From Haloferacaceae archaeon (GTDB taxonomy: Archaea; Halobacteriota; Halobacteria; Halobacteriales; Haloferacaceae), in assembly GCA_042216495.1 (NCBI GenBank), contig JBDGTU010000022.1:1208-65207 (forward strand): a stretch of DNA of 64,000 nt, written 5' to 3'. The position numbers were made by a program, and so were the translations under genes. Each line of letters starts with the position of its first letter. Within the stretch, counting starts at the first letter, position 1. Below, piece by piece: positions 1 to 64,000 of the stretch. The notes beneath the pieces were generated by a model. That model was given only the letters and a program-made list of their open reading frames with translations. It did not search any database and was not told the origin of the DNA.

Positions 1-1293
1 AGTCCGAGCGAGCGGCGGTCGGTACTGTACTCCATCGCGGACGCCGTCGACGAGCACGCCACGGAACTCGGGCGACTGGAGACCCGACAGAACGGCAAAC
101 TCCTCCGCGAGATGGAGGGACAGATGGAGGTGCTGGGGGAGTGGTACCGCTACTACGGGAGCCTCGCCGAGACCGAACGCGGCGACACCGTCCCCGTCGA
201 GAACAAGGACGGCGAGATGCGCAACTACGTCGAACACGAACCGTACGGCGTCGTCGGGGCCATCACGCCCTGGAACTCGCCGCTGTTGCTGACGACGTGG
301 AAACTCGCGCCGGCGCTGGCCGCCGGCAACGCGTTCGTCCACAAGCCGAGCGAACAGACGCCGGTCAGCGCCCTCCGGTTCGCCGAGATTCTGAGCGAGG
401 AGACCGACCTCCCGGACGGCGTCTACAACGTCGTCACGGGCGCGGGCGAGACGGGCGCGGCAGTCACGGAACACGACGGCGTCGACAAACTCGCGTTCAC
501 CGGGAGCACGGCGACGGGCCGGAAAGTCGGCGAGGCCGCGGGGCGGAGGCTCATCCCCGTCTCGCTGGAACTCGGCGGCAAGAGTCCGAACGTCGTCTTC
601 CCCAGTGCGGACCTCGACAACGCCATCAACGGCGTCGTCAAGGGCATCTTCGCGGCGACGGGACAGACCTGTCTCGCCGGGTCGCGCGTGCTCGTCCACG
701 AGGACGTCCGCGACGAGTTCGTCGACCGGTTCACCGAGCGGGCGCGCGAGGTCGAACTCGGCGACCCGATGGACCGAAGCACCGAGATGGGGCCGGTCGC
801 CTTCCGCGACCAGTGGGAGAAGGTCAGGAAGTACATCGACGTCGGCACGGAGGAGGGGGCGACGGTCGCCTACGGCGGCGAACGCCCCGCGGACCTGCCC
901 GGCGAGTGTTTCATCCAGCCGACGGTCCTCGTCGACGTCGACAACGAGATGCAGGTGGCGCGGGAGGAGATATTCGGCCCCGTCGCGAGCGTCATCACGG
1001 TGAGCGACGAGGCCGATGCCATCGAGACGGCCAACGACACGGAGTACGGCCTCGCCGCCGGCGTCTGGACCGAGGACGCGCGGCAGGCACACCGCGTCGC
1101 CGGCGAACTCGATGCGGGGACGGTCTGGATAAACGAGTACCGGACCGTGTCACGCCGGACGCCGTTCGGCGGCTTCAAGGACAGCGGCCTGGGACGCGAG
1201 AACGGCGCGGAGGCGCTCGACGAGTACCGGCAGGCCAAGTCCATCTGGATGGACCTCAGCGGCAGCGTCGATGACCCCTTCACGCTCGGCTGA
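1..1293 (+). CDS. Aldehyde dehydrogenase family protein (5' end outside window)
   Basis: Frame is open from base 1. Motifs: PWNSP, KPSE, FTGS, catalytic LELGGKSP, GQTC (catalytic Cys), EEIFGPV, PFGGFKDSG. Confidence 0.95.
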   Translation, partial: SPSERRSVLYSIADAVDEHATELGRLETRQNGKLLREMEGQMEVLGEWYRYYGSLAETERGDTVPVENKDGEMRNYVEHEPYGVVGAITPWNSPLLLTTWKLAPALAAGNAFVHKPSEQTPVSALRFAEILSEETDLPDGVYNVVTGAGETGAAVTEHDGVDKLAFTGSTATGRKVGEAAGRRLIPVSLELGGKSPNVVFPSADLDNAINGVVKGIFAATGQTCLAGSRVLVHEDVRDEFVDRFTERAREVELGDPMDRSTEMGPVAFRDQWEKVRKYIDVGTEEGATVAYGGERPADLPGECFIQPTVLVDVDNEMQVAREEIFGPVASVITVSDEADAIETANDTEYGLAAGVWTEDARQAHRVAGELDAGTVWINEYRTVSRRTPFGGFKDSGLGRENGAEALDEYRQAKSIWMDLSGSVDDPFTLG

Positions 1294-1316
1294 GGGAGAC
1301 GTTCGACGCGAGGGCG

Positions 1317-1610
1317 TCATCCGAGCGGGAGCGCCCGTTCCAGGAACCGCTGCCAGGTCTGTACGCTCTCCTCCCACGTCTGCCAGGCGGCACACCAGAG
1401 TTCGGGCGGTCGGCCGTCGGTGCCGTCGCCGTCCAGCGACGGCCGCGTCGTGACGACGGACTCACACTCCGGACAGAGATACCGCGTTTCGCGGGCCGAT
1501 TCGACGAGACGCCAGTCGCCGTCCGGTCGGCTCCGATGGCCACAGCCCGGACAGAAGAGCGTCGACTTCGCCGGCGCGTCGCCCGTCGCCGGAGGGTCCG
1601 ACTCGCTCAT
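1317..1610 (-). CDS. Small CPxCG-related zinc-finger protein
   Basis: 97 aa with CPGCGH and CPECES knuckles, typical of haloarchaeal small Zn-finger proteins. AT-rich TATA-like tract upstream (about 1660-1672). Confidence 0.75.
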   Translation of the reverse strand: MSESDPPATGDAPAKSTLFCPGCGHRSRPDGDWRLVESARETRYLCPECESVVTTRPSLDGDGTDGRPPELWCAAWQTWEESVQTWQRFLERALPLG

Positions 1611-1714
1611 ACTGACGGGAAGGGGCGGGAGAGGGAAAACCTCTGCCTATGAGAGGGCCATACACATTAAACACTTAGAGGAGGTCCGTATCCGGCGGAT
1701 TCGCGCCACGCACG

Positions 1715-2692
1715 TCACGCTTCGACCGCCGACTTCCAGACGTGGTAGACGTCGCCGTCGTCCCGAACGTACCGGCCGGCGTTCGGCACCGTCGGGAGCG
1801 TCTCGACGGTCGACAGGAGCGCGGAGAACGGCTCCGACAGCGGGCGCTTCTCGCGGTAGGCCCCCTCCTCGACGGCCGTCCGGAGCAGGTCGCGCTGGTC
1901 GGGCGTCGACGCCAGCGACGCGAGGTCCCGGACGTACGACGAGCGGAGGTGTTCGCGGAACGCCGCGGCGGACGTCGCGACTTCGTCGAGCGAGTAGCGG
2001 ACGTCAGTCGCCGTCACTTCGTCGGTTCGCTGGAACGCGACGTCGAAGGCGTCGTCGCGGTAGGCGACGGTGACCGCGCCGTCGGCGACGAACCGCGAGT
2101 CGTTCGCGGCGCTCCGGTTCTCGAACGCGTAGAAGAACGTCCCCGCGAACGGCGTCCCGCGCTCGCGATACTCCTCGGTGAGGGCCTCGTCGAACACCGA
2201 CTTGTCGACCGGCGACAGGTCCGCGTACGGTACGGCGTCCGACGGCTGCGTCGAGCGCGTCTCGACGTGGAACCGGTGGACGGTGAGCGACTCCTCCGCC
2301 AGTACGTCCTCGCGGACGCGATAGAACGTCCCGTCGATTCGGACGAACGGTTCGCCCGGGAACGGGAAGCGGTCGCTCCGCCTCACGCCGTCGAGCGTGA
2401 CCGTCCCGTTCGCCCGGAGTCGGTCCAGCGTCGCTCGCTGTCGGTCGGTCAGCGCCGACCGCGTCTCGACGGCCGCGTCGGCGACGTCCGAGAGGGCGAC
2501 GCGTTCGAGGTGGAGCGAGACGGTCGACGGCTGGTACGTCGGGCGGGGCGTGGTGGGTCCGGGGGAGGGCGGGGCCGTCGCGGTGGGCGTCGCCGGCGGC
2601 GTGGGCGTCCCGCGGCCGTCAGAACCGAGACAGCCAGCGAGGCCGAGTGCTGCGAGACTTCCAGCCCGTAACAGCGCTCGTCGCGTCGGCAT
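1715..2692 (-). CDS. Tat-exported lipoprotein of unknown function
   Basis: Start reassigned to ATG 2692: MPTRRALL...LAGC (twin-Arg plus lipobox), then a Pro/Thr linker and three similar domains. Confidence 0.8.
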   Translation of the reverse strand: MPTRRALLRAGSLAALGLAGCLGSDGRGTPTPPATPTATAPPSPGPTTPRPTYQPSTVSLHLERVALSDVADAAVETRSALTDRQRATLDRLRANGTVTLDGVRRSDRFPFPGEPFVRIDGTFYRVREDVLAEESLTVHRFHVETRSTQPSDAVPYADLSPVDKSVFDEALTEEYRERGTPFAGTFFYAFENRSAANDSRFVADGAVTVAYRDDAFDVAFQRTDEVTATDVRYSLDEVATSAAAFREHLRSSYVRDLASLASTPDQRDLLRTAVEEGAYREKRPLSEPFSALLSTVETLPTVPNAGRYVRDDGDVYHVWKSAVEA

Positions 2693-2756
2693 AGTGACGG
2701 TACGTGGACGCGGAGGATTGATTTTGTGGAACAGTCGCGACGAATCGGCGCGGGTC

Positions 2757-3356
2757 CTACTGCGTCTCGGCCTCGCCGACGCCGTAGTCGCCGCCGTACC
2801 TGATGAAGAAGTACGCCAGTGCGAGGACGGCGACGAGGACGCTCGCCGCGGCGACGGCAATCGACTTCGCGGTGTCGGAGACGGCCGGCGCGCCGCCGCC
2901 GCCGCCGGACTCCTGTGCGCCCCCCTTCTGGACGGTGACGGTCCCTTTCATGCCGACGGCTTCGTGTGGGATGCAGAAGTACTCGTACGTGCCCGTCGTC
3001 TCGAAGGTGTGTTCGTAGCTCTCGCCGCCGGGGATGTTGCCCTTGCTCGGGTAGGCGTTCCGCGCGGCCTGTTCGCTGTCGAAGCCGCCGCTGGCGAAGT
3101 AGGCGGCTCCGTCGGGAATCTTGTCCTCGTAGGCGGTGACGCTGTGGCCGACGGTGCCGACGTTCTTCCAGACGATGGTGTCGCCCGGGGCGATGGTGAT
3201 CTCGGCGGGGACGAACTTGAGCTGGTCGGTCATCTCGACCGTGTGCGTGGTCGCCTCCTGTGCCGTCGCCGTCCCGGCGGCGGTGGTCGCCGCTGCCGTG
3301 CCCGCGGCGGCGGTGAGGAACCCTCGTCGGGAGACGGAACGAGTGTCGTCTTCCAT
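2757..3356 (-). CDS. Halocyanin-like blue copper protein (plastocyanin/azurin family), membrane anchored
   Basis: SRRGFL Tat signal. Type-1 Cu ligands H(SV) and C-IP-H-EAVG-M. C-terminal transmembrane helix. Confidence 0.92.
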   Translation of the reverse strand: MEDDTRSVSRRGFLTAAAGTAAATTAAGTATAQEATTHTVEMTDQLKFVPAEITIAPGDTIVWKNVGTVGHSVTAYEDKIPDGAAYFASGGFDSEQAARNAYPSKGNIPGGESYEHTFETTGTYEYFCIPHEAVGMKGTVTVQKGGAQESGGGGGAPAVSDTAKSIAVAAASVLVAVLALAYFFIRYGGDYGVGEAETQ

Positions 3357-3411
3357 AGCGGGGGGTAGCGCACCGACCTACGAAAAGTTGACTATCGACA
3401 CCGGGCCGGCG

Positions 3412-4290
3412 TCACTCGTCCCAGACGGCCCATATCGACAGTGAGAGCGACCCTGCGAGCCAGATTCCCAGTCCGACGAGGTTCGCGGCGGGGACGGCCG
3501 CGCGGACCGACGGCGACGACACCGCGCCCACGACGGTTTCGAGGACGAGCCCCCGGAACGCGCTGTTGGGACTGAGCGCGAGGACCCACTGGAGCGAGCC
3601 CTCGCCGACGACGCCAGCGGCGAGGGCGGCGACGACGCCGACGTCCAGGCCGACGACGAGGACGACCAGGAAGCCGAGGCCGAGGGCGACGGCGGCGCGG
3701 ACGCTGTCGGCCGTCGCCGAGACGGCGAGCGCGACGCCCAGGCAGACCAACGAGAACAGCGCCGTGAGGACGAGAAATCGGAGATAGAGGAACGCGGAGT
3801 CCGCGCCGGCGTGCGTCGCGAGGACGCTCGACTGCGTGCCCCCGACGAGCGGGACGAGTGCGGCCACCAGGAGGAGTGGGACGAGGACCACCGCCAGCAA
3901 CGCCGTCACGCGTCCGAGGTAGACGCCGAGGACGAACGTCGTCTTCGAGAGGGGGTAGGTCTGCAACACGTCGAGTTCGCCGCGCCGTGCGTCGCCGAGG
4001 ACGGCGCGGTAGCCGAAGGCGACCGCGAGTGCCGGCACCAGTACCTCCACGTACGTGAGCAGGTCGAGTATCAGCGGCAGGTAGCCGGACGCGCCGCCGG
4101 TCACTGCGAGCGCGACGACGAGGGCCGCGTAGCCGACTGCGAGCGCCGCGTACGCCCGCGTCCGGACGACGGTTCGCAGTTCGCGTCCGACGACGGCGAA
4201 CAACTGGTCCGTGTCGAGGGGGAACTGCCTCGCGAAGGAGTCACGGCCCGCGTCCGCCGTTTCGCCGCCGTCCGGGCACGCATCGGTCAC
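3412..4290 (-). CDS. nosY: ABC-2 type permease, NosY-like
   Basis: About 6 hydrophobic helices, RGELDVLQTYPL and LALSPNSAFR motifs. Overlaps the stop of the upstream ATPase gene. Confidence 0.8.
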   Translation of the reverse strand: MTDACPDGGETADAGRDSFARQFPLDTDQLFAVVGRELRTVVRTRAYAALAVGYAALVVALAVTGGASGYLPLILDLLTYVEVLVPALAVAFGYRAVLGDARRGELDVLQTYPLSKTTFVLGVYLGRVTALLAVVLVPLLLVAALVPLVGGTQSSVLATHAGADSAFLYLRFLVLTALFSLVCLGVALAVSATADSVRAAVALGLGFLVVLVVGLDVGVVAALAAGVVGEGSLQWVLALSPNSAFRGLVLETVVGAVSSPSVRAAVPAANLVGLGIWLAGSLSLSIWAVWDE

Positions 4291-5051
4291 TGGCCCTCAC
4301 CTCCGGCCGTCCCCGAGCGAACCGTCAGGTCGGTGTCGCCGGAGACGTAGTGCCGGAACGCCTCGGCCAGGGAGTCGGCGTCCGCCTCGGCGACGAACTC
4401 GTCGGGCGGGCCGCTGACGACGATGCGCCCCCGGTCGAGCAAGACCACGTCGTCTGCGTTCTCCGCCCCGAGGAGGTTGTGCGTCGCCAGCACGATCGCC
4501 ATCCCGGACTCGGCGAGGTCGACGAGCACCTCGAAGACGTACTCGGTCATGCGCGGGTCGAGGTCGCCGGTCGGTTCGTCCAGCAGGACGAGCGACGGGT
4601 CGCCGAGGGTGGCCTGTGCGATGCCGAGGAGGCGGCGCATCCCGCCCGAGAGGGCGTCGACGTTCCGGTCGCGCGCGCCCGCCAGTCCGACCCGCTCGAT
4701 GGCGGCGGCCACGTCGACGTCCGTCGGCAGGAGGTCGGCGTAGAACCGGAGCGTCTCCTCGACGGTGAACACCGGCCGAAACGACGGCTGCTGGGGGAGA
4801 TAGCCGACCGCGCGCCCGGAGCGACTGGTGACCTCGACCGTGCCGTCGGTCGGCGAGAGCAGGCCGGCGACGATGCGAAGCAGCGTCGTCTTGCCGGACC
4901 CGTTCGGCCCGACGAGCGTCGTCATCGTCCCCTCGGACACCTCGAACGAGACGTCCCGAAAGACGGTGACGTCGCCGAAGGCGTGTCCGAGGCCGTCGAC
5001 CGTCGCGACCGTTCGTCCCTGCGCCTGCGTCCGTCGTGATTCCTGTGTCAT
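4287..5051 (-). CDS. nosF: ABC ATP-binding protein, NosF-like
   Basis: Start reassigned to ATG 5051 (ATGA overlap with the nosD stop). Walker A GPNGSGKTT, signature LSGGM, Walker B LLDEP, H-loop. Confidence 0.88.
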   Translation of the reverse strand: MTQESRRTQAQGRTVATVDGLGHAFGDVTVFRDVSFEVSEGTMTTLVGPNGSGKTTLLRIVAGLLSPTDGTVEVTSRSGRAVGYLPQQPSFRPVFTVEETLRFYADLLPTDVDVAAAIERVGLAGARDRNVDALSGGMRRLLGIAQATLGDPSLVLLDEPTGDLDPRMTEYVFEVLVDLAESGMAIVLATHNLLGAENADDVVLLDRGRIVVSGPPDEFVAEADADSLAEAFRHYVSGDTDLTVRSGTAGGEGQ

Positions 5052-6955
5052 CGTTGGGTTTCGTTGACCGCGGCCGGTCGCACCGGGCGAGCGAGCGGTC
5101 GGTTGTCGACGACGCCCGTCTCCCGGAGGCCGGGGACGACGTCCTGTAAACTCCGGAGTGCGGCGATGGCCGGCGACCGGGCGAGCGTCGGCGCTCCGGT
5201 CACCCGGTCGATCCGGCTGTCGACGGGACCGGTGGGCTTGAACGACCGTTCGAGGACGCCGTCGGCGTCGGGGTCGCGGCCGGGTGCGCCCTCCCAGTAG
5301 TTGCCGCCTTCCTCGCCGGTCCAGACCCGTAGCGGGCCGATGACCGCGACGACGTAGCGGTCGTTGCCGACGAAGTCGTTGTGGTAGACCCGGTTCGTCG
5401 GAATTATCGAGGAGGCGCGCGCGCCGATGTCGTTGCGGGCGAGGACGTTCCGGACGTAGTAGGAACTGCGGGAGACGACGTCCATCCCGTAGCCGTTGTT
5501 CACGAGGACGTTGCCGGCGACGTACGAGGCGCTTCCCGCGACGCTGATGCCCGCCTCGCTCCCGTGGACCTCGTTGCCGACGAGGGCGTTGCCCGTCGGT
5601 CGCGTCATCACGACGACGCCGATGTTGGTGTCGACGGCGACGTTGTCCGCGACCAGAGCGTTCGAGGTGTACATCTCGTGAGTGCCAAAGCGCATCCCCT
5701 CGAAGTAGTTGTCGCGGACGACGAGGCCGTGTGCGAGGTGGGTGTAGACGCCGTCGCGGCCGCCGTAAAACGACGAGTTCTGGACGACGATACGCGACTC
5801 CATCACCATCACGCCCATGAAGCCGTCGACCCACTTCTCGCTGCCGTGGACGGTCACGTCGTCGACGACGGCACCCTGCGTCGACCGAACGACGAACCCG
5901 TTCGCGGGCGTCGTCACGTCGACGCCGTGGACGTAGGACCCGTTCGCGCCGTCGAGGACGACGCCCGCGTCGCCGTAGCCGTACCCCATCTGGACGCGGT
6001 AGTCCCAGTCGTCGGTCCGGTTCCCGGGGAGTTCCGACACCGTCGTCTCGTTGCCGACGCCCGTGATGCGGACGTCGACGACGCCGACGCGGGGCGCGTA
6101 CGCCTTGACGACGCTCCCCTCGCCGTCGCCGACGAGGTGCGTCTCGTTGCCAGCGCCGCGGATTGTCAGGGGTTTTCGAACCGTCACGTTGACGCCCTCG
6201 TACGTCCCCGGCGGGACGCGAACCGTCGTGTTCGGCGGTGCCGCCTCGACTGCCGCCGCGAGCGTCGGAGCGTCCTCGCCGACGACGACGGAGACGGGAC
6301 GACCGGTCGTCTCGCGGGCCCGGGCGACGCTCTCGTTGGCCCACGCCCGGCGCGTTTCGACGTCGGCGCGCATCCGCGAGAGCGTCCGTTCGCCCGTGCC
6401 GAAGGACGTCCGCCGGAGCGTGTCCCAGCGCACGGTTCGCCCGCCGTAGCGGTCGGCGAACTCCGCGGCCGCACCCTCGTTGCCGAACGGGACGACGGCG
6501 GGACCGCCGGGCGTCCGTGCACGACTGCCGACGACGAAGACGGCGTCCTCGACGGGTATCCAGTCGCCCCGGCCGATGCTCTCTTCGGTCGTTCGGAGGT
6601 AGCCCGCGTCGGTCAACTCCACGCCCTCGCCCGCGAAGTTGGTGACGTAGACGACCAGCGGCATGCCGAACTGGTCTCTGGCCGCCTCGCGCCCGAGTTC
6701 GTCCACCATCGAGGAGACGCCGTAGTAACCGACGACGTAGCGGTACTCGGAGTAGAACACCTGCGCTCGCGGAATCTCGACGTGCTCGGCCCGGGCGCTG
6801 ACCGTCGCGTTCCCGGTCATCCCGATTTTGATGGTGTCGTCGAACGCCACCGGGTCCGGTCGCTGGCTCCCGGAGACGTCGACGGCGAACGAACCGCTCG
6901 ACAGGAGCAGGAAGGCGAACACGGCGGCCAGTACGGTTCTCGGAGCGAGGTTCAT
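5048..6955 (-). CDS. nosD: NosD-family beta-helix protein with an N-terminal NosL-like domain
   Basis: Signal peptide, NosL-like segment (WIPVEDAVFVVGS...VVPF...EFADRYGG), then beta-helix repeats with RDGVY, RFGTHEMY and GNYW motifs. Confidence 0.85.
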   Translation of the reverse strand: MNLAPRTVLAAVFAFLLLSSGSFAVDVSGSQRPDPVAFDDTIKIGMTGNATVSARAEHVEIPRAQVFYSEYRYVVGYYGVSSMVDELGREAARDQFGMPLVVYVTNFAGEGVELTDAGYLRTTEESIGRGDWIPVEDAVFVVGSRARTPGGPAVVPFGNEGAAAEFADRYGGRTVRWDTLRRTSFGTGERTLSRMRADVETRRAWANESVARARETTGRPVSVVVGEDAPTLAAAVEAAPPNTTVRVPPGTYEGVNVTVRKPLTIRGAGNETHLVGDGEGSVVKAYAPRVGVVDVRITGVGNETTVSELPGNRTDDWDYRVQMGYGYGDAGVVLDGANGSYVHGVDVTTPANGFVVRSTQGAVVDDVTVHGSEKWVDGFMGVMVMESRIVVQNSSFYGGRDGVYTHLAHGLVVRDNYFEGMRFGTHEMYTSNALVADNVAVDTNIGVVVMTRPTGNALVGNEVHGSEAGISVAGSASYVAGNVLVNNGYGMDVVSRSSYYVRNVLARNDIGARASSIIPTNRVYHNDFVGNDRYVVAVIGPLRVWTGEEGGNYWEGAPGRDPDADGVLERSFKPTGPVDSRIDRVTGAPTLARSPAIAALRSLQDVVPGLRETGVVDNRPLARPVRPAAVNETQR

Positions 6956-7125
6956 GGATTTCCGTCGCTGACGTGGCGGCGATTGGTCGATGCCCGCCTG
7001 TCGTATCTACTTCGACCGTCCAGCGTAGTATACGCTTGTGGTCGACGCGTCGAATCCGCGTGTCGCCTGGTTGGTGACTCGAATCAGCCTAGGTGTATAA
7101 TTCGTCGGGGCAACCTCGTAGAGAC

Positions 7126-7713
7126 ATGGAGTTCGGGCCTCACGACCACGACTGTTCGCACCACATCTCCCGTCGAACCGCCCTCCGCGTCGGCGGTGGC
7201 GTCGCCGTCCCCGCCCTCGCGGGCTGTCTCGGCGGCAGCGGTGGCGGCGTCCCCGACCCAGTGGCGCTCACCGGTTCGGTGTCGTGTGACGTCTGTGGGA
7301 TGGTCATCGCGAAACACCCCGGACCGGACGGACAGATATTCTACCGGAACGAGAGCCCGGAGGGACACGACAATCCCGCGCGATTCGACTCGCTGAAGCA
7401 GTGTTTCTTCCCGTACAAACTCGAACACGAACGGCGAGGCTGGGAAATCGCCGCGGCGTACGTGACCGACTACTCGTCGGTCGACTATTCCGTCTCGGGC
7501 GACGGCGAGCAGTACATCAGTTCGCACCCGGCGGCGTCGGCGTTCGCCCCGGCCGAGGGACTGTCCTACGTCGTCGGCAGTTCGGTGAAGGGCGCGATGG
7601 GTCCGGACTTCGTGCCGTTCTCTGATTCGGCGGACGCGGACTCGTTCGCGAGCGAATACGGCGGCGACGTGATCGCGTACGGCGACATCGACCAGGGACT
7701 CATCGGGCGCTAG
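7126..7713 (+). CDS. nosL: NosL copper-chaperone lipoprotein
   Basis: SRRTAL...LAGC Tat lipoprotein. CDVCGM, HPGP, GAMG-PDFVPF and EYGG motifs. TATA (TATAATT about 7096) about 28 nt upstream of ATG 7126. Confidence 0.9.
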   Translation: MEFGPHDHDCSHHISRRTALRVGGGVAVPALAGCLGGSGGGVPDPVALTGSVSCDVCGMVIAKHPGPDGQIFYRNESPEGHDNPARFDSLKQCFFPYKLEHERRGWEIAAAYVTDYSSVDYSVSGDGEQYISSHPAASAFAPAEGLSYVVGSSVKGAMGPDFVPFSDSADADSFASEYGGDVIAYGDIDQGLIGR

Positions 7714-7733
7714 CGGGGGACGCAATCGACGCG

Positions 7734-7774
7734 AGCCGAGCGTCACGTCGAGGTTAGCCGAGCGTCACGTCGAG
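7734..7774. repeat. 19-bp direct repeat AGCCGAGCGTCACGTCGAG duplicating the 3' end of the ZIP gene
   Basis: Identical copies at 7734-7752 and 7756-7774. Confidence 0.85.
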
Positions 7775-8551
7775 ATAGAGCATGACGACGACGCCGACCA
7801 TCGTGCCGAGCGTCGCGACGCGTTCGTGGCCCCGGGAGTGCGTCTCCGGGACGATCTCGTCGCTGATGACGAACAGCATCCCGCCGGCGGCAAACCCCAT
7901 CGCGTAGGGGAGTATCGGGCCGGCGACCTGGACCGCGTACGCACCGAAGACGGCCAGCGGAATCTCGACGAGACCCGAGCGGACGCCGGTGAGCGTCGCG
8001 TAGAAAGTCCGGTCGAAGCCGGCGTTGATGGCGGCGACGGAGACGGCCAGCCCTTCGGGGACGTTCTGGATGCCGATGGCGAGCATCAGGGCGAGAGCGT
8101 TGCCGAGGTCGCCGGAGCCGAACCCGACGCCGACGGCGAGACCCTCGGGCATGTTGTGGAGCGTGATGGCCACGATGAAGAGGACCACCGACGCAGCGCG
8201 GGGATGTGGGTCGGGCGAGTCCGGGCGCGTGCGTCCCGTGACGAGGACGTGGACGTGCGGGACCCACACGTCCGCCCGGTCGAGGAGGGCGACGCCGAGC
8301 GCGAAGCCGACGAGGACGGGGACGACGCCGCCAGCCTCGATGCCCGGGAGGATGAGACTCGTGAACGAGGCGGCGAGCATGATGCCCGCAGCGAAGCCGA
8401 GGGCGACGTCGAGTGCCCGCTCCGTCGGGTCGGACCAGACGAGGACGAGGGCCGCGCCGAAGAGGTTGAACAGCGCGATGACGACGCCGCCGGCGAGCCC
8501 CTGCATCACCGGATTCGTGCCCACCAGTCGGACGAACGGGTCCACTAACAT
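7754..8551 (-). CDS. ZIP-family (ZupT/GufA) divalent metal transporter
   Basis: Start reassigned to ATG 8551. GFAAGIML, HNMPEG, QNVPEG and EIVPE motifs. About 8 TM helices. Confidence 0.93.
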   Translation of the reverse strand: MLVDPFVRLVGTNPVMQGLAGGVVIALFNLFGAALVLVWSDPTERALDVALGFAAGIMLAASFTSLILPGIEAGGVVPVLVGFALGVALLDRADVWVPHVHVLVTGRTRPDSPDPHPRAASVVLFIVAITLHNMPEGLAVGVGFGSGDLGNALALMLAIGIQNVPEGLAVSVAAINAGFDRTFYATLTGVRSGLVEIPLAVFGAYAVQVAGPILPYAMGFAAGGMLFVISDEIVPETHSRGHERVATLGTMVGVVVMLYLDVTLG

Positions 8552-8763
8552 CGGCGGCGACTCCCGGGTGGTGTCACTCCGGACCCGGGGGATTCGGCGC
8601 GATTCGACGCCCGCGTCACGACCATTGCCGGGGCTACACCGAGGACGGACAAATAGTTGTGCCCGCGTGCCAGTCAGTCGCACTGACGCATCGGGATGGA
8701 TAGTCGTTTCCGGTTGTGGGAAAACGGCGAAATCACTTTGGGCGGGCGAACGCTATTGCTGCT

Positions 8764-10110
8764 ATGAGCCAGACGACAGTCGTCGTCGGTGGAGACGCGG
8801 CGGGCATGAGTGCGGCGAGCAAACTCAAACGTGAGGACCCGGACGCGGAAGTCATCGTCTTCGAGAAGGGCCAGTGGGTGTCCTACGCCGCCTGCGGGAC
8901 GCCCTACTACGTCAAGGGCGTCATCGACGACGTCGAGGACCTGGTCGCGGTCGAACCCGAGACGTTCGTCGAGGAGCGGGATATCGACCTGCGCCTCGGC
9001 CACGAAGTCGTCGCCATCGACACCGAGGCCGAGACGGTAACCGTCGACGGTGCCGGCGAGCGGTTCGAGCAGTCCTACGACGACCTCCTCGTCGCCACCG
9101 GTGCACACGCCGTCGAACCGCCGTTCGAGGGCTTCGGCCTCGACGGCGTCTTCACCCTCCACGGCCTCGACGCAGCCGAGCGAATCCGGGCGTTCGTCGA
9201 GACGGAATCCGTCGACTCCGTGGGCGTCGTCGGCGGCGGCTACGTCGGCATCGAGATGGTCGAGGCGTTCCACGCCCGCGGATTCGACGTCCACCTGTTC
9301 GAGATGCTCCCCCACGTGCTGCCGCCGTTCGGGGAGACGGTGGCCGAGGCCGTCGAGGGGGAACTGGATTCGAAGGGCGTCACCCTCCACCTCGACACGG
9401 CCGTCGAGAGATTCGAGGGCGGGGACCGGGTCGAACGCGTCGTCGCCGACGGAGCGTCGGTCTCCGTCGACGCCGTCCTCGTTGGCGTCGGCGTCGCGCC
9501 AACCGTCGAACTCGCCGAGGAGGCCGGCATCGAGACGGGTGAGACCGGGGCCATCGCCGTCGACGAGTACGGCCGGACGAACGTCGAGAACGTCTACGCC
9601 GCGGGCGACTGCGCGGAAGCGGAGCACGTCGTCACGGGCGAACCGGCACACGTTCCGCTGGCGCTGACGGCGAACCGGTCGGGGCGGGCCATCGGCCAGA
9701 CGCTAGCCGGGGAGCCGACGCCGGTGAGCAAGACGGCAGGCACTGCCGCGGTGAAAGCGCTCGACCTCGACGCCGCCCGGACGGGTATCCTCGACGAGTC
9801 GGAGGCTCGCGAAGCCGGCTTCGACCCCGTGAGCGCCACCATCACGGCACCGACGCGGGCGCACTACTATCCCGGCGGGGAGGAGATTACGATTACGCTC
9901 GTCGCCGACCGGACGTCCGAACGGGTACTCGGTGCAGCCATGGTCGGTGGCGAGGGAGTCGCCAAGCGCGTCGACACGGTGGCGACGGCCCTCTCCGGCG
10001 GGATGACCGTCGACGAGGTCGAAGAGTTAGACCTCTCGTACGCGCCGCCGTTCAGTCCGACGTGGGACCCCGTACTGACCGCGGCGAAGGTCCTCGCGAG
10101 CAAGCTCTGA
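8764..10110 (+). CDS. FAD-dependent pyridine nucleotide-disulfide oxidoreductase (NADH oxidase / CoA-disulfide reductase family)
   Basis: GGDAAG FAD fold, single redox Cys in SYAACG, ATG motif, GGGYVG NAD fold, AGD, YYPG and YAPPF. Confidence 0.92.
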   Translation: MSQTTVVVGGDAAGMSAASKLKREDPDAEVIVFEKGQWVSYAACGTPYYVKGVIDDVEDLVAVEPETFVEERDIDLRLGHEVVAIDTEAETVTVDGAGERFEQSYDDLLVATGAHAVEPPFEGFGLDGVFTLHGLDAAERIRAFVETESVDSVGVVGGGYVGIEMVEAFHARGFDVHLFEMLPHVLPPFGETVAEAVEGELDSKGVTLHLDTAVERFEGGDRVERVVADGASVSVDAVLVGVGVAPTVELAEEAGIETGETGAIAVDEYGRTNVENVYAAGDCAEAEHVVTGEPAHVPLALTANRSGRAIGQTLAGEPTPVSKTAGTAAVKALDLDAARTGILDESEAREAGFDPVSATITAPTRAHYYPGGEEITITLVADRTSERVLGAAMVGGEGVAKRVDTVATALSGGMTVDEVEELDLSYAPPFSPTWDPVLTAAKVLASKL

Positions 10111-10238
10111 GACGGATTGCCCTCACTGGTTCCTGCGGCCCCGCCCGACTGCGGGCGGTCGACGAGGGGACTGACTGAGCGCAATCCGTACGGGCCGACA
10201 CCCCTAGAGTTACGTCACGTCGGGCGGGTAGTGCCGCT

Positions 10239-10667
10239 ATGACGGAGCAGATACTGGTGCCCATAGACGGGTCCGAACCCTCGAAGAAAGCGCTCGACTT
10301 CGCGCTCGAACAGTTCCCCGACGCCGACGTCGTCGCGTTGACCGTCGTCGACCCGACGGACGTCGGCTACGCGTCCATCGAAGCGACGCCGAGTACGTTC
10401 CAGAAACTCCACGAGGCGGCCCGCGAGGAGGCCGAACGCGTCCTCGACGAGGCGACGGACCGGGCGGCCGAACGCGGCCGAGACGTCCGGACGGAGAGGG
10501 TCGTCGGAGCCCCGGCACGAGCCATCGTCGACTACGCCGAAGAGCACGACGTCGACCAGGTCGTCGTCGGCAGTCACGGCCGGACGGGCGTCACGCGGGT
10601 CCTCCTCGGGAGCGTCGCCGAGACGGTGGTCCGGCGGTCACCCGTCCCGGTCACCGTCGTCAGGTAG
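10239..10667 (+). CDS. Universal stress protein (UspA family)
   Basis: ILVPIDGS...GSHGRTG...LLGSVAETVVRRSPVPVTVV. Confidence 0.95.
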   Translation: MTEQILVPIDGSEPSKKALDFALEQFPDADVVALTVVDPTDVGYASIEATPSTFQKLHEAAREEAERVLDEATDRAAERGRDVRTERVVGAPARAIVDYAEEHDVDQVVVGSHGRTGVTRVLLGSVAETVVRRSPVPVTVVR

Positions 10668-11247
10668 GCCGGTCGTCGGGCGACAGGTCGCGAAACGCCG
10701 CCTCGAAGTCGGTCTGGGTGAACTCGGCGACCGTCTCGTCGACCTGACTCCGCAGTTCGGAGACGCGCTCTTCGAGGCGGGCGTACTCGTCGCTCGCCTG
10801 GAGTTCCTGTTGTGTCTTCGTGCTCTCGAGTGCCGCCTTCTTCTCGACCAACCGGTAGGTCTCCTGGAGTCCTTCGTCGAACTCGTCGCGGCGGACCATC
10901 CGGTCGACGGCGTCTTCCAGGTCGTTGCAAGTGATGGGCTTGACGAGGTAGTCGTCGATGTCCATGTCGACGATGTCGAAGTCGGGGTCGACGGCCGTCA
11001 CCATCACTACACGGGGGTCGAGTTCGCGGTCCGCGAACCGTTCGAGTACCTCGTCCCCGGAGAGGCCGGGCATCCGGCGGTCCAACAGGACGACGTCGAC
11101 GTCCTCGTCGACGCGGCCAAGCGCCTCCTCGCCGTCGTAGGCCGTCCGAACAGTGGCCGTCTCCGCGAGCCAGAAGGAGTAGAGGTCCGCTAACGGCTGT
11201 TCGTCCTCGACCACGAGCACCGTCGGATTCGATTCGGATTCGGTCAT
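10660..11247 (-). CDS. Response regulator: receiver domain plus HalX domain
   Basis: LVVED, phospho-acceptor LLDRRMP, MVTA and YLVKP. C-terminal KKAALE...ELQASDEYARL coiled HalX-type tail. Confidence 0.9.
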   Translation of the reverse strand: MTESESNPTVLVVEDEQPLADLYSFWLAETATVRTAYDGEEALGRVDEDVDVVLLDRRMPGLSGDEVLERFADRELDPRVVMVTAVDPDFDIVDMDIDDYLVKPITCNDLEDAVDRMVRRDEFDEGLQETYRLVEKKAALESTKTQQELQASDEYARLEERVSELRSQVDETVAEFTQTDFEAAFRDLSPDDRPT

Positions 11248-11461
11248 CGTGTGCTCCGTCCCTCGTCGCGTCGGTCACCGACGGGTCCCTCGCCGTCTCT
11301 CGGGAAGCCGCCGACCGCGTGGTCCTCACCGGGAGGCGAGCCGCCAGCGTGAGGGATTGTCATGGTGGAAGCCATCCGTTATCGTCGTATCAAAGTTACG
11401 GCCACGTCGGCGTTCGCTGACACGAGCGGCGAAGGGGCGCTCGCGCCGTGGCGTCGGGGCG

Positions 11462-11884
11462 TCACGGAACGTCCGCCGGGCGCACCCAGATGACGAACTC
11501 GCCGTCGCGCTTGATGACGCCCTGGACGGCGTCGCTCCCGTCTCCCGGGGCAGGTTCGACGTCGTCCGGCGTGATGGCGACGACCTGGTCGACTTCGTCG
11601 ACCAGCCACCCCACCGCCTCGCTGTCCTCGGCCTGGTCCGGGTCGAAGACGACGATGCGTTTGCTCTCGCGGTCGTCGCGGATGCCGAACACCGACTTCG
11701 GGTCGACGATGGACGTCGTCTTTCCCCGGAGGTCCATCACGCCCTCGACGTGTCTGGGCGAGTTCGGAACCACCGTGAGTTCGTCGACGTCGACGATTTC
11801 GGCGACGTGGGCGATGTCGACGCAGTACGTCTCGTCGCCCAGTTCGAACTCCAGGACCTGTTTCTCCCGGACGGTTTCGGTCAT
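11462..11884 (-). CDS. cheW: Chemotaxis adaptor CheW
   Basis: [36 protein letters not shown] overlap with the hemAT stop. Confidence 0.95.
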
Positions 11885-13350
11885 CGTCGCGCCTCCGTAA
11901 GCCGGTCGAGCGCATCCTTGACGTCGGCGACGTTGTCCCGCTGTTCGACCGTCGCCTCGGCCACCTCGTTCGCTTCGGTGCGCACCCGTTCCGCGTGTTC
12001 GACGGTCCGGTCGAGCATGCTCGCGACTTCCTCCGTACTCGCCGCCTGGTCGTCCGTGGCCTCGGCGACTTCGTCGATTCCCTGGGTCGTCTCGCTCACC
12101 GCCTCGACGATGTCGGTGAGGTTCTGCATCGCCCGTTCGACCTCCTCGACGCCCTCGTCTAGCTTCTCGGTCGTCGCGTCCAGGCTCTCGACGGTCTCTT
12201 CCGTGTCGTGTTGAATCCGGTCGACCATCTCCTCGATCTGTCCGGCCTGTTCCTGTGACTCCTCGGCGAGGCTCTTGACCTCGTCGGCGACGACGGCGAA
12301 GCCGTCGCCCGCCTCACCGGCCCGCGCCGCCTCGATGGACGCGTTGAGCGCGAGCAGGTTCGTCTGGTCCGCGATGTCGTTGATGACCTCGACCACGTCG
12401 TCGATCTGTTCGACGCGCGACTGCAGTTCCTCGACGTCCGTCGAGACGTCTTCGGCGGCGTCGTCGACGTCCTGCATCACCTCGATGGCCTCGTCGGCCG
12501 AGTCGCGCCCCTCGACGGCGAGTTCTTCGGCCGTCTCGCTCGTCGCGCGGACCTGGTCGGCGGTGGCGGCGATTTCCTCGACCGTCGCGCTCATGTCCGA
12601 CACCTCGTCGGCTACTTCGGTCACGTTCTCGGCCTGCTCGGTGGCGACGTCGCTGATGTGACGGGAACTCTCGGCGACGTCTTCGGCCCGGTCTTCGAGA
12701 TGGTCTATCCCGGCACTCACGTCGTCGGCCACTTCCTCGCGGCGCTCGATTTCTTCCTCGTACTCCCGAGCGTAGGAGTGGATGTACGTGTCCATGGCCA
12801 CCTGCTGGTCGAGGGTGACGAGCTTCAGGATCGACATGATTCGGTCGGTCAGGTCGTCGACGACCGCCTCGGCGTCGGCGTCGGCGAGGTCCGCTTTCGC
12901 TTCCTCGGCCGCGACGTCGACGAGCCCCTCGTAGTAGATGGAGTAGGCACCGAGGTAGATCTTCGGCCCCAGGTCGAGCATGTCGTGGATCTTCCCGATG
13001 CGGGCCCGCCGCTGGAAGTACGCCTCGTCGTACGTGCCGCTCCCCAGGTCGGTGAGGTACTCCCGCTGATTCCGCTTCAGCGCCGATATCGACTTCGAGG
13101 AGCGGCCGAGGATGTCCACGGTCTCGTCGTAGGCCTGGAGGTGGTCGTAGTACTCGTCGACGAGGCCATCGGCCACGTCCTCGAACGCGTCCCCCATCTC
13201 CGCCAACCGGCGGGCGTCCGACTCGTCGAACCGCGTGAACGACTTTCGCCACTCGATTTCCGCCGCATCGATTCCGAGTTCGCCCGTGAGGAGTTCTCCG
13301 TCCACTTGCTTTCGCGTGGCGGCAGTGATGCTCCCCTCTGGAGTCGACAT
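11881..13350 (-). CDS. hemAT: Globin-coupled soluble transducer (HemAT-type aerotaxis sensor)
   Basis: N-terminal sensor globin ([22 protein letters not shown], proximal His). MCP hairpin [33 protein letters not shown]. No TM helix. Confidence 0.93.
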
Positions 13351-13393
13351 ATGCCCGGATTCGCGAACCAGGGGTTAAATGTAGTCCTCCGGT

Positions 13394-13407
13394 TCTCAAC
13401 TTTGAGA
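13394..13407. promoter_or_regulatory. Motility-cluster palindrome TCTCA-ACTT-TGAGA centred between the divergent hemAT and cheB TATA boxes
   Basis: TTAA 13375-13378 (minus-strand TATA core) and TTAT 13423-13426 (plus-strand core) each lie 15 nt from the motif. Confidence 0.7.
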
Positions 13408-13540
13408 CTATCGTCGGAGTCTTTATTTCGGTCGTTTCGAAACCAGTGTTTGAAGAAATGACCGGAGTTGCCCCCCGGCGTCGGCAAGGGTCGTCCGAGG
13501 GCGCGAGAGTCGAGACACCGACGACGGCGGTAGCACAGGG

Positions 13541-14587
13541 ATGACCGGCGCGACGCGTGCAGTCGTCGTCGACGACTCGCACTTCATGCGGACGGTCGTC
13601 TCCGACATCCTCGAGGACGGTGGCATCGACGTGGTCGCGACGGCGAGCGACGGCGCGGAGGCCGTCGACGCCGTCGCCGAACACGCCCCCGACGTCGTCA
13701 CCATGGACGTCGAGATGCCGAACGTGAACGGCATCGAGGCCGTCGAGCGCATCATGGCCGACCGGCCGACGCCGGTCCTCATGCTGAGCGCCCACACCGA
13801 CGACGGGGCCGACGTCACCTTCGAAGCCCTGGAGAAGGGCGCAGTCGACTTCTTCACCAAACCCGGGGGAGAGGTGTCGACGAAGATGTCGACGATGGAG
13901 GACCAGTTGGTCCGGAAGGTGAAGTCGGTGGCCGGTGCGACCGTCTCCGGGACCACCCGGCAACCGTCGACGGAGACGACACGCCGCGACGGCTACGACG
14001 AGAACGTCACCGTCGTCGTCGCGTCCTCGACGGGCGGTCCGACCGTCGTCGAAGAGGTCGTCGGGTCGCTCCCTCTCGAAGCGAATCTCCGGGTGTTCGT
14101 GGTACAGCACATGCCGAACGGATTCACCGGCCGGTTCGCCGACCGCCTCGACGCGGCCAGCGAGTACGCGGTCCGCGAGGCGAGCGACGGCGACCGCGTC
14201 AGCGGCGGGGAGATACTCGTCGCCGCCGGCGGCACCCACCTGTCCATCTCGGGCTACGCCCGGGGACGGGCCCGCGTCAAACTGACGGACGACCCGCCGG
14301 TACACGGCGTCCGGCCCGCGGCCGACGTGACGATGCAGTCGGCGGCCGAGCAGATCGACGACCCGCTCGTCGGCGTCGTCCTCACCGGGATGGGTGGAGA
14401 CGGTGCCGCCGGCGTCGAGGAAATCGGCCGCGCCGGCGGTCACGTCGTCGCACAGGACGAAGACACGTCGGCCGTGTTCGGGATGCCGAAACGGGCCATC
14501 GAGACCGGCTACGTCGACGACGTGCGGCCGGTCGGGGAGATTCCCGACGCGATTCTCGACTCCATCGAACGGGAGGCTACCGTATGA
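13541..14587 (+). CDS. cheB: Chemotaxis methylesterase CheB
   Basis: Receiver domain (VVDDS, MDVEMP) plus esterase motifs SSTGG, QHMP, RPAAD, LTGMGGDG and FGMP. Confidence 0.97.
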   Translation: MTGATRAVVVDDSHFMRTVVSDILEDGGIDVVATASDGAEAVDAVAEHAPDVVTMDVEMPNVNGIEAVERIMADRPTPVLMLSAHTDDGADVTFEALEKGAVDFFTKPGGEVSTKMSTMEDQLVRKVKSVAGATVSGTTRQPSTETTRRDGYDENVTVVVASSTGGPTVVEEVVGSLPLEANLRVFVVQHMPNGFTGRFADRLDAASEYAVREASDGDRVSGGEILVAAGGTHLSISGYARGRARVKLTDDPPVHGVRPAADVTMQSAAEQIDDPLVGVVLTGMGGDGAAGVEEIGRAGGHVVAQDEDTSAVFGMPKRAIETGYVDDVRPVGEIPDAILDSIEREATV

Positions 14588-16611
14588 ACGACGACTACCT
14601 ACAGGCGTTTATCCGCGAGAGCGAAGAGCAGTTGACCGACCTGAACAACTCGTTGCTCGCCCTCGAATCCGAACCGGACGACAGGGAGGCGATGGGCAAC
14701 ATCTTCCGCACCGCACACACGCTCAAAGGCAACTTCGGTGCGATGGGTTTCGACACCATCAGCGACCTGGCCCACGCCATCGAGGACCTGCTGGACGAGA
14801 TCCGGTCCGGGAACGTCGAAGTGACGCCCGAGATCATGGACCTCGTGTTCGCCGGCGTCGACCAGATCGAGGTCGCCCTCGACGAAATCGAAGCGGAGGG
14901 CGAGGCGAGCGTCGACCCCAGCGACCTCGAAGACGAGATTCGACAGGTCATCGAGGAAGAGGCCGGCGGCGAGACCGCAGACGGCGACGGAGCAGACGGC
15001 GACCCCACGAACGGAGCGGCCGACGCCGGCGAGGGCGTCTACCGCGCTCGGGTCGACGTCGGCGACCCCGAGATGAAGGGCGTCGACGGGATGCTCGTCC
15101 TCGACGCGGTCCGCGAGGAGTTCGACCTCGTCGACGCCGACCCGAGCGCGGACGCCATCGAGGACGGCGAGTACGAGGCGTCCTTCGACCTCTACGTCAG
15201 TGCCGAGAGCGACGAAGCGGTGTCGGCGACGCTGGCGGACGTGACCGCCGTCGAGAGCGCGGCTGTCGCTGTCGCGGACGACGGTGACGCCGCCGCGACC
15301 CCCGACGAGAGGGAAGCGTCCCCGGCCGCCGCCGACGAGAGCGAGAGCGCCCGGACCGCTGAGGCTACCGACGACGATTCCACCGACCACTCGACCGACG
15401 ACCACTCGACCGCCGACGATTCGGCCGACGGGAGCGAGTCGAGTTCGACCACGTCGCCGTCCTCGGCCTCGTCGACCAAGGAGATCAGTTCGGTCCGCGT
15501 CGACGTCGACCAACTCGACGACCTGCACGGGCTGGTCGAGCAACTGGTGACGAGTCGCATCAAGCTTCGGCGGGCCGTCGAGGAGGGGGACATCGCGACC
15601 GCCACGGACAATCTCAGCGAACTCGACAAGATTACGGCGAACCTCCAGAACACGGTCATGGACGTGCGGCTGATACCGATGAAGAAGGTCATCAGCAAGT
15701 TCCCGCGTCTGGTCCGTGACCTGGCCCGCGAACAGGACAAGGAGATCGACTTTTCGATGGAGGGACAGGACATCGAACTCGACCGGACCATCCTGACCGA
15801 GATCAGCGACCCGCTGATGCACATCCTCCGGAACGCCGTCGACCACGGCATCGAACCGCCGGCGGAGCGAGCGGAGTCAGGGAAACCCCGCGAGGGGACG
15901 ATAGAACTCCGGGCGACTCGCGAACGCGACCACGTCACGGTCGAGGTCGAGGACGACGGCCGCGGCCTCGACGTCGAGCGACTCCGGGAGGAGGCCCTCG
16001 AACGGGGCGTCCGCTCGGCGGCCGAGCTGGACGCGATGGAGGATTCGGAGGTGTACGACCTCGTCTTCCACCCGGGGTTCTCCACCGCCGACGAAGTGAC
16101 CGACGTGAGCGGTCGCGGGGTCGGGATGGACGTCGTTCACAGCACGGTCAAACAGCTCGACGGCTCGGTGAGCGTCGAGAGCGAACTCGGGGAGGGGACG
16201 ACCGTGAGCCTCCGCCTCCCGGTGACGGTGGCCATCGTGAAGGTCCTGTTCGTCGAAGTCGGCGACGAGGAGTTCGGCGTCCCCATCAAGAACGTCGACG
16301 AGGTGAGCCGCGAGGGGCGGTTCGAGACCATCAGCGAACGGGCGGTCATCGAACACGACGACGACATCTACCAGGTCATCGACCTCGCGGAGGTCCTCGA
16401 CGTGCCCGGCGACACCGAGGAGGACGGCATGCTCCTGCGCATCCGCAAGTCGGAGCGGGCCGTCGCGCTGCGCTGCGACTCGGTGAACAAACAGGAAGAG
16501 GTCGTCGTCAAACCCCTGGAAGGCATCCTCAGCGGCATCCCCGGACTCAGCGGGACGGCCGTCCTCGGTGACGGGAACATCGTCCCCATCCTCGACGTGG
16601 TGACGCTCTGA
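14584..16611 (+). CDS. cheA: Chemotaxis histidine kinase CheA
   Basis: Hpt FRTAHTLKG, P2, acidic linker, SVRVD dimerisation domain, HILRNAVDHGIE, DDGRG, SGRGVGMDVV, CheW-like P5. Confidence 0.98.
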   Translation: MNDDYLQAFIRESEEQLTDLNNSLLALESEPDDREAMGNIFRTAHTLKGNFGAMGFDTISDLAHAIEDLLDEIRSGNVEVTPEIMDLVFAGVDQIEVALDEIEAEGEASVDPSDLEDEIRQVIEEEAGGETADGDGADGDPTNGAADAGEGVYRARVDVGDPEMKGVDGMLVLDAVREEFDLVDADPSADAIEDGEYEASFDLYVSAESDEAVSATLADVTAVESAAVAVADDGDAAATPDEREASPAAADESESARTAEATDDDSTDHSTDDHSTADDSADGSESSSTTSPSSASSTKEISSVRVDVDQLDDLHGLVEQLVTSRIKLRRAVEEGDIATATDNLSELDKITANLQNTVMDVRLIPMKKVISKFPRLVRDLAREQDKEIDFSMEGQDIELDRTILTEISDPLMHILRNAVDHGIEPPAERAESGKPREGTIELRATRERDHVTVEVEDDGRGLDVERLREEALERGVRSAAELDAMEDSEVYDLVFHPGFSTADEVTDVSGRGVGMDVVHSTVKQLDGSVSVESELGEGTTVSLRLPVTVAIVKVLFVEVGDEEFGVPIKNVDEVSREGRFETISERAVIEHDDDIYQVIDLAEVLDVPGDTEEDGMLLRIRKSERAVALRCDSVNKQEEVVVKPLEGILSGIPGLSGTAVLGDGNIVPILDVVTL

Positions 16612-16613
16612 CC

Positions 16614-17426
16614 ATGACCGAAACGACCGGCTCGGACGGGTTCGACCGACTCCTCGCCCACATCGAGGACAACCTGGCGTTCGAGTCCTCCCACTACAAC
16701 GACGCCTACCTCGACCGGCGCATCTCGGCACGAATGCGCCGGCGGGGCGCCGACACCTACGGCGAGTATCTCGACCTGTTGCGCGCGGACGACGACGAAC
16801 CCGAGGCGCTCCTCGACTCGCTCAGTATCAACGTCACGGGCTTTTTCCGCAATCCGGAGGTGTGGACGGAGATACGGGACCTCCTGCGGGAACTCACGGC
16901 GTCGGGGCGGACGCGGGTGTGGAGCGCCCCCTGTTCGGACGGGCGGGAGCCCTACTCGCTGGCGATGCTCGCCCTCGACGACGACGAGATTCGGACGCGA
17001 CGGCTGGAGATCGTCGGCAGCGACATCAACGAGGACGTCCTCGACCGGGCCCGGAACGGCGTCTACCAGACCACCCGAACGACGGACATCGAGGCCGAAC
17101 TCGAACCGCTGTCGGACGCCTCGGCGTACGTCGACCGCGAGGAGGACAGCTTCGAGGTCGTACAGTCGGTCAAGGACCTCGTCACGTTCCGCCAGCACGA
17201 CCTCATCCGCGACGACCCGGAGACGGGAATGGACCTCGTGCTCTGTCGCAACCTCCTCATCTACATCAACTCGGCCTCCAAACGCTCCGTCGTCGAGACG
17301 GTCGTCTCGTCGCTGGAGGCGGGCGGCTACCTCGTCGTCGGCATGACCGAGACGCTCCCGCGGGAGTGTAAGTCGAGCGTGACGCCGGTGAACAAACGAC
17401 GCCGCGTCTACCGCAAGGTCGACTGA
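16614..17426 (+). CDS. cheR: Chemotaxis methyltransferase CheR
   Basis: INVTGFFRN, VWSAPCSDGREPYS, GSDI, CRNLLIY, GGYLVVG. Confidence 0.97.
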   Translation: MTETTGSDGFDRLLAHIEDNLAFESSHYNDAYLDRRISARMRRRGADTYGEYLDLLRADDDEPEALLDSLSINVTGFFRNPEVWTEIRDLLRELTASGRTRVWSAPCSDGREPYSLAMLALDDDEIRTRRLEIVGSDINEDVLDRARNGVYQTTRTTDIEAELEPLSDASAYVDREEDSFEVVQSVKDLVTFRQHDLIRDDPETGMDLVLCRNLLIYINSASKRSVVETVVSSLEAGGYLVVGMTETLPRECKSSVTPVNKRRRVYRKVD

Positions 17427-18643
17427 TGTCCCTCTATCAACTCGAGAAGGACGGCGACGCCGAGGCCCTCATCGACTACCTCCTCGGCGGAGAGACGGCC
17501 GCAATCCGCAGGCGGGCGGCCGAGGTGCTCGGCGACCTCGAAGCCGACGACCCGCAGGTCGTCGAGAAACTCGTCCGCGCGGCGACCGACGACGACGACG
17601 AGGCGGTCCGGGGGGCGGCCATCGACGCGCTCGACCGAATCGGCCAAGACGCCATCGAGCAACTCATCGTCAGCCTCTCGGGACAGGACGTCGAGGCGGG
17701 CGCGGACTGGATGCGTGCACGGGCGTTCGTGAAGACGCTCTCGGCCGACCGCCCGGAACTCCGGATGGCGTCGGCCAACGCGCTCGGCCGCCTCGGCGAC
17801 GAAGACGCCGTCCCGGCCCTCGTCGAGTCACTCACCGACCCGGACCCGCGGGTCCGAGAGCGCGTCGCCCGCGCCTGCGGCAAACTCGGCGACCCGCGGG
17901 CCGTCGACGCCCTCCGCGAACGGGTCGACGGCGACGAGCGACGGGTTCGACAGGCCGCGGCGGACGCGCTGGCGGCCATCGGGTCGAAGCGCGCGCTCGC
18001 CGCCCTCCTGGACCGGGTCGAGGACGACAGCCCCGAAGTCAGGTACGTCGCGGCGTCGGCGCTGGGCGACTACGGCGGCCCGAAACCCATCGACGCCCTC
18101 GTCGAGACGCTCGGCGACGAGAACGACGCTGTCCGGCGGGCCGCGGTCTACTCCATCGTGGAACTCCTGTCGAACGCCCCGGCGGAGCGGAGCCACGAGA
18201 TACGACAGACGGTGGTCGACAGACTCGGCGAAACCGCCGGCGGGAGCGTCGTCGAATCGCTGGTCGAACTCGTCGAAGAGGGGCGACAGACGGCCCAGCG
18301 GCGCAACGCCGCGTGGCTACTCGGCCGCACCGTCGGCGAGACACACCGGAGTCGCGCCGTCGACGCGCTCGTCTCGGCGCTCGGCGACGACGACGAGATG
18401 ACTGCACAGTTCGCGGCGACGAGCCTCGTCACTATCGGCGACGACGACGTTACCGACGCGTTGCTGGACCTGTTGGAGGACCCCGAATCGGACCAGGCCG
18501 CCGCCAAGGCGGTGTTCGTCCTCGGGAAAGTGGGCGACGCTCGCGCCCGGGAGAGACTCGAATCGCTCGTCGAATCGACCGAGGACCCGGAGGTGCGAAA
18601 GCAGGCGTTCTCGGCACTCTCGAAACTCGGTGGCAAACGATGA
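17426..18643 (+). CDS. HEAT/PBS-lyase repeat protein of haloarchaeal che clusters
   Basis: Many VR..AA.ALG repeats. Sits between cheR and cheF, as is usual in haloarchaea. Confidence 0.9.
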   Translation: MSLYQLEKDGDAEALIDYLLGGETAAIRRRAAEVLGDLEADDPQVVEKLVRAATDDDDEAVRGAAIDALDRIGQDAIEQLIVSLSGQDVEAGADWMRARAFVKTLSADRPELRMASANALGRLGDEDAVPALVESLTDPDPRVRERVARACGKLGDPRAVDALRERVDGDERRVRQAAADALAAIGSKRALAALLDRVEDDSPEVRYVAASALGDYGGPKPIDALVETLGDENDAVRRAAVYSIVELLSNAPAERSHEIRQTVVDRLGETAGGSVVESLVELVEEGRQTAQRRNAAWLLGRTVGETHRSRAVDALVSALGDDDEMTAQFAATSLVTIGDDDVTDALLDLLEDPESDQAAAKAVFVLGKVGDARARERLESLVESTEDPEVRKQAFSALSKLGGKR

Positions 18644-18656
18644 CCGACATCCGACG

Positions 18657-19523
18657 ATGAGCGACGGCGAACACAAGATAGCGGACACTCGCGGACGGTT
18701 CGTACAGGTCGTTCGAAACGGTCGGAAGCTACAGGACGCGGGCTGGAACAGCGGCCGCATCGTCCTCTCGAACAAGCGGCTCGTCCTCGTCAGTAACGAC
18801 GGGAAGCGTACCGTCTCCCTCTCGAACGTCGTTCGCCTCGACGGCCGCTACGACGTCAACCAACTCGTCGCGAGCGTCTCGGGCTACGTCAGCCTCTACC
18901 TCTCCGACGAGGACGTCCTGCTGGTCGCGCCGGACGACGTCGACACCTTCGAGGCGGCGCTCTATCGCGCGTTGCTCGACCGGGCCGTCGTCCTCGTGCG
19001 TCACCCGGCCGTGGAGGGCGGCGTCGTCCAGGACACCGAGTGGGTGAAGTCCCGCGTCAAAATCGAGGAGGATGCCGTCTCGGTGGCGATGTCCGACGGC
19101 TCCTTCGTCGAAATATCGCTCGACGACATCGGGTCGCTGGAGCGAAACGAGCGCACCGTCCGGGACGGGAAACGGCCGGTCCTCGAAGCCGAACACACCG
19201 AAGACGGGACCAGCGTCCAGACCTACATCTCGGGCGGGAGCCGTCACGTCGCCTTTCTCGAATCGCTCCTGCAGAAAGGCGTCGAGGAGAGCGAGATCGG
19301 CGTCGAGCTATCGAGCAAGGAAAACGAGGTGTTGATGGCGCTCTACTCCGGCGTCTCGCCGTTCGAAATCCCCGAGTTCGTCGGGATGGACGTCGACGAA
19401 GTCGAGGAGACGTTCGAGCACCTGGTCGAACTCGGCGTCCTCGAAGAGGTGCGCAAGCGCCGCGAGGTGACGCTCAACGCCCGCGGTCGCAACATCGCCA
19501 GCACCGCGATGAACGACCAGTAG
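18657..19523 (+). CDS. cheF1: Archaeal chemotaxis-motor adaptor CheF
   Basis: GRIVLSNKRLVL, HPAVEGGVVQD and a C-terminal wHTH (LMALYSGVSPFEIPEF). Start at ATG 18657. Confidence 0.92.
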   Translation: MSDGEHKIADTRGRFVQVVRNGRKLQDAGWNSGRIVLSNKRLVLVSNDGKRTVSLSNVVRLDGRYDVNQLVASVSGYVSLYLSDEDVLLVAPDDVDTFEAALYRALLDRAVVLVRHPAVEGGVVQDTEWVKSRVKIEEDAVSVAMSDGSFVEISLDDIGSLERNERTVRDGKRPVLEAEHTEDGTSVQTYISGGSRHVAFLESLLQKGVEESEIGVELSSKENEVLMALYSGVSPFEIPEFVGMDVDEVEETFEHLVELGVLEEVRKRREVTLNARGRNIASTAMNDQ

Positions 19524-19566
19524 TCGGCCGGAACGCCCCGTCCAGTTCTCGGTGGGACGTTCGTCG

Positions 19567-19636
19567 GAGTTCGTCGGTCCGATTGCGCCCGACCGGCGGG
19601 TCAGAGTTCGTCGGGTCGGTTTCGCCCGACCGGCGG
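19567..19636. repeat. Two imperfect 33-bp tandem units (37-bp period), each forming a GTCGG...CCGAC hairpin, between the convergent cheF genes
   Basis: GAGTTCGTCGGTCCGATTGCGCCCGACCGGCGG (19567-19599) versus GAGTTCGTCGGGTCGGTTTCGCCCGACCGGCGG (19604-19636). Confidence 0.7.
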
Positions 19637-19760
19637 ACCGGACCCGGTCGCGGGCCGCCCGACCGCCGACCGGCTACGGGGACCTCTCGTAGCGAGTACT
19701 GTAACTGTTCACCGGTGGTTCGCCAGGACGGTCCAGCGAATCACCGGTACTGGCTCACTG

Positions 19761-20639
19761 TCAGTTGATGTCTTCGAGGCGGTCGGTGATGACGACGCGT
19801 CCTTTCGGCGTCAGCGACGTCTCCTGTTCGCCGTCGACGACCAGGCCCTTCTCCCGCAGCGAGTTCAACACCATCGTCGTCCGACTCGGGTCGGCCGTGA
19901 CGAGTTCGGTCGGGTCGGCCGCCTCGCCCGCGGAGTAGAGGCCGACGAGCACCTGCAACTCCTCGTCGGTGAGCGAGATGTCCTCGAGTTCCTCCATCAG
20001 GTCGCTGTACTCCAGGCGGAGATACCGGCCGAGGAGGTTCATCTTCCGCTGGGTCGGGAGGATGACGTCCGTGACGACCGACGTCGTCGACGGGAGGTGC
20101 CGGACTTCGAGCGTCGGCCGGGACTTCCCGCCGAGGGTCCGCGACGTCTTCGAGATTTCGGTGACCGTCCCCAGGTCGATTTCGAACGGCGAGGGGAGTT
20201 CGGCGAAGACCATCCGCCCGCGTTTCACGCGGAGTTTGCCGAGTCGCGTCGGCGTGTCGAGGACGCGGCCACCCCGCCGCGCCGGGTGTTTGACCGTCGC
20301 CTCGATGCCGTTCAACTGCGCTTTGAAGAGTATCGTCGTGAACTTGTCGACGGTGTCGGACCCCGCTTCGACGACCGCGAACCGTCGCGTGTCGCCCCGT
20401 TCGTACGCGATTGTGACGGAGTCGTTGAAGAACTCGCGCATCTCCGGCGGGACGTGACCCACGGCGACGTCGAAGATGGACGACATCGGGATGGTCGTCT
20501 TGTCGTCGCTACCGGCGAGGACGAGTCGGCGCGAACTCATGAGGATTCGCCCGCTGGAGGGTTCGGTCGCTCCCGTTCCGGTAACGAAAAACTCCCCCAC
20601 GAAGTCGACGAGAATCCGCTCTCCGTCCCGGTTAGACAT
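19761..20639 (-). CDS. cheF2: CheF paralog
   Basis: GRILMSSRRLVLA, KHPARRGGRV and a C-terminal wHTH. Coupled to the end of flaJ. Confidence 0.88.
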   Translation of the reverse strand: MSNRDGERILVDFVGEFFVTGTGATEPSSGRILMSSRRLVLAGSDDKTTIPMSSIFDVAVGHVPPEMREFFNDSVTIAYERGDTRRFAVVEAGSDTVDKFTTILFKAQLNGIEATVKHPARRGGRVLDTPTRLGKLRVKRGRMVFAELPSPFEIDLGTVTEISKTSRTLGGKSRPTLEVRHLPSTTSVVTDVILPTQRKMNLLGRYLRLEYSDLMEELEDISLTDEELQVLVGLYSAGEAADPTELVTADPSRTTMVLNSLREKGLVVDGEQETSLTPKGRVVITDRLEDIN

Positions 20640-22380
20640 TCAGTAATCCCTCCACCATGACTTGCGTGACGACGCCGATGATACTACCCAGCCACGTCAA
20701 CGCGACGAAGTGAGACAGGGCGTTCAGCTTGTGTCCGCCGTCGATGGTCCGTATCATCAACGACGACGACAGGGCGTTGAACAGGATGACCGTGACGAGC
20801 AGGAACTGGATGAGCGGGAGGTCGTACACCTGCGTGTGGATGAGCCGTCCGGCGTCGAACGTACTCGACGAGCCACCGAGACCGAGCGAGAGGTCGGCGA
20901 GAATCTTCACGATGGTGAAGCCGATGAAGAACGCGAACGTCGACGCGGCGGTGATACCGTAGAGCAACCCCACGAGCTGGGTCGTCGCCTGCTTGCGCTG
21001 CTGGCGTAACTGATTGACCGTGTTCATGTTCTCGCTGATGAGTTCGCCGAGTTGCTTCGGTTCGCCGCCCATCTGTCGGCCGGTGAGGTACATCTCGCTG
21101 AACTTCTGGATGAGGTACGACTGCGTACTCGCGTTGAAATACTCCCAGGCCCGCGCCGGTTCGATGCGCATGTTGAGGCGCTTGAACAGGTCGTCGATCT
21201 CCTCGGTGAGCGGACCGAAGTCCTTGTTTCGGAGCGTCCGCAGCACCTCGGTCGTGGTCGTCTGTTTCGCGCTCTCGCTGGCACCGAGCGCGCGGATGAA
21301 TCCCGGGAAGTCCTCGTCGCAGGCGATGATTTCCTTCTCGCGCCGTCGGAAGACGTAGCCCGGAATCAACAGCGGCGTGAACGGGATGGCGGCGTAGATA
21401 GGTTTCGGAACCGGGTCCAACGGAATGACGGCGGCGAGGTCTATCGGGCCGCCGAAGAGGCTACTGGCCACGAGGAGAATCAAGACGAGCGAGAGGACGC
21501 CACCGGCGACGACGCTCGCCTGCATTCGTCGCTCGTCCGGCGGGGTGATGTCTTCGGGGAAGTACCAGACGGGGTCGAACGGTGCCATCATCCGGATGAC
21601 GAGCAGGAAGCCGATCTGAATGAGCACGAACAGGACGATGACGCCGCTGATGGTCATCGTCGGATTCGTCCCCGTCAGGATGGGCAGGACGATGGCGAAG
21701 ACGAGCGCGAACGTCATCGAGAGAATCATCGACAGGTAGAGGTCCTTCATCACTTCGAGGTTGTCGAGGGCGCTCTCGTAGACGGTGACGTAGTTTTGCA
21801 GCATGACCTGCTGTTCGCTCAAGAGGAAGTCGCTCAGTTCCTGCCCGGCACCGAGCGTGTACGCGAGTCGGTCGAAGAAGTCGGCGACGGCGTCGCTCGA
21901 CACCTGTTTGGCGCGTCGCCGGCAGGCGTCGTCGAGGCTCTGGTTCCACGTGTCGACGAGCTGGACGATGCGGTTCAGCTCCTCCGCCATCGGGCCGTAC
22001 TCGCGTTCCGTCGCGAGTTCCCGGAACACTTCCATGCGGTCGATGTTCGTCGTCGAGAGCACCGTCATGTGGGTCATCATCAGGTGGTACTGGTTTTCCA
22101 TCCGAATCCGTTCCTGACTGACGACGAGTTGGGGATAGAAGACGGCCGACCCGACAGCGAGCACGCCGAGCAACGGTATCGGAAGCCGAACGAACACCGG
22201 CAAGGGGAGCACCAGCGCGCCCAGAATCGTCAGCGCGAAAAACGCGGCCGCCGGGACGAGGACGAGGAGGACGTACCGCCGAATCGGCATATCGAACTGC
22301 TCGTAGGCGCTGAGCAACGAGGTGGCCAGTTCGGACGTGGAGACGTCGACCTCCGCCTTCGAGGTTTGTTCCGAAGGCAT
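20632..22380 (-). CDS. flaJ: Archaellum membrane platform protein ArlJ/FlaJ
   Basis: Polytopic membrane protein with THMTVLSTTNIDR, two cytoplasmic T2SS-F-like domains and a DGGH motif. Confidence 0.96.
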   Translation of the reverse strand: MPSEQTSKAEVDVSTSELATSLLSAYEQFDMPIRRYVLLVLVPAAAFFALTILGALVLPLPVFVRLPIPLLGVLAVGSAVFYPQLVVSQERIRMENQYHLMMTHMTVLSTTNIDRMEVFRELATEREYGPMAEELNRIVQLVDTWNQSLDDACRRRAKQVSSDAVADFFDRLAYTLGAGQELSDFLLSEQQVMLQNYVTVYESALDNLEVMKDLYLSMILSMTFALVFAIVLPILTGTNPTMTISGVIVLFVLIQIGFLLVIRMMAPFDPVWYFPEDITPPDERRMQASVVAGGVLSLVLILLVASSLFGGPIDLAAVIPLDPVPKPIYAAIPFTPLLIPGYVFRRREKEIIACDEDFPGFIRALGASESAKQTTTTEVLRTLRNKDFGPLTEEIDDLFKRLNMRIEPARAWEYFNASTQSYLIQKFSEMYLTGRQMGGEPKQLGELISENMNTVNQLRQQRKQATTQLVGLLYGITAASTFAFFIGFTIVKILADLSLGLGGSSSTFDAGRLIHTQVYDLPLIQFLLVTVILFNALSSSLMIRTIDGGHKLNALSHFVALTWLGSIIGVVTQVMVEGLLNV

Positions 22381-22381
22381 G

Positions 22382-24046
22382 CTATCGGTGCATATCGAAC
22401 GGCAGCCCCTCGATGCCGTCGCGCTGGAACTCCTCGATGGTCTCGTTGACCTCGTGATAGCCGAGGATGTTCTCCTGTATCATGCGCTCGATGACGTCCG
22501 CTCGGAACGCCAGGTCGTCGTAGATTTCGCGGGTGTCGGCGTAGCCCAGCAGCGTCGCGATCTGCTCCTCGAGGACGTAGGAATTGTTCATTCCCTGGAA
22601 GTTAATCTGGTCTTCGACCGGGTCCCAGTTGAACACCTGTCGGGTGACGACGCCGTCCATCTCCTTCGAGTAGCCCTCGATCTCCTGAACGCTCGTCACC
22701 CGGCGCAGGACGTCGTCGCCCTGTTTGACGCGGTTCTGGAAGAGGGCCACGTCGGCCACGTCCATGAACGTCTCGGGGACGTTGATGGGTTCGCCCGTGA
22801 ATCGCTGAATCATGGAGACGATGTCGCTGGCGTGGAAGGTGAGCATCACCGGGTGGCCGGTCTGGGCCGCCTGGAACGCCATCCGACCCTCCTCGCCGCG
22901 GACCTCGCCCACGACGATGTAGTCGGGGCGCGACCGGAGTGCGGCGGCGACCAGGTCGAACATGTCGACGTCCGCACCCTCCTCGCCCTGCCCCTCGCGA
23001 GTGAGCAACTGCTGCCAGGTGTCGTGGGGCGGGAGGACTTCCGCGGTGTCCTCCGCGGTGTAAATCTTCGAGTCCCGCGGGATGAACGACATGATGCAGT
23101 TGAGCGTCGTCGTCTTTCCGGACGCCGTCTCGCCGACGACGAAGACGGTCTGTTCGTTCTCCAGACAGAGCCACAGGTACGCGACCAGTTCGGGCGAGAG
23201 GGTGCCCCACTTCGTAATCTGCGTGATGGAGAGCGGCGTCTCGTCGCCCTGGCGGATGGTGAGGCTCGGCCCCTTGACGCTCACGTCGTCGGAGTAGATG
23301 ACGTTCAACCGCGACCCGTCCGGAAGCGTCGAGTCGACGATGGGGTTGGAGTCCGAGAGCGGGTCGCCGATTCGCTCGCCCATGTTTCGGAGCCAGTTGT
23401 CGAACGACTCGGGCGTCCCGAAGTCCACCGTCGTCTCGATGAGGCCGTAGACGCTGTGGTCGACGTAACACTCGTGGGGGCCGATGACGTGGATGTCCTC
23501 GTTCGCGGGGTCGCGCATCACCGGTTCGAGCGGCCCCAGCCCCACGATGTCGCGGTTGAGCCGATAGCGGATGTTCTCGTACGTCTGGTTGCTGATTCGG
23601 TACTTGCCGAGGTTGAACAGCCGCTTGAGCCAGTCGAGCCACCCGCCCGAGTTTTCCTCGATGGTCGTCGTCTCGGACAGGAGTTCCTCGATGCGGTCGT
23701 CGTACTCCGCCTCCTCTTCCGGGACGGCCTTGTTGACGCTACGGTCGAGGAGTCGGTCGCGGACTTTCCCGAACACCTCCCGTTCGTCGTCGGCGAGCGT
23801 CGGTTCGATGGCGTAGTATTTGACGTCCTGCCCGAGGTCGCCGTAGATGTGACAGTATATCGGGCCGCCGACGGAGTAGAGGACGTTCGGGCGGTGCGTC
23901 TCGTACTCGCTGGTCGGTTCGTCGATGAGAATCGGGAACTCGCCCGTTATCTGTTTGAATTTCGTCAGGTGGTCCCGAAGGTGGGGACGACGCGAGGCGA
24001 GTTGTTGAAGTTCGTCCGACGGTCGTGCGGTTCCCAGTTCTGTCAT
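22382..24046 (-). CDS. flaI: Archaellum motor ATPase ArlI/FlaI
   Basis: GETASGKTT, AEDTAE, LRSRPDYIVVGEVRG, QTGH...TFHA. Confidence 0.97.
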   Translation of the reverse strand: MTELGTARPSDELQQLASRRPHLRDHLTKFKQITGEFPILIDEPTSEYETHRPNVLYSVGGPIYCHIYGDLGQDVKYYAIEPTLADDEREVFGKVRDRLLDRSVNKAVPEEEAEYDDRIEELLSETTTIEENSGGWLDWLKRLFNLGKYRISNQTYENIRYRLNRDIVGLGPLEPVMRDPANEDIHVIGPHECYVDHSVYGLIETTVDFGTPESFDNWLRNMGERIGDPLSDSNPIVDSTLPDGSRLNVIYSDDVSVKGPSLTIRQGDETPLSITQITKWGTLSPELVAYLWLCLENEQTVFVVGETASGKTTTLNCIMSFIPRDSKIYTAEDTAEVLPPHDTWQQLLTREGQGEEGADVDMFDLVAAALRSRPDYIVVGEVRGEEGRMAFQAAQTGHPVMLTFHASDIVSMIQRFTGEPINVPETFMDVADVALFQNRVKQGDDVLRRVTSVQEIEGYSKEMDGVVTRQVFNWDPVEDQINFQGMNNSYVLEEQIATLLGYADTREIYDDLAFRADVIERMIQENILGYHEVNETIEEFQRDGIEGLPFDMHR

Positions 24047-24052
24047 GACCAG

Positions 24053-24805
24053 TTAGGCGACGCTTCTGCTTTCGATGACGATGCCCGTCCCGGAGCGCAC
24101 CGAGAAGCCGACGGTGTCTCCGACCTGTTCGCCCATGCCCGCAAAGCGCTTGACCGAAATCTGTCGGCGGACGTCGTTCCCGACCTCGATCATCTCGAGT
24201 TGGATGTAGACGTCCGCGATAGAGCGGAAGGGACCGATGGCCTCGACGTCCACCGTCGACGGGTCGACGGTCAGGACGATGACCTTCCCCTGCGAGATGA
24301 CGTCACGGAAAAACGAGATGATTTCGAGGGCGGCCTGCCGCTCCTCGTTCTCCCGGACGAGCGCCTCGAACTTCGGGTCGTTTCGGAGGATGGCGTCGAA
24401 CGTGTCGATGATGATGGCGTCGGAGTTCCACATCACCTCCGCGTTCATGAGGCGTTTGAGGAGTTCTCGACGGTCGCCCTCCTCCTCGTCCGAGAAGGTA
24501 CCGCCCGTGTCGAGGTCCGCCTCGAGGAAGAGGACGTTCTCGCCGAGGAGATGGTCGACCACGTCGTAGGACAGCGAGTGCATCTGGTCGATGAAGCCAC
24601 GGACCGTGAGCTCCGTCGAGAGGCACGTGACCGCGTACCCCTCCTCACAGAATCCGTACGTGAATCGCTGCGAGAGGGCGCTCTTGCCGGCCCCGTAGTC
24701 GCCCTCGACGAGGACGATACTCCCGCGGGGAATGCCCCCGCCGAGTTCCTTGTTCAGTCGGTCGTGGTCCTCCAGCCCGAGCGACAGTAGGTCGTTTCGG
24801 CTCAT
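24053..24805 (-). CDS. flaH: Archaellum RecA/KaiC-like protein ArlH/FlaH
   Basis: Start reassigned to ATG 24805. [30 protein letters not shown]. Confidence 0.95.
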
Positions 24806-25239
24806 GTGCGGAACGTGAACACCTCCTCGTCGCCGTTGACGATGATTTTGACCCGGTGGTCGCCCGAGGGCAGCGACGCCTCGATGTCCAACCGGACGAC
24901 GTTCGACGAGTCCCAACTGGAGCCGTCGACGACGGTCAGCGAGACTTGCGTCCGGTACTGGCCGTCGAGGATGACGTCCACGGACGTCGGGTCAGCGACT
25001 AACTGTGACGTTCCCGTGTTCTTCACATAAAGGGTGACGTTCGTTCCATCGTAGACGGAACTCCCCGAGTCGCTGATGATCTCGATGTCCGTGCGCACCT
25101 CCTCGCTCACGTCGAGGCTCTGGTCTTCGATGCCGGCGCTAATACGGGAGACGCTCTGAGTGAACGTCCCGGCGACGCCCGCCGCGATGACGAGGCTGGC
25201 GATGAACAACACCAGGTGCGACACCGAGACGCTCGCCAC
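24802..25239 (-). CDS. flaG: Archaellum stator protein ArlG/FlaG
   Basis: GTG start. [16 protein letters not shown]-terminal helix, TDIEIISD and YVKNTG. Confidence 0.93.
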
Positions 25240-25668
25240 TCAGACCACCTCCGAGACGGCCACGCCCGGCCCGGAGACGACTTTCACCCGCGAGGGGTTC
25301 GACACCGACAGTTCGATGTGGAGCGTCTCTCCCGGGAGCCAGAGGTCCGTCGTCGAATCTCCGTCGACTTCCCGGACGGCGAACGACGTCTGATACTCGT
25401 TGTCGACGAGGACGTCCGTACCGTTCACGGAGAGCGACGTCGACCCCGTGTTGTCCACCTCTATCGTCAGTATCCCGGAGGTGGAGTTGTACGACGCGGT
25501 CGCGAGTGAGATGTTGGTGTTCTGGCGCTCCAGCGCCTCTTCGGCGACGTCGTCTCGGGCGTCGGTGACGCGTTCGAAGCCGTTCGAAGTCGCGGTGTAC
25601 ATCGTGCCGAACGCGATGAACATCCCGACGAAGATGATCGCCGCCGAGCCGCTGACGCTAAAGCCCAT
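25240..25668 (-). CDS. flaF: Archaellum stator protein ArlF/FlaF
   Basis: MGFSVSGSAAIIF N-terminus (ATG 25668), NTG, LVDN and WLPGETL. Confidence 0.93.
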   Translation of the reverse strand: MGFSVSGSAAIIFVGMFIAFGTMYTATSNGFERVTDARDDVAEEALERQNTNISLATASYNSTSGILTIEVDNTGSTSLSVNGTDVLVDNEYQTSFAVREVDGDSTTDLWLPGETLHIELSVSNPSRVKVVSGPGVAVSEVV

Positions 25669-27070
25669 CTGACCCCCCCAGACAGCGTTCGAACAGGAGC
25701 GCGTCGGAGGTGCCACTCGTGAGGCGGCTGACGTACTGGAGGCTGTTGACGTGGTGGTCGAGCGTCAGTGACGTGGGGCTCGGCCGCACTCCCTCCGGGT
25801 CCGCGTCGACGTCGCCGAACCCCTGAAGGAAGTTCCGCAGGCTGTCGGCCACGTCGTCGCTGACCCACTCGATGGTCCGATAGTATTCGATGGCGCGCGC
25901 GGCGTCGGTCGGGTCCGACTCCTCGACGAGATACTCGATCCACTCCAGCACGAGGAGGTCGACGACGAACCCGGCGGGCAACGCGTCGAGATACGGTTTG
26001 GCCCGCGGGCCAGCCCCCGACATGAGCGTGTTCTCGGCGAACTGGAGGTCGCCCGCCGACTGCGCCGCCGCGGCCGAGCGGTCGGGGGCCGCCCGAGCGG
26101 TCGGTTCTGCCGACGGGTCGGCGGTGGCGTCGGCCGCCGACGGGTCGGCGGCGTCCGCTGGCTCCGCCGCTCCCGCATTTGGCTCGGCCGCTTCTCCGTT
26201 GGCGATTGGGTCTTCGGTCGTGACGGTCGCCTCCAGGTCGTCGCCGTCGTCGAACTCACCCATCGAATCGCCGAAGTCGTCGCCGGCGTCGCCGAGTCCC
26301 TCGTCGCCAGCGTCGAATCCCTCGTCGACGTCGGCAAAGCCCTCGGCGTCGTCCGCGTTCGTTCCCCCGTCGCCGCCCTCGTCGGTCGCCCAGTCGGCGT
26401 CGCCGGAATCGTACTCGTTTTTCAGTTCCTCGAAGGACTTGCCGGAGTCGTCGGTGTCGTCAGCCATATCTGAGCCAGTTTCGTCCAGGGAATCGCCCGC
26501 TCCATCGATGGAACCGCTCGCGCCGTCGAAGGAATCGTCCGCGCTCTCGAAGGATTCGTCGTCGTCGTCGAGGAAGTCGTCGTCGAAGAAGTCCTCGGCG
26601 TCCGCGCCGGCCAGGTCCTCGTCCAGTTCCTCCTCCTCCTCTTCCTCGTCCGTGTCGAACAGGCCGAGCGACCCGCCGTCGTCGAAGTCGCCGCCCGTCT
26701 GGACGTCGTCGACGAACGGATTGACGCCCCGCGTCACCATCTCGTAGATGTCGAGCAGCTTCCGGACGTTCTCTTCGATGTCGTCGACGGTGTTCGAAAT
26801 TTCCTCGTTCTCGCTCTTGACCGTCCCGACGGTGGAGGACAGACTCGACAGTTCGTTCTCGAGTTCGTCGACGCGACTTTCGAGTTCTCGGGTGGAGCCT
26901 CCGGCGGCGTCCTCGTCCCCGCCGAAACTGAGGTCGTCGCCGAACTCGTCGTCCCCACCGAGCTCGTCGAAGTCGTCGCCCTCGTCGAACAGGAGTTCGT
27001 CGTCGCCGTCGCCGTTACCGGCGTCGCCGCTGTCGTCGTCGGACCCCAAAAACCGGTCCAGAATGCTCAT
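25658..27070 (-). CDS. flaCE: Archaellum switch-complex protein ArlCE/FlaCE
   Basis: Coiled coil IEENVRKLLDIYEMVTRGVNPF, long acidic linker with KSFEELKNEY, C-terminal FlaD/E domain KPYL...EW...YY..IEW...DHH. Confidence 0.92.
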   Translation of the reverse strand: MSILDRFLGSDDDSGDAGNGDGDDELLFDEGDDFDELGGDDEFGDDLSFGGDEDAAGGSTRELESRVDELENELSSLSSTVGTVKSENEEISNTVDDIEENVRKLLDIYEMVTRGVNPFVDDVQTGGDFDDGGSLGLFDTDEEEEEEELDEDLAGADAEDFFDDDFLDDDDESFESADDSFDGASGSIDGAGDSLDETGSDMADDTDDSGKSFEELKNEYDSGDADWATDEGGDGGTNADDAEGFADVDEGFDAGDEGLGDAGDDFGDSMGEFDDGDDLEATVTTEDPIANGEAAEPNAGAAEPADAADPSAADATADPSAEPTARAAPDRSAAAAQSAGDLQFAENTLMSGAGPRAKPYLDALPAGFVVDLLVLEWIEYLVEESDPTDAARAIEYYRTIEWVSDDVADSLRNFLQGFGDVDADPEGVRPSPTSLTLDHHVNSLQYVSRLTSGTSDALLFERCLGGSDGL

Positions 27071-27153
27071 CGACGACCTCCCTGTCGAGTACCCGTCCCA
27101 GCCATTCTCGTTCCGAAAATCGGATTCACTGCCTTTAACCGTTCCCCTTTAGT

Positions 27154-27167
27154 TATCAATTCTGATA
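27154..27167. promoter_or_regulatory. Palindrome TATCA-ATTC-TGATA upstream of the flaCE-F-G-H-I-J operon
   Basis: Perfect half-sites, 15 nt from the TTAA core at 27135-27138. Confidence 0.75.
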
Positions 27168-27178
27168 GTTAAAGGCGG

Positions 27179-27685
27179 TCACAGCTGGACGTCGCCGGCC
27201 GTCGCGCTCTTGACGACGAGGTCACCGGACGCGCCCGACAACCGAAGGGACCGGCCGTAATCGCCGCCGACGTCCTCCGCGACGAGGGGAACGCCTTCGA
27301 GTTCGAGCGTTTCACGGGCGACGGCGACGTTTCGCTCGCCGATGGACCGCGCCTGGGAGTCGAATTCGAACATCCGGCTCCCACCGGCGAGTTTCGCCAC
27401 GACGTCGTCGAACGACGCACCGGCGGCGACGACTTCCCGGAGAAGCAGTTCGATGCCGCTGTCGGTGAACTTCGCCGGATTCTCCGCGGACGGGTCGGCC
27501 TCCGGGAGCATGACGTGGACCAGTCCCGCGACGCCGGCCACGTCGTCGTAGAGCGCGACGCCGAGACAGGAACCCAGGCCGCTCGTCGACAGCGTCGCTC
27601 CGGCGTCCGTGACTGCCCAGTCCGCGATGCCGACGTTGATTCGGCCGCCGGACGACGTCGAATCGACCCCGCCGTGGACCTTCAT
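27179..27685 (-). CDS. cheD: Receptor deamidase CheD
   Basis: VGIAD, GLGSCLGV, HVMLP, KLAGG..MF, IGERN, EDVGG..GR. Confidence 0.96.
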   Translation of the reverse strand: MKVHGGVDSTSSGGRINVGIADWAVTDAGATLSTSGLGSCLGVALYDDVAGVAGLVHVMLPEADPSAENPAKFTDSGIELLLREVVAAGASFDDVVAKLAGGSRMFEFDSQARSIGERNVAVARETLELEGVPLVAEDVGGDYGRSLRLSGASGDLVVKSATAGDVQL

Positions 27686-28908
27686 TCCGAGAAGAGCGAC
27701 TCCGGATCCGGCTCCGTCTGGTCGCGCCGCTCGACCAGGAGGGAGTCGAGCGCCTCCTTCAGTTTCCCCTCGTCCGGGATGGCGTATATCTCACACTGGA
27801 AGGCGTCGTCGTCGGTTCTCACCGCCGAGTCCATGAGGAACGCGTACTCCTGGGATTGGCCGAGGCGGCCGGCGATGGGGCTGAGTATCGACGCGCCCAG
27901 GTCGTGGACGAGTTCCGGCGGCGTGTGGTCGATGCTCGTCTGCAGGACGTTCGCCCAGCCGTCGATGAAGCCGCTGGTCATGATGTTACCGATCTCCTGA
28001 ATCGCGCTCTCGCCCATCTCGCCGATACCGTCGCCCTCCGTCTCCATCGGAACGAGCGCGTCCACGACCGTCTGAGCGGACGGTTCGTCGAACAGGATGG
28101 CGAGGTAGCCGCCGGGCGTCCCCTTGAACTCCATGACGACGCCCACGTACGACGTGTCGTCGACGGTGTTGGGCACGTCCTCGATCGGCACGAACGTGAG
28201 CCGACTGACGTCGACTTCCGTCTCGATTCCCGTCATCGAGGAGATGTTGCCCGCCGCCTGCGACGCGCCCTGCCGCGTCATCTCGTTGAACACGGTCAGT
28301 TTCTCCAGGGGCACCGCGTCGTCGGCGTCCTGTGCTTCCAGCATCTCCACGAGGGCGGCGTACTCCGGCAGCATGTAGATGTAGGCGTCGATCTCTTCGT
28401 CGACGGCCGTCATCTGACTCTGGATGACGAAGACGTGGTCGGATTCGGCGCGATCGAGCGACCCGTCCGGGAGCACGGAGGTACCGGTGCCTTCGACGTA
28501 CGCCGGCGGCGTGATGTCTATCTGCGTGTCGAGGTAGTCGGCCCAGCCGTCGACGAAGCCGCCGACCATGATGTTTCCGACTTCCTCGACGCCGCTCCGG
28601 GCCATCCCCTCGAACGACTCGCCACTGCTCGCGCCGGGGACGAGCACGTCGACGATAGTGCTGGCGCTCTCGCGGTCGAACGCCAGCGCCGTCTCCCCCG
28701 CGAGCCCGCCGTCGAAGCCGATCTGGACGCCGACGAACTCACGGCCGCCGAAGGCGTCGTCGAGGTCCGACGGCGACATGAGCGTGATGTTCGTCACGTC
28801 GACGTACGTCTCGATGCCGGTCATCTGCGTGAGCGACGCCGCCGCGTGTTCGGCCCCCTCCTGTGCGAGTCGGTTGAACGTGCCCAACGACTGAATATCG
28901 ACTTTCAT
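27682..28908 (-). CDS. cheC: CheC phosphatase (two-domain)
   Basis: Start at ATG 28908. Duplicated CheC domain with E-(V/I)-GN-I motifs (EEVGNIM, QEIGNIM). Confidence 0.94.
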   Translation of the reverse strand: MKVDIQSLGTFNRLAQEGAEHAAASLTQMTGIETYVDVTNITLMSPSDLDDAFGGREFVGVQIGFDGGLAGETALAFDRESASTIVDVLVPGASSGESFEGMARSGVEEVGNIMVGGFVDGWADYLDTQIDITPPAYVEGTGTSVLPDGSLDRAESDHVFVIQSQMTAVDEEIDAYIYMLPEYAALVEMLEAQDADDAVPLEKLTVFNEMTRQGASQAAGNISSMTGIETEVDVSRLTFVPIEDVPNTVDDTSYVGVVMEFKGTPGGYLAILFDEPSAQTVVDALVPMETEGDGIGEMGESAIQEIGNIMTSGFIDGWANVLQTSIDHTPPELVHDLGASILSPIAGRLGQSQEYAFLMDSAVRTDDDAFQCEIYAIPDEGKLKEALDSLLVERRDQTEPDPESLFSE

Positions 28909-28910
28909 CG

Positions 28911-29270
28911 TCAGGCCACGACGTCGTTTATGGCTTCGAGGACGCTCGGTTTCTGGAAGGGCTTCGTGATGTAACCGGAGGCACCGGCTTTGACGGCCAT
29001 CTTCATCTTCTCTTCCTGGCCGACGCTCGTACACATGATGACGTTCGCGTCGGGGTCGTTGTCGGTGATCTCCGTGGTCGCCTCGATGCCGTCCCGGATC
29101 GGCATGACGATGTCCATCATCACGAGGTCGGGGTCGTGTTCCTCGTAGAGGTCGACGGCCTCGACGCCGTTCTCCCCCTCCCCGACGATCTCGAAGTCCT
29201 CCTCCAGGATTTCACGGAGGAGGTTCCGCATGAAATCCGAATCGTCTACGATGAGTACACGTGTCGCCAT
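28911..29270 (-). CDS. cheY: Chemotaxis response regulator CheY
   Basis: Stand-alone receiver domain: IVDDS, MMDIVMP, CTSVGQ, ITKPF. Confidence 0.97.
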   Translation of the reverse strand: MATRVLIVDDSDFMRNLLREILEEDFEIVGEGENGVEAVDLYEEHDPDLVMMDIVMPIRDGIEATTEITDNDPDANVIMCTSVGQEEKMKMAVKAGASGYITKPFQKPSVLEAINDVVA

Positions 29271-29320
29271 TTCTTCGCCCGGTGGTTTCGACAGAATCCA
29301 GATAAAGCCTTCCGTAACAT

Positions 29321-29334
29321 TATCACCGTTGATA
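29321..29334. promoter_or_regulatory. Palindrome TATCA-CCGT-TGATA upstream of cheY-cheC-cheD
   Basis: Perfect half-sites, 15 nt from the ATAA core at 29302-29305. Confidence 0.75.
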
Positions 29335-29955
29335 CTACTCCGAGAGGTTGACGCCGCGCTCGTCCGCGACGGCCTCCAGCAGGTCGCCGATAGTGTCCTC
29401 GTGACCGAGGTCGTGGGTCTCGAGGAGGCCGACGAGGGTCTGGACGGGGTAGCGAACCGAGACGTTCGACTCGGCGAGGAGGATGCCGAGGACGTCCTCG
29501 ACCGGGGTGCCGTCCCCGACCTGCTGGGCGTACCAGAGGACCAGCGCCTCGAAGCTCGTGACCACGTCGTTCGAGACGACCTGGTGCTGGTCGGGGCGGT
29601 CGCCGAACTTGGCGGTGACGTGGAAGCCGTACTTCGCGTCGGCGTCCTCGAAGTAGTCGACGAGCCAGTCCTCGACGGCGGCCCGGTCGACGGTGGACGT
29701 CGATTCCGTCTCGTCCGTCGTCGACGCGTCGGTTCGCGGGTCGGTCCGCGGGTCGGTGGCGTCTATCGTCGACGCCTCCGACGTCGAATCCGCCGGTCCT
29801 CGGCTCTCGCTCACGCTCGGCGTCCCGCTGGCCGAGACGACGTATCGTCCCTCGTCGAGCATCTCGACGTTCTCGTCGTCGGTGATGTCGAGTTCGTCCT
29901 CCGAGAGGACGCGGCCATCTTCGGGGTCTCCGGGGTCGGGTGGCTCTGACGGCAT
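29335..29955 (-). CDS. Conserved archaellum-cluster protein of unknown function
   Basis: Acidic 206 aa ORF with LSEDELDI...GRYVVS and YGF...SNDV..FE.L..WYA motifs. Lies between cheY and the archaellins. Confidence 0.8.
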   Translation of the reverse strand: MPSEPPDPGDPEDGRVLSEDELDITDDENVEMLDEGRYVVSASGTPSVSESRGPADSTSEASTIDATDPRTDPRTDASTTDETESTSTVDRAAVEDWLVDYFEDADAKYGFHVTAKFGDRPDQHQVVSNDVVTSFEALVLWYAQQVGDGTPVEDVLGILLAESNVSVRYPVQTLVGLLETHDLGHEDTIGDLLEAVADERGVNLSE

Positions 29956-30045
29956 GGGTGCTTGGACGCTCGACTTGATACATCACGTTCGCAAGAATAA
30001 AGGTTCGGGCCGGACCGCCGCCGGAACGGCAAAGCGCCGTACGCG

Positions 30046-30627
30046 TTACTGTAGCGTGACGGCTTCGCCGCTGGGTGGAATCGGATTCGGTGCGCTCACG
30101 GCGATGGTCGTGGTGCCGCCCTGGGCGGTGTTCAGTTTGATGGTGACCTCCTCGCCGGCGCTCAGCACGCCGTAGCCGGATAGCGTCGTCAGATCAATCG
30201 TGATCTTCGTGCGCGCGGTGTCGCTACTGAGCAGGTTCGCGCCGTTCGAACCCTTGACCTGTGTAAGGCTGACGCCACCCGCGTTGTTGATTTTGCTCGT
30301 GACTTCCCCTTGCTGGCCAGTGATTTGCATCGTCACGTCGTTGAGGTTGATGGTATCGGCTCCGGGAGAGCGGCCGACGACGATGTTGAGCGTCGTGATA
30401 CTGGAACCGTCCGACGTGCCTGTCACGGAGATGGTGTTCAGCGTCTGGGTGACCTGTTGACTCGACTGCTGGCCGGTGTCCTGTGCGGATTGCTGGAGGA
30501 AGCCGGCGGTGTTGATGAGGACGCCGGCGGCGATGGCGGCGACCAGGACCATCGCGATGAACACGATGAGCGTCCCGATCCCCACCTGCCCGCGGTCGTC
30601 GTCCGTCGTGAAGAGATTAGCTAGCAT
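30046..30627 (-). CDS. Archaellin (third of three)
   Basis: Class III signal peptide RG|[32 protein letters not shown], then SPGA..I.L. Confidence 0.96.
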
Positions 30628-31249
30628 GGATTACACCTCCTGGATGTATTCGCCGTTGCTCGCCTGACTCAGTGGCGTCGGGGCGTTGATCTGGACGGTC
30701 GTCGTGCCGCCGCTCGGCACCGAAATCGTCAGGGTGACTTGTTCCCCCGCTGCAATCGTCTGCTGTGCCCCGCTACCTATCGAGAACGAGACGAGGATGA
30801 CCGCTTTGTCTGAAGACTGCTGGAGCGTCTTCGAGGTCGTGCCGAACGAAGGGCCGGAGCCGATCTTCGCGCCTAGTTCGTAGTAGCCAGCGTTAGTGGT
30901 GTCGTCGATAGCTGCATTCGTATCAGAGCCATTACCGACGTAACTCAGCACGCCTTCGCCGTTCGGCCCACTCACCGTGATGGTGAGGTCGGCGAGGTTG
31001 ATCGGGTTCGCCCCCGGCGACCGCGACACGGTGAGCCGGACGGTTTTGAGGTTTCCGGAACCGTCGGCGACGCCGACTTCGTTCACTGCCTGGATGGTGT
31101 TACTGACCTGCTCGCTGCTCTGTTGGCCGGTCTCCTGGCTCTGTTGCTGGAGGAAGCCGGCGGTGTTGATGAGGACGCCGGCGGCGATGGCGGCGACCAG
31201 GACCATCGCGATGAACACGATGAGCGTCCCGATCCCCACCTGCCCGCGG
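30490..31249. repeat. 106-bp identical direct repeat in the 5' regions of archaellin genes 2 and 3
   Basis: 30490-30595 is identical to 31144-31249, including synonymous sites. The copy in the first gene (about 31745-31845) has many synonymous changes. Confidence 0.9.
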
Positions 31250-31290
31250 GTCGTCTGGCGTTCGTCTGGAGTGAGGTATTCTTCGAACAT
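30631..31290 (-). CDS. Archaellin (second of three)
   Basis: RG|[24 protein letters not shown], then SPGANPINL. Confidence 0.96.
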   Translation of the reverse strand: MFEEYLTPDERQTTRGQVGIGTLIVFIAMVLVAAIAAGVLINTAGFLQQQSQETGQQSSEQVSNTIQAVNEVGVADGSGNLKTVRLTVSRSPGANPINLADLTITVSGPNGEGVLSYVGNGSDTNAAIDDTTNAGYYELGAKIGSGPSFGTTSKTLQQSSDKAVILVSFSIGSGAQQTIAAGEQVTLTISVPSGGTTTVQINAPTPLSQASNGEYIQEV

Positions 31291-31298
31291 CGTTCTGA

Positions 31299-31868
31299 TT
31301 AGACGCGGACCGCCTCGCCGTCGTTCTTGTCCGACAGCGGCGACGGTGCTTCGATCACCACGGTGGTCGTCGCCCCCGAGGCAGTGATAATTTTCAGCTC
31401 ACCCTCCTTACCGGGGGAAAGCTGCGTGCCCGGATTCTGTGCGAGCGTGATGGTGATGACCGCGCGGTCCTTGGCCACCTGAAGCGTACTGATGCCACCG
31501 CCGGACGGGTCGGTGATGGTTATCCCGGTACCCGCACCTTCGACCGCGAAGCGGTTGGTGCCTTGCGTGTACTCGAACGTCGTCTTCGAGAGGTCGATGG
31601 GGTCAGCACCCGGACTCTTCTTGACGAGTAGTTTTATCTTGCCGACGGTGTTGTTCCCTCCGTCGACGAGGCCCGTTTCACTGACCACGGTCAGCGAGTT
31701 ACTGACCTCCTCCGATGCTTGTTGACCAGTCGATTGCGACTGTTGTTGCAGGAAGCCCGCCGTGTTGATCAGGACCCCGGCCGCGATTGCGGCGACCAGG
31801 ACCATCGCGATGAACACGATGAGGGTCCCGATACCGACCTGCCCCCTGTCTGAATCTTTCTCGAACAT
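31299..31868 (-). CDS. Archaellin (first of three)
   Basis: RG|[24 protein letters not shown], then SPGADPIDL. Confidence 0.96.
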   Translation of the reverse strand: MFEKDSDRGQVGIGTLIVFIAMVLVAAIAAGVLINTAGFLQQQSQSTGQQASEEVSNSLTVVSETGLVDGGNNTVGKIKLLVKKSPGADPIDLSKTTFEYTQGTNRFAVEGAGTGITITDPSGGGISTLQVAKDRAVITITLAQNPGTQLSPGKEGELKIITASGATTTVVIEAPSPLSDKNDGEAVRV

Positions 31869-31951
31869 AGTTCGGTCGTCAACCCGCGGACACTGTCCTC
31901 GGGCTCTACCTGAGACCTGTCACAAGTTACTATTAAAGATATGGACCCGAA

Positions 31952-31965
31952 TATCACTCGTGAAA
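31952..31965. promoter_or_regulatory. Palindrome variant TATCA-CTCG-TGAAA upstream of the archaellin operon
   Basis: One mismatch, 15 nt from the TTAA core at 31933-31936. Confidence 0.7.
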
Positions 31966-32014
31966 AAGAGAGATAGAAGCCGTTAACCGGTTATTTAGCG
32001 AGTGAGAATCACAC

Positions 32015-32296
32015 TCACTCGTAGATGACGAGGCTGTAGACGACGGCGATGAATCCGAGCGAGGAGAAGCCGCTGTTGACCAGTAGCAGCGACCGGACTT
32101 CGCTGAATCCGGTGAGGAACGCACTGAGTACGGTCGCGATCGTCGCGGCGGCGATCAGTGAGAACCCGACGGACACGAATATCATCGACCGACGCTGGGT
32201 GCGGACGTACGCCTGTACCGCCATACCGACCATCGTGAGGCCGGAGACGACCAGTATGGCGCTGAAGACCACGTAGAGTGATACGATGACGCTCAT
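32015..32296 (-). CDS. Small 3-TM membrane protein of haloarchaeal motility clusters
   Basis: 93 aa, three hydrophobic helices, AY.RT.R.SM..VSVGF pattern. Has its own promoter and palindrome. Confidence 0.75.
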   Translation of the reverse strand: MSVIVSLYVVFSAILVVSGLTMVGMAVQAYVRTQRRSMIFVSVGFSLIAAATIATVLSAFLTGFSEVRSLLLVNSGFSSLGFIAVVYSLVIYE

Positions 32297-32349
32297 CTCG
32301 ATGTCGGATTGACCTCCGACGAACAGGTCGATAAAGCTACCCCCTCAGC

Positions 32350-32363
32350 TATCAACCGTGATA
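32350..32363. promoter_or_regulatory. Palindrome TATCA-ACCG-TGATA upstream of the small membrane protein gene
   Basis: Perfect half-sites, 15 nt from the ATAA core at 32331-32334. Confidence 0.75.
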
Positions 32364-32413
32364 TTCGCCGTCGCAATCCCCAGTAATCGCCAATACTTTT
32401 ATCACACCCAAAC

Positions 32414-32427
32414 TATCTTTACTGATA
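32414..32427. promoter_or_regulatory. Palindrome variant TATCT-TTAC-TGATA between the TATA box and the ATG of the wHTH regulator (repressor position)
   Basis: TTTTAT at 32397-32402, motif at 32414-32427, ATG at 32432. Confidence 0.65.
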
Positions 32428-32431
32428 ACCG

Positions 32432-32770
32432 ATGGAGGGGGAAGAGTTGCTTCAGGTGCTGGGTAACGAGTACAACGCCGACATCCTCGGGTCGACGCAC
32501 GAACCGCGGTCCGCACAGGAACTGAGCGACGAACTCGACGTGCCCATCGCGACCTGCTATCGACGAATCGAGGAGTTGACCGACGCGAATCTGCTCCAAC
32601 ACCACGACCGGGTCCTCTCCGACGAACGGCGACGCGTCAACGTCTACCGCCGCGACGTCGACGAGGTTCGAATCGAGTTCGGCGAGGACTCCTACTCGGT
32701 CGAAGTGGAAGAACGGACGCGCGTGAAAAACACGCTCGACGAAGCGTGGCGGACGCTCTCGAAGGGATAG
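32432..32770 (+). CDS. Winged-helix (ArsR-like) transcription regulator of the archaellum cluster
   Basis: SAQELSDELDVPIATCYRRIEEL HTH followed by a beta-wing. Confidence 0.88.
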   Translation: MEGEELLQVLGNEYNADILGSTHEPRSAQELSDELDVPIATCYRRIEELTDANLLQHHDRVLSDERRRVNVYRRDVDEVRIEFGEDSYSVEVEERTRVKNTLDEAWRTLSKG

Positions 32771-33496
32771 TTACGGCAGCGACGACCCCTGGTCCATCAT
32801 CGAGAAGCCGGCGGCCCGTTCGTGGACGGTGATGCCCCCCTCACTGATCTCCATCGGGAAGATGTCCGTCTCGATGTTCTGCTTTCGCATCTTGGCGACC
32901 CAGATGTACCGGTTGACGCCCGATTCGGTCGGCGTCTGAATCAGATAGATGTTCCCGTCTGTGAGGAAGTTCTCCAGGCCGATGTCGGTCTCGGGAAACA
33001 CTGCCGCCTGTTCGTTGATGAGGAGCGACGTGAGTCCGTTCCCCTTGAGGATGTCGGAGAACTTGAGCAGGTACGTGCGTTTCTCCTTCTCCGTCTCGAA
33101 AAACAGCTCGAACATCGTGAGCGAATCCAGAACGAGGCGCTCGTACTCCGTCTCCTCGAACGCCTCCAGCAGTCGGTCGAGCGTCTCGCCGAAGTCGCCG
33201 TCGCCGAGCAGTTCGCGCTTGTCGTAGACGAGGATGTCGCCGTCGTCGACGAGCGCCTCCCACTCGTCGAAGCCAATCGATTCGGCTGCCTGTTGGATGT
33301 CCGATGCGTTCTCCTCGAACGAGAGGTAGATTCCCTTCTCGTCGAACTCCCGAACGCCGTTGTAGATGAACTGGAGGCCGAGAATGCTCTTTCCGGTTCC
33401 GGGGTTCCCGCTGACGAGAACCGTCGCGTCTTCGACGATTCCGCCGTCGAGTATCGAATCGAGACCGTCGATTCCCGTCTTCGTCAGCTCGGTCAT
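32771..33496 (-). CDS. KaiC/RAD55-family ATPase (CirA-like)
   Basis: TGIDGLD..L.GG, GNPGTGKS, SFEE, LVLDS, KMR. Confidence 0.92.
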   Translation of the reverse strand: MTELTKTGIDGLDSILDGGIVEDATVLVSGNPGTGKSILGLQFIYNGVREFDEKGIYLSFEENASDIQQAAESIGFDEWEALVDDGDILVYDKRELLGDGDFGETLDRLLEAFEETEYERLVLDSLTMFELFFETEKEKRTYLLKFSDILKGNGLTSLLINEQAAVFPETDIGLENFLTDGNIYLIQTPTESGVNRYIWVAKMRKQNIETDIFPMEISEGGITVHERAAGFSMMDQGSSLP

Positions 33497-33577
33497 GACC
33501 TCCCTTTCGCACGGAGCGATTGATATATCTGGCCGTGCCGGCGGTCTGGACGCTCACGCGGACCCTGACTCCTCCGT

Positions 33578-33591
33578 TCTCAGAGCTGAGA
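33578..33591. promoter_or_regulatory. Palindrome TCTCA-GAGC-TGAGA (within GTTCTCAG-AG-CTGAGAAC) upstream of the second KaiC-like gene
   Basis: Same variant as the 13394 site. TATA-like TGTATTT at 33604-33610, ATG at 33636. Confidence 0.6.
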
Positions 33592-33635
33592 ACTCGGTCG
33601 AAATGTATTTGCCCCTCCTCGAACCCAGTACGCCA

Positions 33636-34340
33636 ATGAGAGTTTCGACCGGTATCCCCCGCTTCGACTCGCTGGTCGACGGCGGCCTCCTCGAGAACCG
33701 GCTGTACGTCCTGAGCGGTCCCCCCGGGAGCGGCAAGACGACGTTCTCCGCGCACTTCGTGACCGAGGGCGCACTGGCGGGCGAGCGGTGTCTCTTCTTG
33801 AGCATGCACGAGGCAAAGTCCGAGTTGACACACGACATGAGCGGGTACGAGTTCGGCTTCGACCGGGCCATCGAATCGTCGAATCTCGAGTTCCTGAACG
33901 TCTTCGACGCGAACACGAAGCGACTGCTCGGCGGCGGCGACAACGCCGACTTCGCGACCGGGGTCAAGAATATGACCAACCGCCTCGTCTCGTTTATCAA
34001 CTCACGCGGCATCGACCGCCTCGTCATCGATTCGACGATGATTCTCCAGTACTTCTTCCCGGACAACGACGAGGCGTTCATCCAGTTTCTCACCTCGCTG
34101 AAACGCATCGACGCGACGACGCTCCTGATATCGGAGATGACCGACCCGAGTTCCTACGCCGACGAACATTACATCTCACACGGCGTCGTCTTCCTCCACA
34201 ACTACCTGGAGTCGACGGGGATGACCCGGGGCATACAGATCATCAAGATGCGCGGGACGAACATCGACAGCGACATCCGCGAGGTGGAGTTCACCGACGA
34301 CGGCCTCCAAGTGTTCCCCGACCGGAAACTGCAGGGTTGA
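33636..34340 (+). CDS. KaiC/RAD55-family ATPase
   Basis: Start reassigned to ATG 33636. STGIPRFD..V.GG, GPPGSGKT, LVIDS, IKMRG. Confidence 0.92.
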   Translation: MRVSTGIPRFDSLVDGGLLENRLYVLSGPPGSGKTTFSAHFVTEGALAGERCLFLSMHEAKSELTHDMSGYEFGFDRAIESSNLEFLNVFDANTKRLLGGGDNADFATGVKNMTNRLVSFINSRGIDRLVIDSTMILQYFFPDNDEAFIQFLTSLKRIDATTLLISEMTDPSSYADEHYISHGVVFLHNYLESTGMTRGIQIIKMRGTNIDSDIREVEFTDDGLQVFPDRKLQG

Positions 34341-34341
34341 G

Positions 34342-34749
34342 ATGTACGACTCCGAATACGGCACCGACTGGACCGACATCGACCGGGAGTCGATACTCGA
34401 ACGGGCGTTCGCGCTCGGCGTGGCGAGCGTCATCGACGCGCCGAACGAAACCGAGTATCAGCGACTCCTCGAAGCGGCCGACACGACGTACGAACGGAGC
34501 CTCGTCGAACTCGCACACAACGAGGGAAAGCGCAAGGCGCGAAAACAGAAGACGGCCGCCGCCGACCCGACCGAGGTCTGGACGGCGCTCGTGGGCGACG
34601 ACGCCGAATCGTCCACCGAGAGCACCGACACCGAGGACGAGACGCGGCCACGGGGCCTCCCGCCCGCCCTCGACCGCGTCGCTCACTCGTCGTTGCCGGA
34701 CGACGGACGTGACAACCTCCGGCTACCGGACTTCTTGCGGCGGAAGTGA
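34342..34749 (+). CDS. Hypothetical protein co-transcribed with the KaiC-like ATPase
   Basis: Starts 1 nt after the KaiC-like stop. Acidic and helical, with ERAFALGVA and a LRLPDFL C-terminus. Confidence 0.75.
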   Translation: MYDSEYGTDWTDIDRESILERAFALGVASVIDAPNETEYQRLLEAADTTYERSLVELAHNEGKRKARKQKTAAADPTEVWTALVGDDAESSTESTDTEDETRPRGLPPALDRVAHSSLPDDGRDNLRLPDFLRRK

Positions 34750-34825
34750 TTCTCTCGCCCCCGACGTGCCTTTGCCACTGTATTAATGAACGTGGGGGCC
34801 CCACACTGGGTGGTAGGGAAGGGCC

Positions 34826-35458
34826 GTGGTTTCACTGGAGCTACTAGACGACGTCGAGACAGGAACGAATCTGTTGTTCACGGGGCCACCGATGACCGGC
34901 AAGTACCAGCTTCTGCTGGAGTTTCTCGGTCGGTCGTCGGACGCCGCCATCGTCGTCACGACGAAAAACGGCGTCGAGACGGTCCGTTCTGACCTCGACG
35001 CGATTCGCCACTACGACGACGACCGCGTCGGCGTGGTCGACTGTGTGACCCAACAGCGAGACATCGCTTCCGGCGGGGCCGCGGAGACGGAGACCACGAA
35101 GTTCGTCTCCTCTCCGGGGAATCTCACGCGGATCGGCGTCGAGTTCACCGACCTCTTCGAGCGCTTCAACGAGCGCGGACTCCGGACGCGGGTCGGCGTT
35201 CACTCCGCGTCCCAACTCGTGATGTACTCGAACCTGAAACAGGTCTATCAGTTCCTCCAGGTGCTGACGGGAAAACTCCAGAGCGCAGGCTGGACCGGCG
35301 GCGTGGTCCTCGACTCGACGGCCCACGACGACCAGACCATCTACACGCTACAGGAACTGTTCGACGGCATCGTCGAGACTCGCGAATCGGCGGAGGGACG
35401 CCGCGAGATGCGAGTCCGCGGGCTCTCGGCCGAAGCGTCGCCGTGGCAACCGTTCTAG
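34826..35458 (+). CDS. Divergent KaiC/RecA-superfamily protein, probably inactive
   Basis: GTNLLFTGPPMTGKY (degenerate Walker A), VGVVDCV, SSPGNLT.IG, LFDG, W.PF C-terminus. Confidence 0.85.
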   Translation: MVSLELLDDVETGTNLLFTGPPMTGKYQLLLEFLGRSSDAAIVVTTKNGVETVRSDLDAIRHYDDDRVGVVDCVTQQRDIASGGAAETETTKFVSSPGNLTRIGVEFTDLFERFNERGLRTRVGVHSASQLVMYSNLKQVYQFLQVLTGKLQSAGWTGGVVLDSTAHDDQTIYTLQELFDGIVETRESAEGRREMRVRGLSAEASPWQPF

Positions 35459-35991
35459 GCCGACTCCTCGCCCTCGGCGTCGTCGAGCGTCGCCGGGAAC
35501 GCCTTGTCGGCCGGAACGTTCCGGAGACGCTCCGCGAACCGGTCGTGTTCGTCGGCCAGTCGCGACCGTAGCTCCTCGTACTCCGGGTCGGACCGGAGTT
35601 CGTCCATCGACCGCCCGGCCCTGAGCTCCGCGAGCCGTTCGGCGACCTCGTAACAGGCACTGGCCCGGTCCCCGAGTTCTGCACACGCCAACACCTCGTC
35701 GACGAACGCCCGCAGTTCCGCCGGGGTCGTCGGTCCACAGTGGCAGTCGTCGACGTCGAACGCCGCGTCGTCATCGCAGACGGCGACCACGGGACAGTCG
35801 CTCCGCCGCAACTCCCCTTCGAGGACGTCGGACGACTCGGCCGCTGGCGTCAGTACGACGAGCGCTCTCTCGCTCACGTTGCGTGCGTCGTCGGGTGCCG
35901 TCGTCCGGACCCGGTAACGGTCGGATAATGCGTCTTCGAGTCGGGCGCTGACGCTCCCCTCCCCGACGACTAAAATCGTCTTCCGTTTCAC
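35455..35991 (-). CDS. Degenerate receiver plus HalX-domain protein
   Basis: GTG start. TILVVGE and LVVLT lack the acidic pocket and phospho-Asp. C-terminal DELRSDPEYEELRSRL resembles the HalX tail of 10660-11247. Confidence 0.7.
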   Translation of the reverse strand: MKRKTILVVGEGSVSARLEDALSDRYRVRTTAPDDARNVSERALVVLTPAAESSDVLEGELRRSDCPVVAVCDDDAAFDVDDCHCGPTTPAELRAFVDEVLACAELGDRASACYEVAERLAELRAGRSMDELRSDPEYEELRSRLADEHDRFAERLRNVPADKAFPATLDDAEGEESA

Positions 35992-36223
35992 GTTATCCCA
36001 CCCGACTCCAGCTACGGAGCGCCGATGCCCGGAATTTCATATTCGTCGTTCCTCCCCTCATATACTCGGTACGACCATTCGTGCGGCTGGAACGTGATAA
36101 ATCTAGAGATAATTCGAAGAGGCCGTATCGCGTCCGTATATCTCCTCTCGGCCGCGTAAACGCTCTGAATTCGCCCAACAGTGGCGATAGTTGTCACGTA
36201 TCGAGCAGCGGTCGACGCCGAAG

Positions 36224-37093
36224 CTACTCCTGCATCACGCGGTCGGGTGCCGTCCAGATGACGAACCCGTCCTCCTCGTCTCGCCTGACGATGCCGTTTA
36301 TCCACGGCTCCTCGACCGGCGACGGCGTGACGTCGGCCTCGGAAACGTGTGTCACCCGGCGGACGTCGTCGACGGCCCAGCCGACCTCCCAGTCGTCTTC
36401 CATACTGTCCGCGTCGAAGACGATTATCAGGTCACCCTCACGGTCGGAGTCGGTGTCGAGGGCGCGTTTCGGGTCGATGACCGTCGTGATGCTCCCGCGG
36501 AGGTCGATGACGCCCTCCACCTCGTCGGGGGCGTTGGGGACGCGCGTTATCGACCCGCGCTCGACTATCTGTTCGATGTAGGTGATGTCGAGACAGTACC
36601 GCTCGTCGCCGAGGTCGAATTCGAGAACCGCCGTCTCTTCGCCCCGTTCGTCGTCTTTCCCCTCGTCTACCCCGTCGCCGTCGTCGGTCACCGCCTCCTC
36701 GACGAACGCGTCGACGACGTCTCCGTCGGCCGCGTCCTCGAACGCGTCCGCGGCGGTGTCGTCGTCGAACACCTCGCGAGCGTCCGAAATCGCGGACGCC
36801 GACTCGGCTGCGGCAACTGCCGCCGTCGCGCCGTCGCCGGCGGCGGTGGCAGTGGCTCCACCGTCACCGTCGTCGGCGGATGAGGAGTCGTCGGTCGCGG
36901 TGTCGTCGGTCGCGGTGTCGTCGTCGGACGAAGTTTCGACGGCGGACGTCCCGTCGGTGGCGGACATCTCGTCGTCGTCGGTCGGCCCGTCAGTGGCGTC
37001 GGTCGACGCGTCGTCTCCCCCGTTGCTCTGTCGCCCCTCGCGCATTCGCTGAATGCGCTCCGTCCGTTCGGTCCGGTCGCGGTCGGACGTCAT
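36224..37093 (-). CDS. cheW: CheW with a long acidic N-terminal extension
   Basis: Start reassigned to ATG 37093 (ATGA overlap with the parA stop). About 150 aa extension, then LEFDLGDERYC, VPNAP..VEGVIDLRG, GWAVDDV. Confidence 0.92.
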   Translation of the reverse strand: MTSDRDRTERTERIQRMREGRQSNGGDDASTDATDGPTDDDEMSATDGTSAVETSSDDDTATDDTATDDSSSADDGDGGATATAAGDGATAAVAAAESASAISDAREVFDDDTAADAFEDAADGDVVDAFVEEAVTDDGDGVDEGKDDERGEETAVLEFDLGDERYCLDITYIEQIVERGSITRVPNAPDEVEGVIDLRGSITTVIDPKRALDTDSDREGDLIIVFDADSMEDDWEVGWAVDDVRRVTHVSEADVTPSPVEEPWINGIVRRDEEDGFVIWTAPDRVMQE

Positions 37094-37989
37094 GCCGTCA
37101 CCTCCGTCCGACCGAACTGACGGTCGAGTTCGGCTGCGATGTCCGCGAACGGTTCGGTCACGTCGAGAGAATCGTCGTACTCGAAGATGGAGACGCCGGC
37201 CGAGAACGCCCGCTGGAGGGCGACGCGCTTTCTGACCTCCCAGACGGGCACGTCGGCGAACACCTCCTCGAACCACGCGAGCATCGACTCGTCCTCGTTG
37301 GTCGTCTCGACGCGGTTGGCGACGACGCCCAGGTCGCGGACGGTGATGCCGGTCTCCCGTTCGAGTGCCCCCAACTGGTCGAACAGGAGTTCCATCGCGC
37401 GCTCCGACGTCGCCTCGGTCAGTGCGGGGACGAGGATGTTCGCCGCCGCGTAGATGCCCGTGTCGGTGAGTTTTCCGTAGAACGGCGGCGAGTCGATGAC
37501 GACGTAGTCGTAGGTCGCCTCCAGGGCGCCGAGTGCCAGTTCGAGTCGGTCGGCGGCGTAGTCGCTCTCGGGGTCCGCCGTCGCGTTGATGGCGAGTGGC
37601 TCCAGAGTCGACGGGTCACCGTCGACGTCGGGGTTGCGCCGCATCCGCGCCATCAGGTCCGCGACGGTCAGTTCGTGTTCGGCCTGGAGGAGGTCGACGG
37701 AACTCGGGACGAGGTCCATCTCGGGGTGGGAGACGACGATGTCGTTTATCGCGTCCCGTCGCCCGGGGTCGGTGACGACGTCGAACAGCGTCGGTGGGTC
37801 GCGGTCGTAGGCGTCGAGGTGGCCGAGTCCCTCCGTCGCGTTTCCCTGGGGGTCGAGGTCGACGAACAGGACGTCGTGCCCGCGTCTGTTCAGGGCACCT
37901 GCGACGTTTATGGCCACGGTCGTCTTGCCCGTCCCACCTTTCGCGTTAGTCACGCAGATGGTGGCCCGCGTAGCTACGTCGGACGTCAT
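37090..37989 (-). CDS. ParA/Soj-family ATPase
   Basis: Start at ATG 37989. Deviant Walker A NAKGGTGKTT, DLDPQGNAT, YDYVVIDSPP. Confidence 0.93.
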   Translation of the reverse strand: MTSDVATRATICVTNAKGGTGKTTVAINVAGALNRRGHDVLFVDLDPQGNATEGLGHLDAYDRDPPTLFDVVTDPGRRDAINDIVVSHPEMDLVPSSVDLLQAEHELTVADLMARMRRNPDVDGDPSTLEPLAINATADPESDYAADRLELALGALEATYDYVVIDSPPFYGKLTDTGIYAAANILVPALTEATSERAMELLFDQLGALERETGITVRDLGVVANRVETTNEDESMLAWFEEVFADVPVWEVRKRVALQRAFSAGVSIFEYDDSLDVTEPFADIAAELDRQFGRTEVTA

Positions 37990-38034
37990 TTGTCGCGGAT
38001 TCTCCCCACCGGAACATAAAAGCGGGCGTCCAGT

Positions 38035-38048
38035 TATCAAGACCAATA
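38035..38048. promoter_or_regulatory. Degenerate palindrome TATCA-AGAC-CAATA upstream of parA-cheW
   Basis: Promoter-proximal half is perfect. 15 nt from the ATAA core at 38016-38019. Confidence 0.6.
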
Positions 38049-38097
38049 TTTCGAGGCGGGCGGGAGGCCGGCAGCCGGCGGCCGGGCGAAAGGCGAG

Positions 38098-38412
38098 TTA
38101 CCCGTCGAAGACGACGACTTCTCCTCGCCCGTCGACGAGGATGCGATAGCCGGCGTAGACGAACTCCATTCGTCGCTGGTCGACGTTCGTCGAGTCGGGG
38201 TCGAACAGCCGCCCTAACGCGTCGGGGTCGACGGACTCAGCGAGTGGCGGCAGGTCGACGGGTTCGACGTCTTCGACCGCTGCGACGGCCGTCTGGACCG
38301 CCAGACACACCGGTTCGCGGTGCGTCCGCTCGATTCGCTCGCGCCCCCTGACTGTCCCCGTCGACTCGTCGTGGGGGTTCAGTGCCCGACCCCCGCCCTC
38401 GAAACTGGACAT
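38098..38412 (-). CDS. HalOD1 (halobacterial output domain 1) protein
   Basis: AV..AVAA.EDV.P.DLPPL..SVDPDAL..LF...F.Y.GY.I.V pattern. Confidence 0.85.
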   Translation of the reverse strand: MSSFEGGGRALNPHDESTGTVRGRERIERTHREPVCLAVQTAVAAVEDVEPVDLPPLAESVDPDALGRLFDPDSTNVDQRRMEFVYAGYRILVDGRGEVVVFDG

Positions 38413-38466
38413 ACTGATAACTGGACGCTCCCTCCCTTAATAGTATGTCAGACGAACCCACGCCCG

Positions 38467-39480
38467 TCAGTACGACTGGTCGGTGGACGCCGGGCCGCGA
38501 AACGTCGAGTAGAGGAAGACGAAGTAGCCGAGCACGAGCGGGATGAGGACGGCAGCGAAGATGGTCGTGAGGTTGAGCGCGAGCGTCGAGACGGCCGCAG
38601 CAGACGCCGAGAGGCCGACGGCCGGGTCGATGGCCGGGTAGGCGAGCGTCGCGGCGACGCCGACGAAGGCAAAGACCATCCCCGCGACGGCGGCGAACGC
38701 GAGGTGGTAGCGTTCCCGGCGGACGCCGCTCACGGCGACGATGCCGAGACCGGCCGACGCGGCGACGAGGCCGCCGACTGCCGGCGAGAGGGCGACGCCG
38801 CGGAGCGTGGGGCGGGTGAGCGCCAGCGTCCCGAGCGCGACGACGACGAGAGCGAGATAGCCGGCGACGGCGGGGGTGGCGTACCACGCCAGTTCGTCCC
38901 GCAGGTCGCCGCGCGTCTTGAGGCCGAGGTAGGTCGCCCCGTCGGCGACGGTCAGCGCGACGGTCGCGAGGCCGACGAGGAGGCCGAAGGCGGTGAGCGT
39001 CCGCGACGCGCCGGCGACCCAATTGCCGACGAAGACGCCGAGGAAGAAGGGCGCGGCGACGCTCCCGACGACGAAGCCGCGTCCCCAGTACCGTTGCCAG
39101 CGTTCGTCGTGGCGCTGCTCGTAGAACTCCGGAGCGAGTCCGCGGAGGACGAGCGCCCCGAGGATGGCGAACATCAGCAGGTAGTGTCGGCTGAAGAGGT
39201 TGGCGTACGCGGGCGGGAACGCCGCGAACAGCGCGCCGCCGAAGACGACCAGCCAGACCTCGTTGCCGTCCCAGAACGGGCCGATGGTCGCGAGCAGGAG
39301 TTCTTTCTCCGCCGGCGCCTCGCGGGTCGCAAAGAGCGCCCCGACGCCGAAGTCGAAGCCGTCGAGGAAGAGAAACATCGCGAGGACGAAAAACACCAGC
39401 GCGAACCAGAGCGTCGGCAGCGGCAGTCCCAGAATCGGGTCGGAGGAAAGCGACGCCGGTGCGGCGAGGAGGTCAGACAT
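38467..39480 (-). CDS. cydB: Cytochrome bd oxidase subunit II
   Basis: LDGFDFG, IGPFWDGNEVWLV..GGALFAAFP..Y. Multiple TM helices. Confidence 0.95.
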   Translation of the reverse strand: MSDLLAAPASLSSDPILGLPLPTLWFALVFFVLAMFLFLDGFDFGVGALFATREAPAEKELLLATIGPFWDGNEVWLVVFGGALFAAFPPAYANLFSRHYLLMFAILGALVLRGLAPEFYEQRHDERWQRYWGRGFVVGSVAAPFFLGVFVGNWVAGASRTLTAFGLLVGLATVALTVADGATYLGLKTRGDLRDELAWYATPAVAGYLALVVVALGTLALTRPTLRGVALSPAVGGLVAASAGLGIVAVSGVRRERYHLAFAAVAGMVFAFVGVAATLAYPAIDPAVGLSASAAAVSTLALNLTTIFAAVLIPLVLGYFVFLYSTFRGPASTDQSY

Positions 39481-40870
39481 CGGGGCCGACCCCCACTTCG
39501 TCGGACCCCATCGGCGGCAGGTCGCTGACGTGCGACAGGTCGTCCGGCCCCTGCCGCAGGAGGCGGAAGACGACGTACGCGTACAGCGTGAGAACCGCGG
39601 CGTAGACGGCGACGAACCCCGCGAGCGTCAGCGTCGCTTCCATCGGCGTGAGGTCGGACGTCGCCTGCTCGACCCGCATGAGTCCCTGAACGACCCACGG
39701 CTGTCTCCCCACCTCCGTAACTATCCAGCCGACTTCGACGGCGAGAATCCCCGTGAGCGAGGAGGCGATCAGCGCCTCGTGCAGGAGGCGGTCCTCGAAC
39801 AGTTCGCCGGCCCACCACCGGTAGCCGGCCCAGAAGGCGAGCAACACGAACCAGAAGCCGAGCGCGACCATGATGCGGAACGACCAGAAGACGACGGCCA
39901 CCGGCGGCGACCCCTCGAACTCGTTCAGCCCGCGGATGACGGCGTTCGGATTCCCGCCGCTCGCCAGCCACGACGCCCCGCCCGGGATGCCGATGCCGAA
40001 TATCTCCTTCGCCCGCGGATTCAGTATCTGGTCGACGCTCGTCGGCACGGCGACGATGTACTCGGGCACGTACGAGTCCGTCTCGTAGACGGCCTCCATC
40101 GCGGCGAACTTCTGGGGCTGGGTCTCGTAGACGTGTCGGGCGTAGGCGTCGCCGTGGAGCACCTGTAGCGGAGCGGTCAGTATCAACACGAGGAGGGCGA
40201 GCTTCATCGTCCGCCGCCAGAACGCCGAGTCGTCGCCGAACTGGACGTGATAGGCGGCCGCCCCCGCCATGAAGAGCGCGACCGAGACGACCGCGGCGTT
40301 CTGCATGTGGACGAACATCCACGGGAATCGGGGGTTCGCGTAGGCGGCGATGGGGTCGACCAGCGTGAACACCGGCTGGCCGCGCTGCATCGCCACCTCG
40401 TACCCCCGCGGCGTCTGCATCCACGAGTTGGCGACGAGTATCCAGAGCGCCGACAGCCACGTCCCCAGGGCGACCAGGGTCGCAGAGAGGAAGTACACCC
40501 GGTCGGAGACGCGGTCGCGTCCGAAGACGAAGACGCCCAGGAAGGTCGCTTCGAGCATGAACGCCATCATTCCCTCGACGGCGAGTGGGCCGCCGAACAG
40601 GTCGCCGGTGGCGGCCGCAAAGCGGGCGAAGTTCGTCCCGAACTCGAATTCGAGGACGAGGCCGGTGACGGTGCCGACGACGAAACTGATGGCGAAGACG
40701 GTCGTCCAGAACTCGCGCAACTGCACGTACACCGGGTCGTCGGTCCGTATCTCCTTCCACGTGAAGTAGACGAGGAAGGGCGCGAGTCCCATGCTCATCA
40801 CCGGGAAGACGATGTGAACGATGGTCGTGAGCGCGAACTGGAGTCGACTGGCGAGCACCGGGTCCATCAT
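39473..40870 (-). CDS. cydA: Cytochrome bd oxidase subunit I
   Basis: RLQFA....HI.F, FEFGTN, NSWMQTP, QPQKFAAME, GWIVTEVGRQPW. Confidence 0.97.
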   Translation of the reverse strand: MMDPVLASRLQFALTTIVHIVFPVMSMGLAPFLVYFTWKEIRTDDPVYVQLREFWTTVFAISFVVGTVTGLVLEFEFGTNFARFAAATGDLFGGPLAVEGMMAFMLEATFLGVFVFGRDRVSDRVYFLSATLVALGTWLSALWILVANSWMQTPRGYEVAMQRGQPVFTLVDPIAAYANPRFPWMFVHMQNAAVVSVALFMAGAAAYHVQFGDDSAFWRRTMKLALLVLILTAPLQVLHGDAYARHVYETQPQKFAAMEAVYETDSYVPEYIVAVPTSVDQILNPRAKEIFGIGIPGGASWLASGGNPNAVIRGLNEFEGSPPVAVVFWSFRIMVALGFWFVLLAFWAGYRWWAGELFEDRLLHEALIASSLTGILAVEVGWIVTEVGRQPWVVQGLMRVEQATSDLTPMEATLTLAGFVAVYAAVLTLYAYVVFRLLRQGPDDLSHVSDLPPMGSDEVGVGPDV

Positions 40871-40979
40871 GGCTGGAGGCGAGCGGAACGTGCTGTCCGT
40901 TCACACATACCACTCGACGCACAATAATGTCACCCTGCCACCTGTACGCAGCACCGGGGAGAGCGGCGAACCCCGACCG

Positions 40980-41732
40980 TCAGATGTCGCGGCCGCCGTC
41001 GACTTCGAGTGCCGTCCCGGTGACCATCGCTGCCTCGTCGCTCGCCAGGAAGACGGCCGCGTTCGCGATGTCCGTCGGTTCGGCGAGGCGGCCGAGGGGA
41101 ATGGTGTCCAGCATATCGTCGACGCTCAACTCCTCGCCCGAGAACGAGGGGAGCATCTGCGTATCCGTCGCCACCGGACAGATGGCGTTGACGCGGATGT
41201 CGTCGCTCGCGAGTTCGTGGGCGAGTTGCTTCGTGAGCGTGATCATTCCACCCTTGGAGGCACAGTAAGCCGACAGCCCGGTCCGCGGGCGGATGCCCGC
41301 CGTCGACGCGGTGTTGAGGATGACCCCACTCTCCTGGTCGCGCATGTGCGGGACGGCGTACTTCGCACCGAGGAACGCGCTCTTGAGGTTGACGTCGACG
41401 ATGCTGTCCCACGTCTCTTCGGTGACGTCCTCGACGGGCGTCGACTGCTGTGGGATACCGGCGTTGTTGTGGAGGACGTCGATGCTGCCGAACTCGTCGA
41501 CGGTCCGGTCGACGAACGCCGACACGTCGGCGGCGTCGCTCACGTCCGCCGCGTGGGCGACCGCCGCTCCGCCGTCGCGGGCGTCGATGCGGTCGGCCAC
41601 CGTCGACGCCGCTTCGCTATCGATATCGACGACGACGACGTCCGCCCCGCGTTCGGCGAACCGTTCCGCCGTCGCCTCGCCCATACCCGACCCCGCACCG
41701 GTCACCGCTACGGCCGTTCCGTCGAAAGACAT
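40980..41732 (-). CDS. Short-chain dehydrogenase/reductase (SDR)
   Basis: TGAGSGMG, NNAG, catalytic YCASK, DGG C-terminus. Confidence 0.95.
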   Translation of the reverse strand: MSFDGTAVAVTGAGSGMGEATAERFAERGADVVVVDIDSEAASTVADRIDARDGGAAVAHAADVSDAADVSAFVDRTVDEFGSIDVLHNNAGIPQQSTPVEDVTEETWDSIVDVNLKSAFLGAKYAVPHMRDQESGVILNTASTAGIRPRTGLSAYCASKGGMITLTKQLAHELASDDIRVNAICPVATDTQMLPSFSGEELSVDDMLDTIPLGRLAEPTDIANAAVFLASDEAAMVTGTALEVDGGRDI

Positions 41733-41790
41733 GGGAAGAAATTCGACGGTGTGAACCTTGTATCTTGAGTTACGGAGCGACGGCGTCGCC

Positions 41791-43257
41791 TCAGGCCCCG
41801 GGGAGATTACCGCCGTCGTCGCCGATGTCGATGGCGACGTTCTTCGTCCGGAGGTAGGAGTCGAGCGCCTCCAGCCCTTTCTCCCGCCCGACGCCGCTCA
41901 TCTTGTAGCCGCCGAAGGGCGTCTGGTTGGTGTCGCCGAACCACTGGTTGACGTAGACGTTGCCCGCTTCGAGGTCGCGGGCGAAGCGGTGGGCGCGGGT
42001 CACGTCGTTCGTGAAGATGCCCGCGGTGAGACCGTACTCGACGTCGTTGGCGAGTTCGAGGGCCTCGCCCTCCGTCGAGAAGGGAACGACGGCGAGGACG
42101 GGGCCGAAGATCTCCTCCTGGGCGATGCGCATGTCGTTCGAGACGTCGGTGAACACGGTCGGTTCGACGAAGTGACCCCCGCGGTTCGGCACGTCGCCAC
42201 CGGCTGCCAGCGTCGCGCCTTCCTCCTCCCCGAGTTCGACGTAGTTCGTCACCTTCTCGAACTGCTCCTCGGAGACCAGCGGTCCCATGTCGGGGTCTTC
42301 GAGGCCCGGACCGAGGGTGTACGACTCCGCGACGTCGACGACGTTCTCGACGAGTTCGTCGTGGACGGACTCGTGGACGAGCAGTCGGTCCGCGGCCGAA
42401 CAGACCTGGCCGGCGTTGGTGAAGATGGCGGTGGTGACCCAGTCGGCGGCCGAGTCGAGGTCGGCGTCGGGGAAGACGATTGCGGGGTTCTTCCCGCCGA
42501 GTTCGAGCGTCACCGGGGTGATGGTGTCCGCGGCCGCGCGCATGATGGCCTGCCCCGTCGGGACGCTCCCGGTGAACGTGATCGTGTCGACGTCGTCGTG
42601 CCCGGAGAGGGCCGCCCCCGTCGGGTCGCCGTAGCCGGTGACGACGTTGACGACGCCGTCCGGAAGGCCCGCCTCCGCACAGAGTTCCGCGAGGTGGAGC
42701 GCCGAGATGGGCGTCTGTTCGGCGGGCTTGACGACGACGGCGTTGCCGGCGACGAGGGCGGGCGCGACGCCGCGGGCGAAGAGGTTCGCGGGGAAGTTCC
42801 ACGGCGTAATCTGGGCGCTCACGCCGTAGGGTTCGCGGACGGTGTAGTCGACGCCGTCGTGGCCGACGGGGACGCTCCTGCCTTCGAGTTTGTCCGCCGC
42901 GCCGGCGTAGTACTCGAAGTAGCGCGCCGCCCCCTGCAGGTCGCTTCGCGCCTGGGAGATGGGTTTGCCCTGGTCCAGGCTCTCGATTTCGGCCAGTTCG
43001 TCCAGACGTTCGCGGATCAACTGGCCGACGGCATGCACCAGTCGCCCGCGTTCGTCGGGGTCGACCGTCCGCCACTCCTCGAACGCACGCCGTGCGGTTT
43101 CGACGGCGTGGTCGACGTCCGCGGCCGTCCCGGCGGCCACCGTCGAGAGGAGGCCGCCCGTCGCGGGGTCCGCCGTCGGCAGCGTCGAACCGTCGGAGGC
43201 GTCGCGCCACTCGCCGTCGACGTAGAGACCGTACGACTCTCTGATGTGCGGAGACAT
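41791..43257 (-). CDS. Aldehyde dehydrogenase family protein
   Basis: Start reassigned to ATG 43257. PWNFP, KPAE, FTGS, LELGGKN, GQVC, EEIFGPV, PFGGYKMSG. Confidence 0.95.
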   Translation of the reverse strand: MSPHIRESYGLYVDGEWRDASDGSTLPTADPATGGLLSTVAAGTAADVDHAVETARRAFEEWRTVDPDERGRLVHAVGQLIRERLDELAEIESLDQGKPISQARSDLQGAARYFEYYAGAADKLEGRSVPVGHDGVDYTVREPYGVSAQITPWNFPANLFARGVAPALVAGNAVVVKPAEQTPISALHLAELCAEAGLPDGVVNVVTGYGDPTGAALSGHDDVDTITFTGSVPTGQAIMRAAADTITPVTLELGGKNPAIVFPDADLDSAADWVTTAIFTNAGQVCSAADRLLVHESVHDELVENVVDVAESYTLGPGLEDPDMGPLVSEEQFEKVTNYVELGEEEGATLAAGGDVPNRGGHFVEPTVFTDVSNDMRIAQEEIFGPVLAVVPFSTEGEALELANDVEYGLTAGIFTNDVTRAHRFARDLEAGNVYVNQWFGDTNQTPFGGYKMSGVGREKGLEALDSYLRTKNVAIDIGDDGGNLPGA

Positions 43258-43412
43258 ACCGTATCTCAGCGCCGTCTGCCTGTTAACGCTTGCTATCGGG
43301 TCGGCGAGCGCGGCGACGAGCGGGCACGAGAGCCGCTCGGTCGGGGCCACGAGGAACGTCCCCTACGCCGGTTTCAGAAGCCTTTAGCCCCCCGAGTGAC
43401 TCGCTCTCAGCT

Positions 43413-44774
43413 ATGACAACGCCAACCAGGCGGACGTTCATCGGCGCGACTGGCGCAACTATCCTCACCGGCCTCGCCGGCTGCTCGGGCGGCGGTGGCG
43501 GGTCGGGCGGCGGCGGGTCGGGCGGCGACGGCTCCGGTGGGTCCGACGGCACCGCGACGTCGACGAGCACGCCGACCGGGGACGGCGGTTCCGGCGGGTC
43601 GAGCAGCGAGGCCGACATCAACATCGGCGTCCTCCTGCCCTTCACCGGCGAGTACGACTGGGTCGGCGCGAACGTCTATCCGGTGACGAAGATGCTCGTC
43701 GACGACATCAACGCCAACGGCGGCATCGACGGCCGGACCATCGGCCTCGTCCGCGGCGACACCGAGGCGACGGTCGACGCGAGCGTCTCCGCGGCACAGA
43801 AACTCGTCAACGTCGACAAAGTGGACCTCATCGTCGGCCCGACCAGCCTCACGTTCACGGGCGTCAAAGACCTCGTCCAGGAGAACGGAGTCCCGGTCAT
43901 CACCCCGACGGCGGGGACGACGGCACTCGACTCGGTCGGCGGCGAGTACATCTTCCGGACGGTGCCCAGCGACTCGCTGGGCGGGGCTGCCATCGCGAAG
44001 GCCGCACGCAACGAGAAGTACAACGGCGTCGCGGACTACTCGAAGATGGGGCTGATGGTCGGCAACGCACCCGCCCTGCAGTCGTTCAAGGCACCGGTCA
44101 AGTCCTCCTTCGAGGAGTTCGGCGGCACGGTGACGAAGACGCTCGACTACGCGACCGGCAAGTCCTCTTACCAGTCGGAAGTGTCGAAGATGCTCCAGTC
44201 GAACCCCGAAATCATCTGTCTCGTTGGCACCCCCGAGGACTCCTCGAAAATCATGCGCGCGGCGTTCCAGGCGGGCTACGAGGGCAACTGGTTCGTCACG
44301 CAGGACCAGACGAACGCGGACTTCCTCGAACTCGTCGAACCGCAGATCAGCGACGGCATCCTGGGGCTGGTCGAAGCCGACAACCCGGAAGCGGCGGAAG
44401 CCGGGCGCATCGAGCAGTTCACGGCCGACGTGAAGGAAGCCACGGGGAGCGAACCGGGCATCTTCGCGAAGAACACCTACGACGCCGTCAACATCGGGAC
44501 GCTGGCGATGGTTGCCGCCGCACAGGACGGCGACGTCACCCGCGAATCCATCGCCGCGAACGTCCCGACGGTGGCGAAACCCCCCGAACAGGACGTCGCC
44601 AACTACTCGGAGGGCGCGTCCGCCATCGCGGAGGGCACGGACGTCAACTACGAGGGGCTGGTCGGTCCGTGTGACTTCGACGAGAACGGCGACATCTCCT
44701 CGCCGTTCGCCATCATGCAGGCCGACGGCGCGGAGTGGACGAAGGTCGCCACCCTCCCCGCAAGCGAACTCTGA
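43413..44774 (+). CDS. Liv-type ABC substrate-binding lipoprotein
   Basis: ATG 43413, TRRTFI...LAGC Tat lipobox, Gly/Ser linker, IGVLLPFTG, INANGGIDG, FRTVPSD. Confidence 0.92.
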   Translation: MTTPTRRTFIGATGATILTGLAGCSGGGGGSGGGGSGGDGSGGSDGTATSTSTPTGDGGSGGSSSEADINIGVLLPFTGEYDWVGANVYPVTKMLVDDINANGGIDGRTIGLVRGDTEATVDASVSAAQKLVNVDKVDLIVGPTSLTFTGVKDLVQENGVPVITPTAGTTALDSVGGEYIFRTVPSDSLGGAAIAKAARNEKYNGVADYSKMGLMVGNAPALQSFKAPVKSSFEEFGGTVTKTLDYATGKSSYQSEVSKMLQSNPEIICLVGTPEDSSKIMRAAFQAGYEGNWFVTQDQTNADFLELVEPQISDGILGLVEADNPEAAEAGRIEQFTADVKEATGSEPGIFAKNTYDAVNIGTLAMVAAAQDGDVTRESIAANVPTVAKPPEQDVANYSEGASAIAEGTDVNYEGLVGPCDFDENGDISSPFAIMQADGAEWTKVATLPASEL

Positions 44775-44775
44775 C

Positions 44776-45645
44776 ATGGCCGACCTCGTCGGAGTCGTAC
44801 AGACGCTCCTGTACGGTCTCATCAACGGGAGCGTCATCGCCGTCGGAGCGGTCGGGCTGACGCTCTCGTACGGCGTCACCCGCTTCATCAACTTCGCCTA
44901 CGGCGAGTTGCTGACCCTCGGGGCGTACACCGCCTTCCTCCTCGTCGGGGTGGGGCTGGGACTCCCCGTCGCCACGGTCGTCGCCCTCCTCGCGGTGGGC
45001 GTCGGTGGCGTCCTCGTCGCGCGGGCGTTCTACGACCCGCTCTCGGACCGCGGACCGCTCCCGCTGCTCATCACGAGCATCGGCGTGGCGTTCATCCTCC
45101 GCAACCTCGTCCGCGCGTTCGCGGGCACGGAGGCTCGGCAGCTACCGGTCCCGCTGATGCGCCCGTGGGTCGTCGCCGGCCTGCGGCTCAACCCCGTCGA
45201 CGCAGGCGTGATGGTCGCCGCCGTCGTCACCATGCTCTCCGTTCACCTCCTGTTGCAACGAACCATGCTCGGCAAGAAGATGCGCGCGACCAGCGGCAAC
45301 GAACAGCTCGCGCGAGTGGCCGGTATCGACACCGACGCCGTGGTCCGGCGGACGTGGTTCATCTCCTCCGTGGCGGGAGCCGTCGCGGGCGTCCTGCTGG
45401 CTATCCAGTTCCCGCCGTTCCGCCCCACCATGGGGTGGGACTTCCTCATCGTCGTCTTCTCGGCGACGCTGCTGGGCGGCATCGGCAAGCCCTACGGCGC
45501 GATGGTCGGCTCGCTCGTCGTCGGCGTCGCCATGAGCGTCGGGACGCGCTACGTCGCCACCGAGTACACGATGGCGTACGCATTCGGCATCCTCGTCCTC
45601 GTCCTCCTGTTCAAGCCGGAGGGCATCGCCGGGGGTGAAATCTGA
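44776..45645 (+). CDS. livH: Liv-type ABC permease (LivH-like)
   Basis: GLTLSYG...INFAYGE, LGKKMRA, LLGGIG, KPEG. Confidence 0.88.
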   Translation: MADLVGVVQTLLYGLINGSVIAVGAVGLTLSYGVTRFINFAYGELLTLGAYTAFLLVGVGLGLPVATVVALLAVGVGGVLVARAFYDPLSDRGPLPLLITSIGVAFILRNLVRAFAGTEARQLPVPLMRPWVVAGLRLNPVDAGVMVAAVVTMLSVHLLLQRTMLGKKMRATSGNEQLARVAGIDTDAVVRRTWFISSVAGAVAGVLLAIQFPPFRPTMGWDFLIVVFSATLLGGIGKPYGAMVGSLVVGVAMSVGTRYVATEYTMAYAFGILVLVLLFKPEGIAGGEI

Positions 45646-46646
45646 TGGCGTTCGCGATTCCCGGCATGGCCTCGTTCCTGCTCTCCATCGGAACGCTGGC
45701 GCTCATCTACGCGCTGCTGGCGCTCGGTCTGAACGTCCACTACGGCTACACCGGCCTGCTCAACTTCGGCCACGTCGCCTTCTTCGCCGCCGGCGCGTTC
45801 ACGTCGGCCATCCTGACGATGCCGCCGCCGGGCCCCGAGGCCGAATACGTCCTCGGCCTCGGGTTGCCGATGCCGGCCGCGCTCCCGGTGTCGCTGCTCG
45901 CCGCCGCCGTCGTCGGCGGCGTGCTGGCGACGTGCATCGGTCTCACGAGCGTCCGCCTCGGGTCGCACTACCTCGCGGTGGCGACCTTCGCCCTCGCGGG
46001 CATCTTCGAGGACGTCCTCGTCAACGAGGAGTGGCTCACGCGCGGGACGTTCGGACTCAACTCGGTGCCGAAAGCCGGCCGCTCGATGCTCGGTGCCGAC
46101 CTCTGGCAGGTGTCGTACTTCGCGTTCGCACTGCTGTTGACCGGCCTCGTCTACCTCGTCGTCGAGCGACTGATAGACGCGCCCTTCGGCCGATTGCTGA
46201 AGGGCATCCGCGAGGAGGAGCAGGCCGCCGGGATGCTCGGCAAGAACACCGACCGGGTGAAGCTGAAGTCTTTCGCCATCGGGGGGATGATCGCCGGCCT
46301 CGCCGGCGGCGTCTACGCCCACTACATCGGGAGCGTCGTCGCCGTCACGTTCGTCTCGCTCGTCACGTTCCTCGTGTGGGTTGCGCTGTTGATGGGCGGG
46401 GCGGGGTCGAATCGCGGCGCTATCGTCGGCGCGTTCCTCCTCGTCGCCTTCCGCGAGGGGACGCGCCTCAGCGCGGTGAACGACTTCGTCGTCTCCGCCG
46501 TCCCGTTCGAGGCGAGCGCGACGCTCGTACCGAGCCTCCGCTTCGTCATCATCGGCCTGTTGCTGGTGCTGGTCGTACGCTACCGGCCGGCCGGCCTGCT
46601 CGGCAACCCCGACGAACTCGTCCTCTCGGAAGGGGGTGAACAGTGA
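45645..46646 (+). CDS. livM: Liv-type ABC permease (LivM-like)
   Basis: GLN..YGYTGL.NFGH.AFF, PFGR.LK.IRE, GG.GS.RG. Confidence 0.88.
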   Translation: MAFAIPGMASFLLSIGTLALIYALLALGLNVHYGYTGLLNFGHVAFFAAGAFTSAILTMPPPGPEAEYVLGLGLPMPAALPVSLLAAAVVGGVLATCIGLTSVRLGSHYLAVATFALAGIFEDVLVNEEWLTRGTFGLNSVPKAGRSMLGADLWQVSYFAFALLLTGLVYLVVERLIDAPFGRLLKGIREEEQAAGMLGKNTDRVKLKSFAIGGMIAGLAGGVYAHYIGSVVAVTFVSLVTFLVWVALLMGGAGSNRGAIVGAFLLVAFREGTRLSAVNDFVVSAVPFEASATLVPSLRFVIIGLLLVLVVRYRPAGLLGNPDELVLSEGGEQ

Positions 46647-47410
46647 GCGACGCCGTCCTCGACGTCGAGGACGTCGTGAAGACGTTCGGGGGCATCGTCG
46701 CCGTCGACGACGCCACCTTCGAGGTGCCCGACGGCTCCATCACGGGGCTCATCGGACCCAACGGGGCCGGCAAGTCGACCATGTTCGACCTGATTACGGG
46801 CGTGTTGACCCCCGATAGCGGGCGCATCCGCCTGCGGGGGGAGGACGTCGTCGGCGAACCGCCCCACCGGGTCGCCGAGGCGGGCGTCGGCCGGACGTTC
46901 CAGACGCCGAAGGTGTTCGCCGGCATGAGCGTCCGCGAGAACCTCGCGTTCGCCGCGACGGACCAGACGGGCGAGTCGGCGCTGGGTTCGCTCTTCCGGC
47001 CCGGAACGGTCGCCGCGGAGGAAGCCGAAATCGGCGACCGCGTCCAGGAGACCCTGGAGTTCCTCGACCTCGACCACGTCGCCGACGACTACGCCCGCGG
47101 CCTCTCGGGCGGGCAGCGCAAACTGCTCGAACTCGGGCGGGTGTTGATGCTCGACCCGGAACTCGTCATGCTCGACGAACCCGCCGCGGGGGTCAATCCG
47201 GCCCTCACCGACCGCCTCCTCGAACGCCTGCACGAACTCAACGACGAGGGACGGACGCTGCTGCTCATCGAACACGACATCGACCTCATCATGAACAACT
47301 GCGACCACGTCGTCGTCATGCACAACGGGAGCAAACTCGCCTCGGGGCCGCCGAGTCTCATCCAGGAGGACGAACGCGTCGTCGAGGCCTACCTCGGAGG
47401 TGGCGAATGA
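46643..47410 (+). CDS. livG: Liv-type ABC ATPase (LivG-like)
   Basis: GPNGAGKS, GRTFQ, LSGGQ, LDEPAAGVN, IEHD, V.EAYLG. Confidence 0.92.
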   Translation: MSDAVLDVEDVVKTFGGIVAVDDATFEVPDGSITGLIGPNGAGKSTMFDLITGVLTPDSGRIRLRGEDVVGEPPHRVAEAGVGRTFQTPKVFAGMSVRENLAFAATDQTGESALGSLFRPGTVAAEEAEIGDRVQETLEFLDLDHVADDYARGLSGGQRKLLELGRVLMLDPELVMLDEPAAGVNPALTDRLLERLHELNDEGRTLLLIEHDIDLIMNNCDHVVVMHNGSKLASGPPSLIQEDERVVEAYLGGGE

Positions 47411-48144
47411 GCGACATCGAGACGGTCGAGCGCCTCGACGAGTCGGTGCTCTCGGCCCGCGGCGTCGAGACGGGCTACGGCGACCTGCAGGTGCTCTACG
47501 GCGTCGACGTCGACGTCCGCGAGGACGAAATCGTGGTCGTCTTCGGCCCGAACGGCGCGGGCAAGTCCACGTTGATGAAGGCCATCTACCGACTGCTCCC
47601 CCTCTGGGAAGGGTCGGTGACGGTGACGGGCGACGACGTCTCGGCGGTCGAGACGGACGACCTGGTCGACTACGGCGTCGCCTACGTCCCGCAGACGGAC
47701 AACGTCTTTCCCAACCTGACCGTCGGCGAGAACCTCGACATCGGCGGGTCCTCGGTGGCGGACAGCGGGGCCCGACGCGAGGAACTGTTCGACCTCTTCC
47801 CGCGCCTGGAGGAGCGAGTCGCCCAGCAGGCGGGAACGCTCTCGGGCGGCGAGCGCCAGATGCTGGCGATGGCCCGCGCGCTGATGCCCGACCCGGACGT
47901 GTTGCTCATCGACGAGCCGAGCGCGGGGCTCGCCCCCCAGCTCATCGACCGAGCGTTCGACCACGTGAAACGCGTCCGCGACGCCGGCACGGCCGTCCTG
48001 ATGGTCGAACAGAACGTGACGGCGGCGCTCCGCATCGCCGACCGGGGCTACGTCCTCGACATGGGCGAGAACCGCTTCGAGGGCGACGCCGACGCGATGC
48101 TCGACAGCGACAGAGTGCGCGAACTCTACATGGGCAAAGCGTAG
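47407..48144 (+). CDS. livF: Liv-type ABC ATPase (LivF-like)
   Basis: GPNGAGKS, FPRLEER..Q.AGTLSGGERQMLA, DEPSAGLAP, VEQN. Confidence 0.92.
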   Translation: MSDIETVERLDESVLSARGVETGYGDLQVLYGVDVDVREDEIVVVFGPNGAGKSTLMKAIYRLLPLWEGSVTVTGDDVSAVETDDLVDYGVAYVPQTDNVFPNLTVGENLDIGGSSVADSGARREELFDLFPRLEERVAQQAGTLSGGERQMLAMARALMPDPDVLLIDEPSAGLAPQLIDRAFDHVKRVRDAGTAVLMVEQNVTAALRIADRGYVLDMGENRFEGDADAMLDSDRVRELYMGKA

Positions 48145-48183
48145 TCGCCCGCGTTTCGACTTCCCCGCTCGCCGGACGTGACC

Positions 48184-49041
48184 CTACGCCTCCGGCCCGA
48201 GAATCGCCCGTGCGAGCAACGGCTGCAGGACGCTGACGATGGGTGCCTCGGCGCTGTCGGTCCAGACGGCGCGGTGGCGACGCACGCTCGGAAGCGACGA
48301 CTCCAGGTCCGAACTGACGAGCAAGGCGTCGCCGTCGACCATGAGAACGGCCGTCATCGCGCCCGGTTCGACGGGGTACTCCTCCCACCAGGTCCACGTC
48401 TCGACGACGGTCGCCTCGGAGTCGTCGCCGTTCTCGGGACGGCCGTCGCCGGCATCGAGAAGTGCCGTCCGGAGGCGGTCACGAATCCCGGCCGCGGGCG
48501 ACCCGGCGGAGACGCGGACGCCGGCGGCGGCCGCGTCCCCGAGCGAGTCCAAGAGGTCGTCCGTCAGGAGGTCCTCGGCGGCGACGGCGAGCAACACCTC
48601 CGACGCCGCGTCGGCGACGAGGTGAGCCATCCGCTCGCTCACTTCCTCGCTCCCCTCCATCGTCCACACGTCGCCCGACTCGGCCGCCCGTGCCGGCGCT
48701 TCGAGGCGCGGGAGAATCCCGCTTAGCTGGTCGAGGTGACGACGGCAGCGGCGCTCGAGGGCGTCGACGGCCTCCTCGGTGCTGACTGCCCGGAAGCGAC
48801 GGGGCTTTCCCTCGTGGACGTTCACCAGGCCCCGGTCGTAGAGGTCGTCCATGCAGTCGTAGACGCGCGGGCGTGGGACGTCCGCGACGTCGCTCACCTC
48901 CTTGGCGGTCCCTTCGCCGATGCGCGAGACGGCGACGAAGCATTTCGCCTCGTACTCGGTGAGTTCGAACGTCTGCAGGACGTCGATGGCGTCGTCGACG
49001 AGTTCGTCGGTCCGGTCCGGTAGGGCGTAGTCGTCCGTCAT
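48184..49041 (-). CDS. TrmB-family transcription regulator
   Basis: Start at ATG 49041. LTEYEA...GTAKEVS..ADVPRPRVYD..D.L..RGLV wHTH plus an effector domain. Confidence 0.9.
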   Translation of the reverse strand: MTDDYALPDRTDELVDDAIDVLQTFELTEYEAKCFVAVSRIGEGTAKEVSDVADVPRPRVYDCMDDLYDRGLVNVHEGKPRRFRAVSTEEAVDALERRCRRHLDQLSGILPRLEAPARAAESGDVWTMEGSEEVSERMAHLVADAASEVLLAVAAEDLLTDDLLDSLGDAAAAGVRVSAGSPAAGIRDRLRTALLDAGDGRPENGDDSEATVVETWTWWEEYPVEPGAMTAVLMVDGDALLVSSDLESSLPSVRRHRAVWTDSAEAPIVSVLQPLLARAILGPEA

Positions 49042-49129
49042 AGTTCGTCTCCGACTCGGGCCATCCTGGTCGCGCCTTGGGCGAACGTCGCCATAACGGT
49101 TCTGATGGGGTCCGTGCCGGCGAATCGAG

Positions 49130-49146
49130 ATTGTATCTACTACAAT
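49130..49146. promoter_or_regulatory. Palindrome ATTGTA-TCTAC-TACAAT between the divergent trmB-like and tfb genes
   Basis: Perfect 6-5-6 inverted repeat in an AT-rich intergenic region, upstream of TATTAA (about 49164). Confidence 0.55.
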
Positions 49147-49215
49147 AAAAACGTTGGAGAAACTATTAAGATACTCCCGATACAAGGTAGAGACGCGACG
49201 CGGTCAACCGAAACC

Positions 49216-50172
49216 ATGAGTGAACGAGCGCAGGTCCGACGGGCGACCGGAACCGAGGAGACGACCACCGCGGCGGAGGGGACGTCGTGTCCGGAGTGTG
49301 GAGCGACGGTCCGGACCGACGACGAACGTGGCGAGTCGTACTGTACGGCGTGTGGCGTCGTCGTCGCGGCGGACGCCGTCGACAGGGGACCGGAGTGGCG
49401 GGCGTTCGACCGGCAGGAGCGGAACCGAAAGAGCCGAGTCGGCGCACCGACGACGAAGATGCTCCACGACGAGGGGCTCTCGACGGTCATCGACTGGCAG
49501 GACCGCGACGCACACGGACGGGCTATCGACGGCAAGAAACGGGCACGACTGCGCCGGATGCGTCGCTGGGACGAACGGTTCCGGTCGACGGACGCACGGG
49601 ACCGAAACCTGAAGCAGGCGCTCGGAGAGATCGACCGGATGGCCTCGGCGCTGGGCCTCCCCGAGAACGTCCGCGAGACGGCCAGCGTCGTCTACCGCCG
49701 GGCTCTCGACGCCGACCTGCTCCCCGGACGTTCCATCGAGGCGATGGCGACGGCGTCGCTCTACGCCGCCGGCCGGCAGGCCGGAATCCCGCGGAGCCTC
49801 GACGAGTTCGAACCGGTCAGTCGCGTCGAGCGACGCGAGTTCGCCCGCGCGTACCGATACGTCGCACGCGAACTCGGTCTCACGATTCAGCCGTCTTCTC
49901 CACGGGATTACCTCCCCAGGTTCGCGTCGAGTCTCGAACTCTCGGACGAGGCGACGACGCTGGCGCGAGAGCTTCTGGCGGCGGGGAGAGAACGGAGCGT
50001 CCACAGCGGGAAAAACCCCGTCGGCCTCGCTGCCGCGGCGCTGTACGCGGGAGCGAAACTCGCGAACGAGGACGTGACCCAGCGTGACGTGGGCGACGTC
50101 GCCGACGTCTCGGAGGTCACGATTCGCAATCGGTACCAGGAGCTACTGGAGGCGAAGGAGTCGCTCGACTGA
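49216..50172 (+). CDS. tfb: Transcription initiation factor IIB paralog
   Basis: Zn ribbon CPECG...CTACG, DRGPEWRAF B-reader, SRVGAP, two cyclin repeats, VSEVTIRNRYQEL. Confidence 0.96.
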   Translation: MSERAQVRRATGTEETTTAAEGTSCPECGATVRTDDERGESYCTACGVVVAADAVDRGPEWRAFDRQERNRKSRVGAPTTKMLHDEGLSTVIDWQDRDAHGRAIDGKKRARLRRMRRWDERFRSTDARDRNLKQALGEIDRMASALGLPENVRETASVVYRRALDADLLPGRSIEAMATASLYAAGRQAGIPRSLDEFEPVSRVERREFARAYRYVARELGLTIQPSSPRDYLPRFASSLELSDEATTLARELLAAGRERSVHSGKNPVGLAAAALYAGAKLANEDVTQRDVGDVADVSEVTIRNRYQELLEAKESLD

Positions 50173-50218
50173 CTGGGGCGGCTACTGACGCCGACGGCTA
50201 CCGTGGGTTCGCCGCCGT

Positions 50219-51112
50219 CTACAGTTCGATGGCCGTCTCGACGTCGCCCGTCAGGAAGGACCGAAGCCGGTCACACGAGCGGTCGGCCTCGGCGACGTTC
50301 TCCATCAACACGGTCTCGCTCGGGAAGAGGTGCTCGCCGAGGACGAGGCCGTGTTCCCGCGCGGTCGACCCGGTCATGGTGAGGTAGACGCCGAGACCCG
50401 CGTCCGCGATGGCGGCTTCCTCCTCGGCGCCCTCCGCGGGATAGACGAAGGAGACGTCCTCGATGGCCCGCGTTCCGAGGACGGCTTCGACGAGGCGCTC
50501 GTACCGCGGCGAGATACAGAGCGGGCCCTCGTAGTCGGCGACGAACTCACGGTCCAGGTCCGCGCCCGGTGGAAGGACGTCGGGCTTTGCCAGCAGCGTG
50601 TGGTAGACGGTGTCGCCGAGCCCCGAGACGACCCGGACGTCGGTGTCGCGGGGGTCGATGCGGGCGTTCACGTCGGCGATGCTGTCGAGGCCGTCCTCGT
50701 GGAGCGAGACGACCTCTTCGAGGACGAGGTCGGCGCTGTCGAAGCCGAGGCCGAACTCGTGGGTCCGGAGGGCGCGGAACGGTTCCTCGCGGCCGACGAG
50801 TTGGACGTCGAGACCGTCGACGGAGAGGGTGACGCTGTCGAAGACGATGCGGCGGGGCATCCCCGGCCGGTCGTCGCGGAGGAGAGTGTACTCCGGCCCG
50901 TCCGGCGCGTCGAGGTCGCTGTACGTAGCGAGACGGTCGTAGACGCCACGCTCCGGTCGCTTCTTCCCCTTCGTGACTGCCTTCTCGTATCGGAGCGTCG
51001 AACTGACGTCGTCCGCCAACGCCGCCGCGCCCGCAGCGTCGGCGAACCGTTCCAGGACCGCTTCGAGCGGTCGTCCCTTCCGCGGGACGGCGACTCGTAC
51101 CGTCTCGGTCAT
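50219..51112 (-). CDS. Hypothetical protein with ATP-phosphoribosyltransferase (HisG)-like motifs
   Basis: VAVPRKGRPL, GFDSADL..E, ISPRYE, GAEE...GLGVYLTMTGSTAREHGL...E.LFPSET.L mirror the HisG motif order but are strongly diverged. Confidence 0.65.
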   Translation of the reverse strand: MTETVRVAVPRKGRPLEAVLERFADAAGAAALADDVSSTLRYEKAVTKGKKRPERGVYDRLATYSDLDAPDGPEYTLLRDDRPGMPRRIVFDSVTLSVDGLDVQLVGREEPFRALRTHEFGLGFDSADLVLEEVVSLHEDGLDSIADVNARIDPRDTDVRVVSGLGDTVYHTLLAKPDVLPPGADLDREFVADYEGPLCISPRYERLVEAVLGTRAIEDVSFVYPAEGAEEEAAIADAGLGVYLTMTGSTAREHGLVLGEHLFPSETVLMENVAEADRSCDRLRSFLTGDVETAIEL

Positions 51113-51154
51113 TGTCGAGACGAGGGGGGCCGGCGCTTTACCGGTTGCGCTTTC

Positions 51155-52528
51155 TCACTCGGGGCCGAACGCGCTGCTCAACCGGTCGCGGAACTCCCGG
51201 ATTTCGTCGAGTTCCGTCCGAATCTCGTCGAGTTCGCCGCGGACGTCCCCCTCGACGTCGACGAGGCGTTCGTCGAGGTCCGCGACGTCCTCGCGTACCT
51301 CGCCCATCTCCTCGTCGAGGGCGACGACCTCCGACTCGACCGACTCGACCGCCTCCCGCACGTCGGCGACGTCGTCGCGGAGTTCGGTCCGCTCGGTCGC
51401 CGCCGCCGAGAGCGAGGCGTCGACGTCCGCCAGTCGCGATTCGAGCGAGTCGAGTTCGCCCCGGAACTCGTCGAGCATGTCGTCGGCGGTCCCGTGGTCG
51501 TCGAGGAAATCGGCGAGAGCGTCACGGTACGCGAGGAGGTCCTCGACCTGCGACTGGAGGCGGCCGATGCGGACGTCGACGCTCTTTGGCGCGCCGAAGT
51601 CGAGTTCCTCGCGGAGGAGTTCGAGGTCCTCGTCGGCGACGTCGCCCGCGCGGATTTCGTCCGCGAGCGCCGCCGCCACGCCGTCGAGGTCGGCCGCACG
51701 TTCGGCGACCTCCTCGATGTCGGCGGCCGCCGTCCCGGGAGCGGTCGCGCCGGCGGCAGTCGCCCCCGTCTCCTCGACGGCCTCGACGTCCGTGTCGGGA
51801 GCGGTGGATTCGGCCTCGTCCTCGGGTTCGGCGTCGGAAGCGGTCTCGTCCCCGGTCGCGACGTGTTCGGCGTCCGGGGCAGCGGCCTCGTCGGCCTCGT
51901 CGGCCGCTTCGACCGCGTCGTCGCCCGCGGGCGCTTCGGCGTCCACCGACCCCGACTCGGCGGCGCGTTCGCGTCGCGTCACGGCGGGGGTCGCCGTCGA
52001 ATCGACCGGCCGGGGGTCGGGTGCCGCCTCCTCCTCCTCCCCTCCGAGGAGGGGTTGGTCGTCGAGTCCGGGGAGCCCCCGTTCCCCGGCGAGGGCGTCG
52101 CGGACGACCTGGGTGGTGTCGCGGCCGAGGACGCCCTCGGCACCGCCGCCGGGACTCGCGCTCTCGTCGAGGAGTTCGACCGTCGGCGTCCGGACGAACT
52201 CCTCGACCCGGTCCAGGTCGTCGACGCGAATCCCGTAGACGGTTTCGACTTCCTCCCCCGGGTCGAGCGTGCGGACGTACTCGACTCGGTGGTCGCGATA
52301 CGCGGTCCAGTTGTCGCTCTCGTAGTCGGGGTGAAAGCCGATGCCCTCCATCGAGAACGAGTCGGGGATGTCGTCGACGAGTCGGAGGTGGACGGGGTCG
52401 TCGGCGGCCGACGAGATAGTGAAGGTGATTGCTGGCACCGGGAACCGGTCGGCGGCGAACGACTTCTCCACTTCCAGGTCGCCCTCCCGAACCGTCACCG
52501 GCACGTCGAGGTCTGACTCCTTCGCCAT
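51155..52528 (-). CDS. Hypothetical protein: Ig-like N-domain, acidic linker, long C-terminal coiled coil
   Basis: Start at ATG 52528. Beta-rich N-terminus (VEKSF...FTI...LVDDIP...LDPGE..ETVYG). Heptad pattern over the last ~130 aa. Confidence 0.8.
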   Translation of the reverse strand: MAKESDLDVPVTVREGDLEVEKSFAADRFPVPAITFTISSAADDPVHLRLVDDIPDSFSMEGIGFHPDYESDNWTAYRDHRVEYVRTLDPGEEVETVYGIRVDDLDRVEEFVRTPTVELLDESASPGGGAEGVLGRDTTQVVRDALAGERGLPGLDDQPLLGGEEEEAAPDPRPVDSTATPAVTRRERAAESGSVDAEAPAGDDAVEAADEADEAAAPDAEHVATGDETASDAEPEDEAESTAPDTDVEAVEETGATAAGATAPGTAAADIEEVAERAADLDGVAAALADEIRAGDVADEDLELLREELDFGAPKSVDVRIGRLQSQVEDLLAYRDALADFLDDHGTADDMLDEFRGELDSLESRLADVDASLSAAATERTELRDDVADVREAVESVESEVVALDEEMGEVREDVADLDERLVDVEGDVRGELDEIRTELDEIREFRDRLSSAFGPE

Positions 52529-52583
52529 GCACGGCACATCCAGCAGTGAACCCATAAAACAACCGGCGACCCCGGGCGCGGGG

Positions 52584-53426
52584 CTACAGGTCCACCCGGT
52601 CGCCGATTTGCGCGAGTTCGAGTCGCTCCGGGTGGTCGAAACTACTGGCGTGGTGGTGAAGCGCCGCCGGGTCGGCGGTGAGGCCTCGCCACATGTCCCA
52701 GTGGCTCGGGAGCAGGCGCTCCAGTCGGAGGTCGCGGGCCGCCTCGACGACCTGGTTCTCGTCGCTGTACCACTGCGTGTAGGTCGGTTCGTCCGTCTCC
52801 TTGTCGGGCAGCATCCCGGCCGTCCCGAACGCCAGTATCCCGAGGTCGATGTCGAATCGCGCCCCGAGGTCGGCGAACGAGTCGCACGGGCGCGTGTCGC
52901 CGCCGTGGAACAGGGTCCCCGCCTCGTGGTCGAAGACGTAGCCGACGGGGTGGTCGGCGTCGGGGTCGTTCGTCTCGACGACGTGGACGGTGAACTCCCC
53001 GACGTCGAAGCCGTCGCCCGCGTCGACTTCGACGAACTGGTCCTCGACGACGTCCCACTCGTCGGTCCATCGCTCGCGGCCGACGACGTCGAGACTCGCG
53101 GGCGGCGCGTAGTACGTCGCGCCCGTCGATGCGAGAATGGGGGCCTGCGTCGGGCCGTGGACGTGGTCCGAGTGCTCGTGCGTCGCCAGCACCGCGTCCG
53201 CCTCCGCGACGTCCGTCGGGTCGAACGGGACGGGAATCATGCGGACGGTCCGCGGCGGGTCGCCCGTCCCGAGATACGGGTCGACGAACACCGTCGTTCC
53301 CGCCGTTCCCTTGAGAACGAACCCGTTACAGCCGAGATACCAGACCGCGACGCCGTCGGGGTCGGCGTCCGCGACGGCGCGCGGGAGCCAGTCGCCCCAG
53401 TCGCTCTCCCCGAGTTCGTGAGCCAT
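52584..53426 (-). CDS. MBL-fold metallo-hydrolase (UlaG-like)
   Basis: WYLGCNGF, DPY, THEHSDH, HGGD, P.HWDMW. Confidence 0.92.
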   Translation of the reverse strand: MAHELGESDWGDWLPRAVADADPDGVAVWYLGCNGFVLKGTAGTTVFVDPYLGTGDPPRTVRMIPVPFDPTDVAEADAVLATHEHSDHVHGPTQAPILASTGATYYAPPASLDVVGRERWTDEWDVVEDQFVEVDAGDGFDVGEFTVHVVETNDPDADHPVGYVFDHEAGTLFHGGDTRPCDSFADLGARFDIDLGILAFGTAGMLPDKETDEPTYTQWYSDENQVVEAARDLRLERLLPSHWDMWRGLTADPAALHHHASSFDHPERLELAQIGDRVDL

Positions 53427-53505
53427 GGACTGGAGTCGGCGCGTCGTCGTTTACGCGTTGTGGTCGGGGACAAAACTGTTGTCGCTCGGGGTGGTGGCCA
53501 CGACT

Positions 53506-53946
53506 ATGCGCGTCAGCGTCATCGGCGGCGGCACGGTCACGGAGTCGGAAGCCGAGACGGCGACTGCGGTGGGGCGTCTGCTGGCCCAGCGGGGCCACGT
53601 CGTCGTCTGTGGCGGCCTCGGGGGCGTCATGGAGGCGGCCTGTCGCGGAGCGAGCGAGGCCGGCGGCGAGACCATCGGCATCCTCCCCGGCGAGGACCGG
53701 ACGGCCGCGAACGACTACGTCGACGTCGCCGTCGCCACCGGACTCAATCACGCCCGCAACGCGCTGGTGGTCGTGAACGGCGACGCCGTCGTCGCCGTCG
53801 ACGGCGGGGGCGGGACGCTCTCGGAACTCGGCTTCTCGTTCGTCTACGACCGACCGGCGGTCGGCATCGGCACGCACGACGTCCCGGGCGTCGAGACGGC
53901 GGAGACGGCAGAAAAAGCGGTGGAGTTCGTCGAGAAAGCGCAGTGA
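53506..53946 (+). CDS. LOG/SLOG-superfamily protein (TIGR00725-like)
   Basis: ATG 53506. CGGLGGVMEA, GILP, ARN, GGGGTLSE. Confidence 0.9.
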   Translation: MRVSVIGGGTVTESEAETATAVGRLLAQRGHVVVCGGLGGVMEAACRGASEAGGETIGILPGEDRTAANDYVDVAVATGLNHARNALVVVNGDAVVAVDGGGGTLSELGFSFVYDRPAVGIGTHDVPGVETAETAEKAVEFVEKAQ

Positions 53947-53953
53947 CCCGTCG

Positions 53954-54988
53954 TCACCACGTTCCGTGGAACGTGTCGAACTCCAGTTCGTCGAGGGATT
54001 TGTTGCCGACGGCTATCTCGTACTCGCCCGGCGTGAGCATCGGCTTGTGGAACTGGGGGCCGTCGTCGGTGGTGATGCGCGGACAGCCGGTGTTGACGAA
54101 CGCGTCGAAGTCGAAGTTGCGCAGGCGGTCCGGCGTCACCTCGTCCATCGTGACGAGGTAGGCGTCGTCGTTCTCCGCCAGAATCTTCTCTGCGTCCTCC
54201 CAGCGGCCCTGACCGATCTTGGTACAGAAGATGACGCCCCAGCGCTCGGCGTCCATCGCCTTGTGGACCGCGGCGTAGCGCTGTTTCATGAACTTCTCGG
54301 GGTCCGCGACCGTGACGACGTTGTTGACGGGGTCGGCGATGACGACGTGTTTGTCCGGGTGTTCCATCGCGAGGCCGAGCGGGTGGAACTTCCCGCCGCC
54401 GACGTAGAGCACCTGGTCGGCGTCGATGTCGGCCGAGGCGTAGTTACAGCCGAGGACCTGTCCCTCGTGAGAGAGGCGTTCGTCGCCGCGGCGGGTGTGG
54501 ACCGAGAAGCCCCGGGCTTCGAGCCACTCGCGCATCTCCTCGAAGCGGTTCATGTGCTGGGCGGTGGTGACGAGGCCGACGTCGTCGCCGTCGAGTTCGT
54601 CGACGGCGTCCTCCATGATGGGGAACGGGTCGACGTTGGAGAACAGCGGCACGTAGATTATTTTGTCCGACTCCTTCATCGCGGAGTGACCGAAGTGGAC
54701 GAACACGTCGGAGCGCCGCATGAGGAAGGTGTCGAGGTCGCACGCGCCGTAACAGGGCTGGCCGGATATCATGAACGTCACGTCGTCGCCGGCGAGTTCG
54801 CGCAGGTCGTCGGCGACGGCGGGCGCGCGGCGCTTCAGCCCCTCGGGGAACTGCAGGCCGACCGTCGAGGCGTCCCGCTCCTCGACGGCCTCGACGATGC
54901 GGTCGAGTTCGTAGTCCCACTCGCGGTCGTGTTTGAGTGACATCCCGGTCTTTCGGAGGTCCCCTTCGGAGTACGCGTCCTGGCTCAT
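53954..54988 (-). CDS. dph2: Diphthamide biosynthesis enzyme Dph2
   Basis: LQFPEG, CYGACD, HFGH, GQVLGCN, GGG.FH, TGCPRI (three Fe-S cysteines). Confidence 0.97.
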   Translation of the reverse strand: MSQDAYSEGDLRKTGMSLKHDREWDYELDRIVEAVEERDASTVGLQFPEGLKRRAPAVADDLRELAGDDVTFMISGQPCYGACDLDTFLMRRSDVFVHFGHSAMKESDKIIYVPLFSNVDPFPIMEDAVDELDGDDVGLVTTAQHMNRFEEMREWLEARGFSVHTRRGDERLSHEGQVLGCNYASADIDADQVLYVGGGKFHPLGLAMEHPDKHVVIADPVNNVVTVADPEKFMKQRYAAVHKAMDAERWGVIFCTKIGQGRWEDAEKILAENDDAYLVTMDEVTPDRLRNFDFDAFVNTGCPRITTDDGPQFHKPMLTPGEYEIAVGNKSLDELEFDTFHGTW

Positions 54989-55185
54989 TGGAGCGTCCTA
55001 GCGGCGCGGGCGGTTTAACCTCCGCGCTTCGCGGAACGGGGTCAAAACGGCTAGTCGACGTCGCCCTCGCCGCCCCGGAGCAGGTCGTGGTCCCTCGGGG
55101 TACCTCGAAGTTCTCGTCGCCGCTCTGAGTGAGGCCGACGAGCGGGGGTCTCGTGGTAGCGTCGACGAACACGTCTCTCTCGGGG

Positions 55186-56193
55186 TCACCGGGGAACGAA
55201 CGCCGTCACGCCGGCGGTTTCGGCGGCCATCCACGCCAGAAAGACGGCGTAGACGCCGAGGAGCAGCCGGGCTTCTCGCGTCGTGAGTTCGAGGTCGGTC
55301 CGCATCGCGGTGAAGAGGACGAGCGTCGAGAGCGTCAGAAATCCCATCATCGGGACGGCGGCGGCGTAGTCGACGGTGGCCGACCCGGCGACGAGGACGC
55401 CCGCCGGGATGGCGACGAGGAGGTCGAAGACGTTGCTCCCGAGGACGTTCGCGAGGCTGGTGACGGCCTGGTCGTCGCGCGCGGCACGGACGCTCACGAA
55501 CGCGTCCGGGAGACTGGTCCCCGCCGCGACGACGGTCAATCCCCAGAGGAACGGCGGCGTGCCGAACAGTTCGCCGAAGCCGATGGCCGCCCGCACCAGG
55601 AGTTCCACCCCGACGACGACGACGAACAGGCTCGTCCCCAATCGGAGCCACTGGCGACCCGGATCGACGTCGGACGGCGCGTCGCCGGCGTCGTGGTCCG
55701 ACGTGTCCTGATACTGGATGAACGCGTAGAGACCGTAGAGCAGGACGGGCACGAACGCCAGCGAACGGGGGACGGTCGCGACGAGGCGGCCGTCGGCGGG
55801 GAAGTAGATGACGCCGAACGAGAAGGTGAGCAGGAGGACGGCGACCGAGAGCATGTAGAACAGCGCCTCCTTGTAGACCAGGTCGCGATTGGCGGACATC
55901 GGTCGGCTCAACAGCGTACTCAGTGCGGGGATGACGAGGACGTTGAAGATGGCGGAGCCGACGATGGTGCCGACGCCGAGGTCGAACTGGCCGTGGACGA
56001 GCGTCGACAGGACGGTGCTCGCCAGTTCGGGGAAACTCGACCCGACGGCGACGACCGCAGCTCCGTGGACGACCGCGGGCAGGCCGTAGTGCGCCGAGAT
56101 GCGTTGGCTCGCCGACTCCAGCAGTTCGCTCCCCCACCAGACCAGCGCCGTCCCGGCGACGGCTCCCGTCGCGAGACCGAGCGGGTTCGCCAT
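55186..56193 (-). CDS. Na+/Ca2+ antiporter (CaCA family)
   Basis: Start reassigned to ATG 56193. Alpha repeats GSSFPEL...GSAIFN and GTSLPD...GSNVFD. Confidence 0.92.
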   Translation of the reverse strand: MANPLGLATGAVAGTALVWWGSELLESASQRISAHYGLPAVVHGAAVVAVGSSFPELASTVLSTLVHGQFDLGVGTIVGSAIFNVLVIPALSTLLSRPMSANRDLVYKEALFYMLSVAVLLLTFSFGVIYFPADGRLVATVPRSLAFVPVLLYGLYAFIQYQDTSDHDAGDAPSDVDPGRQWLRLGTSLFVVVVGVELLVRAAIGFGELFGTPPFLWGLTVVAAGTSLPDAFVSVRAARDDQAVTSLANVLGSNVFDLLVAIPAGVLVAGSATVDYAAAVPMMGFLTLSTLVLFTAMRTDLELTTREARLLLGVYAVFLAWMAAETAGVTAFVPR

Positions 56194-56277
56194 ACCGTCG
56201 CCGTCCGGCGGCCGAGGATTAAATCCCACCGACGGCCAGTCGGCAGGTTGAAGCGGCGGCAGGTCCAAGGCCGGCCC

Positions 56278-56652
56278 ATGAGCATCGAGGCGACACGGCT
56301 CGAGGACCTCGGCCGCGAACTCGGCGAGGCCATCGCCGACTGCCCGGAGTACCAGGCGTTCGAGGAAGCCCAGCGTGCCGTCGAAGCGGACGACGAGGCA
56401 CAGGAGAGAATCTCCGAGTTCGAACAGCTCCGCCAGGAGTTCATGATGGCCCGCCAGACCGGGCAGGCCACGCAGGACGATCTCCAGAAAGTCCAGGAGG
56501 CCCAGGAAGAACTCCACGCGCTGCCCGTGATGGACGAGTATCTCGACGCCCAGGAGACCCTCCAGGAGCGCCTCGAAACGATCAACGAGGCGATATCAGA
56601 GCCGCTCGCCGTCGACTTCGGCGGCGAGGCCGGCGGCTGCTGTAACGACTGA
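56278..56652 (+). CDS. YlbF/YmcA-family protein with C-terminal Cys-Cys
   Basis: ATG 56278. LG.AI...PEY..F.EA...V..D, helical, ends with GGCCND. Confidence 0.85.
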   Translation: MSIEATRLEDLGRELGEAIADCPEYQAFEEAQRAVEADDEAQERISEFEQLRQEFMMARQTGQATQDDLQKVQEAQEELHALPVMDEYLDAQETLQERLETINEAISEPLAVDFGGEAGGCCND

Positions 56653-56707
56653 TTCTGCCGGCCGGGTCGGCGAACGTTCATACCGGATGACGTCGCCATC
56701 CCGTGGT

Positions 56708-57328
56708 ATGCTCGCGATAGCCGGCGGGAAGGGCGGCAGTGGAAAGACGACGACGACGCTCGGACTGGCGAGAGCGCTCGACGGCCGCGCCGTCGCCGTC
56801 GACGCCGACCGGGACATGCCGAATCTCCACTCGCTGGCGGACGTCGACCGGGAACCGACGCTCGCATCGCTGAACGGCGGCGGCGTCGACGCCGTCGCCC
56901 AGTCGGTCCGGGGCCGCGACGACGTCGGCATCCTCCCGGCCCCCCGGGCCGGCGAGCGCCGGGACCTCGACGCCCACCTCTCGCGACTCGCCACCGCCGA
57001 GACGTCGGCGTCGATACTCGTCGACTGCTCCGCGGGCGCGGGTCCCGACGCCGCCGCCCCGCTTCGCGTCGCCGACGGCGTCGTTCTGGTGTCGTCGCTC
57101 TGCGCGCCCGCCCTGCGGGACACGGCGAAGACGGCCGCGATGGCTCGTACCCTCGGGACGACGGTCCACGGCGCGGTGCTGACGCGGTGTCGCGTCGTTC
57201 CCGACGCCGTCGAGGAGTTGCTCGACTGTCCCGTCCTCGCGGCGGTGCCGCCCGCCGACCCGCCGGTGTTGTCGTCGGACGGCGTTCGGCGCGCGTACCG
57301 GTGCGCGCTCGGCCGGGTCGAATGGTAG
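56708..57328 (+). CDS. Short MinD/ParA-family ATPase
   Basis: ATG 56708. GGKGGSGKTT, DAD.DMPNL, LVDC.AG. No C-terminal membrane-targeting helix evident. Confidence 0.88.
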   Translation: MLAIAGGKGGSGKTTTTLGLARALDGRAVAVDADRDMPNLHSLADVDREPTLASLNGGGVDAVAQSVRGRDDVGILPAPRAGERRDLDAHLSRLATAETSASILVDCSAGAGPDAAAPLRVADGVVLVSSLCAPALRDTAKTAAMARTLGTTVHGAVLTRCRVVPDAVEELLDCPVLAAVPPADPPVLSSDGVRRAYRCALGRVEW

Positions 57329-57362
57329 TGTTCAGATGAGCCAGGGTGTTCAGATGAGCCAG
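57328..57362. repeat. Tandem 17-bp direct repeat GTGTTCAGATGAGCCAG
   Basis: Copies at 57328-57344 and 57346-57362. Confidence 0.85.
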
Positions 57363-57377
57363 AAGAACTGAGAACGC

Positions 57378-57478
57378 CTCGAAAGCCCCGCCTCGCTGGA
57401 GTCGGGGGCTCGCCGCGCGCTCCCGTCGGTCGCGTGCTTGCGTCGGCCGGGTACGCCGAGAGGCCGGGGGCTTTCGAG
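57378..57478. repeat. REP/MITE-like palindromic intergenic element with 12-bp terminal inverted repeats
   Basis: CTCGAAAGCCCC (57378-57389) and GGGGCTTTCGAG (57467-57478) enclose a GC-rich, self-complementary core. Confidence 0.7.
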
Positions 57479-57549
57479 ATGCCCGCAACCCAATCGCCCT
57501 CATCCGAACAGTGCCGACGAACCGGACACAAGGCAGTTGCTCCTAGCGT

Positions 57550-57999
57550 GTGATCGACGGGGCGATGCTCGCGTTCGCGTACGTGCTGGGCGTGTTCGGC
57601 GCGACGGGCGTGGTACTCTATCTCGCTCGACGACGCCTGCGCGTCGCGCGCGACGAACCGTGGGAGGCCGAGGTGAGGACGCTCGCCGCAGAGGTTCGTA
57701 CGGTGACGGCAGACGTCGACGACTTCGACACGGCCCGGCGACGGCTCGCTCCCCTCGCCAGTCGCATCGACGGACACGCACGAAGGGCCCCGCCGGACGC
57801 CGACGAGAGGCTCCGGCGGAGTGTCCACGAACTCGGAGCCGCGTGCCGGACGTTCGAACTGGAACCCGCCGCTCGACCTCCGGGCGAGACGTCACTCGAC
57901 GCGAGACTCGATGCCCTCGACGAGGCGGCGAGGGCCGTCGAACGAGCGGTCGCGGACCGAGCGACGAGCGTGAGAGATACGAACAGTTTCGAACGCTAA
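57550..57999 (+). CDS. Hypothetical membrane-anchored helical protein
   Basis: One N-terminal TM helix followed by RRR, then an amphipathic helical region. Start could be GTG 57550 or ATG 57565. Confidence 0.6.
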   Translation: MIDGAMLAFAYVLGVFGATGVVLYLARRRLRVARDEPWEAEVRTLAAEVRTVTADVDDFDTARRRLAPLASRIDGHARRAPPDADERLRRSVHELGAACRTFELEPAARPPGETSLDARLDALDEAARAVERAVADRATSVRDTNSFER

Positions 58000-58114
58000 C
58001 ACGGCGAACGCGTCTCGCCCTCCGACCGCTTCGCGAGCCACGGTGTCGTCGAGCGACGGCGGCGACGTCTCACCGGAACGTCTGCGGTTACCGACCGTGC
58101 GCTCTCGGCTCAGG

Positions 58115-60535
<2,421 letters not shown>

Positions 60536-60640
60536 CTATTTTTGAGAAAGCCGACTCCGCCCGACTACACACGTTCCGCACTGCCGCCGATTTAGTATAG
60601 CGACATGCAATTTATTAGTTCGTGGTCCGACGGGCTAAAT

Positions 60641-61657
60641 CTATAGGATCTGATATATCTTCCGCTCGTACGTCTCTCGAACCCGGTCTCCCCAGTTGTG
60701 CGTGTAGGTGTCGACGATGTCGCCGGCGACGTCGCCACGGAGGTACTTCACGATGCCCCGGTCACCGGTGCGGTCGCGGAGGTGCGTCGTGAAGAAGTGC
60801 CGGAAGTAGTGGGGAGTGACGTTCTCCTCGGCGCCGCCGCCCTCGCGATACCAGCCACGACGCGACGCGTACTCCTCGACGGCGTGGTGAACCACGTGTG
60901 GCGTCACCCGGCGTCCCCAGTTGTCCCGGGTGCTCACGAAGAGGGGGCGAGCAGGCGAGACCGGGTCGGGCCGAATCGCGAGCCAGCGGGCGAGTTCGGC
61001 CCGCAGTTCGTCGTCGATAGGGACGACGGTGGCACGCTCGCGCTTGTTCGACGCCGAGCGACGTTCCCCGTTGACCACCTCGCCGACGCTCGGGTCCGGC
61101 GAGACGAACAGAGCCCTCCCACGCCCGTCGAGCTGGGGGCGTTTCGACACGTCCAGTTCCCGAATCTCCGGCGTCGAGACGTCTCGCAGGTCGAGATTGC
61201 AGAGTTCCCCGACGCGAACGCCGGTTTTGAGCATCGTCACGAGGAGAGCGCGGTGGAGTGGGTGACCGACGTCGCCGACGAACGCCCGCATCTCCGGGAC
61301 GCTGATCTCGCGCCGGGTCGGGTCAGTGTTGATCCGCTCGTCCATCTCCTCCATGACGAGCGTCATTGGGTTCGATTCGAACTTCCCGACGCCGGTCATA
61401 TACGAGTAGAAGCGGTGGAGATAGGACGCGTACGTGGCGACGGTGCTCTCGGCAACGCTGCCCCGGAGGCGGTGGACGTAGGCCATACAATCACGGTGTG
61501 ACGCGTCCGATGGAACGTCGACGCCGCGCTGAGCGGTCAAAAACTCCTCGAACTCCCGGAGTACGCGCTCGTAGGAGTCACGCGTCCGGTCGGTCTTCCC
61601 GTGGTACGTCATGTCCTGCAGGAAGTACCCGATTTCGTCCATCGAGGGCTCACTCAT
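60641..61657 (-). CDS. xerA: XerA/XerC-type tyrosine recombinase
   Basis: SAM-like N-domain. Catalytic TGVR.GEL, K, HYFRH, (R)GD and Y(TH). Confidence 0.88.
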   Translation of the reverse strand: MSEPSMDEIGYFLQDMTYHGKTDRTRDSYERVLREFEEFLTAQRGVDVPSDASHRDCMAYVHRLRGSVAESTVATYASYLHRFYSYMTGVGKFESNPMTLVMEEMDERINTDPTRREISVPEMRAFVGDVGHPLHRALLVTMLKTGVRVGELCNLDLRDVSTPEIRELDVSKRPQLDGRGRALFVSPDPSVGEVVNGERRSASNKRERATVVPIDDELRAELARWLAIRPDPVSPARPLFVSTRDNWGRRVTPHVVHHAVEEYASRRGWYREGGGAEENVTPHYFRHFFTTHLRDRTGDRGIVKYLRGDVAGDIVDTYTHNWGDRVRETYERKIYQIL

Positions 61658-62051
61658 CTGATACCAGGGTGTAGCCGTCGTGGCGGCCGCTGTACTGCAC
61701 GTCGTTTGCCGCCTGGAGGTCCTGTAACGTCGATTCGAGTCGGTCCTCGATGTTGCCCGTCAGTCGCTCGACGAGTTCGTCCCACGACCGGTGGTCCCCC
61801 TCCGAGAGCGCCGCACGGACACGCCGCTCGAAAGCGTCGCCGTCGTCCTCGCTGGACTGGTTCGTCGCCGTTTCGGCCGTCCCCGGGACGTCGAACTTCC
61901 GTCGGCCGGCCTGGACCATCGTCCTGACGAACTCGCTTTGGCTCATGTCGAGACGGTCGGCGTGGTCGCGCCACCGGTCTTTCTGGTAGGCCGGTACGTA
62001 CGTCTTCACCGCCGTCCGTGACGTGTCGACGTCGTCGTCCTCCGTATCCAT
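61650..62051 (-). CDS. DUF5805-like protein (RHH-like N-terminus, wHTH-like C-terminus) coupled to xerA
   Basis: Start at ATG 62051. [29 protein letters not shown]. Overlaps the xerA start by 8 nt. Confidence 0.8.
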
Positions 62052-62154
62052 ACGTCGCCATCTCGGGCCGCGGTTATCAAAGTATGCCCTAGTACACAGA
62101 TATACCGAACGGCGTAGGTGGACGCTTTTTCGGGCCGACGGGAGAAGACGCCCT

Positions 62155-62451
62155 ATGACCGTCGACACCGACGCCGTGGGCGACACGCCGCTGGTGGAAC
62201 TCGACGTCGAGGTCGTCATGCCCGACGACGCCGGCGTGGGCAAAGTCGACGCGATACGGGCCGCCGGCGGCAGTTACTATCCGAATCAGTACGAGAACCC
62301 CGCGAATCCGGGGATTCACGCGGGGACGACCAGCCCGGAAATCTGGCGACAGACGGACGGGAACGTGACGCATTTCGTCGCCGGTGCCTGTCGTCGACGA
62401 CGAGATTCGGAAAAGCGGGACGATATACCGCGTCACGTCTGGCGACGGTGA
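62155..62451 (+). pseudogene. Collapsed cysteine-synthase (CysK/CysM-family) remnant
   Basis: [12 protein letters not shown]...K...IRA.G and [26 protein letters not shown] are joined in frame. The PLP-Lys segment and the C-terminal half are missing. Confidence 0.75.
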
Positions 62452-62621
62452 GGAAGTCGTCGAGGCGACCATCACCGCGTGACGCTTGGGGAACTGGACG
62501 AGAAGACGAACGCCGGGCGCGAGCGGATGGAGGAGCAGGCCGCCGATCTACGCGACATCCGGCCCGCCGCCCGGCCGCGAAACCTCCGCAAAGACCAATC
62601 GACGCTCGGGAAGGCCGATTC

Positions 62622-62815
62622 ATGAGCACCACCGACGACCCGCCGGTTGGCTCTGTAAGCACGTCGGAAGGGGCCGCCCGTACCACACGCGACCCGACTG
62701 TCCCCACCTTGACGGTGCGGCTACCGCCGAATCCGTCGGTGACGAGACCGTCGAGCGCTACACCCTCCGCGAATGTTCCCGCTGTTCGACGATACGTCTC
62801 GACGAAATGTATAGC
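62622..62815 (+). pseudogene. Frameshifted small Cys/His metal-binding protein (YH...C...CxxC)
   Basis: MSTTDDPPV (ATG 62622) would continue as WLCKHVGRGRPYHTRPDCPHL...ECSRC if one base were restored near 62647. The end coordinate is approximate. Confidence 0.4.
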
Positions 62816-63372
62816 GAAGTGCAGTTTACGGTAGCCTCCCGACGAATGCCATCGAGACATCTCTCGGCGACTGGAGAGGGTGGCCTGTACGCGCGCAGAG
62901 CGAGTTTCTCGCCGCGTCGAGAGCGCGCCGCGAACGTCTACTACGTCCTCGCCGAACTCGTCGACTATCCCGCTCGGGACGTCACCCAGCACGTCACGTT
63001 TCAGAAGGTCGAACTGGCGAGCATCACCGCGATGCTCATTCTGAAGTGCGGACACGGCCCCGCCGAAATCTACGGCACCAAACGAGAAAATAAGTGGCCT
63101 TATTTCCCGAAATAGGCCCCGTTTCCCGTGGCCAGTGTAGCAATATCTTCTAATCTATGCCTTTCATTCGAACATTTTGGTACTACAGGCACAACTATTA
63201 GTGAGAGTTCGGAGAACACTCGTCCCAGTCGCGGCCGGCGTCGGAACGGTAGTGGTTCGCGACACCGATTCGTCGGGTCCGCCCCGCGATTCACGCTCGA
63301 CCCGTTCCTCGCCCCGTCGACCCTGCGGGTGGAGGCCAGAAGACGGGCTTCCACCGGCTTTCGCCGTAGGCC

Positions 63373-64000
63373 TCATCGGTCGACCGCTTCGACCAGGTCG
63401 GGCGAGTCGTTGTGCGGGTCGTTCACTCGCGTCGACACGGGGTAGGCGTGAAACGCTTCGCTGGGGCGTGGCTCGAGGAGCGACTCGGCGGCATCAGCGC
63501 TTCCCGTGAGCCACGTCGCCTCCTCGTCGGGCGGGAGGACGACCGCCATCCGGTGATGAAGCTGCGCGACGACGTCGTTCGGCTCCGTGGTCAGGATTGC
63601 AAACCCTTCTCTGGGCTCGCTCGTCGGTGAGCCGTCACCCCCGAACGCGTCGAGTCCGGTCTGGGTCGTCTCGGGCGTCCAGCGCGTCCAGATGCCGGCC
63701 ATGGCGAACGGCCGGTCGTCTTCGAACGCGACCCGGTACGGACCGTCGTCGGTCCACTCGTAGAACCCGTCTGCGGGGACGAGACACCGCCGCCGTTCGA
63801 ACGCGTCCGCGAAACTCGGTTTCTCGCGGACCGTCTCCCCGCGTGCGTTGATGATCGCGCTGTCGGCCCACTCGGGAGTGAGCCCCCACCCCATCCGGGC
63901 TACGTCACCGCCGTCAGTGAGTACCGGAAGCGACTGCCCCGGCGCGCAGTTGTAGCGCGGTTCGAACTCGTCGGCTGGAACGTCGAACCGTTCGCCGAGT
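63373..64000 (-). CDS. SOS response-associated peptidase (SRAP/HMCES) family protein (5' end outside window)
   Basis: RYNCAP upstream of the listed ORF, then MGWGL.P.W, INAR.ET, RRCLVPADGFYEW, FAMAGIW, HHRM.V.L. Confidence 0.93.
   Translation of the reverse strand, partial: LGERFDVPADEFEPRYNCAPGQSLPVLTDGGDVARMGWGLTPEWADSAIINARGETVREKPSFADAFERRRCLVPADGFYEWTDDGPYRVAFEDDRPFAMAGIWTRWTPETTQTGLDAFGGDGSPTSEPREGFAILTTEPNDVVAQLHHRMAVVLPPDEEATWLTGSADAAESLLEPRPSEAFHAYPVSTRVNDPHNDSPDLVEAVDR

What the first reader, a model, noticed from the sequence alone, without database searches (positions are those of the whole stretch)
13375..38048. Motility regulon: T(A/C)TCA-N4-TGA(T/G)A at a fixed 15-nt distance from TATA boxes
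Seen: the palindrome occurs at 13394 (hemAT/cheB), 27154 (flaCE operon), 29321 (cheY-C-D), 31952 (archaellins), 32350 (small membrane gene), 32414 (wHTH), 33578 (KaiC-like) and 38035 (parA-cheW). For seven promoters the gap between the 4-nt TATA core (TTAA/ATAA/TTAT) and the motif is exactly 15 nt; 33578 fits approximately. I saw no full copy in intergenic regions outside the cluster. Established: archaeal activators bind just upstream of BRE/TATA at constrained spacing to recruit TBP/TFB. Inference: one dimeric activator co-ordinates chemotaxis, motor, filament, KaiC-like and array-positioning genes. A wHTH motility regulator has, to my recollection, been reported in Haloferax volcanii (CsmR), so novelty of the motif must be checked.
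Basis: partly seen in the sequence, partly recalled or inferred. Interest (0 to 1): 0.88.

Follow-up and report, generated by a model that had tools for sequence, protein, structure and literature searches.

The report
CsmR motility regulon in another haloarchaeon
A DNA palindrome sits exactly 15 bases before the TATA box of seven swimming and chemotaxis promoters in this salt-loving archaeon; it matches the already published binding site of the regulator CsmR, whose counterpart is encoded in the same gene cluster and likely controls these genes, so the finding is real but mostly known.

Summary
Five exact boxes lie in the window (0.06 expected), and seven promoters have a TATA core exactly 15 nt after the box. 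It is not new: Nussbaum et al. 2026 (PMC13286277) report TATCA(N4)TGATA as the ChIP-seq motif of Haloferax volcanii CsmR, inside a 34-bp motif that ends at the TATA box. The window's wHTH (32432-32770) is the CsmR orthologue (62% identity, same length, reciprocal best hit). Six of the eight target promoters have counterparts with published peaks.

'Activator' is not established, because deleting csmR raises target transcripts.

Additions from this work: (1) box+15+TATA occurs in 204 of 257 Halobacteria genomes with a csmR hit and 4 of 43 without. (2) The 32414 box breaks the rule. It lies between csmR's own TATA and start codon, a repressor position seen at 16 of 41 csmR starts and 0 of 53 target promoters, so autorepression is likely in some lineages; it is absent at the studied csmR. 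(3) parA-cheW and a DUF7521 gene are likely extra targets. (4) A CsmR-CirA complex gets only weak modelling support. Low interest.

The parts
13394..13407 (.). CsmR box (exact), bidirectional: TATA core 15 nt away on both sides (hemAT at 13375-13378 minus; cheB operon at 13423-13426 plus)
   Evidence: the cheB-side box in G028 also has a core at 15 nt in both orientations
11881..13350 (-). hemAT (protoglobin + MCP), likely target
   Evidence: Pfam; both best G028 hits lie beside published peaks
13541..19523 (+). cheB-cheA-cheR-HEAT-cheF1 operon, likely target
19761..27070 (-). arlCE-F-G-H-I-J-cheF2 motor operon, likely target
27154..27167 (.). CsmR box (exact); TATA core 27135-27138 on minus strand
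27179..29270 (-). cheY-cheC-cheD, likely target
   Evidence: box+15+TATA at 14 of 15 cheY starts in related loci
29321..29334 (.). CsmR box (exact); TATA core 29302-29305 on minus strand
30046..31868 (-). three archaellin genes, likely target
31952..31965 (.). CsmR box (1 mismatch); TATA core 31933-31936 on minus strand
32015..32296 (-). DUF7521 small protein, likely target; not found in G028 with this query
   Evidence: box+15+TATA at 16 of 28 related starts
32350..32363 (.). CsmR box (exact); TATA core 32331-32334 on minus strand
32397..32402 (+). predicted TATA box of csmR
   Evidence: sequence; same position in orthologues
32414..32427 (.). CsmR box (1 mismatch) between csmR's TATA and start codon (-18 to -5): predicted autorepression operator
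32432..32770 (+). csmR orthologue, 112-aa winged-helix protein (P0001)
32771..33496 (-). cirA orthologue (KaiC-like), tail to tail with csmR; no box in its own orientation
   Evidence: 69% to the matching G028 gene; box+15+TATA at 0 of 30 related starts
33578..33591 (.). CsmR box (exact); weak TATA core at 33607-33610 on plus strand
33636..34340 (+). cirD orthologue (KaiC-like), likely target
   Evidence: 56% to its best G028 hit, which starts where the published cirD peak table places that gene
36224..37989 (-). parA/minD-like ATPase and cheW, likely target; no full-length parA counterpart found in G028
38035..38048 (.). degenerate CsmR box (2 mismatches); TATA core 38016-38019 on minus strand, 30 nt before the parA ATG

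Best explanation
These palindromes match the published CsmR binding site, and the CsmR orthologue encoded at 32432-32770 likely binds them as a dimer to switch the archaellum, chemotaxis, cirD and parA-cheW promoters together. Shown here: the boxes, the 15-nt gap, the orthology and the conservation. Shown in H. volcanii only: binding by ChIP-seq. Inferred: the 15-nt gap places the dimer just upstream of the BRE, where archaeal factors contact TFB or TBP. The sign of control is inferred. I favour (about 0.45) a DNA-anchored switch: CsmR holds the promoters down when the KaiC-like CirA acts on it and permits or stimulates them otherwise. That would explain why loss of either gene raises the same transcripts. 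The box at 32414 lies over csmR's own predicted start region, so it likely makes CsmR repress its own gene in this lineage (about 0.6). The confidence given is for the identity of box, regulator and regulon.
For: Motif identity: TATCA(N4)TGATA in 50 of 65 ChIP peaks, within a ~34-bp motif that reaches the TATA box (PMC13286277; S10 and S12 tables). Orthology: P0001 is 62% identical over 111 aa to P0122 from G028. P0122 begins and ends with the residues encoded by the published csmR cloning primers, and the two are reciprocal best hits. In the 40-kb G028 region, six oriented boxes have TTAA/TTAT at exactly 15 nt. Six of eight window promoters (hemAT, cheB, arlCE, cheY, arlA1, cirD) have G028 counterparts beside published peaks. 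In 44 related loci, 63 of 306 oriented boxes (<=1 mismatch) have TTAW at gap 15; the next highest gap has 7. Class-wide, the strict box+15+TTAW is in 204 of 257 genomes with a csmR hit (E<=1e-20) and 4 of 43 without; the reversed pattern hits 37 of 300 (hand tallies; arithmetic). Position rule: upstream of BRE/TATA activates, overlapping the start site represses (TrmBL1/Tgr, Ptr2, TFB-RF1, MDR1, Phr; PMC4158304 passages). CsmR targets also rise in the cirA deletion. CsmR dimer + CirA model: weak support, score 0.44 against best control 0.06. That mark was reached by 116 of 157 solved and 2 of 215 mismatched pairs, but at <=0.60 by only 18 solved pairs and both mismatches. Runs agree in >=80% of contacts; partner pLDDT 78.
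Against: No binding, start-site or expression data exist here for this organism. 53 of 257 csmR-positive genomes have no strict match (genus g8 0 of 7, family f3 6 of 21). csmR-negative genomes may simply lack motility genes (not tested), and kin are not independent, so co-occurrence does not isolate CsmR as the binder. The switch model does not explain why the csmR deletion is non-motile despite more transcript. The own-promoter box is missing in G028 and in 25 of 41 named-locus orthologues at <=1 mismatch; only 4 of 27 one-per-genus orthologues have it at <=1 mismatch and 11 of 27 at <=2. The published peak table lists no peak at csmR's own promoter.
Confidence: 0.88

Rival explanations
1. 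Same box and regulator, but CsmR is a plain activator that recruits TFB or TBP from the fixed distance. The rise of targets in the deletion would be indirect, through lower CirA. Confidence is for the sign only.
For: The fixed position upstream of BRE/TATA is the activator position. Overexpression increases motility and deletion abolishes it. cirA transcript falls in the csmR deletion in early and stationary phase.
Against: Motif-bearing, strand-matched direct targets are the most up-regulated genes in the deletion. cirA is unchanged at mid-exponential phase, yet the paper reports the targets up in all growth phases.
Confidence: 0.3
2. Same box and regulator, but CsmR is a plain repressor at all sites, blocking TFB from just upstream of the BRE or excluding another activator. 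Confidence is for the sign only.
For: [quoted passage not shown]
Against: Overexpression makes cells hypermotile. A pure blocker would not need a one-base-precise gap: 63 boxes at gap 15 against at most 7 at any other gap.
Confidence: 0.2
3. The box in this genome is read by a different factor, such as a TrmB-family protein or the CsmR paralogue on contig C15.
For: The Thermococcales TGM (TATCAC-N5-GTGATA) shares the half-sites. A 56%-identical paralogue is in the assembly.
Against: TGM half-sites are spaced differently, and the haloarchaeal TrmB motif is unrelated. C15 looks mis-binned. The window protein, not the paralogue, is the best match to CsmR (141 against 112 bits).
Confidence: 0.05

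Closest known systems
CsmR (HVO_1209) regulon of Haloferax volcanii (Nussbaum et al., PLoS Genet 2026, PMC13286277; preprint 10.64898/2026.02.03.703544)
   Same: Same palindrome, same placement upstream of BRE/TATA, same 15-nt gap in the matching region, orthologous 112-aa wHTH (62%), and the same target classes (archaellins, motor, cheY-C-D, cheB operon, hemAT-like transducer, cirD), with cirA nearby.
   Different: Different genus and gene order: csmR and cirA are tail to tail, and the archaellins are on the other strand. A box lies over csmR's own start region, which G028 lacks. parA-cheW and DUF7521 are likely extra targets with no clear counterpart in G028.
EarA of Methanococcus maripaludis and Pyrococcus furiosus
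   Same: wHTH regulator binding upstream of the archaellum promoter (as described).
   Different: The paper reports no sequence or structural similarity to CsmR, and deleting earA lowers archaellin expression. Not tested here.
TrmBL1/Tgr and the Thermococcales glycolytic motif
   Same: Position-dependent sign: activation upstream of BRE/TATA, repression over the start site. Similar half-sites.
   Different: Different protein family, wider half-site spacing, and a sugar-metabolism regulon.

Membership tests
CsmR regulon | Regulator is an orthologue of HVO_1209 (small wHTH, ~13 kDa) | tested here: met
   112 aa, HTH_20; 62% identity to P0122, whose ends match the published primers; reciprocal best hit
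CsmR regulon | Gene lies next to the archaellin genes and cirA | tested here: met
   archaellins end 564 nt upstream; the cirA orthologue abuts it
CsmR regulon | Semi-palindromic TATCA(N4)TGATA box at target promoters | tested here: met
CsmR regulon | Box upstream of BRE/TATA at the spacing of the published 34-bp motif | tested here: met
   15 nt in seven window promoters and in six oriented G028 boxes
CsmR regulon | Targets are archaellum, chemotaxis and cir genes | tested here: met
   6 of 8 promoters have counterparts beside published peaks
CsmR regulon | Cell-shape genes rdfA and sph3 are in the regulon | not tested
   not searched; the assembly is 74% complete
CsmR regulon | Protein binds the boxes in vivo, and deletion changes target expression | not testable with these tools
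   shown only for H. volcanii
EarA-type activator | Homology to EarA | not tested
   the paper reports none for CsmR; no comparison run here
TrmB-family TGM regulon | TATCAC-N5-GTGATA spacing and a TrmB-family regulator | tested here: not met
   boxes have a 4-nt spacer between the 5-nt half-sites; P0001 has no TrmB Pfam hit

The most novel reading that the evidence does not exclude
CsmR is a class-wide, position-dependent switch. From a box fixed 15 nt before TATA it gates motility promoters across most Halobacteria. From a box over its own start site it represses itself in many lineages outside the one studied. The KaiC-like CirA docks directly on the CsmR dimer as co-repressor, which would resolve why deleting either gene raises the same transcripts.
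Probability: 0.3. Interest if true: 0.5.

Novelty: new member of a known kind. Interest (0 to 1): 0.2.

Why it matters
The core claim is already in print with ChIP-seq support, so it adds little by itself. The useful extras are modest. The conserved one-base-precise gap and the two box positions (upstream of TATA at targets, over the start site at csmR) give simple reporter tests for the question the authors left open: whether CsmR activates, represses or does both. The motif can also be used to predict motility regulon members, such as scattered transducer genes, across Halobacteria.

Tried and rejected
Chance: rejected by shuffles and gap histograms.

32414 as an eighth 15-nt site: rejected. 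Strays at 3433 and 43405: no TATA core at 15 nt; treated as background. C4:24235 and C31:27437 (2 mismatches) were not accepted as targets: at that stringency there are 1133 oriented sites, other gaps collect 0-4 cores each, and no short-leader gene follows C4:24235.

A true second motility cluster in this organism (C15): considered; probably mis-binned.

RNA runs for start-site mapping: none was listed. Earlier scan findings: two look-ups, nothing returned.

Literature: four full-text searches. The three CsmR or haloarchaeal-motif searches returned the paper, its preprint and one unrelated genome comparison seen only as a listing. 'autoreg', 'own promot' and 'spacing' occur 0 times in the paper's main text, and 'autoreg' 0 times in the preprint. 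Autoregulation appears once, as a reviewer's request. Figures, including the motif logo and alignments, and the preprint's supplements could not be seen and may state the spacing or conservation explicitly.

I have no count of how many of the 50 published 34-mers end in a TATA core. rdfA/sph3 were not searched.

Full report
Observation. The strict palindrome occurs five times in the window against 0.06 expected, and nine times with one mismatch against 1.69. A TTAA/TTAT core lies exactly 15 nt past the box for hemAT, cheB, arlCE, cheY, arlA1, DUF7521 and parA; 33578 has ATTT there. Core-to-start distances are 28-38 nt for five of the eight promoters (including the ATTT core of 33578), 68 nt for two, and 118 nt for cheB. 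In the whole 2.37-Mb assembly (74% complete), 8 of 80 oriented boxes with <=1 mismatch have TTAW at gap 15, with at most 1 at any other gap. Of 1022 TTAW cores followed by an ORF, 8 have a box at gap 15, and one each at 14, 21 and 35. The two gap-15 sites outside the window precede a cheY on C15 and a PAS-MCP transducer on C66, so even the distant hits are chemotaxis genes.

What it is. Nussbaum et al. 2026 (PMC13286277) report TATCA(N4)TGATA in 50 of 65 CsmR ChIP-seq peaks, within a ~34-bp motif with the TATA box adjacent. I read the abstract, sections 2.1, 2.4, 2.6, 2.7, 3.2, 3.3 and 3.4, passages elsewhere, supplementary tables S3, S10 and S12, and passages of the response to reviewers; I saw no figures. 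The preprint (passages only) places the motif about 10 bases upstream of BRE and TATA. The number 15 is not spelled out in the text I read, but the S10 rows have the layout 1+14+15+4. In the matching 40-kb region of G028, six oriented boxes have TTAA/TTAT at exactly 15 nt; the arlCE box there does not.

Orthology. The window's wHTH (P0001) is 62% identical over 111 aa to P0122 from G028. P0122's ends are those encoded by the published csmR primers. P0001 is P0122's best hit in this assembly (141 bits against 112 for a paralogue), and P0122's gene is P0001's best hit in G028. The convergent KaiC gene is the cirA orthologue (69%). The KaiC gene behind 33578 is the cirD orthologue (56%). Six of the eight target promoters have G028 counterparts next to published peaks. 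parA and DUF7521 have no clear counterpart there.

Conservation. In 44 named loci around csmR relatives, 63 of 306 oriented boxes have TTAW at gap 15, the next gap has 7, and 26 of 44 loci have at least one. In 300 Halobacteria genomes, the strict box+15+TTAW is present in 208. By my hand tally against (csmR hit at E<=1e-20), that is 204 of 257 csmR-positive and 4 of 43 csmR-negative genomes; the reversed pattern hits 37 of 300. Caveats: relatives are not independent, only 15 candidates per genome were scored, loss of csmR may go with loss of motility genes (not tested), and 53 csmR-positive genomes have no strict match.

The odd site. 32414-32427 lies at -18 to -5 from the csmR start codon, downstream of its predicted TATA. 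Among 41 of 44 loci with a usable start (3 dropped for edge or no start), 16 have a box with <=1 mismatch in that zone and 21 with <=2, 15 of them at exactly -18; none has a box in the upstream position. Controls: 0 of 213 other motility-gene starts, 0 of 53 target promoters, and 1 of 869 leaderless-like starts in the assembly, which is csmR itself. In a one-per-genus set that I picked from the 150 listed best hits (skewed to close families, and overlapping the named set), the figures fall to 4 of 27 and 11 of 27. G028 has only a half-site, and the published peak table lists no peak there. Boxes overlapping the start site are the repressor position in archaea (PMC4158304, passages). Autorepression in part of the class is therefore a fair inference, untested, and an ordinary feature for a regulator.

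How it works. Binding is shown only in H. volcanii. The geometry is that of an activator, but motif-bearing targets rise when csmR is deleted, cells lose motility, and overexpression makes them hypermotile. The same targets rise when cirA is deleted. The CirA orthologue shows only ATPase-type Pfam families, so it would need a DNA-bound partner to repress. I therefore favour CsmR as a DNA-anchored switch that CirA turns to repression (about 0.45), over plain activator (0.3) and plain repressor (0.2). A model of the CsmR dimer with CirA gave weak support only: 0.44 against best control 0.06. That mark was reached by 116 of 157 solved and 2 of 215 mismatched pairs, but at <=0.60 by only 18 solved pairs and both mismatches; runs agreed in >=80% of contacts, partner pLDDT 78; my own 24-row alignments were used and no interface was given. 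A cirA orthologue lies within about 2.2 kb of csmR in 23 of 44 loci. The model does not explain the non-motile deletion phenotype.

Second cluster. Contig C15 holds another full che/arl cluster with a csmR paralogue. It is the most deviant of 48 contigs >=20 kb in tetranucleotide profile. Its flanks match the same-genus genome G304 at only 66-78% and out of order, whereas C66's flanks match at 88-90%. All 18 relatives with a match (of 20 searched) show one csmR copy at E<=1e-20. It is probably mis-binned, so I do not count its cheY box as a target of the window's CsmR.

Verdict. A correct observation of a published regulon in a new genome: a new member of a known kind, interest 0.2. The class-wide fixed spacing, the likely autorepression box and two extra targets are small additions that I did not find in four full-text searches; unseen figures and preprint supplements may bear on them.

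Noticed in passing
G000:C15:5600-35500 (parts in L046, L052): A second complete chemotaxis and archaellum cluster with its own csmR paralogue (56%), DUF7521 gene and a box+15+TATA before cheY. The contig is a composition outlier and matches the same-genus genome poorly, so it is probably mis-binned, though transfer is not excluded.
   Followed up: partly
G000:C66:4046-5560 (L048:2547-4062): A PAS-MCP transducer gene outside the cluster with a box+15+TATA. The stretch holding it lies between two segments that are adjacent in the same-genus genome G304, so it was gained here or lost there.
   Followed up: partly
G000:C54:11120 (L049): The only exact box outside the cluster lies before a CTP-dependent riboflavin kinase gene, with its TATA core at gap 21 rather than 15.
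   Followed up: no
window 13458-13544 (+): A 28-codon upstream ORF starts 35 nt after the cheB-side TATA core, and its stop codon overlaps the cheB ATG, which could couple translation of cheB.
   Followed up: no
window 38098-40870 (-): A HalOD1 gene and a cytochrome bd oxidase operon sit directly beside the motility cluster, which also contains the globin-coupled sensor hemAT.
   Followed up: no
genus g8 and family f3: Some csmR-positive lineages have few or no strict box+15+TATA matches (g8 0 of 7; f3 6 of 21), so the motif or spacing may have drifted there.
   Followed up: no
window 32770-32771: csmR and cirA end on adjacent bases, tail to tail, with no intergenic space for a terminator.
   Followed up: no
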